A DNA stretch of 64,000 bases from an uncultured Armatimonadetes bacterium (GCA_963717145.1 OY970325.1:32001-96000); one strand, 5' to 3'; positions 1-64,000 are shown, numbered from the stretch's first letter. Notes: generated from the sequence alone by a model not told the origin. Numbers and translations: made by a program.

Positions 1-3000
1 AACTGCTGGCCGACACCGGTTCCCCAAAGCGCACCAGGCACTCCCGCATCCGCCCGTTGGCCGGCGTGTTGGTTGGAAACATGCTGGAGGCGCCGGGTGC
101 GTCGGTCGCGCGGATGATAAAGGCCACCAAGGTGCCCGCCGCCTGGCCCGGGATGGCGGCGCTGTAGAGCCCATCCTGGGCGACCGTGTCCGCTCCGGAT
201 CCGTTATCGGTCATGGTCACGCTGGTATAAGTGGTGGAGGGATCCACCCGATATTGCAGAACCAGCGAGGAGACGCCGTCGGGATCGTGCACCCGGGCAG
301 TGACTGTGACCGGCTGGCTGGCGGCGGGCAGGACGGGACTGTGAGCCACTTCGTAGAGGGCGGGCGGAGCGTTGTTGGCCGCCCGGCTGTTGCGCGCGCC
401 CGGCGTGCCCAGGTTCGTCGGAAGGCTCAACCGACCCGTCACCTCAAAGTAGTTGCCATGCAGCCGCAGCAGGAACTCGGGCCAGCCCTTCAGCCAGCGC
501 ACCTTGGCCCGCATGGTCACGGTCCCGCTGGGCGTGGCGGTCAGGGGGAGATAGAGGCGGTTGGGACCGTAATCGCAGCGCGAGGTGGCGCGGACATGGA
601 GGCATTGCCCTCCTCCGAAGCCGCCGCTTGTTTCCAGAGAGGAACGCACGTGACTGCCGCGGAGAATCCAGGAGCCCAGACCGGTCTCAAAATCCGGGGT
701 ACCGACCAGGTTGGGGCCGCTGGTTCCCTGAATGACCTCGACATTGTCCAGGAGACACTCGCCTTCCTCCAGCAAGCCGCCTTCCACCGCGTTGGCGGTG
801 CCAGACCCGAGGTCCATGGGGCCGCTCGCTTCCAGGTAGGTCCAGGGCGCCTTGGCGGTCTCATCGCTGTCTGCCCAGTTCGAGGGCAGGCGATGGTTGG
901 AGCGCGGATCGATGAGTTCCATGCTGCTCCCACCGCTGTTGGCCCATTTCGGCCATTTCCCGCCCGTGCCGTAGGTGAGTTCGTCCACGACAATGTAGAT
1001 GGTGTTGGTCTTCACCACGCCCGATGAATTGGTGCTGACGATGGTATCCGGCATGGACAGGGCCAGGCGTTCGCCCCGGCCGGCGAGAGTGCCGGTGAAT
1101 GGACCGAAGGTGTTGGCGCTGGTCAGGTTGGTGTAGTTGGCCAGCAACCGCGCCGGATTCCTTGCCACTACGACGTAGCCATTGGTGGCCAGAACGGTGT
1201 TGGAGGGGAACGTGTAATTGATGCCGGAGGTGAACTGCCAGGCTCCAAGGTTCACCGGGTTGGTGCCCCTGTTGTACACTTCCACGTATTGGTCGTCGTC
1301 CAGGCGCGAAATCGGGTCATACATGATCTCGTTGATGACGATCTCCCGGACCAAAACGGCGCTGTTGCTGCCGCCCGGGGTCCGCGCTGCCAAGGGGTAG
1401 AAATCCGCTGCCCCGTTCGGCCAACGTCCCATGGAGACGCCATTGGCCTGCGCCTCAAACTTGACGGCATCGAGCACACGGGTCAGATCGGCGCTCTTGA
1501 AGAAGAGGCTTTCGCCGGCCGCGCTCAGGCTGAAGTTCATGTTCGTTTCGTAGAAGGCCAGAAAACCGCGCGCCGGAATGGTCGTGCCGGGAGGCATCAC
1601 AAACTTGTTCGTGTCCGGATTATCCGTCAGCACGCACCCCGAAAGGTCCACGGCCACCGTGCTGTGGTTGTAGAGTTCGATAAAATCCCAGGAGGGTGCA
1701 TCCGTGTGGGCGAGGAATTCGTTGATGACGACCGCCCGCTGGGGCTTGAAGCGAACCCCATCATGGGTGCCGGGCGAGCCGCCCACCGCGTCGCTGATGT
1801 CCCAGGCCTTGGGGTCAGCCTCGCCGTACGACGGCCGTGCCAACACCAGCGAATGCCCGGCCCCGTCGGCTGCCACCGGCCAGGGCGGCTCGCTGTCGTA
1901 GTTGACCTCCAGCAGAACGGCGTCCTGATCCGTGCGCAACCGCACGGTGCCGCTGGCGCTCAACCTGTGAGCGTAGGGGCCCAGCACGGTTGCGCCCATC
2001 AGACCGTAGATGCTTTGCAGTTCCACAGGCTGTGCGGCCAGGACGAGGAAGGAGCCGCCCGGCATGACCGCTCCGGGCGGAAAGGTGAAGTCCACGTCGC
2101 CGGAAATGCGATAACCGCTCAGGTCTTCGGCGAAGGGGTTGGAATTGAACAGTTCGATGAACTCGAGGTTGTTGGTGTCCGCCCGCGGGGCCGGCTTGTA
2201 CATGATTTCGGAGATCACCAGCCCGGTTTTGCGCGAGGATGGGCCGAGCGGTTCGAAGTTGACCGGCAAGGTGCCGATGGTGTCACCGCTCACCGTGGCC
2301 AGGTCGCGGAACTGGGCAGTGGCCAGTTGACCGCCGTCGCGGCTGGAGACGCACAGGCCGAACCAGATAGTGGACGGCATGGCGATGGTGGCCGTGCCAA
2401 GCTGGGTCCATGTCTGCCCGTCATAGCTGGCGTAGCCGGTGAAGACATTGCCGACCCGGCGCAGGCGCAGCCAGGTGTAAGGATAGTTGGGGGGAAAGGT
2501 GCCGAGGGTGCTGCTGGCAGCGAAGGCAGGATCCCGATACTGGAAGAAACATCCGGCGAGGGTCGGCGTGGCCAGGGCGGCGGCGAAGCGGCTGCTGGCA
2601 GTCAGGTCCTCCCGCGCCATGAGACCGGCTTTGGCCCAGACATCCGCAAGGCTCAGGAGCTGCAGCCGGACCTCCAAGTCAAAGTCGCCCGTGCGCGGCT
2701 GGTAACTGAACTGGAACTGATCCGAGCCGCCCCCGATCCCGGAACCTCCGCCGGTGACGTTGTAGCCGCCGGGCACGGCGGCATACGAGCCGGTCGGAGT
2801 GGAACTGCCGATGTCCTGCGGCGCGTATTCGGTGGCGATGAAGGTGTAGAACGAGGCGGGGGCGATGGTGTTGTGGTTGGTGGCCTGATCGCGGACATTG
2901 CTGATGAACAGGGTGTTGGTGCTGCCGATGCTCAAGGGCGAGACCCTCAAGAGGATGGTTTGGGCGTCCACCCCGAAGGCGGCGGAGGCGACCGTCACTC

Positions 3001-5032
3001 CGTTCGTGAAAGTGTAGTTCAAGCGGTTGGTCGCCGTGGCGGGGTCCACCGGCTCGGAAAAGACCACGCTCAGGTTGGTGGTGCCGACGTTTTGCACCCG
3101 GACGAGGGTGGGAGGAAAGGTGTCGGGCACGACCGTGAGGAGCGCCGTGGCACTGATGACCGTCTGGCCGGGCACGGAGACCCAGACGCGGTAGGCTGCG
3201 CCGCTATTGGTTTCATAGACAGCCGGCGTGGTGAAGATGGCACTGGTGGCTCCATCAATATCGACCCCGTTGACCTGCCACTGGTAGCTGACATTGGTCG
3301 TGATGTCCGAGGTGCCAAAGGCCTGGACGGAAAAGGTTGCGTTCTGTCCTGCCACGACCGTTGTGTTGGTCGGGGGCTGGGTGATGGTGACGCTGGAATT
3401 GGCGAGGGGGATGCCAAAGAAATTGCCCAGGCAAGCCCCGGGGACGACGATCCAATTGGCCGGGTCGAGCGGTGTCTTCCAAGCGACGTAAAGGTAGTCG
3501 CCGCCGCCGCCCTCCTTCATGAGGGCCTCGATGTAATAACGTTGGCCGGCCGCCAGCATGACCGGGGCAGAGACGTTCACGTCGAAGCTGTTGCAGCATC
3601 CCCCCTCCGCGGTCAGCAGCACCTTGTTGGCCGGCTGGTCGTTGGTACTCAGGAAGACCTGCGAATTGTCGTCGCTGCGAATCGCGAAGGTGTAGCTGCC
3701 GCTCACCGGCGGGACGAGGAAGCCCGACAACCGTCCGCCATACGCATCGGCAATGTTCTCGCTGGGCCAGCCCATGCTGGACGGGTAATCCACCGCGTCC
3801 GGGCTGTTGGGGAACTTGGCGCTGCCGGTCAGGTCGGAAACGGCGTTGCCCGAACCGATATCGTAGTAGAGCTGCCGGAGAACATACCCCGCGGTAAACA
3901 CCTGGTTGGTGAACTTGATCTGGGAATTGGCCAGGATTTGGTTGGTATTCGAGGAGGCATCGCGGACCCGGTCGACGGTGATGGTGTAGGCCGCGCCTGG
4001 ATCCTGGCTGACGGTGGTGAGGTCCACGGTTTTGGCATCCGGCCCGGCGCTGGCCTGAGTCACCGGCAGCGTTCCCGAAAGGTTGGTGATGACGTAGTTG
4101 GTCTTGGCCAGGGCCGTGCTGCTGAGCACCGCCTCGGAGAAGACCACCCGCACGTGGTTGTTTCCGACGTTCGCCGCGGAAACCAGGGTCGGACGCGTGG
4201 TGTCCGCGGTCAAGGTCAGGACGGCGTTGGAGCTGGTCGCCTGGCCGAGGGCGTTGCTCAAGACGCATCGGTAGCGGTCACCATTATTGGTCAGCGCAGG
4301 CGACGTCAGAGTATAGCTGGGGCCCGTGGCGCCGGGAATGTTGTTGCTGTTGCGCTGCCATTGGAAAGCGGGAGGCTCAAAATTGCTGAACTGAACCGCG
4401 AACGTGACCGGGGTTCCTTCCTGGTTGGTGACACTGGAAGGTTGGGCGGTGATGACTGGCGCCCATTTGGCGACGAGGCGGGAAACGGGAATGGGCTCCT
4501 CAATGGTCGCATTGGGCAATCGCCAGCGCACGGCCAGGTTATCACCGCCTCCCCCTTCCTTTTGCAGGGCTTCTATGTAGTAACGCTGGCCGGCCACCAG
4601 AGAAATCGGCGCGGATTGCTGATTTGCTTCCCTGGTCCATTCGCGTGAACTGGTCCAACCGCTCACGTAAGCGATAGGCGCTTTGTTGGCCGGCGATTCA
4701 TTCGTGCTCAGGAACAGTGTCGAAGCATCGTCGCTGGCGATCCAGAACGTGTAGTTGCCTGTGGTCGGCGCGGTGAGCAAGGCGCGACACCGCTGGCCAT
4801 AGTAATCGCCGACGTCGGTCGGGGCCTCGAAGTAGCTGGTCAGATAACCGGTCTGATCCGGGCTGTTTGGGAACTTGGCGTTGTTGGTCAGATCGCCGAC
4901 CACCGAGCCGCTGATGCCCGTGTAAACCTCACGATAGACGCTATTGGATTGTGCCAAAGCGGATCCAACTGTGGCAGAGAAGATTATGAATAGACAAAGG
5001 TCCGGTAACCTGCAATATGACTGGCTTTTCAT
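1..5032 (-). CDS. Large secreted multidomain protein (PA14 x2, Ig-like, lamin-tail domains); runs off the left edge, >1670 aa
   Basis: Hand translation from ATG at 5032 gives MKSQSYCRLPDLCLFIIFSATVGSALAQ (signal peptide), then PA14-like TTGNYTFWIASDD, and lamin-tail motifs VISEIMY/VINEFLA/VINEIMY. The same frame still reads ECLVRFGEPVS at the window edge. Absent from the ORF track because the stop is outside the window. Confidence 0.85.
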   Translation of the reverse strand, partial: MKSQSYCRLPDLCLFIIFSATVGSALAQSNSVYREVYTGISGSVVGDLTNNAKFPNSPDQTGYLTSYFEAPTDVGDYYGQRCRALLTAPTTGNYTFWIASDDASTLFLSTNESPANKAPIAYVSGWTSSREWTREANQQSAPISLVAGQRYYIEALQKEGGGGDNLAVRWRLPNATIEEPIPVSRLVAKWAPVITAQPSSVTNQEGTPVTFAVQFSNFEPPAFQWQRNSNNIPGATGPSYTLTSPALTNNGDRYRCVLSNALGQATSSNAVLTLTADTTRPTLVSAANVGNNHVRVVFSEAVLSSTALAKTNYVITNLSGTLPVTQASAGPDAKTVDLTTVSQDPGAAYTITVDRVRDASSNTNQILANSQIKFTNQVFTAGYVLRQLYYDIGSGNAVSDLTGSAKFPNSPDAVDYPSSMGWPSENIADAYGGRLSGFLVPPVSGSYTFAIRSDDNSQVFLSTNDQPANKVLLTAEGGCCNSFDVNVSAPVMLAAGQRYYIEALMKEGGGGDYLYVAWKTPLDPANWIVVPGACLGNFFGIPLANSSVTITQPPTNTTVVAGQNATFSVQAFGTSDITTNVSYQWQVNGVDIDGATSAIFTTPAVYETNSGAAYRVWVSVPGQTVISATALLTVVPDTFPPTLVRVQNVGTTNLSVVFSEPVDPATATNRLNYTFTNGVTVASAAFGVDAQTILLRVSPLSIGSTNTLFISNVRDQATNHNTIAPASFYTFIATEYAPQDIGSSTPTGSYAAVPGGYNVTGGGSGIGGGSDQFQFSYQPRTGDFDLEVRLQLLSLADVWAKAGLMAREDLTASSRFAAALATPTLAGCFFQYRDPAFAASSTLGTFPPNYPYTWLRLRRVGNVFTGYASYDGQTWTQLGTATIAMPSTIWFGLCVSSRDGGQLATAQFRDLATVSGDTIGTLPVNFEPLGPSSRKTGLVISEIMYKPAPRADTNNLEFIELFNSNPFAEDLSGYRISGDVDFTFPPGAVMPGGSFLVLAAQPVELQSIYGLMGATVLGPYAHRLSASGTVRLRTDQDAVLLEVNYDSEPPWPVAADGAGHSLVLARPSYGEADPKAWDISDAVGGSPGTHDGVRFKPQRAVVINEFLAHTDAPSWDFIELYNHSTVAVDLSGCVLTDNPDTNKFVMPPGTTIPARGFLAFYETNMNFSLSAAGESLFFKSADLTRVLDAVKFEAQANGVSMGRWPNGAADFYPLAARTPGGSNSAVLVREIVINEIMYDPISRLDDDQYVEVYNRGTNPVNLGAWQFTSGINYTFPSNTVLATNGYVVVARNPARLLANYTNLTSANTFGPFTGTLAGRGERLALSMPDTIVSTNSSGVVKTNTIYIVVDELTYGTGGKWPKWANSGGSSMELIDPRSNHRLPSNWADSDETAKAPWTYLEASGPMDLGSGTANAVEGGLLEEGECLLDNVEVIQGTSGPNLVGTPDFETGLGSWILRGSHVRSSLETSGGFGGGQCLHVRATSRCDYGPNRLYLPLTATPSGTVTMRAKVRWLKGWPEFLLRLHGNYFEVTGRLSLPTNLGTPGARNSRAANNAPPALYEVAHSPVLPAASQPVTVTARVHDPDGVSSLVLQYRVDPSTTYTSVTMTDNGSGADTVAQDGLYSAAIPGQAAGTLVAFIIRATDAPGASSMFPTNTPANGRMRECLVRFGEPVSASS

Positions 5033-5354
5033 CGACAGGAGGAATTTAGGGCGAACGCGGGCTTAGGCAAAACCAAAGTCAGGTTTCTTTATTGTTAATG
5101 TTAGTTGCTAACAATCAGTGTTTTGTGGTTCTACAGGCAGTAACTCAACACACCAGGTAAAGACCTGTTCATCCAGTGATTATCGGGCGGTTTCGCTATC
5201 GTCTTGAGCCAGAACGGGCTGACGGTGGATCGAAAGAAAAACAGAAGAGAATCGCAGGCACCTCCGGGCGGGCGCTTGACGGGAGGCCAGCCGGGCCGCA
5301 TCAATTGCGGTGTGGCGGCTGCCGGCCATGCCGTCGGCCACCTGTCGTTGCACT

Positions 5355-5867
5355 ATGCCGATCTACGAGTTTGGATGTCCCAAGTGCCGGGTGATCTTCA
5401 GCTTCCTCTCGAGGAAGCTCAACCCGGAACGCTTGCCGGTTTGCCCCCGTTGCGGAGGCAAGAAGATGGTCAAGGCGATGAGCCGTTTCGCCACGCCCCG
5501 GGGCGCAAAGGAACCCGCCGCGCCTGGCGGAGTGGAGGGCGAGGGCGGACCCATGCCCGATTTTGACGATCCGCGCATGGAACGGGTAATGGGAGAGATC
5601 GAGCGGGATATCGCACACATGGATGAGAACAATCCCCGCCACATGGCCCATTTGATGCGGAAGATGAAGGAAGTCATGCCTGCCGGCAGCATGCCCAAGG
5701 AACTGGACGTGGCCATCAAGCGGTTGGAAGCGGGTGAGGATCCGGAGAAGATTGAAGAGGACATGGGCGACGTGCTCGGCAGTTTTATGGGGGACGGCGA
5801 GCAGGAGAATGGCTTGGGAGGAGGCGGGAGCGGGTACGCCAAAGACAGCGGCCTCTACGACTACTGA
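5355..5867 (+). CDS. FmdB-family zinc-ribbon protein
   Basis: MPIYEFGCPKC...CPRCG (two CxxC) followed by an acidic helical tail. Confidence 0.85.
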   Translation: MPIYEFGCPKCRVIFSFLSRKLNPERLPVCPRCGGKKMVKAMSRFATPRGAKEPAAPGGVEGEGGPMPDFDDPRMERVMGEIERDIAHMDENNPRHMAHLMRKMKEVMPAGSMPKELDVAIKRLEAGEDPEKIEEDMGDVLGSFMGDGEQENGLGGGGSGYAKDSGLYDY

Positions 5868-5884
5868 GGTCACTGACTTAGCGC

Positions 5885-7102
5885 ATGTCTCTCCGCCGCC
5901 TCAAGTTCCTCTATTTCTGCCTGGAAGGCCTTAACTCCTTCGCTGCGACCTATTTCTTCTATTACCTGTTTTTTCACCTGCGCGACCAGTTTCACTTCGG
6001 CAGCGCGCAAAACCTCGCGGTCTGCGCGTTCCAGGGGCTCGTCTATGCGGTCTGCGCCTGGTTTGGGGGACGGTTTTCCCAGCGAGCCGGCTACTTCGTC
6101 GCGCTGCCTCTGGGGTTCGGCTTGATGGCCGGTTCCCTGGTGCTTATGGCTTGGGTGGACTCGCTCCCCGGTCTCCTGGGCGGCCTCTTTCTTTGGACGT
6201 TCGGGATGTGCTTCACTTGGCCGACCTTGGAAGCCCTGGCCAGCGAAGGAGAGCCGCCCGGGCGGCTCCAGCGCATGATCGGCATTTACAACCTGGTTTG
6301 GGCAGGCATGGCGGCGCTGGCTTACTTCGTGGGAGGGACCCTGCTGGAACGGTTGGGCGGGCGAAGCATCTTCTGGGTCCCCGCTCTGTTGCACGGGTTG
6401 CAGTTGGCTGTGCTTCTGTGGCTTAGGCTCGATCAACCGGACCTGACCGGCCGGGTGGCGGTGGCTGGCGGCCCAAGCGGCGAGCACGCCGCAGACGTGC
6501 GCCCATCCGCAGGGATCCAGCCCAAGGCATTCCTCATCCTGGCCTGGGTGGCCAATCCGTTCGCCTACGTGGCCATGAACGCGGCGGTGCCGGTCATCCC
6601 GCAACTGGCCGAACGGCTGCACCTGACCACCGCGCAGGCTGGGTTCTTCTGTTCCATCTGGTTCTTTGCGCGGCTGGCCGCTTTCTTCGGGCTGTGGCGA
6701 TGGACCGGCTGGCACTATCGCTTTCGGTGGTTGGTGGGAGCCTTCATCCTCCTGATTCTGAGCTTCGCCGCCATGCTGCTGGTGCCGCGCCTGGCGGTTA
6801 TCGCCCTGGCCCAGGTCCTGTTTGGCCTGGCGGTCGGCTTGATCTACTACTCCTCGCTCTTCTACTCGATGGATGTCGGCGAAACCAAGGGCGAACACGG
6901 CGGCATCCACGAGGCGGTCCTTGGCGGCGGCACTTTCGCAGGGGCGGCGATTGGCTCGGCCGGCCAATATGCGCTGGGCGGGCAATCCGGCAGCACCTGG
7001 GCGGTGAGCCTTCTCCTGGCGGTCGGGTTGGCCGGTCTGGTGGTGTTGCGGCACCGTTTGCGCCGAAGCGCCCAACGCGGAGCCCCGACGCACTTTTCTT
7101 GA
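5885..7102 (+). CDS. MFS transporter
   Basis: 405 aa with about 12 hydrophobic segments and a GGRFSQRAG loop motif. Confidence 0.85.
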   Translation: MSLRRLKFLYFCLEGLNSFAATYFFYYLFFHLRDQFHFGSAQNLAVCAFQGLVYAVCAWFGGRFSQRAGYFVALPLGFGLMAGSLVLMAWVDSLPGLLGGLFLWTFGMCFTWPTLEALASEGEPPGRLQRMIGIYNLVWAGMAALAYFVGGTLLERLGGRSIFWVPALLHGLQLAVLLWLRLDQPDLTGRVAVAGGPSGEHAADVRPSAGIQPKAFLILAWVANPFAYVAMNAAVPVIPQLAERLHLTTAQAGFFCSIWFFARLAAFFGLWRWTGWHYRFRWLVGAFILLILSFAAMLLVPRLAVIALAQVLFGLAVGLIYYSSLFYSMDVGETKGEHGGIHEAVLGGGTFAGAAIGSAGQYALGGQSGSTWAVSLLLAVGLAGLVVLRHRLRRSAQRGAPTHFS

Positions 7103-7164
7103 AGGGCGCGGATCAGGTTGGCGTCAGAAAGCCAGACGTGGCAATAACGATACCCGAAACCATT

Positions 7165-8163
7165 ATGAAGCGACATTTACCTTGGTTACTTTCCCTTTTC
7201 GCTGGCTGTGCCGCCACCTTGGCGGCCAACAACGCCGAACCGTTTCTGGGCCGCTGGGCGCTCACCATCCCCGGCGGCGGGGCGGGGTGGCTGGGAGTGG
7301 AAGAAAAGGACGGCGCGCTCAAGGGCGGCATTTTGTGGGGTGGCGGCAGCGTGGTGCCGGTCAACGCGGTCAAGGTGGATGGCGACAAGCTGATCGTCAC
7401 CCGGTTGCACGAGAGCCGCCAGAAGGACGCCGCGGGCAAGACGGTCAAGAGGGTCACGACCGAGACCATCACCGCCACGGTCACGGGCGATCAGATGAGC
7501 CTGACGACCCGCCGGACCCGGGAAGACGGCTCCGCCGAGGGCAAGACCGAGGAATTCAAGGGCAAGCGCATTCCGCCGGTGCCGCCGGCACCGGATCTTT
7601 CCCAGGTGAAGTTCGGCGAGCCCATCAAGCTCTTCAACGGCACGGATCTGGCCGGGTGGAAGTTGATGGGCAGCCCCAGCGGCTGGGGGGTGCAGGATGG
7701 CGTGCTGGTCAACGAAGCCAAACAGGAGCCCGGGCGGCACAAGTCTTATGCGAACATCCGCACCGAGCGTGAATTTGAGGACTTCAACCTGACCCTGGAG
7801 TTTCGGGTCCCCAAAGGCGGCAACAGCGGCATCTACCTCCGCGGCATTTACGAGGTGCAGGTGGCGGACTCCTTCGGCCAGAAGCCCGACTCGCACAACG
7901 TGGGCGGCGTCTATAGCCGCATCACGCCGACCGCCATTCCGGCCAAGCCGGCTGGCGAGTGGCAGAGTTTCGACATCACCCTCGTGGACCGCCATGTCAC
8001 CGTCATTCTCAACGGCCAGAAGATCATCGACAACAAACCGCTGCTCGGCTGCACCGGCGGCGCTCTCTGGTCCGACGAGTTTCGCCCCGGCCCAATTTAT
8101 CTCCAAGGCGACCATACCAGCGTGGACTATCGGAACATCGTGATCCGCCCGGTGGTCAAGTAG
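7165..8163 (+). CDS. Secreted DUF1080 (3-keto-disaccharide hydrolase family) protein
   Basis: Signal peptide; LFNGTDLAGW, GNSGIYLRG, YEVQ and GPIYLQGDH motifs; start placed at ATG 7165. Confidence 0.85.
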   Translation: MKRHLPWLLSLFAGCAATLAANNAEPFLGRWALTIPGGGAGWLGVEEKDGALKGGILWGGGSVVPVNAVKVDGDKLIVTRLHESRQKDAAGKTVKRVTTETITATVTGDQMSLTTRRTREDGSAEGKTEEFKGKRIPPVPPAPDLSQVKFGEPIKLFNGTDLAGWKLMGSPSGWGVQDGVLVNEAKQEPGRHKSYANIRTEREFEDFNLTLEFRVPKGGNSGIYLRGIYEVQVADSFGQKPDSHNVGGVYSRITPTAIPAKPAGEWQSFDITLVDRHVTVILNGQKIIDNKPLLGCTGGALWSDEFRPGPIYLQGDHTSVDYRNIVIRPVVK

Positions 8164-8258
8164 GTTTGACTCCAAAAAAGCCTTGCGACCGGGCGGTGGT
8201 TTGGTAGGAAGCGCCCGGCGGAATTCTGCCAAACAACAAAAGCACATTTCAAGAATTG

Positions 8259-8852
8259 ATGAAGACCCTCCTTGTTCTTGCCACGGCGTTGACGATGACG
8301 ATCGGCGGCCTGTTCCCAACCTCGGCGGCGGACGCCAAGCCTGCCGCCGCTCCGGGCGAAAAGAAGGCCGATCCCAAGAAACAGTCCAAACCACAAAAGC
8401 TGCCCTTCAAGGGCGAGGTGAAGGCGGCCAATCAGCAGGCCAAGACCTTCACCATCGGGGAACGCACCTTCCACCTCACTTCACAGACACGCATCCAAAA
8501 GGCCGGCGCGCCGGCCACGTTCCAGGAGGTGAAGGTCGGGGAGAAAGTGACTGGCAGCTACACCACTTCGCCGGAAGGACGACTGGAGGCTGGCTCGATC
8601 TATGTGGGGCCGAAGCAGGCGGAGGGCGCCAAGGCGAAGGAAGCCAAAGCGAAGGAGGCCAAGAAGGAGAAAGGCGAGCCCAAGGCCAAGAAGACTGCGC
8701 CCAAGAAAGAGGAGCCCAAGCTTTCCGAGCCGATCAAGGAAGCGCCCGTCGCCCCGGAGCCCAAGAAGGAGGAACCGGCGCCGGCGACGCCTCCCCCGGC
8801 CACCCCTCCGCCCGCCACGCCTCCCGCTGCGCCGGCGACGCCCGCCCAGTAG
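8259..8852 (+). CDS. Secreted protein with a small beta-barrel (DUF5666-like) domain and a Lys/Ala/Pro-rich tail
   Basis: Signal peptide, FKGEVKA...VKVGEKVTGSY core, KEAK and PATPP low-complexity repeats. Confidence 0.7.
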   Translation: MKTLLVLATALTMTIGGLFPTSAADAKPAAAPGEKKADPKKQSKPQKLPFKGEVKAANQQAKTFTIGERTFHLTSQTRIQKAGAPATFQEVKVGEKVTGSYTTSPEGRLEAGSIYVGPKQAEGAKAKEAKAKEAKKEKGEPKAKKTAPKKEEPKLSEPIKEAPVAPEPKKEEPAPATPPPATPPPATPPAAPATPAQ

Positions 8853-8915
8853 GCGATCGGTCGCCGACGACCGCGGCCTGATTTCTGGGGCCTGGCCTTC
8901 GGGCCGGCCAAAGTT

Positions 8916-9926
8916 TCAGGCTATTTGCGGCACGGCTCCAGCGGGTTGCAGGCGGAGCAGGCCATCGACCGCCTCGCACACGGTCGTGACCTCCAGACGA
9001 TCGAGGTTGCCCCCGGGCGCGCGCAAGATCCGGTGGGTGGGCCGGCTGAGCGGATAAGGGCCGCACAGCGCGGGGTCGGTTGGCCCGAACAAAGCCACCA
9101 GCGGGGTCCCCACGGCCGCCGCAATGTGCATCGGACCGCTGTCATTGGATGCCACCACCCGCGCCGACTGGAGCAGACCGACCACTTGTCCGAGGGTGGT
9201 TTGGCCGGTGAAATTATGGACTTCCGGATCCTGGGCCAAGTCGGCCGGGGTGGACTCGGTTCGATGCCCACACCAGACCACGGGTATATCCTGACGGTTT
9301 TCGCGGAGATGGCGCGTGAGCGCGGCGAAGCCCCTCCATTCTTTCGAACGGTGGCGGCTGTGCACCGCCATCACGATCGGTCTTCGGGCGCCAAGGCCGG
9401 CGTGCGGAGGCGGGAGCGGCTCTGACCGCAATTGGATGGGCGAGCCCAGACGCGGCTCCAGCCCGAGCAGAGGCAGGAACTGGAGCAGGACGTCGATGGC
9501 GTGGATCTGGCGTTGGTTGGGCAGGGAAGGCGGCGTTTTCTGATAAGCCAGCCAGGCTCCTTCGCGGGCCTGCGCGCGGCCGATTCGCACTCGCGCCCGG
9601 GAGAACCACGTCATCAGGCCGGACCGGGCCAACCCCTGGAAATCCAGCGCATAATCGTAGTGCTCCCGCCGGATTTCCCGGACCAGCCGGACGAAGCCCG
9701 TGATCCCGCCCCACCTCTGGAAGACCAACACCCGGTCCGCGGTAGGACAGGCTCGCACCAGGGGCGCAAAGCGTTCGCCGGCCACCCAGTGGAGGGTACA
9801 GCCCGGCATCTGCTCGCGGAGGGATTGCGCCACCACCAACCCGTGCACAATGTCCCCCAACGAGGAGGGCTTGATGATCAATACCTTCATGCGGCCGAAC
9901 GGGAGGGACCGACAAATCGTCTCCAT
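8916..9926 (-). CDS. Glycosyltransferase family 9 (LPS heptosyltransferase-like)
   Basis: KVLIIKPSSLGDIVH, DFQGLARS, SNDSGPMHIAAA and LFGPT motifs. Confidence 0.9.
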   Translation of the reverse strand: METICRSLPFGRMKVLIIKPSSLGDIVHGLVVAQSLREQMPGCTLHWVAGERFAPLVRACPTADRVLVFQRWGGITGFVRLVREIRREHYDYALDFQGLARSGLMTWFSRARVRIGRAQAREGAWLAYQKTPPSLPNQRQIHAIDVLLQFLPLLGLEPRLGSPIQLRSEPLPPPHAGLGARRPIVMAVHSRHRSKEWRGFAALTRHLRENRQDIPVVWCGHRTESTPADLAQDPEVHNFTGQTTLGQVVGLLQSARVVASNDSGPMHIAAAVGTPLVALFGPTDPALCGPYPLSRPTHRILRAPGGNLDRLEVTTVCEAVDGLLRLQPAGAVPQIA

Positions 9927-9939
9927 GACGGCCCTGCCC

Positions 9940-10105
9940 GGTCATGGTCCGATGCGTGATCGCAGAATCATGGAGGCTCCGAACCGTCCTGTCGGCAAGG
10001 TAGGGCGCGACCGCTGGGCGCGCCGCTCCCAGCCCGGCCGGCCCGGCGGTTCGGCCCTACCGGGGTCATGGCCCGTAGGCAGGTCCGAAAGGAACAAGGG
10101 ACTTT
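9940..10105. repeat. REP-like cluster (GTAG-type element 9999-10061 flanked by TCATGG-type elements)
   Basis: GGTAGGGCGCGACCGCTGGGCGCGCCG...CCGGCCCGGCGGTTCGGCCCTACC, near-identical to copies at 12227, 15062 and 21832. Confidence 0.75.
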
Positions 10106-10324
10106 CCAAGAGGCACCCGCCGACTCGGGGTAAACTATCCCGGCTGATGTGCGCCTTCCATGGATGCATCTTCAAGAAAACCATCCTCTGCGCTGGGCCG
10201 TTGCTTTTCAACTGGAAAAACCGGGCCAGGTCTCTGGGTCGCTGGGGGGGATTGGCCGTGGAATTGGGCGTGGAATTGGGCGTTGCCTCAGCCACCCGTC
10301 GCACCTAGACTGGGTGCCACCGTT

Positions 10325-11302
10325 ATGAAACACGTGCTGGATTTCGAGAAGCCCATCGTGGAGCTGGAGCACAAGCTGGAGGAGCTGAGGAAGCATCCGG
10401 AAGCCCATGCCATGGACATCAGCATCGTGGAAGAGATCCAGCGGATTGAGGAGAAGATCGCCGAAACCCGCAAGCAGGTGTTCGAAAACCTGAGCGCCTG
10501 GCAGCGGGTGCAACTGGCCCGGCATCCCAAGCGGCCCTATACCATGGACTATCTCGAAAGGGCCTTCACCGGGTTCGAGGAGTTCCACGGCGACCGCCTG
10601 TTTGCGGAGGACCGGGCGGTGGTGGGCGGGTTCGCCAAGCTGGGGGAGCATCGGGTGATGGTCGTCGGCACCCAGAAGGGGCGCGATACCAAGGAGAACA
10701 TCCGGCGCAACTTTGGCTCCGCCCACCCGGAAGGGTATCGCAAGGCGCTCCGACTCATGCGGATGGCGGACAAGTTCAAGCTCCCCATCATCACGCTGAT
10801 TGACACGGCGGGGGCGTATCCTGGAATCGGGGCCGAAGAGCGGCACATTGCCGAGGCCATCGCTGTCAACCTGAGGGAGATGATGCTCTTTGAAGTGCCC
10901 ATCATCGCTGCCGTGCTGGGGGAGGGGGGTTCCGGGGGCGCCCTGGGCATCGGGGTGGCCGACCGCGTGCTCCTCCTGGAGAACGCTTACTATTCGGTGA
11001 TCAGCCCGGAAGGTTGCGCGGCGATTCTTTGGAAGGACCGATCGGCGGCGCCCAAAGCCGCCGAGGCGCTCAAGATCACCGCCAAGGATCTGTTCGAGCT
11101 GGGGCTGGCCGACGAGATTGTTCCCGAACCCCTCGGAGGGGCGCATAACGATCCGGCGGTCACTGCGGAAAATCTCAAGCGGAGCCTGCTGCAGAATCTC
11201 GAAGCCATGCTGAAGCTCACGGCGCCGGAGCGGCTGAAACAGCGCTACGCCAAGTTTCGGGCTTACGGCCATTTCACGGAGAAGCAGCCCGTGGCTGCTT
11301 AG
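10325..11302 (+). CDS. accA: Acetyl-CoA carboxylase carboxyltransferase alpha subunit
   Basis: LDFEKPI, ARHPKRP, PEGYRKALRLM, GEGGSGGAL and YSVISPEGCAAILW motifs. Confidence 0.97.
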   Translation: MKHVLDFEKPIVELEHKLEELRKHPEAHAMDISIVEEIQRIEEKIAETRKQVFENLSAWQRVQLARHPKRPYTMDYLERAFTGFEEFHGDRLFAEDRAVVGGFAKLGEHRVMVVGTQKGRDTKENIRRNFGSAHPEGYRKALRLMRMADKFKLPIITLIDTAGAYPGIGAEERHIAEAIAVNLREMMLFEVPIIAAVLGEGGSGGALGIGVADRVLLLENAYYSVISPEGCAAILWKDRSAAPKAAEALKITAKDLFELGLADEIVPEPLGGAHNDPAVTAENLKRSLLQNLEAMLKLTAPERLKQRYAKFRAYGHFTEKQPVAA

Positions 11303-11545
11303 CCTCCCTTCTTTTTCTCTTCAAGTAACGGCTTGGGATGCCGATGGTTCTAACCAGCGCGCCCGGCGAGAGGGGGTGTGCAGGTTGATCCGGGCTCCTG
11401 CCTCCTTCACTGGACCCCCTCTCGCTGCTCTTTCCGAACGGTTTGCCGCAATCCCGCCCTTGCCGGGGACCCCACCATCTGCTCTTCTACCGGAAGGCAC
11501 GATGCGGCCGCGCGGACCCGCGCCGCCCGTGAAAGACGAGGTGTA

Positions 11546-12106
11546 ATGATGACACGTGACCAGGCCTGGCTTCTGTTGAACGAGTTCACTCGCTCAGAAT
11601 CGCTGATCAAACACGCCCTGGCGGTCGAGGCCGCCATGCGGCACTACGCGGCGGTCTTCCAGGCCGATGTCGCGCTCTGGGGCGTGGTCGGATTGATTCA
11701 TGACTTCGACTACGAGCGGTGGCCGGAGCCGCCGGCCCACACCCGCGAAGGCGCTCGGATTCTCCGCGAGCGGGGTGTCGATGAGGAGATCGTCGGCGCC
11801 GTGCTTTCTCACGCCGAGTGGAACCAGGGGGAATATCCGCTGGATCGGCCGTTGCGGACGGCGCTGTATGCCGTGGACGAGCTCTGCGGCTTTGTCACCG
11901 CGGTGGCCTATGTTCGCCCTGAAAAACTGACGGGCATGACCGCCTCCAGCGTCCGCAAAAAGATGAAGCAGAAATCCTTCGCCGCCGCAGTCAGCCGCGA
12001 GGACATTGCTAGAGGCGCAGAACTGCTTGGCCTGCCGCTGGACGCGCATATCAACCACGTCATCGCGGCTATGCAGGGTGCGGCCGGTCCGCTGGGCTTT
12101 GCCTGA
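11546..12106 (+). CDS. HD-domain (HDIG-type) metal-dependent hydrolase
   Basis: KHALAVEAAM, GLIHDFDYE and AVDELCGF motifs. Confidence 0.9.
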   Translation: MMTRDQAWLLLNEFTRSESLIKHALAVEAAMRHYAAVFQADVALWGVVGLIHDFDYERWPEPPAHTREGARILRERGVDEEIVGAVLSHAEWNQGEYPLDRPLRTALYAVDELCGFVTAVAYVRPEKLTGMTASSVRKKMKQKSFAAAVSREDIARGAELLGLPLDAHINHVIAAMQGAAGPLGFA

Positions 12107-12205
12107 GCCGCCCGCGGAAAGTCGGAGGCTGGATGGGGAGTAACCGCGAAATTCACCAAATACACGAAAGGAACACGGATTCCTCAACCCAGATGAACAG
12201 GTGTT

Positions 12206-12370
12206 CACGGACCTTGTTGCTGAGGTGGTAGGGCGCGACCGCCGGGCGCGCCGTAGAGGGAGGGAAAGAAGAGGGCGCGGCCGGCCCGGCGGTCCGGCCC
12301 TACCGGGGTGGCGGCGCTCTACCGAGACGCCGCTACGAGCCCCGTAGCGGCTTTCGGAAGAAAGCCGCCG
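12206..12370. repeat. REP-like cluster
   Basis: GTAG element at 12227-12304 plus two GTAGCGGC-type hairpins at 12311-12337 and 12343-12370. Confidence 0.75.
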
Positions 12371-12606
12371 TCTTCCCATTCTGAAGCGGGTCGTGCGACA
12401 GGCCAGGATCCCTTGACTGCCCGACGCAGACCACCTCCTTCAGAAAGCGCGGTTGGTCCCTTGATGGAGAGGCGGCTGGGTGCTGGGTGGCTGGCTGTTT
12501 TTCGTGTGCGGCGCGGAATTGGTTGACTGGTGTGGGTGGGATTGCCAGTGTGCCGTGTGTGAAGACTCCTTGGACAGAAACCCATCTGACACGGGCAGGG
12601 CGAGGA

Positions 12607-13487
12607 TGCAGGTTATGTTAAGGGAATGTTCTCTACGGGAGATGGTGGAATTCTTGGTGAAGAGGAAGGTGCCACCTGAGGTGGTAGGCGGTGTTCTGGC
12701 GGAGTTCGGGAACGGGACTGGGCTGTCTATTGAGGGTTTCCGGACTCCGGATGATCGCCGGTTCTTCGTTGTTGATGGCCGGGGTGGGCCTCCGTCGTAC
12801 GTTTTGGTTTATCCCGCTTGTCGAGCCCGGTATTACGAACATCACACGGTGCCGCCTGACGCCTTCTGCCGAGGCGGGGTGGTTGCAGATTTTGGAGCTT
12901 CTGTGGGTTTACGAGGCGCGCTAGTTGATGGCGGATACCTCTCGCCGCGTTTTACTATACGGTGCGCGGGTGATGCCTTTGTTGCCGGCGTGGTGGGGGG
13001 AGCATCTTCTGCAGTAATCAAGGCTGGGTGGTCTTTTGTTTTGCAGGCTCCCAATTGCGAAATTCTGAGAGAGGATGAATTCTCGAAGCAGGTTCCGCAC
13101 TACTGCGTATTGGGGCCAACGTGGTACCGCCTTCTGGTGAGGCTGGAGATTGATCCAACATACGACCTTCCGGTCGTTGGGTTTGGTGAAGGGGGCCTGA
13201 CCTTCAACTTTCTACGGGACGTGAAACGCATTGCTGGAGTGTGCCGAGTCGGAGGGAGGTCAACTGTTGAAATCACGCTGGATGACGGCGTTGTCTATTA
13301 TCTCGACCGGGCCGAAGCTGCGGGCAAATACGCCTTGGTTAAGGAGGGTACCTGGAAGGCAACGCATGAACGGAAGTGCCAACAGCCGGCCGAAGCTGGT
13401 GGCCCGTTCTACGGGGATGCGCTGGAACCCTATAGCCGGCCGATCCACAGACCTCACCGGCGGCGGCCAAGCGAATGGACTGGTTAA
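12607..13487 (+). CDS. Hypothetical protein with atypical (T-ending-rich) codon usage; start uncertain
   Basis: Open frame 12480-13487 in a visibly less GC-rich stretch; no recognisable motif. Confidence 0.5.
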
Positions 13488-13669
13488 CTCGGCTGCTGGC
13501 GCGCGGGATGTAGCCGACGGGCTCGGCATCCCCGGCGCCAACGTAAACATGCCACACGGGGATGTCTTGACTATTCCTGAGGGGCGGCGAGCGGTCTGGG
13601 GGCAGGCGAGTGAGAGCGAGGGCTTGAAACAGTTCTTCTAAACGGCCTGGCGTGCGCGTACCGTGCGGC

Positions 13670-14830
13670 ATGGCTTTGACACGATGTGGAGCGAAGAATC
13701 CGGCGGCGGTGGCGCTGGGGCGGCTGGGCGGCTCGAAGGGCGGGAAAGCGCGGGCGGCGAGGCTGTCGGCGGCGAAGCATTGCGACAACCGTCTGAAACA
13801 CGAAGGGAAGGAAGCGCCGCTGCTGTCGCAAGTGCGGGATTTAATCCTCGCAGCACGCCAGACGGTAGCGCGAGGCGTGAATGCCGCCCTGGTCATCCTC
13901 TACTGGAAAGTTGGCGACCGGATCCGCAAGGACATCTTGAAAGAGAGACGGGCTGACTACGGTGACGAGATCGTCGTGACACTGTCACGACAATTGACGG
14001 TGGAATTCGGACGCGGATTTGCCGAAAAGAATCTGCGGCGAATGGTGCAGTTTGCCGAGGTTTTTGGGGAGGAGCAAATTGTCGCGACGCTGTCACGACA
14101 ATTGGGCTGGTCTCACTTCGTGGAACTGTTACCTCTCAAGAAGCACCTGCAAAGGGACTTTTACGCGGAGATGTGCCGGGTGGAGGGCTGGAGCGTCAGG
14201 ATGCTGCGCAAAAAGATTGCGGGGATGCTCTACGAACGAACCGCACTGTCCAGGAAGCCCGCTAAAGTAGCTGAGATGGAACTGGCGCAATTGCGGGCCG
14301 AGGACAAGCTGACACCGGACCTGGTGTTCCGTGATCCGTATTTCTTGGATTTCCTGGGGTTGAAGGGGGCGTATTCGGAAAAAGACTTGGAAACAGGCAT
14401 TTTGCGGGAACTCGAAGCGTTCCTTGTGGAACTGGGGGGTGACTTTGCGTTCCTGGCTCGGCAGAAGCGCATCGTGGTGGACGGAGAGGATTTCTACCTT
14501 GACCTTCTGTTTTATCACCGACGGTTGCGGCGGTTGGTGGTGATTGACCTCAAGTTGGGCAGGTTTGATCCAGGCGACGTGGGGCAGATGGAATTCTATC
14601 TGCGGTGGATCAAGAAGCACGAGATGCGCCCGGGCGAGGCGGACCCCTTGGGGTTGATCTTATGCGCCGAAAAGTCGGACGAACGGATTGAGGTGTTTGA
14701 ACTGGCGGCCCGTGGCATTCGGGTGGCGGAGTATTTGACCGAACTGCCGCCAAAGAAGGTGCTGGAGGCCAAACTCCATGAGGCGGTGCGGGTGGCACAC
14801 GCTCGACTGGAAGAACGGGGCCGGAAGTGA
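13670..14830 (+). CDS. DUF1016/YhcG-family PD-(D/E)XK nuclease-domain protein with an N-terminal KGG-like extension
   Basis: LYWKVG, LGWSHF, RDPYFLDFLGL, FLARQKRI, DLLFYHRRLRRLVVIDLK and GQMEFYL motifs. Confidence 0.9.
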   Translation: MALTRCGAKNPAAVALGRLGGSKGGKARAARLSAAKHCDNRLKHEGKEAPLLSQVRDLILAARQTVARGVNAALVILYWKVGDRIRKDILKERRADYGDEIVVTLSRQLTVEFGRGFAEKNLRRMVQFAEVFGEEQIVATLSRQLGWSHFVELLPLKKHLQRDFYAEMCRVEGWSVRMLRKKIAGMLYERTALSRKPAKVAEMELAQLRAEDKLTPDLVFRDPYFLDFLGLKGAYSEKDLETGILRELEAFLVELGGDFAFLARQKRIVVDGEDFYLDLLFYHRRLRRLVVIDLKLGRFDPGDVGQMEFYLRWIKKHEMRPGEADPLGLILCAEKSDERIEVFELAARGIRVAEYLTELPPKKVLEAKLHEAVRVAHARLEERGRK

Positions 14831-15040
14831 TTCCTTGGAGAGGCCGGAAATGGATCTTCTCTAGCTGGCGCGTGGCTTGCCGGTCGCGCCGGATGTTCCT
14901 GGCGATCTTGCGCTGCCGATAGGTGCGGTTGTCGCGTGGCATTCGAAGGTGCCACGGGCAGCCGCGCCAGAAGCAGCCATACTCGAAGATGCCGAGGCGT
15001 TCGTACCGGACCACGAAATCGGGCTTGGATGGGGATTAAC

Positions 15041-15157
15041 CACGGACCGTGTCGCTGCGGTGGTAGGGCGCGACCGCCGGGCGCGCCGCCCCATAACCGA
15101 CCGGCCCGGCGGTCCGGCCCTACCGGGGTGACGGCGTTCTGCCGAGGCGCCGCTACG
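15041..15157. repeat. REP-like cluster, direct repeat of 12206-12337
   Basis: CACGGACC.TGT.GCTG.GGTGGTAGGGCGCGACCGCCGGGCGCGCCG...GGTCCGGCCCTACCGGGGTG...CGCCGCTACG is shared by both copies. Confidence 0.75.
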
Positions 15158-15187
15158 GAGGCATGGGGGAGTTGGCAGGAGGTCGGC

Positions 15188-17668
15188 CTATCGCGGCGCG
15201 TCAGCGCGGATCATGCGGAGGCCGAAGAGGGCGCCAATCTCGTTGCCCTGGGTGGCCTGGAACTTGACGGTCACCTTCTGTTTGCCCTTCACGGCTTCGG
15301 CGGGCACGGGGTATTCGACGTCGAAGAACCGCATGGGACCGCGGCGTTCGATGGTCTGCTCGCCCACGCGAACCCCGTCCACGAGGATTTCAAAGGTGCG
15401 CTCCTGCCACTCGTCGTGGTTGTACGTGACGACCAGCGCCATCGGATGGGCCGGATCCACTGGCAGGTCGAAGGAGAACCATTTGGAACCGCGGCGGCCG
15501 GCCCGGCCCAGGACGCGGACAGGTTCGGTGCTTTCGCCCTGCATGTTGGCGTCGCGCTCGGCCTGCATCTCGCCCGGTTGGGCAGAAGCCGACGGTGGCG
15601 GCTTCGAGCTTGCGCTGTCTCTCCCGTTCGGCGGCAATTTCGGCCGCTCGCTTGTCCCATTCCTGGAGCGTGAACAGGTCCCAATAGACCGCGTAGGTGC
15701 GGCGGTGCAGACGGTAGAACGGCACGAAATCCACGTCGCGATCCTTCCCCACACCCTCGGTGCGGAACGCGCCCGGCTTGTCCGGGACCGGCTTGAGCCA
15801 GTCAGCCACGGGCCGTTCCGCGCCGAGGAACACCGGCACATCGTCGAAGCTGCTCTGCCCGTCCCCTCCGCCCACGGCGTTCTCCTTCGGGACCCAGGTC
15901 CCCGGCCAGCACCAGCGGTCCCCAGAGGAGGGCCACGCGGCGGGGATTGTCCGGCAGCGGCTCCAGCCGGAGGGTCTTGGGCAGCGTGAGGGCGATGGTG
16001 TCGCCGCTCTTCCAGGTGCGCTTGAGCTCGACGTACGAGCTGGCCTTGGGCAGCGGAGGGTAGGGCACTCCGCGCGGCTGCTGACGGTCTCAGAGCGCGG
16101 CGCTGCCAGGAGTTCCGGCGCCACCGCTTCGCCGTTGACCTTGACGGAGAAGTTCGTGCCCACCCAGAACGGGCGGCGGAGGGCAATTGTGAATTCTTTC
16201 GGGCGTGCGACCGTGAGCCGGAGCGTGGCCGATTCGCCTTCGGGGAAATCGGTCTCCATGCTGAGCTTGACTCCGGCGGCGGCCCACTCGGCGGTGGAGG
16301 GCGCGTAGAGGTTCACCCAGAGCTTGTCGCCGGATTCGTAGTAGATGCCGTCGCCGTGCAGGGCGTGGCTTTCCATGCTGGAGCCGACGCAGCAGGTGAA
16401 GCCGCCGTCGAGCATGTTGCGCTCGTATTCGTGCTGCACGCCGCGGCCGACCGGCACCATGTAGCAGGCCCAGCCGTCCTGCGGGTCCAGGGAGGCCAGG
16501 ATGTGGTTGAAGAGGGCGCGCTCGTGGAAATCGGCGTAGTGGGCGTCGGGCCGCAGGGCGAACATCAGGCGGGTCATCTTGAGCATGTTATAGACGTTGC
16601 ACGTCTCGGCGGTGCGGCCGTCCACGCGGTCGCTCAGCTTGTCCGGTTCGCCGAAGTACTCGTCCTTGCCGTGGCCGCCGGTGGCGTAGCTGTGGTGCTG
16701 GACCACCCGGTCCCAGAAGAAGCGCGGCCGCATAGCCGTCGCCCGGATCGCCCACATAGGCGAAGCGGGCCAGGGAGCCGATCATCTTCGGCACCTGGGT
16801 GTTGCCGTGCTTGCCGCCGAGGTTGTCCTGGTGGCGCTTGAGCGGCTCGGTGAAGGCGCGATGCTCGAACTTGTAGGAGAGATCCAGCCAGCGTTTGTCG
16901 CCGGTGTCGGCGTAGAGATCGGCGAAGATCTCGTTCATGCCGCCGAACTCGGTGTTGAGCATGCGCTGGATCTGGGCGTCGCTCATTCGGGCCAGAATGC
17001 CCTCGGCCCAGGCGGCGAACTTGATTTCGAGCTCGAGCGCGGTCCTGTTGCCGGTGAAACGGTAGGCATCGCGCAGGCCGGCGTAGGTCTTGTGCAGCGT
17101 GTACCACGGCGACCACATGCCGTTGAGGTCGAAACCGCCGGAGCGGATGTCGCCCTGGGAGACCTGCTCGAAGAGGGCGGCCGCCGTCCGTGCCCTTCTG
17201 ATCCGTGATGGCGCCCAGGTAGCCGTTGCCGCGTTTGTCCTGCACTTCCTTCAGCTCCTTCACCAGGTAGTCGGCGCGCTCCTTGAATCGCGCATCGCCC
17301 GTGGCGACATACATCAGGCTCACGGCGGAGAGGTAATGGCCGCCAATATGGCCGGTGAGTTGCTTGCCGTTGACCGAATCCCAGCCGCCGTAGCCCTTGG
17401 CCTTGGGCTCGAGCCCGGCGCGCAGGCGGTAGCCGGCCAGCATGCGATCCGGCTCCAGGGCGAGCAGGTACTTCGCGTCGAGGTCCTGGGCGTTCTTGAG
17501 CGGGCCGCCGGTGAGGCGGACCGCCGCCAGGGGCAGGGGACGCGCGGCCTCCGGGATAACGGGAGCGACCGGCGCGGCGCCGGCCAGGGACGCGGCCGGG
17601 GCGGAGACGAAAGCCGGCGCAACGACCAGCCACGCGGGGAAGAACTGTCGCAAGAAACGGAGCTTCAT
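15188..17668 (-). CDS. GH127/GH146 beta-L-arabinofuranosidase-like protein with C-terminal DUF6805-like domain (several frameshifts)
   Basis: Pieces in successive frames: GHIGGHYLSA, PWYTLHK, EFGGMNE, HGNTQVPK, ETCNVYNMLK, FTCCVGS, VPFYRLHRRTYAVYW. Confidence 0.85.
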
Positions 17669-17693
17669 GGCGGAGAAGGGTAGCGGGGTGTCC

Positions 17694-18827
17694 TTACCGG
17701 CCGAGTGGCTTGCTCGTGATGAGACCGATGCCGCGCCCGCCTGTGGCGTCGTTCGCTCCGGGCACGGCGTTATAGAACATGTAGAGCGTGTCATTCCGTG
17801 GGTTATGGACCAGCGAGATCTTGTGGGCGTATTGCCGGTCCAGCCCGCTGGGGTTGCCGCCGGCCTTGTAGAGCGGCTCCGGGTGTGCGGTCCAGTGCAG
17901 TAGGTCGCGCGAGAACGCGACCATGATGTGCGCGCCGCCGCGGCCCACCCCGAAGTAGAACATGGTCCAGTGGTCGTCGTCGCGGAACACCTTGCCGTCG
18001 GAGCAGAAATTGGCATCGTAGCCGCCCGGGCGATTGCGCACCACCGGGTTGGCTGGGTAGCGCTTCCACTCGAGCAAGTCCGAGGAGAACGCCACGCCCA
18101 ACTGCTCGATGCTGCCGTGGGCGGCGTTGTAAAAGTTGAAGAAGCGCCCGCCGTGCTCGATCAGCCACGGCTGGTAGATGCAGTCCTTCTCCCAGCCGCC
18201 GCAGTCCGCATCGAAGACCGACAGGATGGGCTGGTTCCTGGCCCGCCGCCAGGCCAGGCCGTCGTCGCTTACGGCCACCCCTTCGTAGCCCGGCCGCAGC
18301 TCGTAACCGCCCTGGCGCGGATAGGCGCCGTAGAGCGTCCAGAACCTGCCCTCGCGCTTCTTGAGCCGCCGCGGGGCCCGGATGTCGTAGCTCTCGTAAA
18401 GATACGCTCCCACGACGCAGCCGCCGTGATCGAATTCGTTGGTGGGGCCATAGCCCATGGCCAGCCGGTAATTCCCCCAGTGCATCAGGTCGTCGCTCTC
18501 GCAAACGAAGGACTGATAGCCCCGCCCGTCGAAACCGATGAAGCTCATGAAGTACTTGTCGCGGCCGGGCACCTGGTAAACCGTGGGGACGTCGGTGCCC
18601 AGCAAGTTGGTGACGGGGCCGATGGCGGGGCGCGCCGGCACCACGTGATCGGGCCAGTAGTGCCACCCGCGGTAAGGAGCCGACCATCGGTCTAGCGTGG
18701 GGCCGTCGATGGCGTCGGCCGCGGGGGCCGCGGCTTCCGGGATGACCGGCTGTATGGCGGGCTCACCCCGAGAGTTCACGACCGACAGTGTGCCCAGGAC
18801 CAGCGCAAGGCAGAGACGATTCTTCAT
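17694..18827 (-). CDS. Secreted five-bladed beta-propeller glycosidase-like protein (GH32/43/130 type fold)
   Basis: Signal peptide MKNRLCLALVLG; repeated SDDLxxW/SxDLLxW blades; start overlaps the upstream stop (ATGA). Confidence 0.75.
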   Translation of the reverse strand: MKNRLCLALVLGTLSVVNSRGEPAIQPVIPEAAAPAADAIDGPTLDRWSAPYRGWHYWPDHVVPARPAIGPVTNLLGTDVPTVYQVPGRDKYFMSFIGFDGRGYQSFVCESDDLMHWGNYRLAMGYGPTNEFDHGGCVVGAYLYESYDIRAPRRLKKREGRFWTLYGAYPRQGGYELRPGYEGVAVSDDGLAWRRARNQPILSVFDADCGGWEKDCIYQPWLIEHGGRFFNFYNAAHGSIEQLGVAFSSDLLEWKRYPANPVVRNRPGGYDANFCSDGKVFRDDDHWTMFYFGVGRGGAHIMVAFSRDLLHWTAHPEPLYKAGGNPSGLDRQYAHKISLVHNPRNDTLYMFYNAVPGANDATGGRGIGLITSKPLGR

Positions 18828-21477
18828 TGCGCCTTGATCCAGACCATGGAACGGCCGCCGCGATTGAGGCGGGCGTAGTTGGGAATGGCGAGCAGCGGCT
18901 TGCCATCCGTGAATTCCCCCTTGATGACCAGCACGCCACCCAGCAGGTCCGGGCGCCACTCGGTGGAGAGCGGGGCGGTCGGGCTGAGCGCGGAGTCCAG
19001 GTTCTGGTCCACGCTTTCGACGTTGTAGATCAGCGGCCCGTAGCGCAAGGCCACGCGGCCGCGCGTGGCCGCGATCCGGTCGCTTGCCTTGATCCTCTGC
19101 ACTTGCATTGGGACTTCCCACTCGACCACATCGCCGGCCTTCCAGGTGCGGTTGAGCACGGCGTAGCCTTTCTCCAGGATGGGCCGGACGGGACTTGCCG
19201 TTTACCGCGAGCGACGTCAGACCCTTGACCTCGGGCGTGTTGGTGTAGAGTTCGCTGGTCTGGCGGTCGGGCACGCGAATCTTGAGCGCGAACCGCTTCG
19301 AGGCCGCCGGGTTGACCGTGAGCGATACCTTGCCGCTCCAGGGGTAGTCGGTGGTTTGCACCAGCTGCACCGATGTGCCGGCCACGTTGTCGAGGGTGAC
19401 GGTGCTGCCGACGAAGAGGTTCACATACACCTGTCCTTGCCTTTGGTGTACATCCACGTCGGCAGCATGAGGAGCGTGCGCGGGATGTTGCCCACGCAGC
19501 ACGGGCAGCCGTGCCATTTGTAGCGCTTGCCGGATGAGTCCAGGGGGTTGGTGTAGGTGAAGTTCTGCCCGTCGAGGTCCACGTCGCCGAGGATGGCGTT
19601 GTAGAGCGTCTCCTCGTAGAGGTCGGCGTAGCGCGCCTCCTGCCAGGTCATCTGGAGCTTGTGCTGGAAGAACAGTTCGCCGCAGTTGGCGCAGGATTCG
19701 CAGTAGGCGTTGTTCGGCAGCGAGTAGTCCTTGCCGAAGCCCTTCCGAGGTTTCGCCGCTGCCCACGCCGCCGGTCACGTAGTACTTGCGGTTGACGATG
19801 TTGTTCCAGAGCGACAGCACGGCGCTGTGGTAATCGACGTCGCCGGTCTCCATCGCGACGTCGGCCATGCCGGAATAGGAATAGACGGCGCGCACGGCGT
19901 GGCCGACCGCTTCGTACTGCTGGGTGACGGGCAGATGGCTCTGGTCGTATTCCTCGCCGTTCCGGCGCGAGTCGAGCAGGAACTTGGCCAGCTCGACATA
20001 CTTGCGGCCGCTGGCCCGGGCCTTCCTTGTCGTCGACGAACCGGCCGAAGCGGACCAGCGCCTGTTCGAGTTCCTGGTGGCCTTCATACCAGGCCCGCTT
20101 CGGGGCGGGGCCGATGTTGTTGACCCAGCAATCGGCCAGGCGCCGGGCCGCCTCGAGCATCCGCGGGTCCTTGCCGTCGGTCATCAGGTAGTGCGCGATG
20201 GCCGCCTCGATGAAGTAGCCGGCCTGGTAGCCTTCGTGGTCGTGCTTGTTGCTCCAGCGCTTGATGCCCTGGATGGTGTACATGGTGTGGAGGTAGCCGT
20301 CGGGCTCCTGGGCGCTGAGGAGCTTGGGAATCCAGTCCTCGAGCGTCTTGCGCATCAGGGCCTGCGCCGCCGCGATCTCCGCATCGCCCTGCGGATCGAC
20401 CAGCAGGGCCACGCACATGGACTCGACGGTGTTGTAGACCCAGGTGTTGGCGAAGACGGGCCCGGTGTGCTTCGCCGGCTGGCCGGCCAGCTTCTTGCCC
20501 GCCTGGACGAAGTTCTCGATCCCGCCCTCCCTGGTTTCGGATCCTCGATCTTGCGGATGCAGTGGGGAATCCAATTGACGATCAGGTTCTTCAGGCGCGC
20601 CCGCCAGAAAGGGCTGCTGACCTGGTAGGCTCGGGGCCAAACGAACTGAAGGTGCGGGCCGGGGGAGGGGGGGTGACGGTGACCTGGATCGTGTCTGAGG
20701 CGGTGGTGGCCCCATCGTTGGCCGTCAGCTTGAGAACGTATTCGCCCGGCTGGAGAACCGGGCGGTGGTCTCGGCCGCGTTGGCGTCGGCGAAGGTGACT
20801 TTGCCCGGGCCGGACTCCTTGCTCCATTGGACAGCGGGTGCCGGGCGTGGCTTGCCGTCGTCCTTCACCGCGCCGCTCAGGTAGGTCTGGCCGGAAATAA
20901 CCACGAACCGATCCACGCCCGCGCTGACCGCGGGCGGAAAGTTGGGCGACTTGCCGCTGTCATAGACCCTCCATTCCAGGACGCCGGTGGAGGCCCCGCC
21001 GTCCGAATCGAATTCGAGCCGAAGCCTGGTGGTGGTGACCTCGGCAAAGGTGGTGGTGTTGTAACGGTTGGCGGCCAGACCCAGGCCGGCCGGGTTGGCC
21101 ACCTCGACGAAGTTGGCGCCGTCCCAATACTTGAGCCGGCAGGCCTTGGGCAACCGCACGCCGCCGCGGTCGTCGAACCAATAGACATCGGTGCGCGCCA
21201 CACTGATCGGCTGGCTCCACTCGTACTGGACCCATTGGGTGCCGGTGCGGGGCCAGTTGCCGTAGGCGCCGTGGCTCTTGTCGTTGGAGTGCTCGGGGTC
21301 GTAGCCGTCGTTCAGCGCCGTGATGGTTTCGTGGCCGGAGACATAGGACGTTGACGACTTGGCCACCAGGGCCAGGTTGGCGCCGGCAGGGGGAGGCGTC
21401 TGGGCGGACACCCCGGCGGTGAGACACCAGGTGGTCAGCAGGGCGGTGAGGGAGCGATCCAATCGAATGGGCAGCAT
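18824..21477 (-). CDS. GH127 glycoside hydrolase with N-terminal discoidin/PKD-like domains (several frameshifts)
   Basis: HEGYQAGYFIEAA, GHQELEQAL, VGHAVRAVY, YYVTGGVGS, CPCCVGN, TDYPWSG and AIPNYARLNRG across frames. Confidence 0.85.
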
Positions 21478-21641
21478 AATTCAGTCAGTCGGCGCTTCGT
21501 TCAGCAACAGTTTGCAGCGATCCATTATCGTGTGTTTCTTAAGTATATTCCTCCCGCCCGGCTCTTGTCTTGTCCAAAATCGAAACTTTTCCTTGATTGT
21601 CGGCACGGGGCCGGACCGGCTGGCCCATCCACCGAGATCCG

Positions 21642-21894
21642 GGTCATGAAGAGCCTCCACGATTTCAGGAGCGCGCAATGGGCCCATGAACATCGGCGTA
21701 GCGGCGCTCGGCAGAGCGCCGGTGACTGGGCCTTGGCAGGAGATGGCGGCTCTCTGCCGAGAGCCGCTACGAGGTTACGGTTCATGGGCAGCCTCCATGA
21801 TTCCTTGAACGCGCGTTGCCACCATGAAGCGGGTAGGGCCGGACCGCCGGGCCGGCCGGTTCTGGGGAGGCGCGCCCGGCGGTCGCGCCCCACC
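21642..21894. repeat. Composite REP-like cluster
   Basis: Two TCATG...CCATGAA elements (21642-21691, 21779-21828), an inverted GTAGCGGC pair (21697-21771) and an inverted GTAG element (21832-21894). Confidence 0.75.
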
Positions 21895-21973
21895 TCAAAG
21901 ACGAGCCGGTTGCCCCGAAGAGGGAAAGGAGCCAAGCCTTGCGCGGCCGGGTCAGGATGTTACTGTCGGGGCG

Positions 21974-24900
21974 ATGGATTCAATCGCGCCACCTCTGCCC
22001 GGGCAAACTGCGCCGGCGGCCGGCCCGGGTACGCCCACGGCCGCGCTGGATGGAGGCCTGAGCTTTCAGAGCATCGTGGGCACGATCACCCCGGAGAACG
22101 AGTTGCTCGGGGTGGTCGCCGAACGCATCCGGCGCGCGGCCGCCCATCTCCATCTGAGCAGTGAGGACCTTTACCGCATTTTCAGCCGCCACAGCATCTT
22201 TGAAGGGGAGGGCAGCCTCACCTGGGAGGGGGGAGAGGTTCGGTTCTTCATTGTGGAAACGCACCACCTGATCCAGGGCAAGGTGGGCAAGGGGGCCCTG
22301 AAGCTGGTGTTCCCGCAGGATCTGCTGGGCAAGGGGGCCCAGTTCAGAGCGGCGGAGGCTGGCGCCGTGGAGGTGGTGCCGCGGGATGGAGCCGGCGGTT
22401 GGGCGGGACCGGAGGAGGCCGAGGAACTGGTCAAGCAGGCCATGCGCGAGTTCATGACCGGCGAAAGCCTGAGCATGAGCCTGAAATGCCAGGCCACGGG
22501 AGCTCCCTTTGCCGGCAGCGAGGGGCTGGTGCTTTGCGCGGCGCGAGATTTCGACGCGGCCGCGGGACGGTTTTTCCTCAGGCCGCTGCTGGGGGACAGC
22601 GACGAGACGGCCGCATCGGACCGCGAGCTGATCGATCTGATGATGAACCGGACGGCCGAGATTCTGACACTGGCGGGGCGGATCGCCTACGATCGGATCG
22701 TGCACGCCGCCGAGACCAATTCCACCCTGACGGCCCGGCTGGGGCTGCAGCTCCCCACCAACGTGGTCGAGGGCCATCTCCGGGCCCTGCTCCAGAGCCG
22801 GCCGGAAATCATCATCGGGGACGAGGACATGACGCCGCAGTTGCGCGAGCTGGTGCAGCAGGGCGACTACAAGCCGACGGCTTGCGCCCTGGCCCGGACT
22901 GCCGCCCAGATGCAGATCGAGCATTCCATCCTGCTCCAGGCATCACGGGAGAAGCTAAGGAACCTGCTGGCCGGCCTGCCCCCCCAGGGTTCGCCCAGCC
23001 CGGCCCAATACCGCGAGATCATCGATCTATTTTTTGGGACCGGTGAGATTCAGCAGAATGAGGACCAGCTTTACCACCACCGCGAGCTGATCCTTAAACC
23101 GTTGTCGATTGCCCTGTCGTTCCGTTGCCTGGACGAGTGCGGCGACTCCCAAGTGCTCGCGCTCTATCTCAAAACCCTCCTGGACAATCAGCGGGTCACC
23201 ATGGAGGCCACCTTGGCGAAGAGCCTGCGACCGGGGCAGGCCCTGCCGGCCAACTGGCTGGAAGGAGCGGTGTTTCTGTCCGCCGCCGCCCGCCAGCAAC
23301 TGGCGAGCCTCATGCCGACCCCGGAGGCGACCCGGCAGGCGGTCAAGGAGAGTTTTTGGGAGATTGTGAGGATTCTGTGCGATGCCCGGGCCCAAATCTG
23401 GAGCCAGCGCGACGACCCGTTTGCCGAAGCCAAGCGGGAGGTCTTGGAGCGCGCAATTCGGGCCATTACCTCCACGGGCGACGTGATCCCCTCGGTGGAC
23501 CGGCTCGTATTCTTTACCCTGCCTTACACCTATGAATGCGTCACGCCCAAGCTGGGCGTGGTGACGCGCAAGCCGGTGGCGGTTTGCGGCTCTGAATTAC
23601 GACCGGAGGCCATGGCGGTGGGCGGGGTCATGACGGTGGAGATTCTGCTCAAGAAACTGGGCCGAAAGAACCAACCGCTGGCAGGGATGACCGTGGCCAT
23701 CGAGGGGCTGGGCAATGCCGGCAAGCATGTGGCCCGGCTCATGGCAGACCGAGGCGCCCGGATCGTGGCGGTCAGCGACAGCACGGGCGCGCTCTTCAGC
23801 CCGGGCGGTTTCCCCCGGCCCGAACTGGACCGGATCATTGCTCACAAGGATCGCGGGCGGCGGCTCCGGAGCTTCGGATTGGAGGCCCTGCCGGAAGCGC
23901 CGGGCCCGGCCGTCAGCCCGGCCTATGAGTTCGATCCAGACCCCGACCGGCTCAAATCGATCGAAGCCGAGATCCTGGTGCTGACGGCCATCCCGGGCTC
24001 GATCCATGAGGCAAACGCCTCCGCGCTGAAGTGCCGGATCATCTGCGAGTTGACGGGGGCCGCCGTCACGGGAGCGGCCAGGGGGATCCTCCACGATCGG
24101 CAGGTGCGGGTCATCCCGGACAACCTGGCCAGCTCCGGCGGCTTGTTGGTCTCGCTCTCGGAGATGCTCCAGAACAGCGCCGGGCAGAATTGGGACCGGA
24201 AGCTCGAGGAGTTCAACCTCTACGAACAGCTTTCCGCCGGCACCGAGACCGCCTTCCGGCTGGCCGGAAAACATGGAGTGGATGTGCCGACGGCCACGGA
24301 TATGCTCGCGCTCCAGCGAATGCACGAACTCGCCCTTTACCGCGAGCGCGTGGAGATACTGGCCGCGCGGTTAAAAGAACGGATCGAGACGATCCAAGCG
24401 GGCGAGCAGGTCTTGATCGTTTCCGACGACGATGAAGACGGGGTGGCCTCGGCCGCCATTGTGCACGCCCTCATTACGGCGCTCAACCCGGCCGCCCGGG
24501 ACAGCGTGGTCTATTTGAACGAATCATTCCGTTCCGACGTGATCGGGGATGTCATCGAGCAGACCGACCAGACAGGGCGGCCCATCCGCCATGTGTTTGC
24601 CGTGGACCGAGCCTTCCCCCTGAGCGAGCCGGGCCAGACCCATATTGCGGGAGTCGCCGGCCGCTGCCGGTTGACTCTGATCAACAACCACGAGCTTCCC
24701 GCGGACCTGATGGGACGCGAGGCGGGTGAGCCTCAGCCCGGCGGGCGGTCGCGCCCCCGGCTCCCGGCCGAACTGGGCATCCTTTTCATTTCACCGCAAA
24801 CGCTCAAGTCCGTGCTGCCAGCCCGGGAGTTTCCGACGGCCATGATTCTCCGGGAACTGGCCGGCCAGCTCCTATCGGATGAGGGGCTCATGAGCCGCAT

Positions 24901-25594
24901 CGACTGGCAGGCCGCGGTGGGCAGTTACCTGGATGCGCCCGCCGAGAAGAACAGCGAATATCTGCTGTTTCATACCCGATTCAACCCGGACAAGATCCTG
25001 GAAGCGGCCCAGGCGGTTCGCATGGTCACGCGGGCCGGCGGCTTCCGGGAGGCGCTCCGCGCCATGGCGGGCGTGATTCGGCCCGACCAGCTTCGAACCA
25101 ACGAAACCTGGGAGCGATTCATGGCCGAATACCAAGTGCTGCGCGAGCGCGTGCAGGTGTTGGTCGAGAAAATCATCCTGGAAAACCGGCTGCGTCCCCT
25201 GACCTGCCATTTCTTCAGCCGGGACGAAGTGGCGTCGCCCACGCCGCTGGCCGGGAACACGGAAACACGGCTGGATTTGTACCATTGGATCTCCGAGCAC
25301 CTGACGCGCCGCGGCGACCTGGCCGACAAACCGATCATTGTCGGGCAGGTGATCGAGGACGCCAAAGGACGGGCGTGGTTGGGCGTACGCATCCGCAGCC
25401 CCCGCGGAGTGGACCTGATGGAAGCCGGCCTGCCTGAAGCGTTCCAGACGGGCGGGCTGCCCAACACCGCCGTGGCCCGAATCGGCCTGGATCCGAACAA
25501 CACCCCAGAGCAGCAGTTCTATGCCCTGGTCGATGACATCTGGTTGAAGACGTCCAGCCGCCTGCACCTCGGTCCGCCCACCACCCGCTCCTGA
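21974..25594 (+). CDS. Fusion of a degenerate Glu/Leu/Phe/Val dehydrogenase domain and a DHH/DHHA1-like domain (1206 aa)
   Basis: GDH-like MSLKCQATGAPFAG, TRKPVAVCGSELRPEA, VAIEGLGNAG and VIPDNLASSGG; DHH-like VSDDDEDGVASA, VFAVD, INNHE and GGLPNTA; frame is intact. Confidence 0.75.
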   Translation: MDSIAPPLPGQTAPAAGPGTPTAALDGGLSFQSIVGTITPENELLGVVAERIRRAAAHLHLSSEDLYRIFSRHSIFEGEGSLTWEGGEVRFFIVETHHLIQGKVGKGALKLVFPQDLLGKGAQFRAAEAGAVEVVPRDGAGGWAGPEEAEELVKQAMREFMTGESLSMSLKCQATGAPFAGSEGLVLCAARDFDAAAGRFFLRPLLGDSDETAASDRELIDLMMNRTAEILTLAGRIAYDRIVHAAETNSTLTARLGLQLPTNVVEGHLRALLQSRPEIIIGDEDMTPQLRELVQQGDYKPTACALARTAAQMQIEHSILLQASREKLRNLLAGLPPQGSPSPAQYREIIDLFFGTGEIQQNEDQLYHHRELILKPLSIALSFRCLDECGDSQVLALYLKTLLDNQRVTMEATLAKSLRPGQALPANWLEGAVFLSAAARQQLASLMPTPEATRQAVKESFWEIVRILCDARAQIWSQRDDPFAEAKREVLERAIRAITSTGDVIPSVDRLVFFTLPYTYECVTPKLGVVTRKPVAVCGSELRPEAMAVGGVMTVEILLKKLGRKNQPLAGMTVAIEGLGNAGKHVARLMADRGARIVAVSDSTGALFSPGGFPRPELDRIIAHKDRGRRLRSFGLEALPEAPGPAVSPAYEFDPDPDRLKSIEAEILVLTAIPGSIHEANASALKCRIICELTGAAVTGAARGILHDRQVRVIPDNLASSGGLLVSLSEMLQNSAGQNWDRKLEEFNLYEQLSAGTETAFRLAGKHGVDVPTATDMLALQRMHELALYRERVEILAARLKERIETIQAGEQVLIVSDDDEDGVASAAIVHALITALNPAARDSVVYLNESFRSDVIGDVIEQTDQTGRPIRHVFAVDRAFPLSEPGQTHIAGVAGRCRLTLINNHELPADLMGREAGEPQPGGRSRPRLPAELGILFISPQTLKSVLPAREFPTAMILRELAGQLLSDEGLMSRIDWQAAVGSYLDAPAEKNSEYLLFHTRFNPDKILEAAQAVRMVTRAGGFREALRAMAGVIRPDQLRTNETWERFMAEYQVLRERVQVLVEKIILENRLRPLTCHFFSRDEVASPTPLAGNTETRLDLYHWISEHLTRRGDLADKPIIVGQVIEDAKGRAWLGVRIRSPRGVDLMEAGLPEAFQTGGLPNTAVARIGLDPNNTPEQQFYALVDDIWLKTSSRLHLGPPTTRS

Positions 25595-25603
25595 GGTCTG
25601 GCG

Positions 25604-27265
25604 TCACTTCCCGCCGGATGGCGGCTGGGACCGGGCGACCAGGAAGGCCTTCAGCTCCGCGGCCGCTTTGCCGCCGAAGCCGGGCACGGCCGCGATCTCC
25701 TCCACCACCGCCAGGCGCAGCCGCTGCACCGACCCGAATTTCTTGAGCAGGGCCGCTTTTCTCGCCTCGCCGATGCCGGGGAACTCATCGAGCACGCTTT
25801 CGGAGATCTTCCTCAGCCGGAGCTGAGCGTTGTAGGAGTTGGCCACCCGGTGGGACTCGTCCCGGATTCGCTGCAGCAGCTTCAGGGCATTCTGATCCTG
25901 GCTCAGCCGCAGCGGTTCTTCCTGCCCCGGCCGGTGGATTTCCTCGAATTCCTTGGCCAGCCCGATGACCGGGATGGCGCCCAGCCCCAGCTTCTCCAGT
26001 TCTTCCCGCGCCGCCGTCAACTGGCCTTTGCCGCCGTCGATGACGATGAGATCCGGAAGGTTCGAGGGTTTGGCCTGGCTTCCCGAAGGGACTGGCGCTT
26101 CTTCCTGGAGCCTCGGGAAGGCCTCGCCTGGCTGCTGCATCATCTTGCGCAGTTCCTCGACGATGGGACGGCCGGCTTCCTGGTCCTCGTCACCGGTTGG
26201 TGGGGGGCTGGCGGGGCCGGTGGCACCGGCCTCCCGCAGCAGGCGGGTGTAGCGCCGTCGCACCGCCTCCGCCATGCAGGCGAAGTCGTCCTGCCCTTCC
26301 ACGGACTTGGATCTTCATGCGCCGGTAATTGGCGCGGTCCGGCCGGCCCCGCCGGAAACTGACCACCGAGGCCACCTTGAGCGTGCCGCTGATGTTGGAG
26401 ATGTCGAAGCCCTCGATGCGCTCGGGCGGGCCGGGCAGGCCCAGCACCTTGCCCAGCTCCAGGTTGTCCCGCTCCGGCATCACCGCCACGGGCAGGTTCC
26501 AGGGGGTGCGCTCGAAGCGGGTGGTTTTCCGGGTGGTGTGCCGCAGGTCCACGACGGCATCGCGGAGCTGGGCGGCTTTCTCGTAGTCCTGGGCCGCCGC
26601 CGCTTTCTGCATCTCGCCTTCGAGCTGCGCCTGCAGTTCGTCGCACTGGCCGTCCAGGAACTCGCAGGCCGCCTGCACCTGCTCGCCGGTATTGCTCGAG
26701 CGCCACGTTGCCGATGCAGGGGGCGGTGCACCATTTGAGATTGCCGTAGAGGCAATGATTGTAGTCGGCCTCGGTGGGCGTGAGCACCCGGCAGCCGCGC
26801 AGGTTGAAGGTGCGTCGCATCAGCAGCAGGGTGCTGCGCAGGGCCCCGGCGTTGGGAAACGGGCCGAAATAGCGCGATCCGTCCTCCGTGCGCAGCCGGG
26901 TGAGCGTAAAGCGCGGGATCGGATCGTTGAGGTTCACCTTCACCAGCGGGAACCGCTTGTCGTCGCGGAAGCTGATGTTGTAGCGGGGCTGGAACTCCTT
27001 GATCAGCTTGCCTTCCAGCAGCAGGGCCTCCGCCTCGCCTCTGCACCACGTGCACGTCCAGGTCGTGGATGGCCTCCACCAGGGCGTTGAGCTTCAGGTC
27101 CCACCCCAGCCGGCGCGACGGATGAAAATACTGGCTGACCCGCTTGCGCAGGTCCCGCGCCTTGCCCACGTAGATGACCGTGCCGAACCGGTCCTTCATC
27201 AGGTACACACCCGGCTTGTGCGGCAGTTCGCCGAGCTTCTTGCGCACCTGTTCCGTGGCCGGCAT
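25604..27265 (-). CDS. uvrC: Excinuclease ABC subunit C (about 3 frameshifts)
   Basis: [62 protein letters not shown] and HhH motif FPGIG. Confidence 0.92.
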
Positions 27266-27762
27266 GCCCGCCACTCTAACGGCCAGGGCCACCCCGTTTC
27301 AAGTCGGCTCCAGAAAGGAGCAGCACCTCGCATGAAACTCCATACCGCCAAACCCGGCCAGTGCCAGACCAGGCCGCCCCGACTCGAACCGCAACCGCCC
27401 TATTGGCGTAACACGCTCTGGCCTGTCAGCGTTGAGGCCGCTTTCGCCGCCCAGGAGATGGGCCGCCTCATCCGCCAGAAGTGCCAGGGCCCCACGCCCA
27501 CAAGCGACCACAAGGAACGCGAGGCCTGCACCCGCCTCGCCATCGCCGGTCGCCTCCTCTGGTGCAGGATGAACTGCGATTACATCAGCCTGGCCGAGCG
27601 CCAGACCCTCCGCGACGCCATCCCCCCCCTCACCGGGAGCAATCCGGTCGCCCCGCCCCTTCCACCACCCCGGACGGGGCCTCGAGGCTGACGCAGGAGA
27701 AGGCAATACTCTAGTCGAGGCGCGCGCGCTCAAACAGTCGTTGAGCCTGCAAGGACCACCTC

Positions 27763-27933
27763 TTGAAAGAGAAGGAACTGACCAAGACAGAAATGGCGGC
27801 CCGGATGAAAACCAGCCGCGCGGCGGTGGACCGGCTGCTGGATGCGTCCAATTCCTCGGTCACACTGAACACGCTGGGCAAAGCTGCCCGCGCCCTCGGT
27901 CGTAAAGTGAAAATTGAATTGGTGCCGGCATAG
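27763..27933 (+). pseudogene. N-terminally truncated XRE-type HTH antitoxin-like fragment
   Basis: LTKTEMAARMKTSRAAVDRLLDASNSSVTLNTLGKAARALGRKVKIELV*; in-frame TGA at 27742; no toxin gene upstream. Confidence 0.65.
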
Positions 27934-27957
27934 TTCGCAATCGCAGGCGCGGGAGAA

Positions 27958-28239
27958 TCACAGGCCGGCAATAGCCAGCCCTTGGATGATCTTGCGGGCG
28001 ATGTCCCGCCGCCGCTCAGTGGAGACTTCACCCCGGGCTTGCTTCAAGCCGTCCTTGGCAACGGTGAAGAGCAGGTCGCAGCGGCAGCGCGTCCTCCAGT
28101 TCAGCCCGTCGGCTTCATCCAGCAGCGCCTCATTTTCCCGCGCCGCCCGGGCGCTGGATGGTGTCATGCTGGTGCATTTGAGGACTACCACTTCCGGCTT
28201 CCGGTCAATGCGCTCCTGGCAGCAAATTGCTGTTTCCAT
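27958..28239 (-). CDS. Small hypothetical protein
   Basis: 93-aa ATG ORF filling the gap divergent from xseB; no motif. Confidence 0.35.
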   Translation of the reverse strand: METAICCQERIDRKPEVVVLKCTSMTPSSARAARENEALLDEADGLNWRTRCRCDLLFTVAKDGLKQARGEVSTERRRDIARKIIQGLAIAGL

Positions 28240-28376
28240 GTCTTGCCGGCCGGGGTCACCCCCTCCACCCTGGGCTCTGCCTTCTCCGTCCGGCTCCTTT
28301 TCTGTCCTGCGCCCATCCTCCCCGAAGGGCGCATACTAAACTGGACGGGGGGCGGGGAGTTTGGTAGCTTTCGGCC

Positions 28377-28646
28377 ATGTCGAAAGCGGCCAGGAATCCG
28401 ACCGGCGCTGCGGAACCGCTCCCCTTTGAAGAAGCGCTCAAGCAGCTTGAAGCCACCGTGGAAGCGATGGAAGCGGGCGATCTGCCCCTGGAGAACATGC
28501 TGGCCCGCTTCGAGGAAGGGGTGAAGCTGGCCCGCCATTGCCAGACCAAGCTGCAGGAGGCGGAACTTCGGATCCAGCAGTTGGAAAAGACTGCCGCCGG
28601 GGAGTTTGCGCTTAAGCCGCTCGAAGCCGCCGGCAACGCCGAATAA
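28377..28646 (+). CDS. xseB: Exodeoxyribonuclease VII small subunit
   Basis: FEEALKQLEATVEAMEAGDLPLE...FEEGVKLARHC; classic position next to dxs. Confidence 0.95.
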   Translation: MSKAARNPTGAAEPLPFEEALKQLEATVEAMEAGDLPLENMLARFEEGVKLARHCQTKLQEAELRIQQLEKTAAGEFALKPLEAAGNAE

Positions 28647-28649
28647 CCT

Positions 28650-30650
28650 ATGAGCCGATTTCTGGACATGGTGGATGATCCGTCCCACGTGAAGAAGCTC
28701 ACGCTGGAGCAGCTCCAGCAGCTCGCCGAGGAAATCCGGCACGAGCTTATCACCAAGCTGGCCCGGTTCGGCGGACATCTGGGTCCCAACCTGGGCGTGG
28801 TGGAGTTGACCCTGGCTCTCCACCGGGTTTTCTCCACCCCCAAAGACAAGTTCGTCTGGGACGTCAGCCACCAGACTTACGTGCACAAGCTCCTCACCGG
28901 CCGCAAGAACCGGTTCCATACCATCCGCACCACCGACGGCCTGAACGGCTTCGCCTTGCGTACCGAGAGCGCCCACGACTGCTACGGGGCCGGCCATGCC
29001 GGCACCGCCTTGTCCGCCGCGCTGGGCATCGCGGTGGCCCGCGACCGGCTCGGCACCGACGAGAACGTGGTCTGCATCTTCGGGGACGCCGCCCTGACCA
29101 ACGGCATTTCCTTTGAGGCGCTGAACAACATTGGGCACGCCACCAAGCGCTTCATTGGCATCCTGAACGACAACGAGTGGAGCATTGCCAAGAACGTCGG
29201 CGCCATTGCCAACTATCTGAACAAGCTCATCACCAGCCCGCGCTACAACCAATTGCAGAAGGACTTCACCAACTGGGTCAAGCGGCTGCCCAAAGGTCAC
29301 TTTGCGGTCAAGCTGGGTCAGAAAGCTGAGGAAGCCATCAAGGGCGCCGTCTCCGGGGCCACCCTGCGGCCGGCTGGCGGGGGCATTGATGAGGAAGCCG
29401 ATTCGGACGGGCGCGGCGGCTACGGCAGCAGCCTGATTTTCGAGGAACTGGGGGTGCGCTACCTGGGCCCCATTGACGGTCACAATTTGCCGCTCCTCCT
29501 CAGCACCCTGGAGTTTGCCAAGACCTGCGATCATCCGATCGTCATCCATGTCCTGACCAAGAAGGGCAAAGGCTATGACGCGGCCATCCAGCATCCGGAG
29601 AAGTTTCACGGCACCGGCCCCTACGATGTGGCCACCGGCAACTCCCCCGCGGTCAAGCCCGGCACCCCGCCAACCTACCAGGAAGTCCTGGGCCAGACCC
29701 TGGTCAAGCTCTGTCAACGGGATAGCCGGCTGGTCGGCATCACCGCCGCCATGCCCAGCGGCACCGGCCTCAAGGTCCTGGAAAAGGCCATGCCCGACCG
29801 TTACTACGACGTGGGTATTGCCGAGGAACACGCCGTCCTGTTCGCCGCCGGGATGGCGACCATGGGGTATCATCCTTTGGTGGCCATTTACTCGACTTTC
29901 ATGCAGCGCGCCTACGACTGCATCATTCATGACCTGGCGCTTCAGGACCTGCCGGTCATCCTCTGCATGGACCGCGCCGGCCTCTCCGCCAATGACGGTC
30001 CCACCCATCACGGGCTGTTCGACATCGCCTTCCTCCGCTGCGTGCCCAATCTCATCTGCATGTCTCCCCGGGACGAGGACGAGTTTGTCGATATGCTGTT
30101 TACCGCCACGCACCAGCAGCACCCCGTGGCGCTTCGCTATCCGCGGGGGGCGGGGGAAGGCGTGCCCCTGAAAGACCAGCCCCGCCTCTTGGAGGTGGGC
30201 AAGGCCGAGGTGGTCCGCAACTTTGCCGGCGACGGTGGTCGCAAAGTGGCTTTCTTTTCGCTGGGCCACATGTTTCCCCTGGCCCGCAAGGCGGTCGCCC
30301 AACTCGTCGAAGAGGGTTGCGATTGCGCCCTCATCAACGCACGTTTTACCAAACCAATCGATGCCGAGACGACCGCCTTCTTTGGCCGCGCTGCCGATGT
30401 GGTGGTCACCCTCGAGGACCACGTGGTGAGCGGCGGCTACGGCAGCGCCGTCCTGGAACTCTTCAACCAGCAGGGCCTGACCACCCCGGTCGTCACGGTG
30501 GGCTGGCCCGACCAGTTCGTGGAGCACGGGACCACGGTGGAGGAGCTGCGCCAGCGCCATGGGCTGGATGCGGTTACGATTGTGGCCCGGATCAAGACGC
30601 GGCTGGCCGAGGCCCGCCCGGCCCGGCAGGCGGCCCTGGCCATCGCGTAG
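28650..30650 (+). CDS. dxs: 1-deoxy-D-xylulose-5-phosphate synthase
   Basis: GGHLGPNLGVVEL, WDVSHQTYVHK, GDAALTNG, DVGIAEEHAV and DGPTHHG motifs. Confidence 0.97.
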   Translation: MSRFLDMVDDPSHVKKLTLEQLQQLAEEIRHELITKLARFGGHLGPNLGVVELTLALHRVFSTPKDKFVWDVSHQTYVHKLLTGRKNRFHTIRTTDGLNGFALRTESAHDCYGAGHAGTALSAALGIAVARDRLGTDENVVCIFGDAALTNGISFEALNNIGHATKRFIGILNDNEWSIAKNVGAIANYLNKLITSPRYNQLQKDFTNWVKRLPKGHFAVKLGQKAEEAIKGAVSGATLRPAGGGIDEEADSDGRGGYGSSLIFEELGVRYLGPIDGHNLPLLLSTLEFAKTCDHPIVIHVLTKKGKGYDAAIQHPEKFHGTGPYDVATGNSPAVKPGTPPTYQEVLGQTLVKLCQRDSRLVGITAAMPSGTGLKVLEKAMPDRYYDVGIAEEHAVLFAAGMATMGYHPLVAIYSTFMQRAYDCIIHDLALQDLPVILCMDRAGLSANDGPTHHGLFDIAFLRCVPNLICMSPRDEDEFVDMLFTATHQQHPVALRYPRGAGEGVPLKDQPRLLEVGKAEVVRNFAGDGGRKVAFFSLGHMFPLARKAVAQLVEEGCDCALINARFTKPIDAETTAFFGRAADVVVTLEDHVVSGGYGSAVLELFNQQGLTTPVVTVGWPDQFVEHGTTVEELRQRHGLDAVTIVARIKTRLAEARPARQAALAIA

Positions 30651-30748
30651 CCCGCGAAAATTCTTCTGGCACGGGGCCGGCGATGGGGTTAGGCTTCTTT
30701 TCCCGTTCATGACGGAACGTGATGAGCGGGTCAAGGAAGGTTGGGTTT

Positions 30749-30824
<76 letters not shown>

Positions 30825-31339
30825 CTAAGCACCAGCGACTTACAACTCACTTACCGATTAGAAAAAGAGTTTGGCTGTTCCACTCCTTGAGTTCTGAAGC
30901 GGCTTTTCCGCAGCCTACGGTCGGTTTGCCTTCCTCATGGAAGAACGCTGCCCAGAGGCAGGGGGGGGCGTGAAATGCGGGCATTCTGGTGGGGCAGAAC
31001 GTCCGGTGACAGGTGTGGCGTCTGCTGTATTGACCCTTCCGCGCTACCAAAATGCAATGGTGGACCAACGGTGGCCCCTGCACGCCGGTTCTTGAGCAAC
31101 CTGGCAGGTAAACAGGCAGGATCGCGGTTTGGCATGAGCATAGGGTAGCGCCGGGCAAAATAGCCTAGGGCCTCGGCATTAAAGGTGTCGCGACGATAGC
31201 GGAGGGCCACAATGAAACTGGTCAAAGATGACAGGCCAGCTTTCCATACCCGGCGCCAGATTATACGGCCCGGGCCGCCTCGCTGCCGGCGGCGGGCAGG
31301 GGGCGGGTCAAGCGGGATGTGCCTCTGCTTCTCGCTCGG

Positions 31340-31357
31340 AGTGGGTGTTCACCCCAT
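31340..31357 (+). promoter_or_regulatory. Palindromic operator copy 1 (AGTGGGTGTTCACCCCAT)
   Basis: 2 mismatches to consensus; GATGAT at 31381 (23-bp gap); ATG at 31395. Confidence 0.65.
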
Positions 31358-31394
31358 AGACACATGGCAGAGCGCTGCCGGATGATGACGCCGG

Positions 31395-31694
31395 ATGAAA
31401 CGAATCGCAGCCCTCTGTCTCTGCGGCCTGCTGGTCGGCTGTGCCACGCCAACACTCCAAGAGGAGTATTCCAAGACGAGCACGGCCGAATTGGAGCTTC
31501 GCCACGCCCGGTGCGCCCGGCTCCTGAGCCTCGAGAAACAATACATTGACTTCAGGCTTGGGCCACCGCTTGCGATGGCCATAATGGATGATGGACGCAG
31601 CGACCGCATCAAGGAAAAGGAGAAGACTGGGAAGGAATTGCTCCGTCGTGGCCAAGCGGGAGACAAGGACGCTTATCTGCCGATTCTTCAATGA
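31395..31694 (+). CDS. Small lipoprotein
   Basis: MKRIAALCLCGLLVGC lipobox. Confidence 0.7.
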   Translation: MKRIAALCLCGLLVGCATPTLQEEYSKTSTAELELRHARCARLLSLEKQYIDFRLGPPLAMAIMDDGRSDRIKEKEKTGKELLRRGQAGDKDAYLPILQ

Positions 31695-31784
31695 GGCGGG
31701 AGTGGTCTTTCGTTGTCCCCTGGCCGCCAAAGGCGGCTTGTCTATTGGCAGGCTGGGGGCAAGGACCACCCGTCTTGCCATGAT

Positions 31785-31802
31785 ATAGGGTAAACACCCC
31801 AT
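31785..31802 (+). promoter_or_regulatory. Palindromic operator copy 2 (ATAGGGTAAACACCCCAT)
   Basis: TGG-TAAATT extended -10 with hexamer at 31826-31831 (23-bp gap). Confidence 0.8.
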
Positions 31803-31881
31803 AGCGCCGCTGTCACCATCGGTGGTAAATTCTGTCCTTCCCCTAACGGGGGCAACAATCAAAACCGGAGAACGTTTCAAA

Positions 31882-32557
31882 ATGAAAACAATCAAGATCT
31901 TCACCAACCTTGGTCTCGTGGTCCTGCTGGCCGGCCTGGCCCATGCCGGTGGAATAAAGCCGGTGACCATCCCCCAACAGGTGTTGACCTACGAAGCCGG
32001 GCATTATCTTGCCGGCCAGTTGGTTCCCCTCGGGTTCGATGCCTTTGGCTACAACTACCAGGCGCGCTTGTTCCGCGGCTATTATGCCAACGCCTACCTC
32101 GGCGCGGACGGCCTGCCGCCTTACGAGGGCGACACAGAATCTTATCTCGCAGCCAATCCGAGCGCGGCCACCAAAGCTTACTGGCGGGCTCGCGACACCT
32201 GGCTGGAGATCAAGTGGAACGACGCGTGGTTGAGCAACCGGGACGCCAACAGAGACGGCTTCTTGGATCGTCACCTCGGTTTTCCGGGCTATCCGGGGTC
32301 GGGCGCATGGCTGATCAACCACCTTTGGGGTGAAGACCCCGATGGCACGCGTTGGGAGAACTTCGCACACATCGTGGCCGTGCCGTCCACCGCGGTCAAA
32401 GTCGCGGGGGTTTGGTATGACGCCTCGGGCGACGGAAATCGGACGGGAAATCTGGGATTCGTTCGCCATTGTGTTGGAGATCATCAACGATCCCGTATGG
32501 GGTCAGCATGGCAGAAACTATGTCAGTCCTGCGGGGCCAGGGTTGGGCAAGTACTAG
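31882..32557 (+). CDS. Secreted hypothetical protein (one frameshift near 32430)
   Basis: Signal peptide MKTIKIF...AHA; GGAGA SD; GFDAFGYNYQA, KWNDAWLSN, GSGAWLINH; C-terminus EIWDSFAI...GPGLGKY* in the next frame. Confidence 0.7.
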
Positions 32558-32892
32558 CCCATCAGGAAGGGTCTTCGGGCCATGGCTGGGGGGTGTTCCC
32601 CGCTGACAGTGCAAGAGCCTGTTTAAAAAACCCGCCCGGTCAGGGGACCGCTACAACGACTGTGGCCCGGACGACAGGGGCGTCACCCTCGGTTTGGCCT
32701 GTTGCTAGGCCGGGCCATTGTTTTCCTTAACCACTCAAGCGCCGCACAGGCTGACTCCCGCGCCCGCCATCATGGGGGCATTGCTCGGACGAGAAAGAGC
32801 GTTTCTAAGAGAGGTCAACTTTATCCAGTTCACCACAATCGTAGAACCCTTGGCCGGCGTGGACGAGAAAGGTCTCCAAGCCGGCTCCGGCT

Positions 32893-33540
32893 TCAGGACT
32901 GTTTCAGGGCAATCCGAAATACGACGTTGCCCGCGTCCAAGCAGCGGTCATAGACCTTCTCCAGCAACTCAAACAGATCCCTGAGCACAAGCACCTGAAC
33001 GGCCTCCCGCTCCCCGCTGTAGAGCTCATGGAGCACCGCCAACATGAGGCGGTCTGCCTCGCCTTCGATCCGACCCAGCTCTTCTTTCTGGGTCTTGACC
33101 TTCTCTATGTTGGCGCCTTGGCGCAGCTCCCTCACCATCACTCTGACCAGTTCAGCCGCCTTGGCCAGTAATCCGACGTGCCTGGACACGTCAACGCCGC
33201 AAGTGTGTTCGCCGGCGATGATGTAGTGGTCGCCGAACTTCGTCGCGGTCTTCGGAATCTTGTACAGGGCGTTGGAAAGCGCCTCAATGTCCTCCCGGTC
33301 CAGCGGCGTCATCATGGTTTTGCTGAGGTAATGTTTCAGGTCATGGGCAAAAGCTTTTTCTCGGCTCCGGGCGTTGCGCAGTTGTTCCATGACACAGACA
33401 TCTCGAGAATGCTCGCCCTCCGGGGCACTGAGCATGGCGCTCAACCTTGCGACGGCCGTGTGGGCCTCCTCCGCAGCGCCTTCGAGCAAGGCAAACAACC
33501 TCAGGTCTTTGGTAAACAGGCCTGGCAGCACGAGCTTCAT
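32893..33540 (-). CDS. DUF47 / PhoU-like phosphate transport regulator
   Basis: MTPLDREDIEALS, IEGEADRL and LEKVYDRCLDAGN motifs. Confidence 0.88.
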   Translation of the reverse strand: MKLVLPGLFTKDLRLFALLEGAAEEAHTAVARLSAMLSAPEGEHSRDVCVMEQLRNARSREKAFAHDLKHYLSKTMMTPLDREDIEALSNALYKIPKTATKFGDHYIIAGEHTCGVDVSRHVGLLAKAAELVRVMVRELRQGANIEKVKTQKEELGRIEGEADRLMLAVLHELYSGEREAVQVLVLRDLFELLEKVYDRCLDAGNVVFRIALKQS

Positions 33541-33634
33541 GTCCAGAATAATATGCCCCGGCTCCGATGGAAGCGCAGGGCCTGACTTTGATCCGACGCG
33601 CTGCGGCGACTGGATGGCATACGCAAAGAGGCGC

Positions 33635-35446
33635 TTACGCAACAACAGGCGGCAGCAGGCCAAAAGAAGTAAGTCCCGCATCCTCACGGGATGCTCTCTC
33701 CAGATCGCCCGCGGAAATGAAACGAATCAGCTTGTTTTCCGGAGGAGCAAATCCGGCTTTGGCTTGCGCGGGGTCAAAGATGGCGCAGATCTTCATGGAC
33801 CCATCCAGGGCAAAACCGATGATGCCTGCGCTGCCCGCAAAGGCATACCCGGCCGCTGAGATCTCCGTTTCATCCGGATCAAAGCGGGCGAAGAAATCAT
33901 CGCCCGCCTGATAGACGATCCCATGGCGCGCGGTGCGCCTGAAGCCCACAAACACGACCTGGCCGGGATTCATCTTGATGGCGTCATTGCCAATGGCAAA
34001 TATGTCAGCCCCGGCGGCCCCCCGGTAGTTCTCGCGTATTCCCAAAGCCGTTTTGTAGAACAAGGTGTCTTCCCGGCTCGAAGGCCAGATGAGTTCGGAG
34101 CCGCCTGCCTCATCCGTGAATTCCTGGGCCCCCTTAAAAGCAATGCCTGCCTTGGCCAGGGCGGCTCGCAGGCTGGTCGGGATCTCTCCGAGAAAGCTTT
34201 CCGTGGCAACAAAGGTAAACCCGCCTGTTTTTCGAATGTCCTTCTCCCAGTGGCAACTGAGGCCAAGAAACGCGTGGCCAGGGCGATTGCAGGTGTCGCC
34301 GGTTTTCCCGTTTTCCAGCAAGGTGTGGTCAAGACCACAACGCACGGTCATCTGATTGCGGCAGAAGGCCAGGTGGTGGCTGATGGTGAGCACGAAACCG
34401 GAGAAACGAGGCCCCATGATTTGCTCCTCGCTTAAGCTTAAGAGCGAGTAGTTGTTCTCAACCAGAATGCACTTCGTTCCTGCATTGGCCTCCATGCACA
34501 GCTCCAGGGCATCAAAGGCCGCGGTGTTTCTTCGTTCGGGACTGAGCAGGGCCGCCTGCCTGAGCAATTCACCGGTGATGTCGGCCTTGACCGCAGGTTC
34601 GGGAATCGGGGGGGCCAGGGGCCCGGAAGCTGGAGGGGCGGCTCGGGGCAGACCCGGCTTAACGTCCTGGTCTGCAACCGGGTCTTTCTTGGGCGGAACC
34701 TTGGCCGCATCCTGTCTTCGCACCACCAGTTCGTTGAGTTTGTTCTGCAAGGCAGCTCTGCCCGGTTCGTTCAAGTCATAAAGGTCCTCGCCGATACATA
34801 CAACAATCACCTTGTTCTGGCCGGCTTGCTTCTTGAGCGCTCTGAAACCAGCGGGTTTGCGAATCCAGCCGCTATTCTCCCATGCGTCGAGCGCGTGATC
34901 ATACACCAGGGCGATGGCCTGCTTGTATTCCTTGCTGCCAGGCAGAGAGAATGTCGCCATGAACGAATTCGAAGAGGAGATCACCACCTGGATGCGGCCC
35001 ACGGGCTGGCCAGCCTGGATCGCAGATGGAGCCGGCTCCAGAACGCCTGTTTTTTCGGACGCAGTGACCCCCGCTGCAGGAGGTAACCCCGCCGTCCCGC
35101 CCTTCACCCCATTGCCTGCGGTGGGAGGAGTGGCTGGGCCGGGAGCCCCTGCCTGGCCAGGCGCAAAACGCAGGAGGAATGCTTCCACATCGGAGGCGGC
35201 CACCCTGTGGAGGTTGGGAATCTCAGCAACCGTATTGTAAGTCCGTCGGTCCAGGGCCACCAGCCGCACATCAGTCTGTTGCAGTTTGATCTCCGATCCG
35301 AAGAAGAGCATGGCGTTCAGATCTTCCAACGCCTTGTCCAGGGATTCTTCGCAGTGCCTTGAACCCCGGGTGTAGTGCATTTTGAACCTGCCACCTGCCG
35401 GGACTACTTTAATGGTTTGTTGCGGAGTTGGAGGGGCTGCCTGCAT
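33635..35446 (-). CDS. Hypothetical protein (603 aa, Pro/Ala-rich linkers)
   Basis: Long intact ORF with no recognised domain. Confidence 0.65.
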   Translation of the reverse strand: MQAAPPTPQQTIKVVPAGGRFKMHYTRGSRHCEESLDKALEDLNAMLFFGSEIKLQQTDVRLVALDRRTYNTVAEIPNLHRVAASDVEAFLLRFAPGQAGAPGPATPPTAGNGVKGGTAGLPPAAGVTASEKTGVLEPAPSAIQAGQPVGRIQVVISSSNSFMATFSLPGSKEYKQAIALVYDHALDAWENSGWIRKPAGFRALKKQAGQNKVIVVCIGEDLYDLNEPGRAALQNKLNELVVRRQDAAKVPPKKDPVADQDVKPGLPRAAPPASGPLAPPIPEPAVKADITGELLRQAALLSPERRNTAAFDALELCMEANAGTKCILVENNYSLLSLSEEQIMGPRFSGFVLTISHHLAFCRNQMTVRCGLDHTLLENGKTGDTCNRPGHAFLGLSCHWEKDIRKTGGFTFVATESFLGEIPTSLRAALAKAGIAFKGAQEFTDEAGGSELIWPSSREDTLFYKTALGIRENYRGAAGADIFAIGNDAIKMNPGQVVFVGFRRTARHGIVYQAGDDFFARFDPDETEISAAGYAFAGSAGIIGFALDGSMKICAIFDPAQAKAGFAPPENKLIRFISAGDLERASREDAGLTSFGLLPPVVA

Positions 35447-35453
35447 TGAACAT

Positions 35454-35693
35454 TCAGGTGCTTCTGGATTTGCGAGCCAGGGCGTGCCAGAGCAGCGTGG
35501 GTGGCACCGTGGGTGGACGTCGTGGCGATTGCGCCGGGGACAGTTGATAAGGGTGGCGGCCGCGAAACGTCACCAGGCGGGCGTCAAGGGCGAGGCGCAG
35601 GATCCCGCCGGCCTTTTGTCTGCCGCAGGCGTCGTAAACGGCCGCGATGAGGTCCCCCAACCTCATGGTCTTCCTGGTCTGAAGGTTCTTCAT
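35454..35693 (-). CDS. Small basic hypothetical protein
   Basis: MRLGDLIAAVYDACGRQKAGGILRLALDARLVTFRG; AAAGGA upstream; lies downstream of operator copy 3. Confidence 0.6.
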   Translation of the reverse strand: MKNLQTRKTMRLGDLIAAVYDACGRQKAGGILRLALDARLVTFRGRHPYQLSPAQSPRRPPTVPPTLLWHALARKSRST

Positions 35694-35800
35694 GGCACAT
35701 CCTTTCTTCGTTTGGAGGCAGAACTCATCCGGGCTTCAGCCTCCGCCCGCTGCTGTCTGTCCCGTCCTGGGCGGCAGCCTTGATGCATTCTCGTCCTCAT
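35690..35800 (-). CDS. Putative leaderless leader peptide (36 aa)
   Basis: MRTRMHQGCRPGRDRQQRAEAEARMSSASKRRKDVP*; ATG 8 nt after TAACCT; TGA overlaps the ATG at 35693. Confidence 0.4.
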   Translation of the reverse strand: MRTRMHQGCRPGRDRQQRAEAEARMSSASKRRKDVP

Positions 35801-35837
35801 ACCCGCTCAGGTTAGACGGAGAAAGGGGATCGCCGCC

Positions 35838-35855
35838 ATGGGGTGTTTACCCCAT
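35838..35855 (-). promoter_or_regulatory. Palindromic operator copy 3 (ATGGGGTGTTTACCCCAT)
   Basis: Minus-strand TAACCT at 35814-35809 (23-bp gap). Confidence 0.85.
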
Positions 35856-35856
35856 C

Positions 35857-37339
35857 TCAGGGTCGCAGCACTCGGCAGATCTTGCGGAAGTGGTGGCCGT
35901 AGATGGAGAGAGTGACGGCCAGCGACAACTGGGAGGGGCGGCGGAGGAGCGTCCAGAGGAGCAGGCCCCAGTAGTGGAAACGCTCGCGGCCCAGAACGCC
36001 GAGGCGGAAGTTGGCATGGGCAAACGCCACGAGAGATCGCCAGGTCAGCGAGCGGGAGATCTCTCGGCGGCTCGGTATTCGCGCAGGAAGGTGCGGATCC
36101 GCTGGTAGTACGGCCTGGGCGAATAGATGTATTCCATGAGGCTCTGGTAGCCCTGGCGCAGCGTCTCCCGGTTCATCCGCGGAATAAAGTTGGTGGTCCC
36201 ATCGACATTGTCCCCGGTCGTGTCGGCCGAGCAGGCGGCCCTGGCGGTTCAGCCGTTGGTGAAGCTTGGTGCCGGGCAGGGCTTGCAGCAGGCCGACCAT
36301 CGCCGTGACGATCCCGCTTTTCTGAATGAACTCGATCTGCCGCTGAAAGATCGCGGGCGTGTCGTGGTCGAATCCGACGATGAACCCGCCCTGCACCTCC
36401 AGGCCCGCGCGCTGGATGCGCTTCACGTCGGCGACCAGGTCGCGGCCCCGGTTCTGGCGCTTGTTGCACTCGGCCAGGCTGGCCTCCTCGGGCGTCTCGA
36501 TGCCGACGAACACCTGGTCGAACCCCGCCTCGACCATCAGCCGCATCAGCTCCTCGTCGTCGGCGAGATTGATGGACGCCTCGGTGAAAAACGGGATGCC
36601 GCGCTTCCCTTTCTGCCACTGGATCAGGGCCGGCAGCAGTTCCTCCTTGAGCACCCGCTTGTTGCCGATGAAATTGTCGTCCACGAAGAAGACCGCCCCG
36701 CGCCAGCCGAGCCGGGCGAGGCCGTCCAGCTCGGCGATCACCTGCGCGGTGGTCTTGGTGCGGGGCCGATGTCCGAACATGGAGGTGATGTTGCAGAACT
36801 CGCAGTCGAACGGGCAGCCGCGCGAGAACTGCAGGCTCATGCTCGAATAGCGGCGCAGGTCGGCCAGCTCCCACAGCGGCGCCGGGGTCTGGCGGAGGTC
36901 GGGAAAGTTCGACGACGCATAGACGCGCCGGGCGCCGCCCCGTTCGAGGTCGCGCAGGAACTCCGGCAGCGTCACCTCGGCCTCGTTCAGCACGAAATGG
37001 TCCACTTCGGGAAACTGCTCGTGCTCGATGGTGAACAGCGGCCCGCCCGCCACGATGGTCTTGCCCGCCGCCCGGCAGCGCGCGATGAGCGCGCGGGCCG
37101 AGTCCCGCTGGGCGATCATCGCGCTGATGAACACGAGGTCGGCCCAGGCCAGGTCCTTCTCGCGCAGCTTGCGCACGTTCACGTCCACCAGGCGCTTCGC
37201 CCAAGGCGCGCGGCAGCATCGCGGCCACGGTCAGCAGGCCCAGCGGCGGCAGCGAGGCGCGCTTGTGGATGAACTTCAAGGCGTGCTTGAAACTCCAGAA
37301 GGTGTCCGGGAACTCCGGGTAGAGCAGCAAGGCATTCAT
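35857..37339 (-). CDS. B12-binding radical SAM protein with DUF4070 (HpnP-like superfamily; frameshifted)
   Basis: [31 protein letters not shown] and GGFIVGFD motifs. Confidence 0.9.
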
Positions 37340-38342
37340 GTTACGATCGGCCCTCCACCGGCTCGCAGGCCGCGGTAGCCCACCAGCTTCTGGCGCTGTT
37401 CATCCCAGAGCCGAAAGGTGAGCGAATTGAGGCTGGAAAACAGGGTGACGGGCTTGACGGTCTGAAACAGCGGGACCGCGTTCTGGCACTTCTCCAGGTT
37501 GTAATTGGGAATCCGTGGGTTCAGATGATGGATGTGATGAAATCCAATGCTGCCGGTGAACCATTGCAGGACCCTGGGCAGCTTGTAGAAGGAACTGCCT
37601 TGCAGGGCGGCCGCCGCGTAGTCCCAGGCCGCGTGGCGCGCCCAGCAAACGTCTTCAAACTGGTGCTGCACGTAGAACAGCCACACCCCCGCCGTGCCCG
37701 CCACCGCCATCACCGTCAACTGAATGAGCAGGTAGGCCTTGAAACCGAAGATCCCACCCAGCGCCGCCACCATGCCAGAATCGCCAGGTTGGTCCAATAC
37801 ACCGAGTGACGCTCTCGTTTGCCGGCGCGGGGCGAGGCAAAGCGCTGCTTCACCAGGAACAGGAAGAGCGGCGCCAGCACGAAGAGCACGACCGGGTTGC
37901 GGGCCAGCCGATAGGCCAGCCGTCTCCAGCGAGAGGCGTCCAGGTATTCCTGAACGGTCAACGTCCACACATCGCCCGGGCCGCGCCGGTCCAGATCGCC
38001 GGCGCTCCAGTGGTGGAGGGCATGTTCCCATCGCCAGTGAAAGTAAGGCGTGAAAGTCAGCACGCCGGTGATGAAGCCGAGCCGGTCCGCGGCTCGTTGG
38101 GACCTGAAAAAGGAACCGTGCCCGCAGTCGTGGAAGATGATGAAGACCCGCACCAGGAACCCGGCCGCCAGGATGGCCAGCGGCAGGGCGAGCCAATAGG
38201 AAACGGCCAGGCTGAGGTACATCAGGTACCAGAGGACCGCATACGGAACGAGCGTGTTGACCACCTGCCAGAGGCTGCGCCCGACGGTGGGTGTCTGGTA
38301 GGGAGCCACGAGCGTCTTCCAGGGTTGCTCGGTATGGTTCAC
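37336..38342 (-). CDS. Membrane fatty-acid desaturase (Des-like; one frameshift)
   Basis: His boxes HDCGH, HALHH and HHIHH, plus FYVQHQF; GTG start at 38342. Confidence 0.92.
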
Positions 38343-38377
38343 CGTCTCACCATAACGCAGCGGACTGGCAGATCGCC

Positions 38378-38395
38378 ATGGGGTGTTCACCCCAT
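38378..38395 (-). promoter_or_regulatory. Palindromic operator copy 4 (ATGGGGTGTTCACCCCAT), with an adjacent degenerate site at 38397-38414
   Basis: Minus-strand TATGGT at 38354-38349 (23-bp gap); the GTG start follows 6 nt later. Confidence 0.85.
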
Positions 38396-38413
38396 CGGGG
38401 GTGGCATCACCCC

Positions 38414-40035
38414 TCACGCGCAGGAGTTCTGGTCCCCGGATGGTGAGGCGTTGCGCAGGCTGATCGTTTGGTTTCCGACCCGCCCTTGCGTCCAGCCGGT
38501 GGCAGACCGGGCTTCACGGTCCGGCTCCTCAAGTCCGGCATCCAGCATCCGGGCCGGGAGTTCGGGCTTGCGGGTCAAAGTGCGCCGGCGAAAGGGACTG
38601 CAAAGCAGCTTGACGATGTCGGACGTCTTCATGTGGCGGCCGAAGGCGCGCAGGAGCTTCCAGGTTCGGATCGGGCGCCTGAGAACCCGGTGGAGGAAGA
38701 GCCAACCGTAACCTTTGGCCCGCAGCCGATTCACCACCGCGCTGGGCAGGGTGGTGGGGTCGATATCCGAGCACTTGAACCACTTGTGCCAATCCCGTTC
38801 GTCGTCAATGATCCCGCGCGCCACATACTCCTGCCAGAGCGGCGTCCCGCGATAGGCGCACAAGCGATTGAAGCCGAAGGTGTCCAGCTCCAGGCGCGCC
38901 GCGAAGCGGAAGCTTTCCGCGATGTCCTCTTCGGTTTCATCGGGCGAGCCGACGACAAAGAACCCGTGGACCCTGGCGATGCCCTGCCGCTTGGCTTCCC
39001 GGACGGCGTGCTCCACCTGGGCGGGGGTCTGCTTCTTGTTGAGCCGGTCCAGCACTTTTTGCGTGCCCGCCTCCACGCCAAAGGCCAGGAAATTGCAGCC
39101 GGCCTGGCGCAGGAGCGGCAGTTGCTCAATTCCGACCGAATCGACGCGGCCTTCGCAGCCCCAGTGAAACTCCAGTTTGCGTTCGATGATGCCGCGGCAA
39201 ATCGCCTCAATGCGCTGGCGGTTGATGAGGAAATGGTCGTCGGTCAGGTAGATCGAGCGGTAGCCCAGGTCGTTGAGCTCCTGCAACTCGCCCAGGACAT
39301 GCTCCGGCGAACGGCTTCGCAGCCGGCCCTCGCCCAGGGACGGGATATCGCAGTAGATGCAGGAGTAGGGGCAGCCGCGCGAGGTTTGCACGGTGCAGAA
39401 CTTGTCCAGCGAGAGGACCGCCGGAACATCCAGGGGCAGGGACTCGATGTAGTCGATCGGCAGACTGGTTCGGTCGGGATACGGAAACCGGTCCAGGTCC
39501 TGAAGGAGGGGGCGGGGGGCGTTGGTAACGATGGTCCCGTCGCGCCGCCAGACCAGCCCCGCCACGGAGCCGGGGTCATCGAGGTGGTCCAAATAGTCCG
39601 GCAGGAGCTCCTCGCCTTCACCCACCCCCACGCAGTCGATGTCGGGACAGTCCCCCAGAATGCGGTCCGCATTCAAGGTGGCGAAGGCTCCGCCGACGAT
39701 GATCGGGAGTCTTCGGCGCCTCGGCCTTGAGTCCGCCGGGCCATGCTCTTGACCGCCGGGTAGGTGGTGGTCGAGAGAAAGGAGAGCGCGATCACGTCAG
39801 GTTGTTCTTGTGCAACCGCCTGCGCGATGTGCTCCGCCTTCATCTGCGGGTGGCAGGTATCAAACATCCGCACCTGGTGCCCCCGTTGGCGCAGCACCGG
39901 CGCGAGCGTCTGGATCCCCAGGGGCGGAAACGCCATCACCTTGACCCGGCCGTTGTCCGACTTCGACCGATCCAGGCGCTCGGGAAGCACCCGGCAGAAG
40001 TTTTCATCGCCCACGTAAACGAGGAACGTATTCAT
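38414..40035 (-). CDS. B12-binding radical SAM protein (frameshifted near 39700)
   Basis: FPPLGIQTLA, TSRGCPYSCIYC, YLTDDHF and FGVEAG motifs. Confidence 0.9.
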
Positions 40036-40124
40036 GGGCTGGATCTTCGTCTCTGGCCACGGCCGCAAACGGTTGCGCCGCAAACCCCAAGCGCCAGGTT
40101 CTTTAGCTGGTGGCCGCGTTTCAT
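40032..40124 (-). CDS. Putative leaderless leader peptide (30 aa)
   Basis: MKRGHQLKNLALGVCGATVCGRGQRRRSSP*; ATG 6 nt after TACTCT; TGA overlaps the ATG at 40035. Confidence 0.5.
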   Translation of the reverse strand: MKRGHQLKNLALGVCGATVCGRGQRRRSSP

Positions 40125-40159
40125 AACGCCAGAGTATCGAGGGGACCCCGCGGGGCGCC

Positions 40160-40177
40160 ATGGGGTGTTTACCCCAT
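40160..40177 (-). promoter_or_regulatory. Palindromic operator copy 5 (ATGGGGTGTTTACCCCAT)
   Basis: Minus-strand TACTCT at 40136-40131 (23-bp gap). Confidence 0.85.
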
Positions 40178-40972
40178 TGCGACTGCCTGGCGCAGGGCCG
40201 GCAGGCGAGGGGGAGGTTTGATCCGGTTTGATTGGGTTTGATTGGGTTTGATCGGGTTGGATGGGAGGAGGCGATGGCTGCAGGAGCGCCCCCGGCCGGT
40301 CAGGGTACCCGGCTCCAAGTCGTGGTTGATCTCGGTTACCAAGGCCGCGATCTCCCGGGCTTTTTCGCCGCCACCGAAGGCCTGGGCGAGAGGCTGCACC
40401 TCCAAAGCGGCCCAGATGGGGGCGGTGGCGCGCCGTTTCTCCTCCTTTGTTTCGCGGTCGCGCTCCTGTGCATCCAAACGATCCTTTTCCCGCTCCCAGC
40501 GCTCCTGCTCGATCTGGAGCCGGGCGGCGTGACCGTCGTTTTGACGCAACTGACTGAGGGCCTGGAGGAATTCGCGGAGGCGTTGCCAGCGCTCACGGGG
40601 GTCTGAGACCTCCTTGAGGAGCGCCTCGGAGGCGCGCGCCAGTTCGACGGCAAGGAGGGTGGCGAAGCGATCACTCAGGGGCCGCTCTTGGGCGCCGGGC
40701 TCCAGGTCCTCGGATTGCTCGGTCAGGCGCTGGACCAGGTCGCAGGATTCCTGGTGCTGGAGCCAGTCGAGGTAGCCGCCCTGTCTCCACTCGGAGAGGT
40801 TCTGCTCGCTGATTGGGCGGCTGCCGAACTGGGACTTGAGGACTTGGTGCACGTCGGGCAGGCCGTTGAGCCAGTCCACGAGTTGTCGGGCCTGTTCACC
40901 GTCATCGAGGCGGTGGTTCAAATCGAGGCGGATGTGTTTTGGGAGCCGGGCGATTTTGCCGTTGCGAGTCAT
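40169..40972 (-). CDS. Hypothetical protein with DUF3486/Mu gp27-like N-terminus
   Basis: MTRNGKIARLPKHIRLDLNHRL...ISEQNLSEWRQGGYLDW, then coiled coil; family call is by resemblance. Confidence 0.6.
   Translation of the reverse strand: MTRNGKIARLPKHIRLDLNHRLDDGEQARQLVDWLNGLPDVHQVLKSQFGSRPISEQNLSEWRQGGYLDWLQHQESCDLVQRLTEQSEDLEPGAQERPLSDRFATLLAVELARASEALLKEVSDPRERWQRLREFLQALSQLRQNDGHAARLQIEQERWEREKDRLDAQERDRETKEEKRRATAPIWAALEVQPLAQAFGGGEKAREIAALVTEINHDLEPGTLTGRGRSCSHRLLPSNPIKPNQTQSNRIKPPPRLPALRQAVAMG
40215..40264. repeat. 10-bp tandem repeat (GGTTTGATTG-like, 5 copies)
   Basis: GGTTTGATCC GGTTTGATTG GGTTTGATTG GGTTTGATCG GGTTGGATGG. Confidence 0.9.
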
Positions 40973-41868
40973 AACGAGGAGGCAGGGTTGGAGGTGGTGA
41001 GGTTGTTCCGCCGCCGCCCCGCTGCGGGGCTATGGCGCGACAGGCAGGTCTTCAGGGGGCAGGTGACAGGAGGATGGGGTCTGGGGTCTGGCGTCTGGGG
41101 ATGGATAGCAGATGGCAGACCGCAAGACGGCCAATGTCCAAAGGCATAGGCGCGCTGGGGCAGGGCACAGCGGCGGGACCACGAGTTCCGGGCTCCCGGT
41201 TCCGCGTTTCACTTTTCGAGATTGCGTTCTTCATGCACGCGAGGATCGCATGGGCACCCGCCAAAACGCACGTTACCGGGTAACAGAAAATGCAGGAGGT
41301 TTTCACATTGTCAGCGGGTCAGGTTCCCAGGCTCAGAGTAGTGGAGCCGGTGGGCAAGGGGGGATCGTGTCGTCAAGTTGCGGGAAGCGATGAGACGGAT
41401 GGGACGAACGCGACAAGGGGGACGAACGGGCAGGGGCTGGGAGGATGGAGGTCCGGTTAGTCTTCGCCTTAATCGAAACCAGCCCCGATGGATTCGATCA
41501 GTTCAAGGGGTGGAACAAGTGCCGGCGGCCAGCCGCTCCGCCGGCAGCGAGGCGTGTCCATCCTGACCGACGAGAGCGACGGATACGCGGTGGCGCCGGC
41601 GGTCCTGAGACAGGTGGAGGTGCACATCCAACAGGTGCTGGAGCGGGCCGCCCGAAACCGTCTGGCGGCAGGTGTCGTGGCGGTCGGCGGGGTGGAAATC
41701 CTAAAATCCGCCGTCGGGAAGCCGTCGCGATCGGGTCAGCCCTTGTCATGGTGAAACATGGCGGCCAGGAGGACCAGCTCGGGATGAGCGGCCGACAGCT
41801 TGGGCAGGATCAGGCGGACGCGGGAGCGATAGGCGGACAGGGCCCTGGCCGTTCAGCGCAGGGACAGG

Positions 41869-42047
41869 TCACTCGTTTGCCGGTGCGGCCATTCCCCCCT
41901 GATCTGTGCCGCCTCCACGGGCGAGCCGTTGGGGAGGCGAAGAGTCGCGGCGCTCCACCCAGATGATAGCCAGGAGGAACACGAACGAGGAGAGGCTGAT
42001 GACCAGATAGATGATGAAGGCCCAGTAGAGCATGGAAACGTGTTCAT
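41869..42047 (-). CDS. Small single-pass membrane protein (probable frameshift after MNTF, or start at 42033)
   Basis: MLYWAFIIYLVISLSSFVFLLAIIWVERR hydrophobic helix downstream of operator copy 6. Confidence 0.5.
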
Positions 42048-42136
42048 GGGTTGGGTCTTCGTCTGCGCGCCGCACCGCAACGGCCCGCACCGAAAACCCG
42101 AACCCCTCGTGCCCACGGTGGGTGGACGTGGTTCAT
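42044..42136 (-). CDS. Putative leaderless leader peptide (30 aa), homologous to 40032-40124
   Basis: MNHVHPPWARGVRVFGAGRCGAARRRRPNP*; ATG 6 nt after TATCCT; TGA overlaps the ATG at 42047. Confidence 0.5.
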   Translation of the reverse strand: MNHVHPPWARGVRVFGAGRCGAARRRRPNP

Positions 42137-42170
42137 GGGAGCAGGATACGGGAGACGCCGTGCGGATGCT

Positions 42171-42188
42171 ATGGGGTGTTTACCCCAT
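42171..42188 (-). promoter_or_regulatory. Palindromic operator copy 6 (ATGGGGTGTTTACCCCAT)
   Basis: Minus-strand TATCCT at 42148-42143 (22-bp gap). Confidence 0.85.
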
Positions 42189-42326
42189 GCTGCTGCCCGG
42201 CCCAGGCCCGGCCGGCGATGGAGAAGTTTGGGGGGATGCCGATCGTGATGCCGGACGAGCGAAAGGCCGAAGGCGCCCAGGATCAGCCGGAAGGTTTGCT
42301 CATCACTCATGGAGGCGGCTGAAGGG

Positions 42327-43024
42327 CTAAACAATGGTCAACTGGACGCTGCTTTCGACGATGCCCGCCGAGATGGCGTAGCGGGTGAGGCCGGCGGTGT
42401 CGTGGATGTTGAGCTTTTGCATCACACTCTGCCGGTGTTTTTCGACGGTTTTGACGCTGATGCCCAGCTCGGCGGCGACCTGTTTGTTGGGCTGCCCTTC
42501 GGCGATGAGTTGGAGGACCTCCGCTTCGCGCGAACTGAGGCGGGGGGCTCCTTTCTTGACCCTGTTTCCCGTGAGCCGGGGCTGACCCCTCCGGGTGGCG
42601 ACAGGCGCTGGGCAATGGCGGGGCTGAAATAGGTCTTGCCTTTCTGGACTTCGCGGATGGCCTCGACCAGGAAGTGAGCGGAGGTTTGTTTGATCAGGTA
42701 TCCGACCGCGCCCAAGGCCACCACTTGCTCGACGTAAGCGTCATCACTGTGGGCCGAGAGAATGAGCACCTTGGTGTCCGGGACGGCCTGGCGAATCTGC
42801 CGGGTGGCTTCCAAGCCATTGAGCAGGGGCATGGCGATGTCCATCACGATCACGGCCGGGCGAAGTTTCTTGGTCAGTTCCACGGCCTGGCGGCCGGTCT
42901 CGGCTTCGCCGACCACCTGGATATCCCCTTCGGCGTCCAACAAGGTGCGGAGTCCTTCCCGAACGATCATATGGTCTTCGGCCAGCAGGACGGTGATAGG
43001 TTTCGTAGCGGTGACATGTTTCAT
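42327..43024 (-). CDS. NarL/LuxR-family response regulator (frameshift between receiver and HTH)
   Basis: VLLAEDHMIVREGL, VMDIAMPLLNGLEA; other frame gives LSSREAEVLQLIAEG...ELGISVKTVEKHRQSVMQKL, TAG at 42327. Confidence 0.92.
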
Positions 43025-43030
43025 AGAAAC

Positions 43031-43068
43031 TCGGGATTCGTTATCATTCATCAGTCAGTGATCAGTAA
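43031..43068. repeat. 38-bp dispersed repeat (second copy at 63908-63945)
   Basis: TCGGGATTCGTTATC(A/C)TTCATC(A/G)GTCAGTGATCAGTAA, 36/38 identical. Confidence 0.85.
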
Positions 43069-43079
43069 CAGGTTGGCAG

Positions 43080-44294
43080 TCATCCGGCCCTGCGCGCCGG
43101 GGTGTCGCGGAAAGGAATCCGCGCCTGGATGGTGGTGCCGCGGCCGGGTGCGGATTTGACCTCGAGCGCGCCCCCCACGGAGGCGGCGCGCTCGCGGATG
43201 CTGAACAGACCCAGGCCGCCCGTTCCGTTTCGTTTGGCCGGGTGACGATCCGGATCGAACCCGATCCCGTCGTCCGTGACGGCCAACTGAACAAAGTGGC
43301 CCTGCTGACGCAGGCCCACGGCCAGGTGGCGGGCGCGGGCGTGCTGCTCGACATTCTTCAAGACTTCCTGAAGGATGCGGTAGAGGGCGGTCTCGACGTC
43401 GGCGGGCAGGCGAGGGATTCTGCGCACGCCCCGCAGGTTGAGCTGAACGCGCGCGCGTTTGCCGAACTGGTTGCAGGCCATGCGCAACACGGGGAGCAGA
43501 CCCAGATCATGCAACGCGCTGGGATGCAGATCGCGGGCCAGGCACCGGACTTCCGCGGTGGCCTGGTCGAGGAGGTCGCGGAGCTTGAGCAGCTCGGCCC
43601 GGGAGGTGTGGGCCCGGGCGGGCAGCTTGCCCGCCAGGGTGTCGCAGCGCATCAGGACGGCGTAGGTCAACTGGGAAATGTGTTCGTGCAGCTCGATGGC
43701 CACACGCCGTCGCTCGGATTCCTGCACGTCCACCAGGCGGTGGGAGAGGGCCCGCAGCCGTTCCTCGCTCCGCCGGGCCTCCGTCATGTCGGTTACCACC
43801 ATGGTGATGGTCGCGCCCGGGGCCCCCGACGCGGGCAGCGGACGGATCGAGAGATGCACCGGCAGTTGCGAAGCGTCGCCGGCCTGGAGGAGCGCTTGGA
43901 TTTTGGAGCCGGATCGGGCCGCCTTTTTGAGGAGGGGTCGCAGCGCGGCCTGGTCGGCGGCGGAGAGAAAGCGGTGAAAGGAGCCACTGACCACCTGCTC
44001 GAGCGGGAGTTTGACCATGCGGGCGAAGCACTGGTTGGCGTAAAGAATCACCGCGTCCGCCGTCAGGGTGAGCCCGCCTTCGTTCATGGATTCGATGAGC
44101 ACGCGGTAGGCCTGTCCGGCCCCATCCAGGGTATAGACCTGCGGGCCCTGGCGGCCCGCCACCACCACCGCATCCACTTCGCCGCGGCGGATGGCCTGGA
44201 GGGTGAGCTCGGCGTCGGCCAGGCGGGCCCGAAGTTCGGCGAGCTGGCGGGCCGGGGCAGGGCGCGAGGAGGATTGGCGGCGGGCGGTTTTCAA
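43080..44294 (-). CDS. PAS-domain histidine kinase, HisKA_3 (NarX-like)
   Basis: YRVLIESMNEG PAS, ERRRVAIELHE H-box, LYRILQEVLKNVEQHA, DDGIGF, GLGLFSIRER. Confidence 0.92.
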   Translation of the reverse strand: MKTARRQSSSRPAPARQLAELRARLADAELTLQAIRRGEVDAVVVAGRQGPQVYTLDGAGQAYRVLIESMNEGGLTLTADAVILYANQCFARMVKLPLEQVVSGSFHRFLSAADQAALRPLLKKAARSGSKIQALLQAGDASQLPVHLSIRPLPASGAPGATITMVVTDMTEARRSEERLRALSHRLVDVQESERRRVAIELHEHISQLTYAVLMRCDTLAGKLPARAHTSRAELLKLRDLLDQATAEVRCLARDLHPSALHDLGLLPVLRMACNQFGKRARVQLNLRGVRRIPRLPADVETALYRILQEVLKNVEQHARARHLAVGLRQQGHFVQLAVTDDGIGFDPDRHPAKRNGTGGLGLFSIRERAASVGGALEVKSAPGRGTTIQARIPFRDTPARRAG

Positions 44295-44645
44295 AGGGTG
44301 GTGTTGCCGGTGGTGTCAAGATCCATGCCGACAAACAGGCCGGTGAGGCTGGACAGGTTGCCAATGAAGCGGCGCACCGGCCTGGGGAATTCCTTGACGA
44401 GCGTGGGGGTGGCGAGAATCTGGCCGTCGCGCGCCAGGATCGGCTGCTGGTAGATGTCGATCACCTCCAGTTCGCAGTTGCCGTGGAGTTCGGTTTCACA
44501 CAGTTGCCGGGCGCGCAGGATGGCCTGGCGCGACCGGGCGGTGGCCCCGGCCACGTAGAGTCGCAGGACGTATTTGCCGGCGGGCCGGGTGGCCAGGGCC
44601 TTTTCAAAGGCCTTGGTCGCACGGACGGGTTTTGTTTGTTTTCAC
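44291..44645 (-). CDS. kaiB: KaiB-family protein (copy 2; apparent frameshift just after the GTG start)
   Basis: KYVLRLYVAGATARS...EVIDIYQQP...ILATPTLVKEFPRPVRRFIGNLS. Confidence 0.88.
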
Positions 44646-44660
44646 GGGCGTTCCTTTCGA

Positions 44661-44990
44661 TCAATTGGCGGGGCGCAAATCCAAGCCGACGAGCACGCGG
44701 GCGGTGTCGGACAGGTCGCCAATGATTTTTCGCACGGGCTGGGGCAGCTTGCGCACCAGGGTGGGAATGGCCAGGATTTGGTCGCCCTTGGAAAGGCGGG
44801 GCTGCTCCAACAAATCGATCACCTCGATGCGATAGCGGCCGTGGAGGTGGGTTTCGCAAATCTGCTTCAGGTTGGAAAGCGCCGTCAGCGATTTGGGCGT
44901 CTGCCCGGCCACGTAAAGGCGCAGTTGCCAGAGTTTGGCCGGCCGGGGATGGGAACCGGAGGCGCGTCGTTTCATGGTTTTGGTTTTCAC
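44661..44990 (-). CDS. kaiB: KaiB-family protein (copy 1)
   Basis: [12 protein letters not shown]...EVIDLLEQP...[23 protein letters not shown]. Confidence 0.95.
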
Positions 44991-46753
44991 TTTTTGTTCC
45001 CTGGTTTGGAGCTGCCGCGCGGGCCGCCTGCCCCGCCGGTGGCATCGGCCTGGCGCAGACGGGCCAATTCGGTCCGCTCGGCGTTCAGCACGCGCGTGCG
45101 CGTGCCGGCCTGCTCGTCCAAGCGCCGCAGTTCCACTTCGTCGCCCTCCTGCTCGGAGCGCAGCTCGGCGATTTGCCGTTCGAGCGCGGCGCGTTTGCGC
45201 GCCAGGTCGCGCTGGCGGCGGGCGGCTTCCTGCCGGGCGGCCAGGGCTTCGGCCTTTTCGCGGGCGGTTTGCGCCACCCGGGCCGCGCCGGTGAGGACGC
45301 CGCTGGGACCGATGTAGGCGTCCACCAGGTCAATGCCCCGGTTGGAAATGAGGAATTCGCGGACCTGGTTGGAGTGGGCCATGCCGCGGGCTTTGAGCAC
45401 GTAGAGCACGCGATTGCGTTCGCCGTTGCCTTCGAAGTCCTGCAAGAGCAGCCAGGCGTCCATGAGCGAGGACATGGCGATTTCACTTTGTTGCAGGGCG
45501 TGGCCGCCGTGGGTCAGGCTGGTAAAGAGCGAGGTGATTTGGCCGCCCTTGAGGAAGTCAATCAGCCGCGTGACCATGCCCTTGGTTTCGGTGTCGGTGC
45601 CGGCGACCAGCAGGCTGGTGATGGGGTCCACAATGACGAGGGCGGGCTGAAAGGCGGCGATCTCCTTGAACATGGTGGCCAGGTGCATTTCCAGGCCGTA
45701 GAGGGTGGGCCGGGCGGAGTGAAAGCGCAGCCAGCCGCGCTGGACCAGCGGCCCCAGGCGCAAGCCGATGGAACGCATGTTGCGGATGATCTGGTTGGGC
45801 GATTCCTCGAACGAGAAGAAGAGCACGCGCTCGCCGCGGCGGGCGGCGGCCTGGGCAATACAGGCGCCGACGCTGGTCTTGCCGGTGCCGGCGGTGCCCG
45901 TGAGCAGAATGCTGCTGCCGCGAAAGAAGCCGCGCCCGCTGAGCATGGCGTCGAGCCGCGGGATGCCGGTGGCAATCCGCTCGCTGGACACCTTGTGGTT
46001 GAGCCCCAGCGAGGTGATGGGCAGGACGCTGAGGCCCTGGTCGCCGATGAGGAAGGGAAATTCGTTGGTGCCGTGCAGGGCGCCGCGATATTTCACCACC
46101 CGCAGATGGCGCGTGGCAATCTGGTCATGGACCCGATGATCGAGCAGGATGACGCAGTCGGACACGTATTCCTCCAGCCCGTGGCGGGTGAGCTGCTCGC
46201 GGCCGCGCTCGGCCGTAATGACGGCGGTCACGCCCTTGTCCTTGAGCCAGCGGAAGAGCCGGCGCAGTTCGGCGCGCAGGATGGCTTCGTTAGGCAGGCC
46301 GGCAAACAGCGCTTCCAGGGTGTCCAGCACCACGCGCCGGGCGCCGATGGAATCGATCGCGTGATTGAGGCGGACGAACAACCCTTCCAGGTCATACTCG
46401 CCGGTCTCCTGGATTTCACTGCGCTCGATGTACACGTAATCGAGCACGATTTTTTTGCGCCGGACCAGGCCCGCCAGATCAAAGCCGAGCGATGCGACGT
46501 TGGCCGTCAACTCGGCTTCCGTCTCCTCGAAGGCGATGAACACGCCCGGCTCGCCGAACTGCGCGGCGCCGCGCACGAGGAATTCGGCGGCCAGCAGGGT
46601 TTTGCCGCAGCCCGCGCCGCCGCAGACCAGGGTGGGCCGCCCGCGCGGCAACCCGCCGCCGGTGATTTCGTCGAGACCCTGGATGCCCGTCGGACACTTG
46701 GGCAAACCAGGTGTCGGGGAGGTGGTCGAAGGAATGGTTCTGTTCATCGTCAT
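44987..46753 (-). CDS. kaiC: Circadian clock protein KaiC (KaiC2-like, with C-terminal coiled coil)
   Basis: Two RecA-like domains with Walker A GGAGCGKT and GTAGTGKT, two FEE motifs, phosphosite region [21 protein letters not shown]. Confidence 0.96.
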
Positions 46754-46779
46754 TCAAGGTGTGGTTTTAGCGGACTGCA

Positions 46780-48197
46780 TCAGCGGGTCCCCCCCTCGGC
46801 TGGGCTGCCATCGAAAGGAATCTGCGCCCGGATGGTGGTGCCTTGGCCCGGTGCGGATTCGACGCTGAAGTTGCCGCCGACCATCTCCACCCGTTCTCTC
46901 ATGCCGAGCAGCCCCAGGCGCTTGTTCCTCTTGGCGTGCAACACGCGCTGCACCTCGAAGGATTTGCCGTCGTCTGTGATTTCCATGCGAATGGCGTCCG
47001 GGAGTTTCTGGAGGCTCACTTCCACCCGGCTGGCCTGCGCATGCCGGGCGACATTGGTCAGCGCTTCCTGGGCGACGCGATAGAGGACCGTGCGCTTGGC
47101 ACTGTCCAATTCGCTCAATCCGGCCGGAAGTAAAGGTCGTGAAGTGAATGCGGATACCCGTCCGCTTCGTGAAGTCCTTCATGAAGGAATGAAGGCGTGG
47201 CAATCAGTCCCAGGTCGTCCAGGACCGTCGGGCGCAGTTCGCGGGCGAACTGATGCACGATGTCCACCGACTTCTCCACCAGCCGTTGCGTCCGGGCGAT
47301 CGTTTTCTCCGAGCCCTTGGGGTTGACCCGGGCCTCGCTGGGCCAAGGTCGCCAGATGGACATTGATGCCCACCAGGGTCTGGGCGATTTCATCATGCAG
47401 CTCGCGGCTGATGCGCTTTCGTTCTTCCTCCTGCGCCTGCAGAATCTGATGGGACAGATGCCGCAGTTGTTCCTGCATGTGGCGCGACTGCTCCAACAAC
47501 TGGCTTTGGTGTTGCTCGCTTTTCTTGAGGGCTTCCTCCACCGCCTGCCGCCGGACAATTTCCCGCTCGCAACTCCCGGTTCGCAACCGCCAGAGCCTCC
47601 AGGCGGCGTTGCGCCTCCTCCGCCTGCTTGAGGGCGGTGATGTCCGAGACCGCCACCCGGCACCATTTCCGCGGACCGCTGAGGGAGATGGCGGAGGTGG
47701 CGTGGAAGTTCGCCCAGAAGGTGCGTGCCGTCCTCGTTCCGCAGCGGCGCCTCGCAGACCTGTTTTCCGGGCCCGGCGAAGACCTCTTCCAGGAAGGCCA
47801 GAAAGACCGGCTGGCTCGCCGGGGCCACAAAACGCGGCAAGCGCCGGTTGATGAGCCGGGACCGTTCCACGCCGAGCAAGGCGGCTCCCGTCAGGTTCAC
47901 CTCCAGGATCCGGCCCTGTTCATCCAGGGAGAAATAGCCGACCGGGGCGAAATCGTAGAGGTCGGTGTATTTCTCCAGCAGCGCCTCCATCCGGTCCCGG
48001 GCTTCCTGGAGCTCGGCGTTCTGCATCTCCAGTTCGACCTGGTGGACCTGCAATTCGTGGAGCAGCCGCTGGGGGTCGGCTGCCGACTTCGGATCTCCAG
48101 CCTCGGACGCTGATTTCCGCCGGTGCTCCCGCAGCCGGGCTTCGGCGCGGCGGCGCAGTTCGGCGGCATCGGCTGAGGTGTTTGACTTTCTCTTCAT
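46780..48197 (-). CDS. PAS-domain histidine kinase, HisKA_3 (frameshifted)
   Basis: HELQVHQVELEMQNAEL, LYDFAPVGY, ERKRISRELHDEIAQ, LYRVAQEALTNVARHA, LGLLGMRER. Confidence 0.9.
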
Positions 48198-48296
48198 GGC
48201 GCGGTCTTTTCCAGGTGATGGCAGCAATGAGTCATCAGTGATCAGCTGGTCACTCGGTCCGGCCCCAGGACCCGGGAAAGGATCTCCTGCAGTTTG

Positions 48297-49957
48297 TCAC
48301 CTGTCAAAGGGTTTCGCCAGGACGCCCTTGAACCCGTAGCGTTCAGGTTCCAGAACCACGGGATCGTTGGCGTATCCGCTCATGACAATGGCCTTCACGG
48401 CCGGGTCAATCTTGAGCAGCGCCTGGATCGCCTCCTGGCCCCCAACGCCAGCGCGAACCGTCAAATCCAGGAGGACCGCATCAAAGGGACGCCCCTGGTC
48501 CTTCGCGCTTCCGTAAACCTCGACGGCCCTCTGTCCATCCTCCACCAGTTCCACCTCGTGGCCCATCCGCTGGAGCAACGCTCCCAACCAGCTTTCCTCA
48601 CCCCTTCCTCGTCATCCATCACCAGGATCCTTCCCGGCCGCGGAAGGCTCGCTCGGCACCGATGCTTTCTCTTCGCCGAGCAACTTCCGGGAAGCGGGAA
48701 GGTGGATGTGGAAGGTGGTCCCCACCCCCAGCTCTGACTCCACGGCAATCGCTCCTCCATGTTTCTGAATGACCGTATGGCAGATCGTCAGCCCCAGACC
48801 CATGCCCTTTTGATCCCCCCTCTGCTTCGTCGAGAAATAGGGATCAAAGATCTTCGGCAGCACCTCCTTCGCAATGCCGCCGCCCTGGTCGGCAATGCTC
48901 ACCCGAACGTAATCCCCCGGCGGCAGGGAAGGATTTTCATGGGATCCCAGAACCACATTCTCCGCCCGGACGGAGATCACTCCTCCCTCCGGCATCGCTT
49001 CCCGCGCATTCAGGACCAGGTTCCGGATGACCTGTCCGATCTGCCCCGCGTCCACCTCCGCCAGCCAGAGATCCTCCGCCAGGGAGAATTCACACCGCAC
49101 CCGGGAACCGCTCAAGGCCGGCCGGACGGATTCCTGGATCACTCCGGACAGGCAGGTCGGCTTCCGGACCGGCGCGCCTCCTTTGGCAAAGGTGATGAGC
49201 TGCTGGGTCAAGCCTCGGGCCAGTCAAGGCGGTCTGCTTCGCCTCCTCCAGACGATGCGCCAACTCCTCGCCGGGCGGGATGAGCGTCTGGGCCAGTTCG
49301 AGGTTGAGGAGGATCACCGTGAGCAGATTGTTGAAATCATGGGCAATGCCGCCCGCCAGAATCCCCGTGGACTCCAGCTTGTTCAGAATGAGACGATCCT
49401 CCTCGGCCCGCTTGCGCTCGGTGATGTCCGTCAAGCACCGCGCGGCACTCCCGCCCCGACGCCGCCACCGCCGCTTCGATCCGCACCTCGACCGGGGGCT
49501 TGCCTTCCTTGAGGAGCGTCACCTCGCAGAACTCCCTGGCCTTGCTCTCGAAGACCTTCGTGAGGAAGGCGTTGAAAGCGGGCAGGTCGGCCGCGGAAAC
49601 GTAAAGCCCGAAGCGCCGCTTGACCAACCGGGATCGTTCGATCCCCAGCAGGCTGGCGCGGTGAGGTTGGCCTCGCGGATCGTCCCCTCGCGGTCGAGGG
49701 TCAGGTAGCCCACCGGGGCGAAATCATAGAGGTCGCTGTATTTTTCCAGCCCCGCCTCCATCTCGTCCCGGGCTTTCTGGAGTTCCTCGTTTTGCATCTC
49801 CAGCTCGATCTGGTGGACCTGCAATTCGTGGACGAGGCGCTGCGTGTCGGCTTCGGTTCGGGCCTGGCCCGTTTCCGGGTGCTGCTCCCGCAGGCGCTCT
49901 TCGGCGCGGCGGCGCAGTTCGGCGGCATCGGGTGAGAGCGTTCGGTTTCTTTTGCAT
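48297..49957 (-). CDS. Hybrid PAS histidine kinase/receiver (frameshifted)
   Basis: HQIELEMQNEEL, LAGGIAHDFNNLL, NLVLNAREAMP, FDPYFSTK, GLGL; receiver ILVMDDE...LLDLT...KPF. Confidence 0.9.
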
Positions 49958-49998
49958 GGCGGGTGCTTTCCAGTGAGTTGCCGGTCATCAGTGATCGA

Positions 49999-52673
49999 CT
50001 ACGGCCCTGGTCCCTTCCTTCGCCTCCGCTTCGCGGCTTGGTCCGCGACCCGCTTCTCCAAACCGGCCTGCTTCGCCCGCAACTTCGCCTCCAGCGTCTT
50101 GGCCGCGGTGATGTCCGCGAAGGTGATCACGACGCCGTCAATCCGGTCGTCCAGCGTGCGGTAGGGCATGATGCGCACGGTAAACCAGCGGCCGTCGCGC
50201 GCGCCAATCGGTTTTTCCGCCGAGGCCAGCGTCCGCAGCACCTCCCGCGCATCGTCGGCCAGTTCCGGGTAGCGCAGCTCCGAGGCCAGGTCGGTGATGG
50301 GCCGGCCCACGTCGGCCGGGATGAGCTTGATGATTTTCGTCGCCTGGGGGGTGAACCGCCGCACGTTGAGATCGTTGTCCAGAAACAGGGTGGCGATATC
50401 CGTGCTGTTGAGCAGGTTCTTCATGTCGTTGCTGGCCCGCGAAAGCTCGTCCACCTTGGCCTGCAACTCGGTGTTGAGCGTCTGGAGCTCCTCGTTCATC
50501 GATTGCATCTCCTCCTTCGAGGTGGTGAGTTCCTCGTTGGTGGACTGCAGTTCTTCATTGGTGGATTGCAGTTCCTCGTTGGCGGACCGGAGTTCCTCCT
50601 GCGAGGTCTGCATCTCTTCGTGGGTGGCCCGCGCCTCGGCGCGGACCTGCAGGAGTTCCTGCTCCAGTTCCGCCAGCCGCGCGCTGCGGGCGTGAGCCTT
50701 GGGCGGCCGGCCCGCCGCTTTGGCGGCCTCGGGCGCGGCCACGTCGGTGAAAACGATCATCACCAACCCCTGCAGCGGCCCGGGTTCCTCGAGTCGCTGG
50801 ACGGTCACATCCACGCACTGCTCGCCGCCGTTGGTCCCGACCTTGAGTCCGTGCAGCGCCACGCTGCCCTTTTGCCGGAGCGCTTTCTGGAAGGCGCCGG
50901 ACAGTTCGTAGCGCAGACCTTCGCGGGCCATGGCGAAGATGTTCCAGTTGGCCTTGCCGGCGGCCGGTTCCAGGTATTTGCCGGTGCGGCCGCTGATGTA
51001 GAAGATGTCGCCCTTGTCATTGACGAGCACGGCCGGCGGGGCGTAACGCTGCAGGACCAACTGATCCGCCAGGGACTGGAGACTGAGCGGCGGTTTCGCC
51101 GCCGGCCGCGCCTCCGGCCCGCCGGGCGGGGCCGCGCTAAAGGACGAGGGAAACTCGACCGGCTCCGGTCGCAGGCCGGACTCCGTCCGCCGAAAGATCC
51201 TGCGATTTGCCGCTGAGCGGGGCAAACAGGTCGGTGAAGCCGCCAATCGTCTCCGCGCTGCCGAGAAACAAAATGCCGCCGGGACTGAGGCTGTAGTGAA
51301 ACAGCGGAATCAGTTTCTTCTGCACCTCCGGGGCCAGATAGATCAGCAGGTTGCGGCAGCTCAGGATGTCCAGCTTGGTAAAGGGCGGATCCATGATGAG
51401 ATTCTGCGGCGCAAAGATCACCATCTCGCGAATCTCTTTGCGCACCCGGTAGCCGCGTTCTTCCTTGGCAAAGAACCGGCTCAGCCGCTCCGGCGACACG
51501 TCGGCGGCGATGTTGTCCGGAAAGACGCCCTGGCGGGCCTTGTCAATCGCGTCCCGGTCCAGGTCGGTGGCGAAGATCTGCAGGGCGAAATTCCCCTTGG
51601 GCTTGGCCTGCTCGACCGCCTCCTTGAACACGATGGCCAGGGAATAGGCCTCCTCCCCGGTGGAGCAGCCGGGCACCCACGCCCGCAGGGCCTGGCCGGG
51701 CGACCGGCTCGCGAGCAGCGCCGGAATGGCCTGCGTCGCGCAACTGCTCCCAGGCGGCGGGATCGCGGAAGAAGTTCGTCACCCCGATCAGCAACTCCTT
51801 GAAGAGCAGATCCAGCTCCTGCGAGTTCTCCTGCAAGTAGCGGACATAGGCGGCCATCTTGTTGATCTGGTGAATGCCCATGCGGCGCTCGATCCGGCGG
51901 TAGAGGGTGTTCCGCTTGTAGAGGGAAAAGTCGTGGCCGGTGTGGGCGCGCAGCAGGATGACCACCTTTTCCAGGGCGCTCTGCGTCTTGTCTTCCAGGG
52001 CCACTTCCGTCCGGGCGATGAGCGGGGTGCGCTGCAGATAGGCGATGATCTTCCCCGGCAGCTCGTCCACCGGGGCCACGATATCCGCCAGCCCGGCGTC
52101 AATCGCGCTGCGCGGCATGCCGTCGAATTTGGCCGTCGCCGGCTCCTGCACCAGCACCACGCCCGCCTTCTCCTTGATGGCGCGCAGGCCCAGCGTGCCG
52201 TCGGAGCCCATGCCGGAAAGAATCACGCCGATGCTGTGCTCCTGCTGGTCCTGCGCCAGGGAGCGGAGGAAGAAATCAATCGGCAGGCGCAGCCCGCGCG
52301 GCGCCGCCGGCTCGAGCAAGTGCAGGACCCCGTGCAGGATGGACATGTCCTTGTTCGGCGGGATCACATAGACGCAGTCCGGCCGCACCCGGGTGCGATC
52401 CTTGACCTGGATGACTTTCATGCCGGTGGCGCGCTGGAGCAGTTCGGGCATGATCCCCTTGTGCGTCGGGTCCAGGTGCTGGACGATGACAAACGCCATG
52501 CCGCTGCCCGCCGGCACGCGCCCCAGGAACTGCTCCAGGGCTTCGAGTCCCCCGGCGGAGGCGCCGATGCCGACGATGGGGAACGAGTACGCCTTTCGGG
52601 GAGGCGGGTGTTGCGCGGCAAGCAGCCTGGGCAGGCTTTTTCGGTCGCCGTTTCGGTGCAGATTTCGTTTCAT
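49999..52673 (-). CDS. CheB methylesterase/CheR methyltransferase/PAS fusion (frameshifted)
   Basis: CheB triad motifs GASAGG, VQHL, GMGSDG; CheR GCSTGEEAYS and SCRNLLIY; NEELQST heptad repeats; C-terminal PAS. Confidence 0.93.
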
Positions 52674-52891
52674 GATCCTGTCTCCTCCGGCCGCGAATCT
52701 GGCTCTGTCGCAGCGGCGCGTCCGGCTGGCTCAACTGGACACGGGTCTTCATCGCCGTGAAGCGAGTGTGCTCGATGGAATCGTTGGTCTCAACACGAAA
52801 GAGGGCCGGCTATCGCCTCCCCGGAGGTCTCGGTCGCAAGAGCCAAAGTGCCCATACGCGGGAGTTTATGGCTCGGAGCAACGTCCGAGCA

Positions 52892-52909
52892 ATGGGGTGA
52901 ACACCCCAT
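52892..52909. promoter_or_regulatory. Palindromic operator copy 7 (ATGGGGTGAACACCCCAT), bidirectional
   Basis: Minus-strand TAAACT at 52868-52863 (23-bp gap, toward cheBR-kai); plus-strand TAAATT at 52932-52937 (22-bp gap). Confidence 0.85.
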
Positions 52910-53040
52910 AGCGGCAGGTTTGGTCATGCCCTAAATTCTCCGCCAGTCGGCCAAATCCGGAAACGAGTGATCCTTAGATGTGCGCGCGAGCAATCCCGAC
53001 CTGGAATTGTCGTCCAGCCACCTGCCAACCCAAAAAGCTT

Positions 53041-53550
53041 ATGGAACAGCCCGGCCTGATGGAACATCGCCGCACGCGGAGCGGGAGCGAGCGTTCCTCG
53101 GACGAATCGCGGTATCTATTGAGCGTCGTCCTGGTCTTTGAAGATCTCGCAACGCGCGGATGGGCGGCGCAAGCTTTTGAGCGGGTGCAGCGGGCCAGCC
53201 AAATGCAAATTCAGAGCACCGAATGGCGCATCCGCCGCCTCCTGGACGAGCAGGAATTTCCAGAGGCGGTCGGGGCGGCGGCTCGGGCCGACGTCCTTGC
53301 GGTGGCGCTCCGTGCCGTCGAAGAGCCGCCCATCCCGCTCTGTGTGTGGATCGATGCCTGGCTGCCACGCCGGCTCCAGCGTCCGGGCGCCTTGCTGGCA
53401 TGGATCGGCCGGCTCGAACGACCGGGGGCCGGACCTTCGAGCGCCCAACAGTATCTGCAGGCGGTGGCGCGCCGGGCCGGCCTGGATTTTCTGCCAAGGG
53501 AAGCCCGCCCCGAGCGAAGGGTTGATCTGTGTTCAGAATACACCCTTTAG
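53041..53550 (+). CDS. Hypothetical alpha/beta protein, possibly a degenerate receiver-like fold (start may be 52978)
   Basis: SVVLVFED...AARADVLAVAL...WIDAWL...YLQAVARRAGLDF. Confidence 0.6.
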   Translation: MEQPGLMEHRRTRSGSERSSDESRYLLSVVLVFEDLATRGWAAQAFERVQRASQMQIQSTEWRIRRLLDEQEFPEAVGAAARADVLAVALRAVEEPPIPLCVWIDAWLPRRLQRPGALLAWIGRLERPGAGPSSAQQYLQAVARRAGLDFLPREARPERRVDLCSEYTL

Positions 53551-53571
53551 GCTCAGAGCCGAGTCCGAACA

Positions 53572-53589
53572 ATGGGGTGTTCAGCCCAT
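53572..53589 (+). promoter_or_regulatory. Palindromic operator copy 8 (ATGGGGTGTTCAGCCCAT)
   Basis: 1 mismatch; TAAATG at 53613 (23-bp gap) in an AT-rich stretch before the DUF4197 gene. Confidence 0.75.
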
Positions 53590-53653
53590 AGGCCGATCTC
53601 CGGCCCCAGGTGTAAATGTGATATATTGATTCATGTTGAAAGGCGTACCGAAT

Positions 53654-54403
53654 ATGAGAACCTTGCTCTCCTGCCTGGCAGCGATTCCATTCCTGCTCAC
53701 ACCGTGCGCCCACGGCGCGGGTTGGCTCGACCGACTCGGCTTCGGCACCAAGACAACCAACCCACCTTCGGGGATCGCCGCCAGCGCGCTCTCCCAGGAC
53801 CAAATGGTTGGCGGACTCAAAGAAGCCCTGGGCAAGGGGGTCGAGCATGCGGTCGGCTCGCTCGGCAAGCCGGACGGCTTCCTCAAAGACACGAGCGTCA
53901 AGATTCCCCTGCCGGCCACACTGAAGAAGGTGGAAAGCTCCCTGCGGATGCTGGGTCAGAAACAACTGGCCGATGACTTCGTGACGACCCTGAATCGCGC
54001 GGCGGAACAGGCCGTGCCCGAAGCGGCGGGCGTGCTGGGCCAGTCCATCCAGCAGATGAGCCTGACTGACGCCAAAGCGATCCTGACCGGCACGAACAAC
54101 GCCGCCACCCAATACTTCCGGCGGACCAGCGAGACCAATCTCTACGAGCGGTTCCTCCCCATCGTGGCCAAGGCCACCGAACAAACCGGCGTGACCAGCG
54201 CCTACAAAAAGATGGTGGGCCAGGCCAGTTTCGCCGGCTCGCTCCTGGGTCAGGACGCGGGGAACCTCGACGCCTACGTGACGCACAAGACGCTCGACGG
54301 GTTGTTCGTGAAGATCGCCGACGAGGAGAAACGCATTCGGGAGAATCCGGTGGCCCGCACCACCGATTTGCTGCAAAAGGTGTTCGGCGCTGTTCAGAAA
54401 TGA
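53654..54403 (+). CDS. Secreted DUF4197 protein
   Basis: Signal peptide; GLKEALGKG, LNRAAEQAVP, AATQYF and EEKRIRENPVARTTDLLQKVFG motifs. Confidence 0.9.
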   Translation: MRTLLSCLAAIPFLLTPCAHGAGWLDRLGFGTKTTNPPSGIAASALSQDQMVGGLKEALGKGVEHAVGSLGKPDGFLKDTSVKIPLPATLKKVESSLRMLGQKQLADDFVTTLNRAAEQAVPEAAGVLGQSIQQMSLTDAKAILTGTNNAATQYFRRTSETNLYERFLPIVAKATEQTGVTSAYKKMVGQASFAGSLLGQDAGNLDAYVTHKTLDGLFVKIADEEKRIRENPVARTTDLLQKVFGAVQK

Positions 54404-54570
54404 CGGGCGGGTGGCTCGGCCCGAGCTGCTGCGAGACGACCTCCGTTGGCGCGCGTGGGCGGGGCGACCCGCGCCCAGCCGCTCTGGCGGGTAAGTGACA
54501 GAGGGCCGAAGCGCCTCGCCCCCGCCAGCAATCCGCCCCGCGTTGTCGGCGAACACCGGCGCGAGGGCAA

Positions 54571-54588
54571 GGTAGGGTTTTACCCCAT
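54571..54588 (+). promoter_or_regulatory. Palindromic operator copy 9, degenerate (GGTAGGGTTTTACCCCAT)
   Basis: Intact promoter-proximal half TACCCCATAGC; GAGACT at 54611 (22-bp gap); ATG at 54632. Confidence 0.6.
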
Positions 54589-54631
54589 AGCCAGGGACGG
54601 GCCTGGGGCGGAGACTGAGTAGGACGAAGCT

Positions 54632-56924
54632 ATGGAAGCTCCATCCGACATTCGTAAGATCGCATTTCTCGGCGATTACCTGCCGCGCAAATGCGGCATC
54701 GCCACGTTCACGTCCGACCTGCTTTCCGCCGTGGCGGCCGCGCACCCCGAGACCGAGTGCTTTGCGGTGCCGGTCAACGACCTCCAGGGCGGCTACGAGT
54801 ATCCGGCGGAGGTTCGCTTCGAGATCGAGGAGCAGGACCTGGCCTCCTATCAGCGGGCGGCGGATTTCCTCAACATCAGCCAACGCCGACATCGTCTGCG
54901 TGCAGCACGAGTTCGGGATTTACGGCGGGCCTGGCCGGCAGCCATCGTGCTGGCGCTGCTGCGCGAGTTGCGCATGCCGATCGTCACCACGCTGCACACG
55001 GTCCTGCGCGAGCCCAACGCCGACCAGCGGCGCGTGATGCAGGAATTGATCGCGCGCTCGACGCGGCTGGTGGTCATGGCGGAGCGCGGCCGCCAGATGC
55101 TGCAGGAGATTTACCAGGCGCCGCCGGCCAAGATCGATCGTCATCCCGCACGGCATTCCCGACATGCCGTTCGTCGATCCGAATTTCTACAAGGACCAGT
55201 TCGGCGTGGAAGGCCGGCTGGTGCTGCTCACCTTCGGCCTGCTCTCGCCCAACAAGGGCATCGAGCACGTGCTCAAGGCGCTGCCGGAGATCCTGGCCGA
55301 GTTCCCCAACGTCGTTTACATCGTGCTGGGCGCCACTCATCCCAACCTGGTGCGCGAGCACGGCGAGGCCTACCGCCTCAGCCTGGAGCGGCTGGCCAAG
55401 AAGAACAAGGTCCAGAAGCACGTCATCTTCTACAACCGCTTCGTCGAGCTCGAAGAGCTCAAGGAGTTCATCGGCGCGGCGGACCTTTACCTCACGCCCT
55501 ATCTGAACGAGGCGCAGATCACCTCGGGCACGCTGGCCTACGCCTTCGGCGCGGGCAAGGCGGTGATCTCGACGCCCTACTGGCACGCGGCGGAGTTGCT
55601 CGCGGAGGACCGCGGCGTGCTGGTGCCGTTCGGCGACTCCAAGGCGATCGCGCGGGAAGTCATCGGCCTGCTGCGCGACGAGACGCGCCGCCACGCCATG
55701 CGCAAGAACGCCTACAAGCTGGGCCGCGAGATGGTCTGGAGCAACGTGGCGCGGCTCTACATGCGCTCGTTCGAGCGCGCGCGCCGCGAGCGGGCGGTGC
55801 TTGTCGCGAAAGTCGTTTGCCGACGAAAACCCTGGACCAGCAGCCGCGCGCGCTGCCCGAGCTGAAGCTGGACCATCTGTCGCGGATGACCGACTCGACC
55901 GGCCTGTTCCAGCACGCCCTGTTCACCGTCCCGAATTTTTCCGAAGGCTACTGCACCGACGACAACGCCCGCGCCTTCATTCTCGCCGTGCTGCTGGACG
56001 AGATGGAGGAGGAACCGGAGAAGCGTGCGGACGCTGGCGACGACTTACGCGGCGTTCCTGCATCACGCGTTCGATCCCAAGACCCGAAGCGGTTCCACAA
56101 CCACCTGAGCTTCGACCGGCGCTGGCTCGATGAACAGGGCTCGGAGGATTCCCACGGCCGGGCGCTCTGGGCGTTGGGCGTGGGCGTGGGCCGCTCGCCC
56201 TACCGCAGTTTTCAGGTCATGTCCGGACAGGTCTTCGCCCAGGCGCTGCCGGCGGCGACCGACTTCACCTCGCCGCGCGCCTGGGCCTTCACCCTGCTGG
56301 GCATTCATGAGTACTTGCAGCGCCTGAGCGGAGATCGCCTCGCCCAGCAGATGCGCGAAATCGCTCACCGACGCGGCTCATGGAGCTGTTCGACCGGACG
56401 ACGCAGCCGGACTGGCCCTGGTTCGAAGACGTGCTGTCCTACGACAACGCCAAGCTCGCCCACGCCTTGATCCTGAGCGGGCGCGCGACGGGGCAGACGC
56501 CGGTGCTTTGAGCGCGGATTGCAGGCGCTGCGCTGGCTGGCCAAGGTGCAAACCGCCGAGAGCGGCGACTTCCGGCCCATCGGCAGCAACGGGTTCTTAC
56601 CCGCGCGGCGGCCCCCGCGCGAACTTCGATCAGCAGCCGATCGAGGCCCACTCGATGGTGTCCGCCTGCCTGGAGGCCTACCGCGCCACCTCGGATGCCT
56701 GGTGGTACGAGCAGGCCCAGCGCGCCTTCGACTGGTTTCTCGGCTGGAACGATCTCGGGCTGGAGCTGTATTCGCCCAGCACCGGCGGCTGCCGCGACGC
56801 CTTGCACGTGGATCGGGTCAACCAGAACCAGGGGGCCGAATCGACGCTCGCCTTCCTGCTCTCGCTGGCCGAAATGCAGCTCATGCAAAACGCCGTCACC
56901 GCCTTCAACCCGCCCGCTTCGTAA
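54632..56924 (+). CDS. GT4 glycosyltransferase fused to a six-hairpin glycosidase-like domain (frameshifted)
   Basis: YLPRKCGIATFT, QHEFGI, TFGLLSPNKG, QITSGTL, GYCTDDNARA, SEDSHGRALWALG, NQGAESTL. Confidence 0.88.
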
Positions 56925-56936
56925 GCCCTCCCAGCC

Positions 56937-58399
56937 ATGAAGACCGCCACCGTCCAGCGCACCCAGGTCATCCTGCATCCCGACCGCTCGCGCGTGCTGC
57001 TCCGGCCGTTTCTGCTCCCGAACGACCCGCGCGCCGCCAGAATCTGCGCCCAGGTCATGGCCCTTCCCGGAAGCCGAGGTCCACACGCTCTGGCAACAGG
57101 TGCAAGACGGAATTCGGCGAGCGCCACGCGAAGACCCGCGAGTTTCTCCAAGCCGACGATTCGAGCAGGTCCGCCCCTGCCTGCGCACCGACGAGAACCT
57201 CTCCGAAGAACGGCAGCTGCTTGCTCGGCGCGTATTTCACCCACGAGTATTCGCTGGAAGCCGCGGCGCTGTTCAATCCCTCGATCGTGCCGCACCCGGA
57301 CCAGTCGGACCTGCCGCCCGGCTCGCTGCGTTTCATCCTGAGCCTGCGGGCCACGGGCGAAGGGCACATCTCCTCGATCACTTTCCGCACCGGGTCTGCT
57401 GGATGCCCGCGGCAACATCACGATCAACGCGCCCACGCGCTACTGCCTCGAACCCGAGCAGGTGCCCAACGCCTCCTACGAGAAGAGCCTGTTCGAGCGC
57501 AAGCTTCAGGAACTTGGGCTGGTCGGGCGACTTCAGCCGGCAGGTGCTCCAGGACCTGGGAAGCTCCTTCACGCTGGACGAACTGCGCGCCAGCCTCAGT
57601 CGCGCGGCGGAACAGTTCCGCGCCCGCGACCAGGCAAACCGGCGCGGTGGCCCGGAAAATCCTGACGCTGGCCCAGTCCAATTACGAAGTGCAGTTCGCG
57701 CCCGACTCGCGCTTGTCCGAGCGCGTGCTCTTTCCGGTCACGCCCTCGCAGAGCAACGGCATCGAGGACGCCCGCTTTGTTCGCTTCCAGCACGACGACG
57801 GCACGCAGACCTATTACGCCACCTACACCGCCTACGACGGCAAGATGATCCTGCCGCAGTTCATCGAGACGCCGGACTTTCTGCATTTCAAGTTCATCAC
57901 GCTGAACGGGCCGGCGGTGCAGAACAAAGGCATGGCGCTCTTCCCGCGCAAGATCAACGGCCACTACGCGATGCTCAGCCGGCAGGACAACGAGAACATC
58001 TACATGATGTTCTCCGACCATCTGCACTTCTGGCACACCACGCAACTGCTCCTGAAGCCGACGTTTCCCTGGGAGTTCATCCAGTTGGGCAACTGCGGTT
58101 CGCCGATCGAGACCGAAGCCGGCTGGCTCGTGCTCAGCCACGGCGTCGGGCCGATGCGCAAGTATTGCATCGGCGCCTTCCTGCTCGACCGGGACGATCC
58201 GACCAAGGTCATCGGCCGCCTGCGCGAGCCGCTGATCAAGCCCAATGAAAATGAGCGCGAGGGTTACGTGCCCAATGTGGTCTACTCCTGCGGCAGCCTC
58301 CTGCACGGCCGGCAGCTCATCATCCCCTACGCCATGTCCGACTACGCCACCACCTTCGCCACGCTGTCGCTCGACGAGGTGCTGGCCGCGATGGAATAG
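56937..58399 (+). CDS. GH130-like (PH1107-related) glycosidase/phosphorylase (frameshifted)
   Basis: EYSLEAAALFNPS, LRATGEGHISS, NGIEDARFVRF, NKGMALFPRK and REGYVPNVVYSCG motifs. Confidence 0.88.
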
Positions 58400-58459
58400 A
58401 ACGACGGAGAACAGAAACAGCCAGCCAACCCTGGCCACGGTCACCAAGAATGTGCTGAT

Positions 58460-60153
58460 ATGAAAGCACTGCTGCTCTACCCGGAATTCTCCGGCCTGGG
58501 ATTCTGGAACTACAAGTCCGTCTGCCAACTGATGGGAGCCAAGTACCCCGCCTCGCCCCTGGGCCTCCTGACCATGGCCGCGCTCCTGCCCGCGGAGTGG
58601 GAGCTGCGCCTGCTCGACCTGAACACCGCGACCCTGGACGACGCCGACATCGACTGGGCCGATTTGGTGTTCATCGGAGGCATGCTGCCCCAGCAACCGC
58701 GATTCCTGCGGCTCATCGAGCGGGTTCACGCCCGGGGCAAGAAGGTGGTGGCGGGCGGGCCTGACCCAACCTCGCAGCCGGAGATTTACCGTTCGGCCGA
58801 TTACCTCGTCCTGGGCGAGGCGGAAAGCTCTCTGCCGCCATTCCTCGCCGACCTCGCGCGAGGCGCCCCGGGCGGCACCTATGAGTCCGCCGAAAAGCCG
58901 GATTTGGCCAAGACCCCCGTTCCCCGTTTCGATCTCCTGGAGCTCAAGAACTACCTCATGATCGGGGTTCAGTTCTCGCGGGGCTGCCCTTTCAACTGCG
59001 AGTTCTGCGACATCATCGAGCTCTACGGCCGAACGCCGCGGACGAAGACTCCCCAGCAGATCGTCGCCGAACTCGACGCCCTCTACCGGCTGGGGCACCG
59101 GGGCCACGTGGACTTCGTGGACGACAATTTCATCGGCCACAAGGCCAAGGCGAAGGAGATCCTCAGGGCGGTGAAGGACTGGTCCGAGGATCACGGGCAT
59201 CCCTTCTTCTTCTCCACGGAAGCCTCCATCAATCTCGCCGACGATGAAGAGCTGCTGGGCCTGATGCGGGACCTGGATTTCCGATACGTCTTCGTGGGCA
59301 TCGAATCGGCCGACAGCGAGGTGCTGCGGTCGATGCACAAGCAGCCGAATCTCACGCGGAACGTCGTCGAGGATCTGCACCGGATCTACCGCTACGGAAT
59401 GGTCGTGAACGGCGGTTTCATCCTGGGGTTCGATGGCGAGACGAGCGAGTCCGCCAGGAAGATGGTCGAAGTCATCGAACAGCGGCAAAATCGTCATGCC
59501 CATGATCGGCTTGCTGTTCGCCCTGCCCAACACCCAGTTGACCCGGAGGCTGAGGGAAGAGCACCGGCTGCTGGAAGACACGGGCCGGCTGAGCGAGGCC
59601 CGCGAGTCCACCGAGGTGGACCAGACGACGAGCGGCCTCAACTTCATCCCCCAGAGACCGGAGGCGGAGATTCTGGGGGATTTCCTCCACGTGCTGCAAG
59701 GCGGCCTATTCGACGAGGAACTACTTCGACCGGTGCTTGAGCCTGAGCCAGGCCCTCAGCATCCGCTATCGCTTCAAGCCTTCGTGGAGGCGAAAGGTCC
59801 GCTACGGCACGGCCTTTCTCAAGATCGTGGTCAAGCTGGGCCTGCCGTCCTTCCACCGCGTATTACTACTGGAGAAACCTCCTGGCGGTCCTGTTCACCC
59901 GGCCATCCGCCCTGGAGACCGTGGTCAACCTCATGGCGATGTACCTGCATTTCGGCCGGCAGACAGAGTTCGTCTCCGGCGTCATGGCCCGGAACATCCA
60001 GGTGCTGCACGCCGGCGCCGCGGGTGAGGCCCACATGCCAGGGGTCCAAGGCGGTGCGGACGGCGATCGAACGCAAAAACGGAAGCCAAAGACCGCCAGC
60101 CATCCTTGGCAGGAGCCATCCGTAGCCTTGACCGATCCAGGGACCTCCGCTTA
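58460..60153 (+). CDS. B12-binding radical SAM protein with DUF4070 (frameshifted; paralog of 35857-37339)
   Basis: [32 protein letters not shown] and GGFILGFD motifs; 3' end approximate. Confidence 0.88.
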
Positions 60154-60155
60154 GC

Positions 60156-62344
60156 GTGGCTGCCATGCCGCCCAGGTTAAGAGTGGAACACACGTGGATC
60201 ACCAACCTCATATTCTCTGCCGTCCTGGTCTTCACGCCTGGCGCGGCCTGGTTGAGCCTCGCCGCCCCGGGTCCCGGTGCGACGGAACCAAAGCAGGGAG
60301 CGACCGTTGTCAACTACGGCCGACCGTTCGAGCCGCTCACACGTCCGGCCCTCCTGGCGTTGCCGGCGGGCGCGATCGAGCCGCAGGGCTGGCTGCGGGA
60401 CTGGTGCCTGGATGGCCCGGGACGGATACACCGGGCACATGGATGAGTTTCATCCGGACTTCCGCAAAGCCTGGGCGGCCGATTACCGGATGACCGGGGA
60501 CCCGCTCTCCTACTGGGACAAGGGAGCGTGGCCTTACGAGGGCGGCGGATACTGGTTCGAGGGCCTGGTCAGGCTGGGCTATGCCCTGCATGATGATTTC
60601 CTGATCAACCAGGCAAGAGCCCGCCTGGGTGTGGTGGTCACCAACATGAACGAAAAGAGCATCGTGTTCATGTGGTGGCTCGACCGGAACAACCCCGATC
60701 ACGTGCAAGCGGCGGCCAAAGCCGCCGGGGGCGAGGCGCAGGAGTGGCCCCTCTGGGCCAATGGATTGCTGGGACGGGCGCTGGCCGCCTATTACGCGGC
60801 TTCCGGCGACCAGCGGATTCTGCGGGCCATGGAAATGGCCTACAGCGGGGACCCCAGCCTGGTGGGCAAAGGGTGGTCGATGTCGAATCCCTGGGCGGCG
60901 TTTGAAGCCTATACCTGGACCGGCAACCCCAAAATCAAGGCCGCGCTGACGGAGCTGTTTGGGAACAACCCGATTGCGGGGCCCAACAGGAGTATTGACC
61001 TCTATCATTCCTGGTACAACCGGATGCCGGATGAGACCATTCCCTGGTATCTGCAAGGCGATCATGGGGTGCACTTCAACGAGAGCGTCGCTCCGTGGGC
61101 CCTGGGTTATCTGTGGACGGGCAACCGCGCTTTTCTCCAAGGCAGCTTCCCGGTGGTATGAGATGGCGGAACGGGGTGACGATGGCATGCAACCCCACGG
61201 CGTGCCGGTCAGCGACGAGCACAACGGAGCGACCGGATCTTTGCGGGGCACCGAGACCTGCAATGTAGCCGGCTTTATGGCGGCTCAAATCGCGTTGATG
61301 CGGGTCGGTGGCAACGGGCGCCTGGCGGACCGGGTGGAAAGGGCGTTCTTTAATGCCGCGCCGGCGGTGGTGTCACGCGATTTCAAGGCGCACGTCTATC
61401 TGCAATCGCCCAACCGCATCAGCCGGAAGCTGCCCGGGGCCGGGCAGTTTTCCTACCGGGAGACGCACGGGCCGCTGTGCTGCACCGCCAGCCTGAACCG
61501 CATGCTGCCTTATTACGTGGGCCACATGTGGATGGCCACTTACGATAACGGATTGGCCGCCCTGCATTACGGGCCCTGCAAAGTCTCTGCCTGGGTCGCC
61601 GATCGGGTGCCGGCGACACTGACCTGCCAGACCGATTATCCCTTCAACGATTCCATCGATATCGCCGTGACCCCGGCCCGCCCGGCGGTGTTCCCGCTCT
61701 CCATCCGCATTCCCGGCTGGTGCGCAGCTCCTGAACTCAGGGTGAATGGGTCTCCCCGCAAAGTGGGGCCCGATGCCAACGGGTTCGTGCGTCTCGAACG
61801 GCTGTGGAAACCGGGCGACAACATCCACCTGCGTTTTCCCATGACCCCTCGCGTCAAGGTGGGCCACGACAACGACGCCCAGGACACGCCTTACGCCACG
61901 GTTTCCTACGGACCGCTCCTGTTTGCCTTGGGGATTCCGGACACGACGGACGCAAACACTCCAGACCCAGCCGTGTCCTGGAATTATGCGCTGGACGCGC
62001 CCGATGGCAAGACGCCAGCCAACCTGGCCATCGAGCGTCGGCCAATGCCAGCCCATTGGGACTGGCCGTTCGACTCGCCGCTCAAACTCAAGGCCCTGGC
62101 CCGTCGCTTCGACTGGAAACCTGAAACACGTGAGTCGCTTCCCATCGGCCGATCGATTTCGCAAGGAACGGCCTCAACCTTTCAATTCGCCAAGGTGAGG
62201 ACCCTGTTGCCGGCGGAACCGGTCGCCGGCGGCGGCGCTCCCGAGATGATTACTTTGATCCCCTACGGCTGCGCCAAGTTCCGCATTTCGATGTTCCCGA
62301 TCACGGAACGCGCCGGCCAAGCGTTCGCGTTGGAGAAACCGTAA
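60156..62344 (+). CDS. Secreted GH127-like glycoside hydrolase (frameshifted; start uncertain)
   Basis: IEPQGWL, WPYEGGGYW, HGVH, TETCNVAG, ERAFFNA, LCCTAS, TDYPF and LIPYGCAKFRISMFP. Confidence 0.82.
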
Positions 62345-62350
62345 CGCTGG

Positions 62351-62533
62351 TTGAACTCCGATGCCATTATCATGGGCGGGGGCGCCGCCGGCCTCTTCTG
62401 CGCTCGTGTGGCCGGCTTGCGCGGGCGGCGCGTTCTCGTGCTCGAACATCCGGCGCGGCTCAGAAACAAGATTCTCAGTTCCAGCGGCGGACGCTGCAAT
62501 TTCACCCCCCTCGGCGCCCCGGCCGCAAACTAG
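62351..62533 (+). pseudogene. Truncated HI0933/BaiN-family flavoprotein N-terminal fragment
   Basis: DAIIMGGGAAGLFCA...NKILSSSGGRCNFT then stop; no room for the rest of the gene. Confidence 0.75.
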
Positions 62534-62614
62534 GTCACCAGCGGCCATGCCGCGGGACCGCCAGTTTGGCCCGCGGGTCGGTCGGCGGGCAAGCAGGGGA
62601 GCCGCTCCCTGCCT

Positions 62615-63829
62615 TCACCCAAACCTCAAATAAATGGCCTTCAAATACTGGGCTTCAGGGAACGTCGCCGGGTGATCGGGGGGGTGGCCGGTCGTTTGCC
62701 ATTCGGTGAATGGTCGCGCGGTTTCGCGGGCGGCCTGACGCACCGCGCCGAAGAATTCCTCGCTCGAAACATGCGCGGAACATGACGCCGCCACCAGCAC
62801 GCCACCCGGGGCGAGCCAGCGGAGTGCGTCCGAGTTGAGTCGCTGGTAGGCGCCGAGGGCGCGGGCGCGCTCGGCTTCGCGTCTGGCCAGAGAGGGAGGA
62901 TCGAGCACGATCAGGTCGAACTGCCGCACCGGTTTTGCCGCCAGCCATTCCAGGGCGTTTGCCCGGACGCAATCATGGCGGCAGGCGGCCACGCCGGAAG
63001 CGGCTTGATTTAAAGCGAAATTGCGCCGGGCTCCCGCGAGCGCGTGCTCGCTGAGATCGAGATCGGTGACTGATTGCGCCCCGCCGCGTGCGGCGTATAG
63101 CGAAAACCCGCCGGAAAAACTGAAGGCGTTCAGCACGCGCCGGTTGCGCGCCAGCGACTCGACCCGCCGGCGGTTCTCGCGCTGATCGAGGAAAAAGCCG
63201 GTTTTCTGTCCCTGCAGCACGTCGGCTTCGAAGCGCAGGCCGGATTCGAGAAACGTCACCGGGCCGTCAGGCGTTTCCCCGAGCAGAAGCTGGCCGTCTT
63301 CGCGCTGACCCTGTTCTTTGGCGAGGGATTGAATGTTCCGGCTGAGCCGGAGAACGAGCCGCTGCGGATGCAGTGCGGCCCGAATCCAGTCTGCGACTTC
63401 ATCCAGGCGCGGCAACCATGCGGCGGTGTAAAGCTTCAGCACGAGGGTCCGATCGTAACGATCCAGGACGAGACCGGGCCACCCGTCGCTCTCGCCGTTG
63501 ATGCAGCGGCCGCCATTGGTTTGCGCGTCGAACAGTCCCTGCCGGCGCGCCAGCGCTTGCTGCAGCCGCCCCTGCCACCAGGTGGCGTCAATCGTGGCCG
63601 GTTTGCCCGTGTGCAGCACCCGGACGCGGATGGGTGACTCGGGGTCAAACAGACCGATGCCCAAGAATTTGTCGTTACGATCGAAAATGACCGCCAATTC
63701 GCCGAGTCGCCCGGCACGGTTTGCCTCGCGGATGCTGTCGCCATACAGCCACGGATGACCGGACCGGAGGATGGTTTCGGCGGTCGCGGTGACGCGCAGT
63801 CGCAATCGTGGCCTGGGCACAGGGTCCAT
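62615..63829 (-). CDS. RlmI-like class I SAM-dependent rRNA methyltransferase
   Basis: GHPWLY PUA-like start, [36 protein letters not shown] and YLK motifs. Confidence 0.88.
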
Positions 63830-63907
63830 CTTGCGCCCAGCTTGCGCCAAGTCCCACGGGAGTTCAAACTTACTTGTCCTCCACCTGATTCCTAGAGGTG
63901 ACAGGTT

Positions 63908-63945
63908 TCGGGATTCGTTATCCTTCATCGGTCAGTGATCAGTAA
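63908..63945. repeat. 38-bp dispersed repeat (first copy at 43031-43068)
   Basis: 36/38 identity with 43031-43068. Confidence 0.85.
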
Positions 63946-64000
63946 ACGATGTTTGCGCGAATAGGCGGAGCGGCCGCGGCGCGCCCGGGGCTGAAAGCCC

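Follow-up and report, generated by a model that had tools for sequence, protein, structure and literature searches.

The window analyzed here, a stretch of 64,000 nt, lies within the compositionally foreign end (about 97 kb) of a 5.37-Mb contig, the remainder of which belongs to another organism. The DXS protein encoded in the foreign end is 75 to 77% identical to those of Verrucomicrobiota MAGs, and in view of this and of the deviating composition, scans of the whole contig serve as a control and not as a census of a regulon. The window contains a co-directional gene string of about 10 kb (Table 1) that is headed by a CheB-CheR-PAS_10 protein, continues through a partner kinase (HKc), kaiC, two kaiB genes, and a Kai-associated kinase (HK404), and ends in a NarL/LuxR-type response regulator. 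The KaiC of the window finds its best alignment, over residues 16 to 567, in the Rhodobacter sphaeroides KaiC structure 8DBA (E 3.8e-195). At least 11 frame disruptions, either errors or decay, cluster in the genes of the putative regulon, and the assembled sequence breaks the reading frames of the regulator, the partner kinase, cheBR, the desaturase, the glycosyltransferase, and one radical-SAM gene. HKc is spread over at least three frames, and the one that gives its long alignment is interrupted by a stop at 47179-47181. The frameshift originally noted in the regulator was recovered, in that the receiver (aligned at 43039-42599) and the GerE helix-turn-helix (42560-42330) occupy separate frames; relative to one orthologue, the switch falls inside a G6 run at 42542-42547. 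Because the regulator is frame-shifted here, the local circuit may be dead; its orthologues are single intact REC+GerE ORFs.

Table 1. Candidate operators, the genes that they face, and the kai-regulator gene string (window coordinates)
Feature	Position	Strand	Remarks
Operator form 1, 2 mismatches (AGTGGGTGTTCACCCCAT)	31340-31357	+	23 nt, then GATGAT 31381-31386
99-aa lipoprotein-like ORF (target of 31340)	31395-31694	+	ATG at 31395
Operator form 1, 1 mismatch	31785-31802	+	23 nt, then TAAATT 31826-31831
Secreted 282-aa ORF (target of 31785)	from 31882	+	C-terminal translation looks out of frame
Operator form 1, exact	35838-35855	-	23 nt, then TAACCT 35809-35814
Target operon of 35838	35693 to 32893	-	79-aa, 603-aa, and 264-aa proteins
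B12-binding/radical SAM/DUF4070 protein, 443 aa	35857-37188	-	intact; downstream of desaturase gene
Operator form 1, exact	38378-38395	-	23 nt, then TATGGT 38349-38354
Fatty-acid desaturase (target of 38378)	about 38342 to 37336	-	frame change near 37775-37785
Operator form 1, exact	40160-40177	-	23 nt, then TACTCT 40131-40136
B12-binding radical SAM gene (target of 40160)	about 40083 to 38414	-	frame change near 39706-39718
Operator form 1, exact	42171-42188	-	directly downstream of regulator gene; 22 nt, then TATCCT 42143-42148
Small membrane-protein region (target of 42171)	about 42136 to 41869	-	ATG 6 nt beyond TATCCT
NarL/LuxR-type response regulator	42327-43024	-	receiver and GerE in different frames
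HK404, Kai-associated PAS-HisKA_3-HATPase kinase, 404 aa	43080-44294	-	intact
Second kaiB, 87 aa	44291-44554	-	
First kaiB, 109 aa	44661-44990	-	
kaiC, 588 aa	44987-46753	-	intact; C-terminal extension
HKc, partner kinase (PAS, HisKA_3, HATPase)	46780-48227	-	usual partner in the family
CheB-CheR-PAS_10 protein region	48297-52673	-	frame changes near 51734 and 51202
Receiver piece	48297-48587	-	after CheB-CheR-PAS_10
HATPase piece	48612-49211	-	after CheB-CheR-PAS_10
Operator form 1, exact, between divergent genes	52892-52909	both	TAAACT 23 nt off (minus), TAAATT 22 nt off (plus)
Operator form 1, 1 mismatch	53572-53589	+	23 nt, then TAAATG
DUF4197 secreted protein (target of 53572)	53633-54403	+	
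Operator form 2 (GTAGGGTTTTACCCCAT)	54572-54588	+	22 nt, then GAGACT 54611-54616
770-aa-type GT4 glycosyltransferase (target of 54572)	54632-56921	+	frame changes near 55145, 55814, and 56585

The original prediction was of nine copies of the palindrome ATGGGGT-N4-ACCCCAT. All nine positions bear sites, but the count holds only if up to two mismatches and a second architecture are admitted: five copies are exact, two have one mismatch, one has two, and the copy placed at 54571 fits the 18-mer poorly and is an exact match to a second, 17-bp form, GTAGGGT-N3-ACCCCAT. In form 1, the N4 spacer is conserved as well (GTTY/RAAC), and the G and C tracts lie 10 bp apart, centre to centre, as read from the sequence. 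None of 100 shuffles yielded any exact form-1 site. The first 31 kb of the window, where the motif had not been noticed, hold as their best form-1 match one copy with three mismatches (at 20698), and a position weight matrix scan of the window found no site beyond those in Table 1. On the 5.37-Mb contig, all seven form-1 sites with at most one mismatch fall between window positions 31785 and 53589, all three form-2 sites lie at contig coordinates 86572, 96023, and 96261, and the remaining 5.27 Mb carry no copies of either form. The motif was not found in the literature searched.

For every site in the window, the -10-like hexamer originally listed stands 22 or 23 nt beyond it, and the site at 52892 has such a hexamer on both sides. 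Judged by eye, none of the ten promoter reads has a TTGACA-like hexamer 17 nt upstream of the -10-like hexamer, in agreement with the reported lack of a good -35. The reported extension to CCCCAT(A/G)GC likewise describes most copies: of the 10 reads taken toward a promoter, 8 have RGC behind ACCCCAT, whereas 31340 has AGA and the minus side of 52892 has TGC. The spacing is kept in other genomes: against a background of 1.5% at random positions, TAnnnT occurs at an offset of 21 to 24 in 121 of 349 orientation contexts of form 1 and, on the ACCCCAT side only, in 51 of 76 of form 2, and of 44 form-2 sites collected earlier, 27 had the hexamer at exactly 22 nt and none had it at that distance on the other side. 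This fixed distance to the -10 element supports the class II activator position that had been proposed for the putative operator, a geometry from which activation, rather than repression, is presumed. Approximately one-quarter of the candidate targets look leaderless, as may the desaturase facing 38378, which has a GTG 6 nt beyond TATGGT.

Scanning a genome collection for ATGGGGTGTTYACCCCAT returned at least 129 stretches, from which 79 loci were fetched; among the matches listed, 66 of the 79 have Verrucomicrobiota-lineage titles, several with two or three sites per 12 kb. Five such genomes contain 4, 8, 12, 5, and 21 sites (reversed control pattern, 0); the putative regulon, with 4 to 21 sites per genome, varies between genomes. 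Both forms, with the same spacing, were seen again in Verrucomicrobiota-labelled MAGs and metagenome contigs. Window targets recur as well: the 79-aa protein of the 35838 operon, whose 264-aa protein has a weak PhoU_div match, stands beside the motif in 10 loci (among the matches listed), and orthologues of the GT4 glycosyltransferase are preceded by form 1 in two loci (L074 and L104) and by form 2 in another (L046). An intact orthologue of the desaturase scores 435 bits on the NCBIfam Delta5 DesA model, below its cut-off of 500 bits. The enzymes of the putative regulon include fatty-acid desaturases, B12/radical-SAM proteins, a glycosyltransferase, sugar-phosphate enzymes, and P-type ATPases, and its further members include ice-binding-like and other secreted proteins, RRM proteins, Hsp70, single-domain receivers, and PAS kinases, which together may point to a stress response of the cold or night type.

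The proposal that the NarL-family regulator is the binder draws support from co-occurrence. Across 231 Verrucomicrobiota genomes sampled around one picked for bearing the motif (G403), 12 have both regulator and motif, 10 only the regulator, 4 only the motif (no regulator at E ≤ 1e-62), and 205 neither, giving an odds ratio of 61.5 and a Fisher p of 2.7e-11 in a test that treats phylogenetically related genomes as independent. The regulator is present in 10 of the 11 genomes with two or more sites; conversely, an exact site is missing from 10 of the 22 genomes that carry the regulator. At the level of loci, an exact site lies within 10 kb of the regulator in 17 of 40, with none within that distance in the other 23, and among the matches listed for the 79 motif loci, the receiver of the window matches in 27 and its GerE domain in 22 (best rows, up to 75% and 84% identity), while the adjacent kinase has matches in 17. 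The LQLIAEG subfamily of the regulator accounts for 14 of 16 motif-positive loci. A counterpoint is that the recognition helix of the regulator is nearly invariant, motif-less loci included, and a search of the motif-less regulator loci for an alternative palindrome found none. Four hundred genomes of the contig's own phylum contained no regulator orthologue (best identity, 51%) and no motif cluster. Autoregulation had been proposed from the site at 52892, which faces the cheBR-kai-regulator string on its minus side and a 190-aa ORF (52978-53550) on its plus side; operators also point at the kinase-regulator operon in six other genomes (G401-G405 and G706). These patterns support the original reading, and we consider it likely that ATGGGGT-GWWC-ACCCCAT (18 bp), with its one-sided variant GTAGGGT-N3-ACCCCAT (17 bp), is the operator to which the regulator encoded at 42327-43024 would bind.

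For the Kai link, we compared 80 metagenome loci whose KaiC is 76 to 90% identical to that of the window. The regulator is present in 23 of these and an exact site in 26. An operator lies within 350 nt upstream of kaiC in 19 of 65 testable loci (with a strict TAnnnT hexamer at 7 of the 19 and, by eye, a GATnnT-type one at several others), the partner kinase is directly upstream of kaiC, as in the window, in 13 of 65, and of 49 loci testable for this order, 10 have the regulator directly behind the Kai kinase. One locus (L310) presents the order operator-kaiC-kaiB-kaiB-PAS/HisKA_3 kinase-regulator-operator, a tight five-gene operon with overlapping stop and start codons and with both flanking sites exact. 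In three genomes (G443, G642, and G696), kai adjoins a kinase-regulator pair in three different orders. Such recurrent synteny supports the Kai link as judged from gene order. The label of a KaiBC-linked regulon fits the whole family less well: most of its members are kinase-regulator pairs without kai, in which the usual partner is the second HisKA_3 kinase; kaiC or kaiB was seen in 0 of the 79 motif loci (among the matches listed); and many close KaiC relatives, such as L270, L272, and L275, show no regulator and no motif over as much as 20 kb.

Since the regulator genes themselves belong to the regulon, co-occurrence alone would be compatible with another, unlinked binder, a transcription factor whose gene lies at some other place in the true host genome (the rest of this contig being another organism's), with the regulator and kai as frequent regulon members. 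Operators preceding the kinase-regulator and kai operons would make these genes co-occur as mere targets, and the 4 genomes with the motif only and the 10 with the regulator only fit this reading; nevertheless, we regard it as improbable, given that the regulator provides the sole DNA-binding domain repeatedly beside operators, that the association with multi-site genomes holds at the genome level, beyond local linkage, and that half-sites one helical turn apart suit a LuxR-type dimer. The regulator could instead act as a repressor that blocks polymerase from a site abutting the -35 position, where repressors bind too, leaving the genes on when it is unphosphorylated. This is equally improbable, because ten promoter reads lacking a -35-like hexamer should be weak unaided, and spacing strict to 1 to 2 nt, with a one-sided form 2, appears characteristic of face-of-helix contacts with polymerase. 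It is very improbable that the sites are a mobile or REP-like repeat, or an intergenic RNA hairpin serving as a terminator or processing site: although the 7-bp arms could pair in RNA and the sites at 35838, 38378, and 40160 lie within 25 nt of the upstream gene's stop, the flanks are not conserved, no T-run follows the arms, sites also stand between divergent genes and before first genes, form 2, despite its poor pairing, keeps its exact 22 nt to the hexamer on one side only, and the contig's other 5.27 Mb have no copy.

A stronger competitor, though still an unlikely one, accepts the same binder and treats Kai as cargo: kai would be a stress-induced target, with no signal passing from the PAS kinase to the regulator and no Kai output. 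The 19 of 65 loci with an operator before kaiC clearly mark kai as a target, the regulator family mostly has its own kinase and no kai, 11 loci from another phylum have the kaiC-kaiB-kaiB-PAS kinase module by itself or combined with other types of transmitter, and a role as input to KaiBC has been suggested for the PAS kinase (PMC5520375). Against this, the Kai kinase is of the HisKA_3 type that partners NarL regulators, some of the 10 loci with the regulator directly behind it have no other matching kinase gene, stop and start codons overlap in L310, and the linkage survives three different gene orders.

Among known systems, DosR/DevR with DosS/DosT, which governs the dormancy regulon of Mycobacterium tuberculosis, likewise has a NarL-family regulator fed by two HisKA_3 kinases, a dyad of about 18 to 20 bp with GGG...CCC arms whose promoter-proximal box abuts the -35, its own operon as a target, and a mixed stress regulon numbering a few dozen genes. 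The solved relatives of the regulator include DevR (3c3w, E 2.8e-25); however, box sequence and arm spacing differ, the one-sided 17-bp variant, the different phylum, and the co-operonic Kai proteins set the present system apart, and its sensors have a PAS or an unassigned N-terminal domain in place of GAF. DesK-DesR of Bacillus subtilis also pairs a HisKA_3 kinase with a NarL-type regulator to activate a desaturase promoter, that of the Delta5 desaturase gene des, through an inverted repeat. DesR is another solved relative (4ldz, E 4.1e-28), and a desaturase, albeit under the Delta5 DesA cut-off, is a target here too; in contrast, the kinases described here show no Pfam domain of the membrane-sensor kind, the putative regulon far exceeds that of DesR in size, and Kai is linked. 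The closest solved relative is not DevR but VraR (5hev, E 6.1e-40), of the VraSR/LiaSR cell-envelope stress systems. The kinases match the LiaS, NarX, and MctS models, all far below equivalog cut-offs, their sensor parts differ from those of VraSR/LiaSR, and, to our knowledge, the VraSR/LiaSR operator is unrelated to that of the window.

In the cyanobacterial KaiABC clock, SasA senses KaiC via a KaiB-like domain and passes the output to the OmpR-type RpaA. The present circuit would resemble this route in running from Kai state through a histidine kinase and a response regulator to a regulon that includes kaiBC, with the difference that its kinase carries PAS and its regulator belongs to the NarL type. 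PMC5520375 lists SasA and RpaA as output factors and describes the central output factors as missing outside cyanobacteria. Excerpts of PMC4794148 and PMC10076222 on the kai operons of Rhodopseudomonas palustris and R. sphaeroides describe, as found here, a KaiC C-terminal extension of about 50 aa and kaiB plus a PAS histidine kinase next in the operon, and name neither a regulator nor an operator. The present operon differs from those in having two kaiB genes and a HisKA_3 transmitter, in the NarL-type regulator located within or beside it, and in the defined putative operator that precedes kaiC and a set of other genes.

In the circuit that we favor, HisKA_3 kinases would feed the regulator: one is the soluble partner kinase, adjacent in most genomes, and the other, in a subset that includes the window, would be the PAS-HisKA_3 kinase closing the kaiC-kaiB-kaiB module, under presumed control by KaiBC. 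After phosphotransfer, a phosphorylated regulator dimer would be bound at about -36 to -53, adjoining or overlapping the -35, from where it could recruit sigma-70 RNA polymerase. As operators stand before the genes of the kinase and the regulator, and before the kai operon in genomes that have one, the circuit would feed back positively. With the regulator beside or co-operonic with KaiBC in many Verrucomicrobiota-like genomes, this would offer a way, open to testing, by which a non-cyanobacterial Kai system could act on gene expression.

A pattern search of the window returns five exact copies of the 18-bp palindrome ATGGGGT-N4-ACCCCAT (form 1 of the candidate operator), a motif with no exact match in any of 100 dinucleotide-preserving shuffles of the same sequence. 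The original prediction counted nine copies of this palindrome, of which eight stand (five exact, two with one mismatch, and one with two); the ninth fits the 18-mer poorly and is instead an exact match to a one-sided, 17-bp variant, GTAGGGT-N3-ACCCCAT (form 2). Conservation in form 1 extends to the 4-nt spacer, which reads GTTY or its complement RAAC. Under a position weight matrix derived from all nine sites, eight of them score between 22 and 35 bits, and the best of 20 other matches scores 18.7. All seven form 1 sites with at most one mismatch in the 5.37-Mb contig fall inside the window (31785-53589), and all three form 2 matches in the contig are at contig positions 86572, 96023, and 96261. 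The latter two lie just past the end of the window, at a compositional junction, and the operator at 96261 is followed 22 nt downstream by TAATGT and, further on, an ORF that encodes a VPDSG-CTERM sorting motif. Elsewhere, a 267-aa ORF of unknown family has a low-complexity C-terminal tail that contains GGTTTGAT-like units in tandem; read along the minus strand, these units immediately precede the 40160 operator. A tRNA gene separates the DXS gene from the first operator site and is a possible boundary of the regulon cluster.

Coordinates of operator sites, genes, frame changes, and related features in the window, in the contig (G000:C1), and in fetched loci (L-numbers)
Feature	Position	Remark
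tRNA gene	window 30749-30821	73.5 bits
Near-form-1 site	window 31340	2 mismatches
Near-form-1 site	window 31785	1 mismatch
Form 1 site	window 35838	exact
Form 1 site	window 38378	exact
Form 1 site	window 40160	exact
Form 1 site	window 42171	exact
Form 1 site	window 52892	exact
Near-form-1 site	window 53572	1 mismatch
Form 2 site	window 54572-54588	exact
In-frame or candidate start codon	window 31381-31397	6-8 nt past hexamer
In-frame or candidate start codon	window 38340-38354	6-8 nt past hexamer
In-frame or candidate start codon	window 40122-40136	6-8 nt past hexamer
In-frame or candidate start codon	window 42134-42148	6-8 nt past hexamer
In-frame or candidate start codon	window 52853-52868	6-8 nt past hexamer
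GGTTTGAT-like tandem units	window 40195-40260	
267-aa ORF	window 40169-40972	
Regulator	window 42327-43024 (-)	
Regulator receiver	window 42422-43051	PF00072, E 7.7e-28
Regulator GerE helix-turn-helix	window 42330-42569	PF00196, E 2.3e-21; frame differs from receiver
G6 run in regulator	window 42542-42547	frame switch relative to one orthologue
HK404	window 43080-44294	Kai-associated PAS-HisKA_3 kinase
HKc	window 46780-48227	usual partner kinase
Desaturase	about window 37780	1 frame change
B12-radical-SAM	about window 39710	1 frame change
Regulator	window 42599-42560	1 frame change
HKc	window 47179-47181	stop in long-alignment frame; at least 3 frame changes in gene
CheBR-PAS_10		2 frame changes
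Glycosyltransferase		3 frame changes
Form 2 operator	G000:C1:96023 (L244:4023)	
Form 2 operator	G000:C1:96261 (L244:4261)	
ORF with VPDSG-CTERM motif	L244:4397-5017	
Second tetranucleotide outlier	G000:C1:4900000-4970000	about 70 kb
Exact site	L310:566-583	
kaiC	L310:628-2388	
kaiB	L310:2385-2711	
kaiB, second	L310:2711-3079	
PAS-HisKA_3 kinase	L310:3076-4320	
REC-GerE regulator	L310:4311-4994	
Second exact site	L310:5089	
Truncated HKc paralogue	L065:5179-5973	
Truncated HKc paralogue	L111:353-1114	
HKc orthologue	L105:6793-7953	

The fixed promoter spacing that had been proposed holds throughout: a -10-like hexamer lies 22 or 23 nt past every site, toward the nearest gene (at 52892, on both sides), and the ACCCCAT half is extended by RGC toward the promoter in 8 of 10 promoter reads, as had been described for most copies. 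In other genomes, this spacing is kept well above background, with TAnnnT at an offset of 21 to 24 nt in 121 of 349 orientation contexts of form 1 and in 51 of 76 of form 2, against 1.5% of 20,000 random positions. Among an earlier set of 44 form 2 sites, the hexamer is exactly 22 nt past the ACCCCAT half in 27 and never past the other half; form 1 would thus serve either or both directions and form 2 a single one. The two forms interchange upstream of orthologous glycosyltransferase genes. By eye, none of 10 promoter reads has a TTGACA-like hexamer at -35. We rejected an alternative sigma-factor promoter, for which the 22 nt between ACCCCAT and the -10 hexamer would be too long for a -35/-10 pair. 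Of 73 promoter-oriented candidate targets from other genomes, 17 have a start codon 5 to 11 nt past the hexamer (peaking at 6), a soft count given that ORF choice was biased toward early starts; in the window, in-frame or candidate start codons are found at 6 to 8 nt past five hexamers. This pattern suggests that candidate target mRNAs are leaderless.

Profile scans (Pfam and NCBIfam) resolve a co-directional, minus-strand string of genes running from 52673 to 42327: a CheB-CheR-PAS_10 protein comes first, followed by HATPase and receiver pieces, the PAS-HisKA_3 kinase HKc, kaiC, two kaiB genes, a second PAS-HisKA_3 kinase (HK404), and the NarL-type regulator. The closest solved relatives of this regulator are VraR, NarL, DesR, and DevR. 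Its receiver and GerE domains are not in a single uninterrupted ORF in the window, and its orthologues at loci L105, L310, and L122 are intact. The ORFs preceded by a site in the window include a lipoprotein-like one, a secreted one of 282 aa, and one of 190 aa; sites also precede the genes of a DUF4197 protein and a 770-aa-type GT4 glycosyltransferase, an operon of 79/603/264 aa, a small membrane-protein region, a desaturase gene with a B12/radical-SAM gene behind it, and a further B12-radical-SAM gene.

The KaiC of the window (588 aa) contains double KaiC/RecA-like ATPase domains (PF06745, E 2.1e-103, in two stretches), and its best structural match is PDB 8DBA (E 3.8e-195, residues 16-567, including residues beyond 500). 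This structure is the KaiC of Rhodobacter sphaeroides, whose C-terminal coiled-coil extension of ~50 aa is described as typical of the kaiC2 group in the available text of PMC10076222; alignment to 8DBA places an extension of this length in the window protein. The phosphorylation pair is Ser-Ser, not Ser-Thr (AMSSLMD aligned to GLSSLMD of 8DBA), and PMC10076222 and PMC5520375 likewise name S413/S414 (in the papers' own numbering) and two serines for KaiC2. The genes following kaiC, i.e., two kaiB ORFs and a PAS-HisKA_3 kinase, are those of a KaiC2-type operon, and none of 35 ORFs scanned in the cluster matches the KaiA family. The same order recurs in Armatimonadota, the contig's own phylum (kaiB in 11 of 11 loci, the kinase in 10 of 11), where the four-gene module occurs without the regulator at all 11 loci (L033-L043) and no exact motif is found nearby. 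Across phyla, two different kaiB genes and a PAS kinase are conserved in the module, with the PAS part kept and the transmitter type variable. A predicted complex of the KaiC CI domain (1-260), two KaiB chains, and the N-terminal 190 residues of HK404, computed with alignments, scored 0.01, a value without bearing on whether they bind.

The contig's initial ~97 kb, including the entire window, are a strong outlier in tetranucleotide composition (distance 0.22-0.34 versus a contig median of 0.085), with composition turning native between 96 and 98 kb. The window DXS shares 75-77% identity with that of two Verrucomicrobiota-labelled MAGs and only 43-47% with genomes of the family to which the contig belongs, and a second DXS, at 4.86 Mb on the contig, is 47% identical. 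On this evidence, the window is Verrucomicrobiota-like DNA, and the whole-genome scan therefore serves as a 5.27-Mb negative control and not as a census of the host regulon. The foreign ~97 kb could be either a chimeric join by misassembly or a very large transfer acquired wholesale; a search of the junction, near contig 97 kb, revealed neither a tRNA nor an integrase. A second strong outlier on the contig resembles neither native contig nor the foreign 97 kb, and the last ~6 kb are also compositionally atypical.

Alignment of intact orthologues to the window locates at least 11 frame changes in ~25 kb, clustered in regulon genes (window 37336-56921); by a rough, GC3-based ORF call, the upstream 25 kb contain no evidently split genes. 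KaiC, both KaiB, HK404, one radical-SAM gene, and the DUF4197 gene are intact, and five operators are perfect. Homopolymer errors were rejected as the cause of all disruptions, since the regulator's alone lies in a run of at least 5. In public sequencing data, 20 runs matched the window with word shares that were all small (≤0.15). Four of them, compared at 85% likeness, yielded short contig pieces of relatives; among the matches listed, none showed a transcription start or strand information or covered the regulator frameshift, and in all four the contigs are one base shorter at 39732/39733, close to the frame change of the B12-radical-SAM gene. Frame disruptions may reflect either errors in the consensus of a minority or mixed population or recent decay of the regulon.

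Searched for in one genome per species, ATGGGGTGTTYACCCCAT matched at least 129 stretches; among the matches listed, 66 of 79 fetched loci bear Verrucomicrobiota-lineage titles, several with two to three sites within 12 kb. When one mismatch is allowed, five of these genomes have 4, 8, 12, 5, and 21 sites (a reversed control pattern has none). A repeat or hairpin is an improbable reading of the sites. Their flanks differ, and no copies with at most one mismatch occur elsewhere in 5.37 Mb, unlike a REP/MITE-like repeat. By tblastn of window proteins against the 79 loci, the receiver matches 27, the GerE domain 22 (best rows up to 84% identical), and the ATPase portion of HKc 17; HKc (387-403 aa) and the regulator (225-239 aa) are neighbours in those genomes, each an intact single ORF. 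In 231 genomes sampled around G403, a Verrucomicrobiota genome chosen as sampling centre for carrying the motif, the regulator (E≤1e-62) and an exact site of either form occur together in 12, the regulator alone in 10, the motif alone in 4, and neither in 205 (odds ratio 61.5; Fisher p 2.7e-11, which assumes independent genomes, which they are not). The regulator is present in 10 of 11 genomes with two or more sites. Regulator and motif also occur together in one MAG titled as Akkermansia muciniphila. Among 400 genomes of the contig's own phylum, no genome has more than one one-mismatch site, and the best regulator match is 51% identical, versus 76% for the window. A different transcription factor is a less probable binder, which the genomes with motif and no regulator would allow. 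Of 40 regulator loci (~10 kb each side), 17 have an exact site. The LQLIAEG subfamily, which includes the window regulator, supplies 14 of 16 motif-positive loci, and only 2 of 15 LQLVAEG loci are motif-positive, although both subfamilies have nearly the same recognition helix (ISIKTVEKHR). The motif-free regulator loci share no other palindrome or 10-mer beyond coding-sequence conservation. Overall, co-occurrence argues for the NarL-type regulator as the probable binder, as originally proposed. The predicted autoregulation also gains support, in that sites face the kinase-regulator operon or a truncated kinase paralogue heading it in six genomes (G401-G405 and G706), and the 52892 operator of the window faces the long cheBR-to-regulator string. 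Repression by the regulator is a less probable alternative; under the activation that we favor, a phosphorylated NarL-type dimer would sit at about -36 to -53 and activate promoters with no evident -35 element, fed by HKc and, where present, the Kai-associated kinase, with positive feedback on its own operon.

That the Kai genes are mere cargo would agree with the absence of KaiC or KaiB matches from all 79 motif loci; the recurrent synteny, from which the predicted Kai linkage now draws support, points the other way. In three of the genomes that supply the 40 regulator loci, a kai module with KaiC 77-82% identical to that of the window adjoins the kinase-regulator pair, in a different order each time: separating kinase from regulator, the window's own arrangement (G443), upstream of the pair (G642), and downstream of it (G696). 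A metagenome scan by KaiC (80 loci kept, 76-90% identity) finds the regulator in 23 of 80 and an exact site of either form in 26 of 80. Where at least 350 nt precede kaiC (65 loci), a site lies within 350 nt upstream in 19 (at most one mismatch; form 2 promoter-oriented) and HKc lies directly upstream in 13. Where HK404 is complete with at least 700 nt beyond (49 loci), the regulator is directly downstream in 10, and HKc plus regulator are there in others. The cleanest operator-flanked kai unit, L310, has coding regions that overlap or abut.

Several genomes possess a truncated HKc paralogue (sensor part and HisKA_3, no ATPase domain) directly upstream of the full kinase, with the operator facing the paralogue. 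The N-terminal domain of the L105 HKc orthologue weakly matches RsbU_N (23.1 bits, cut-off 25.5), which hints at an HKc input of the partner-switching type.

A Pfam scan of 57 promoter-oriented candidate targets in other genomes recovers two kinds of fatty-acid desaturases, ice-binding-like proteins (three), DUF3300 (two), DUF2934, P-type ATPases (two), class-I aldolase (two), transaldolase, Hsp70, an RRM protein, YflT, DUF948, PqiA, OmpA, a multihaem cytochrome, single-domain receivers (five), PAS kinases (three), the B12-radical-SAM gene, and the regulator itself. Against the NCBIfam Delta5 DesA model, the desaturase orthologue scores 435 bits (cut-off 500). As judged from gene content, the regulon may be a cold or night-type stress programme.

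These elements could form the complete output circuit, with self-amplification, of a KaiBC timer that has no KaiA and lies outside cyanobacteria, a proposal that we hold tentatively, its steps taken jointly being somewhat short of probable. The state of KaiC and KaiB would gate the PAS-HisKA_3 kinase of the same operon, which would phosphorylate the NarL-type regulator; from the 18-bp dyad at about -44, the regulator would activate the kai operon together with a portable regulon in which desaturases, ice-binding-like proteins, an RRM protein, and envelope genes are prominent, and which could serve Verrucomicrobiota of soil and wetland as a daily programme for cold or night. The same regulator would also be fed by a second kinase, independent of Kai, so that a single operator would integrate signals of time and stress.

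NarL-type regulons with dyad operators are of a known kind, as are kaiC-kaiB-PAS/HK operons, noted in R. palustris and R. sphaeroides (PMC4794148). The available text of PMC4794148, PMC10076222, and PMC5520375 names no regulator or target genes for these purple-bacterial operons, and that of PMC5520375 has the known Kai output factors absent outside cyanobacteria. In the open-access article texts searched, the two-form operator, its regulon, and the recurrent KaiBC-regulator fusion with readable targets appear nowhere. Kai homologues are widespread outside cyanobacteria, and the pieces offered here (a kinase and a DNA-binding regulator in a kai operon, a sharp operator, and targets readable in dozens of genomes) make control by a non-cyanobacterial Kai system an experimentally addressable question. 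Even without Kai, what emerges is a conserved regulon of a little-studied phylum, with an operator in two forms and promoters that are probably leaderless.
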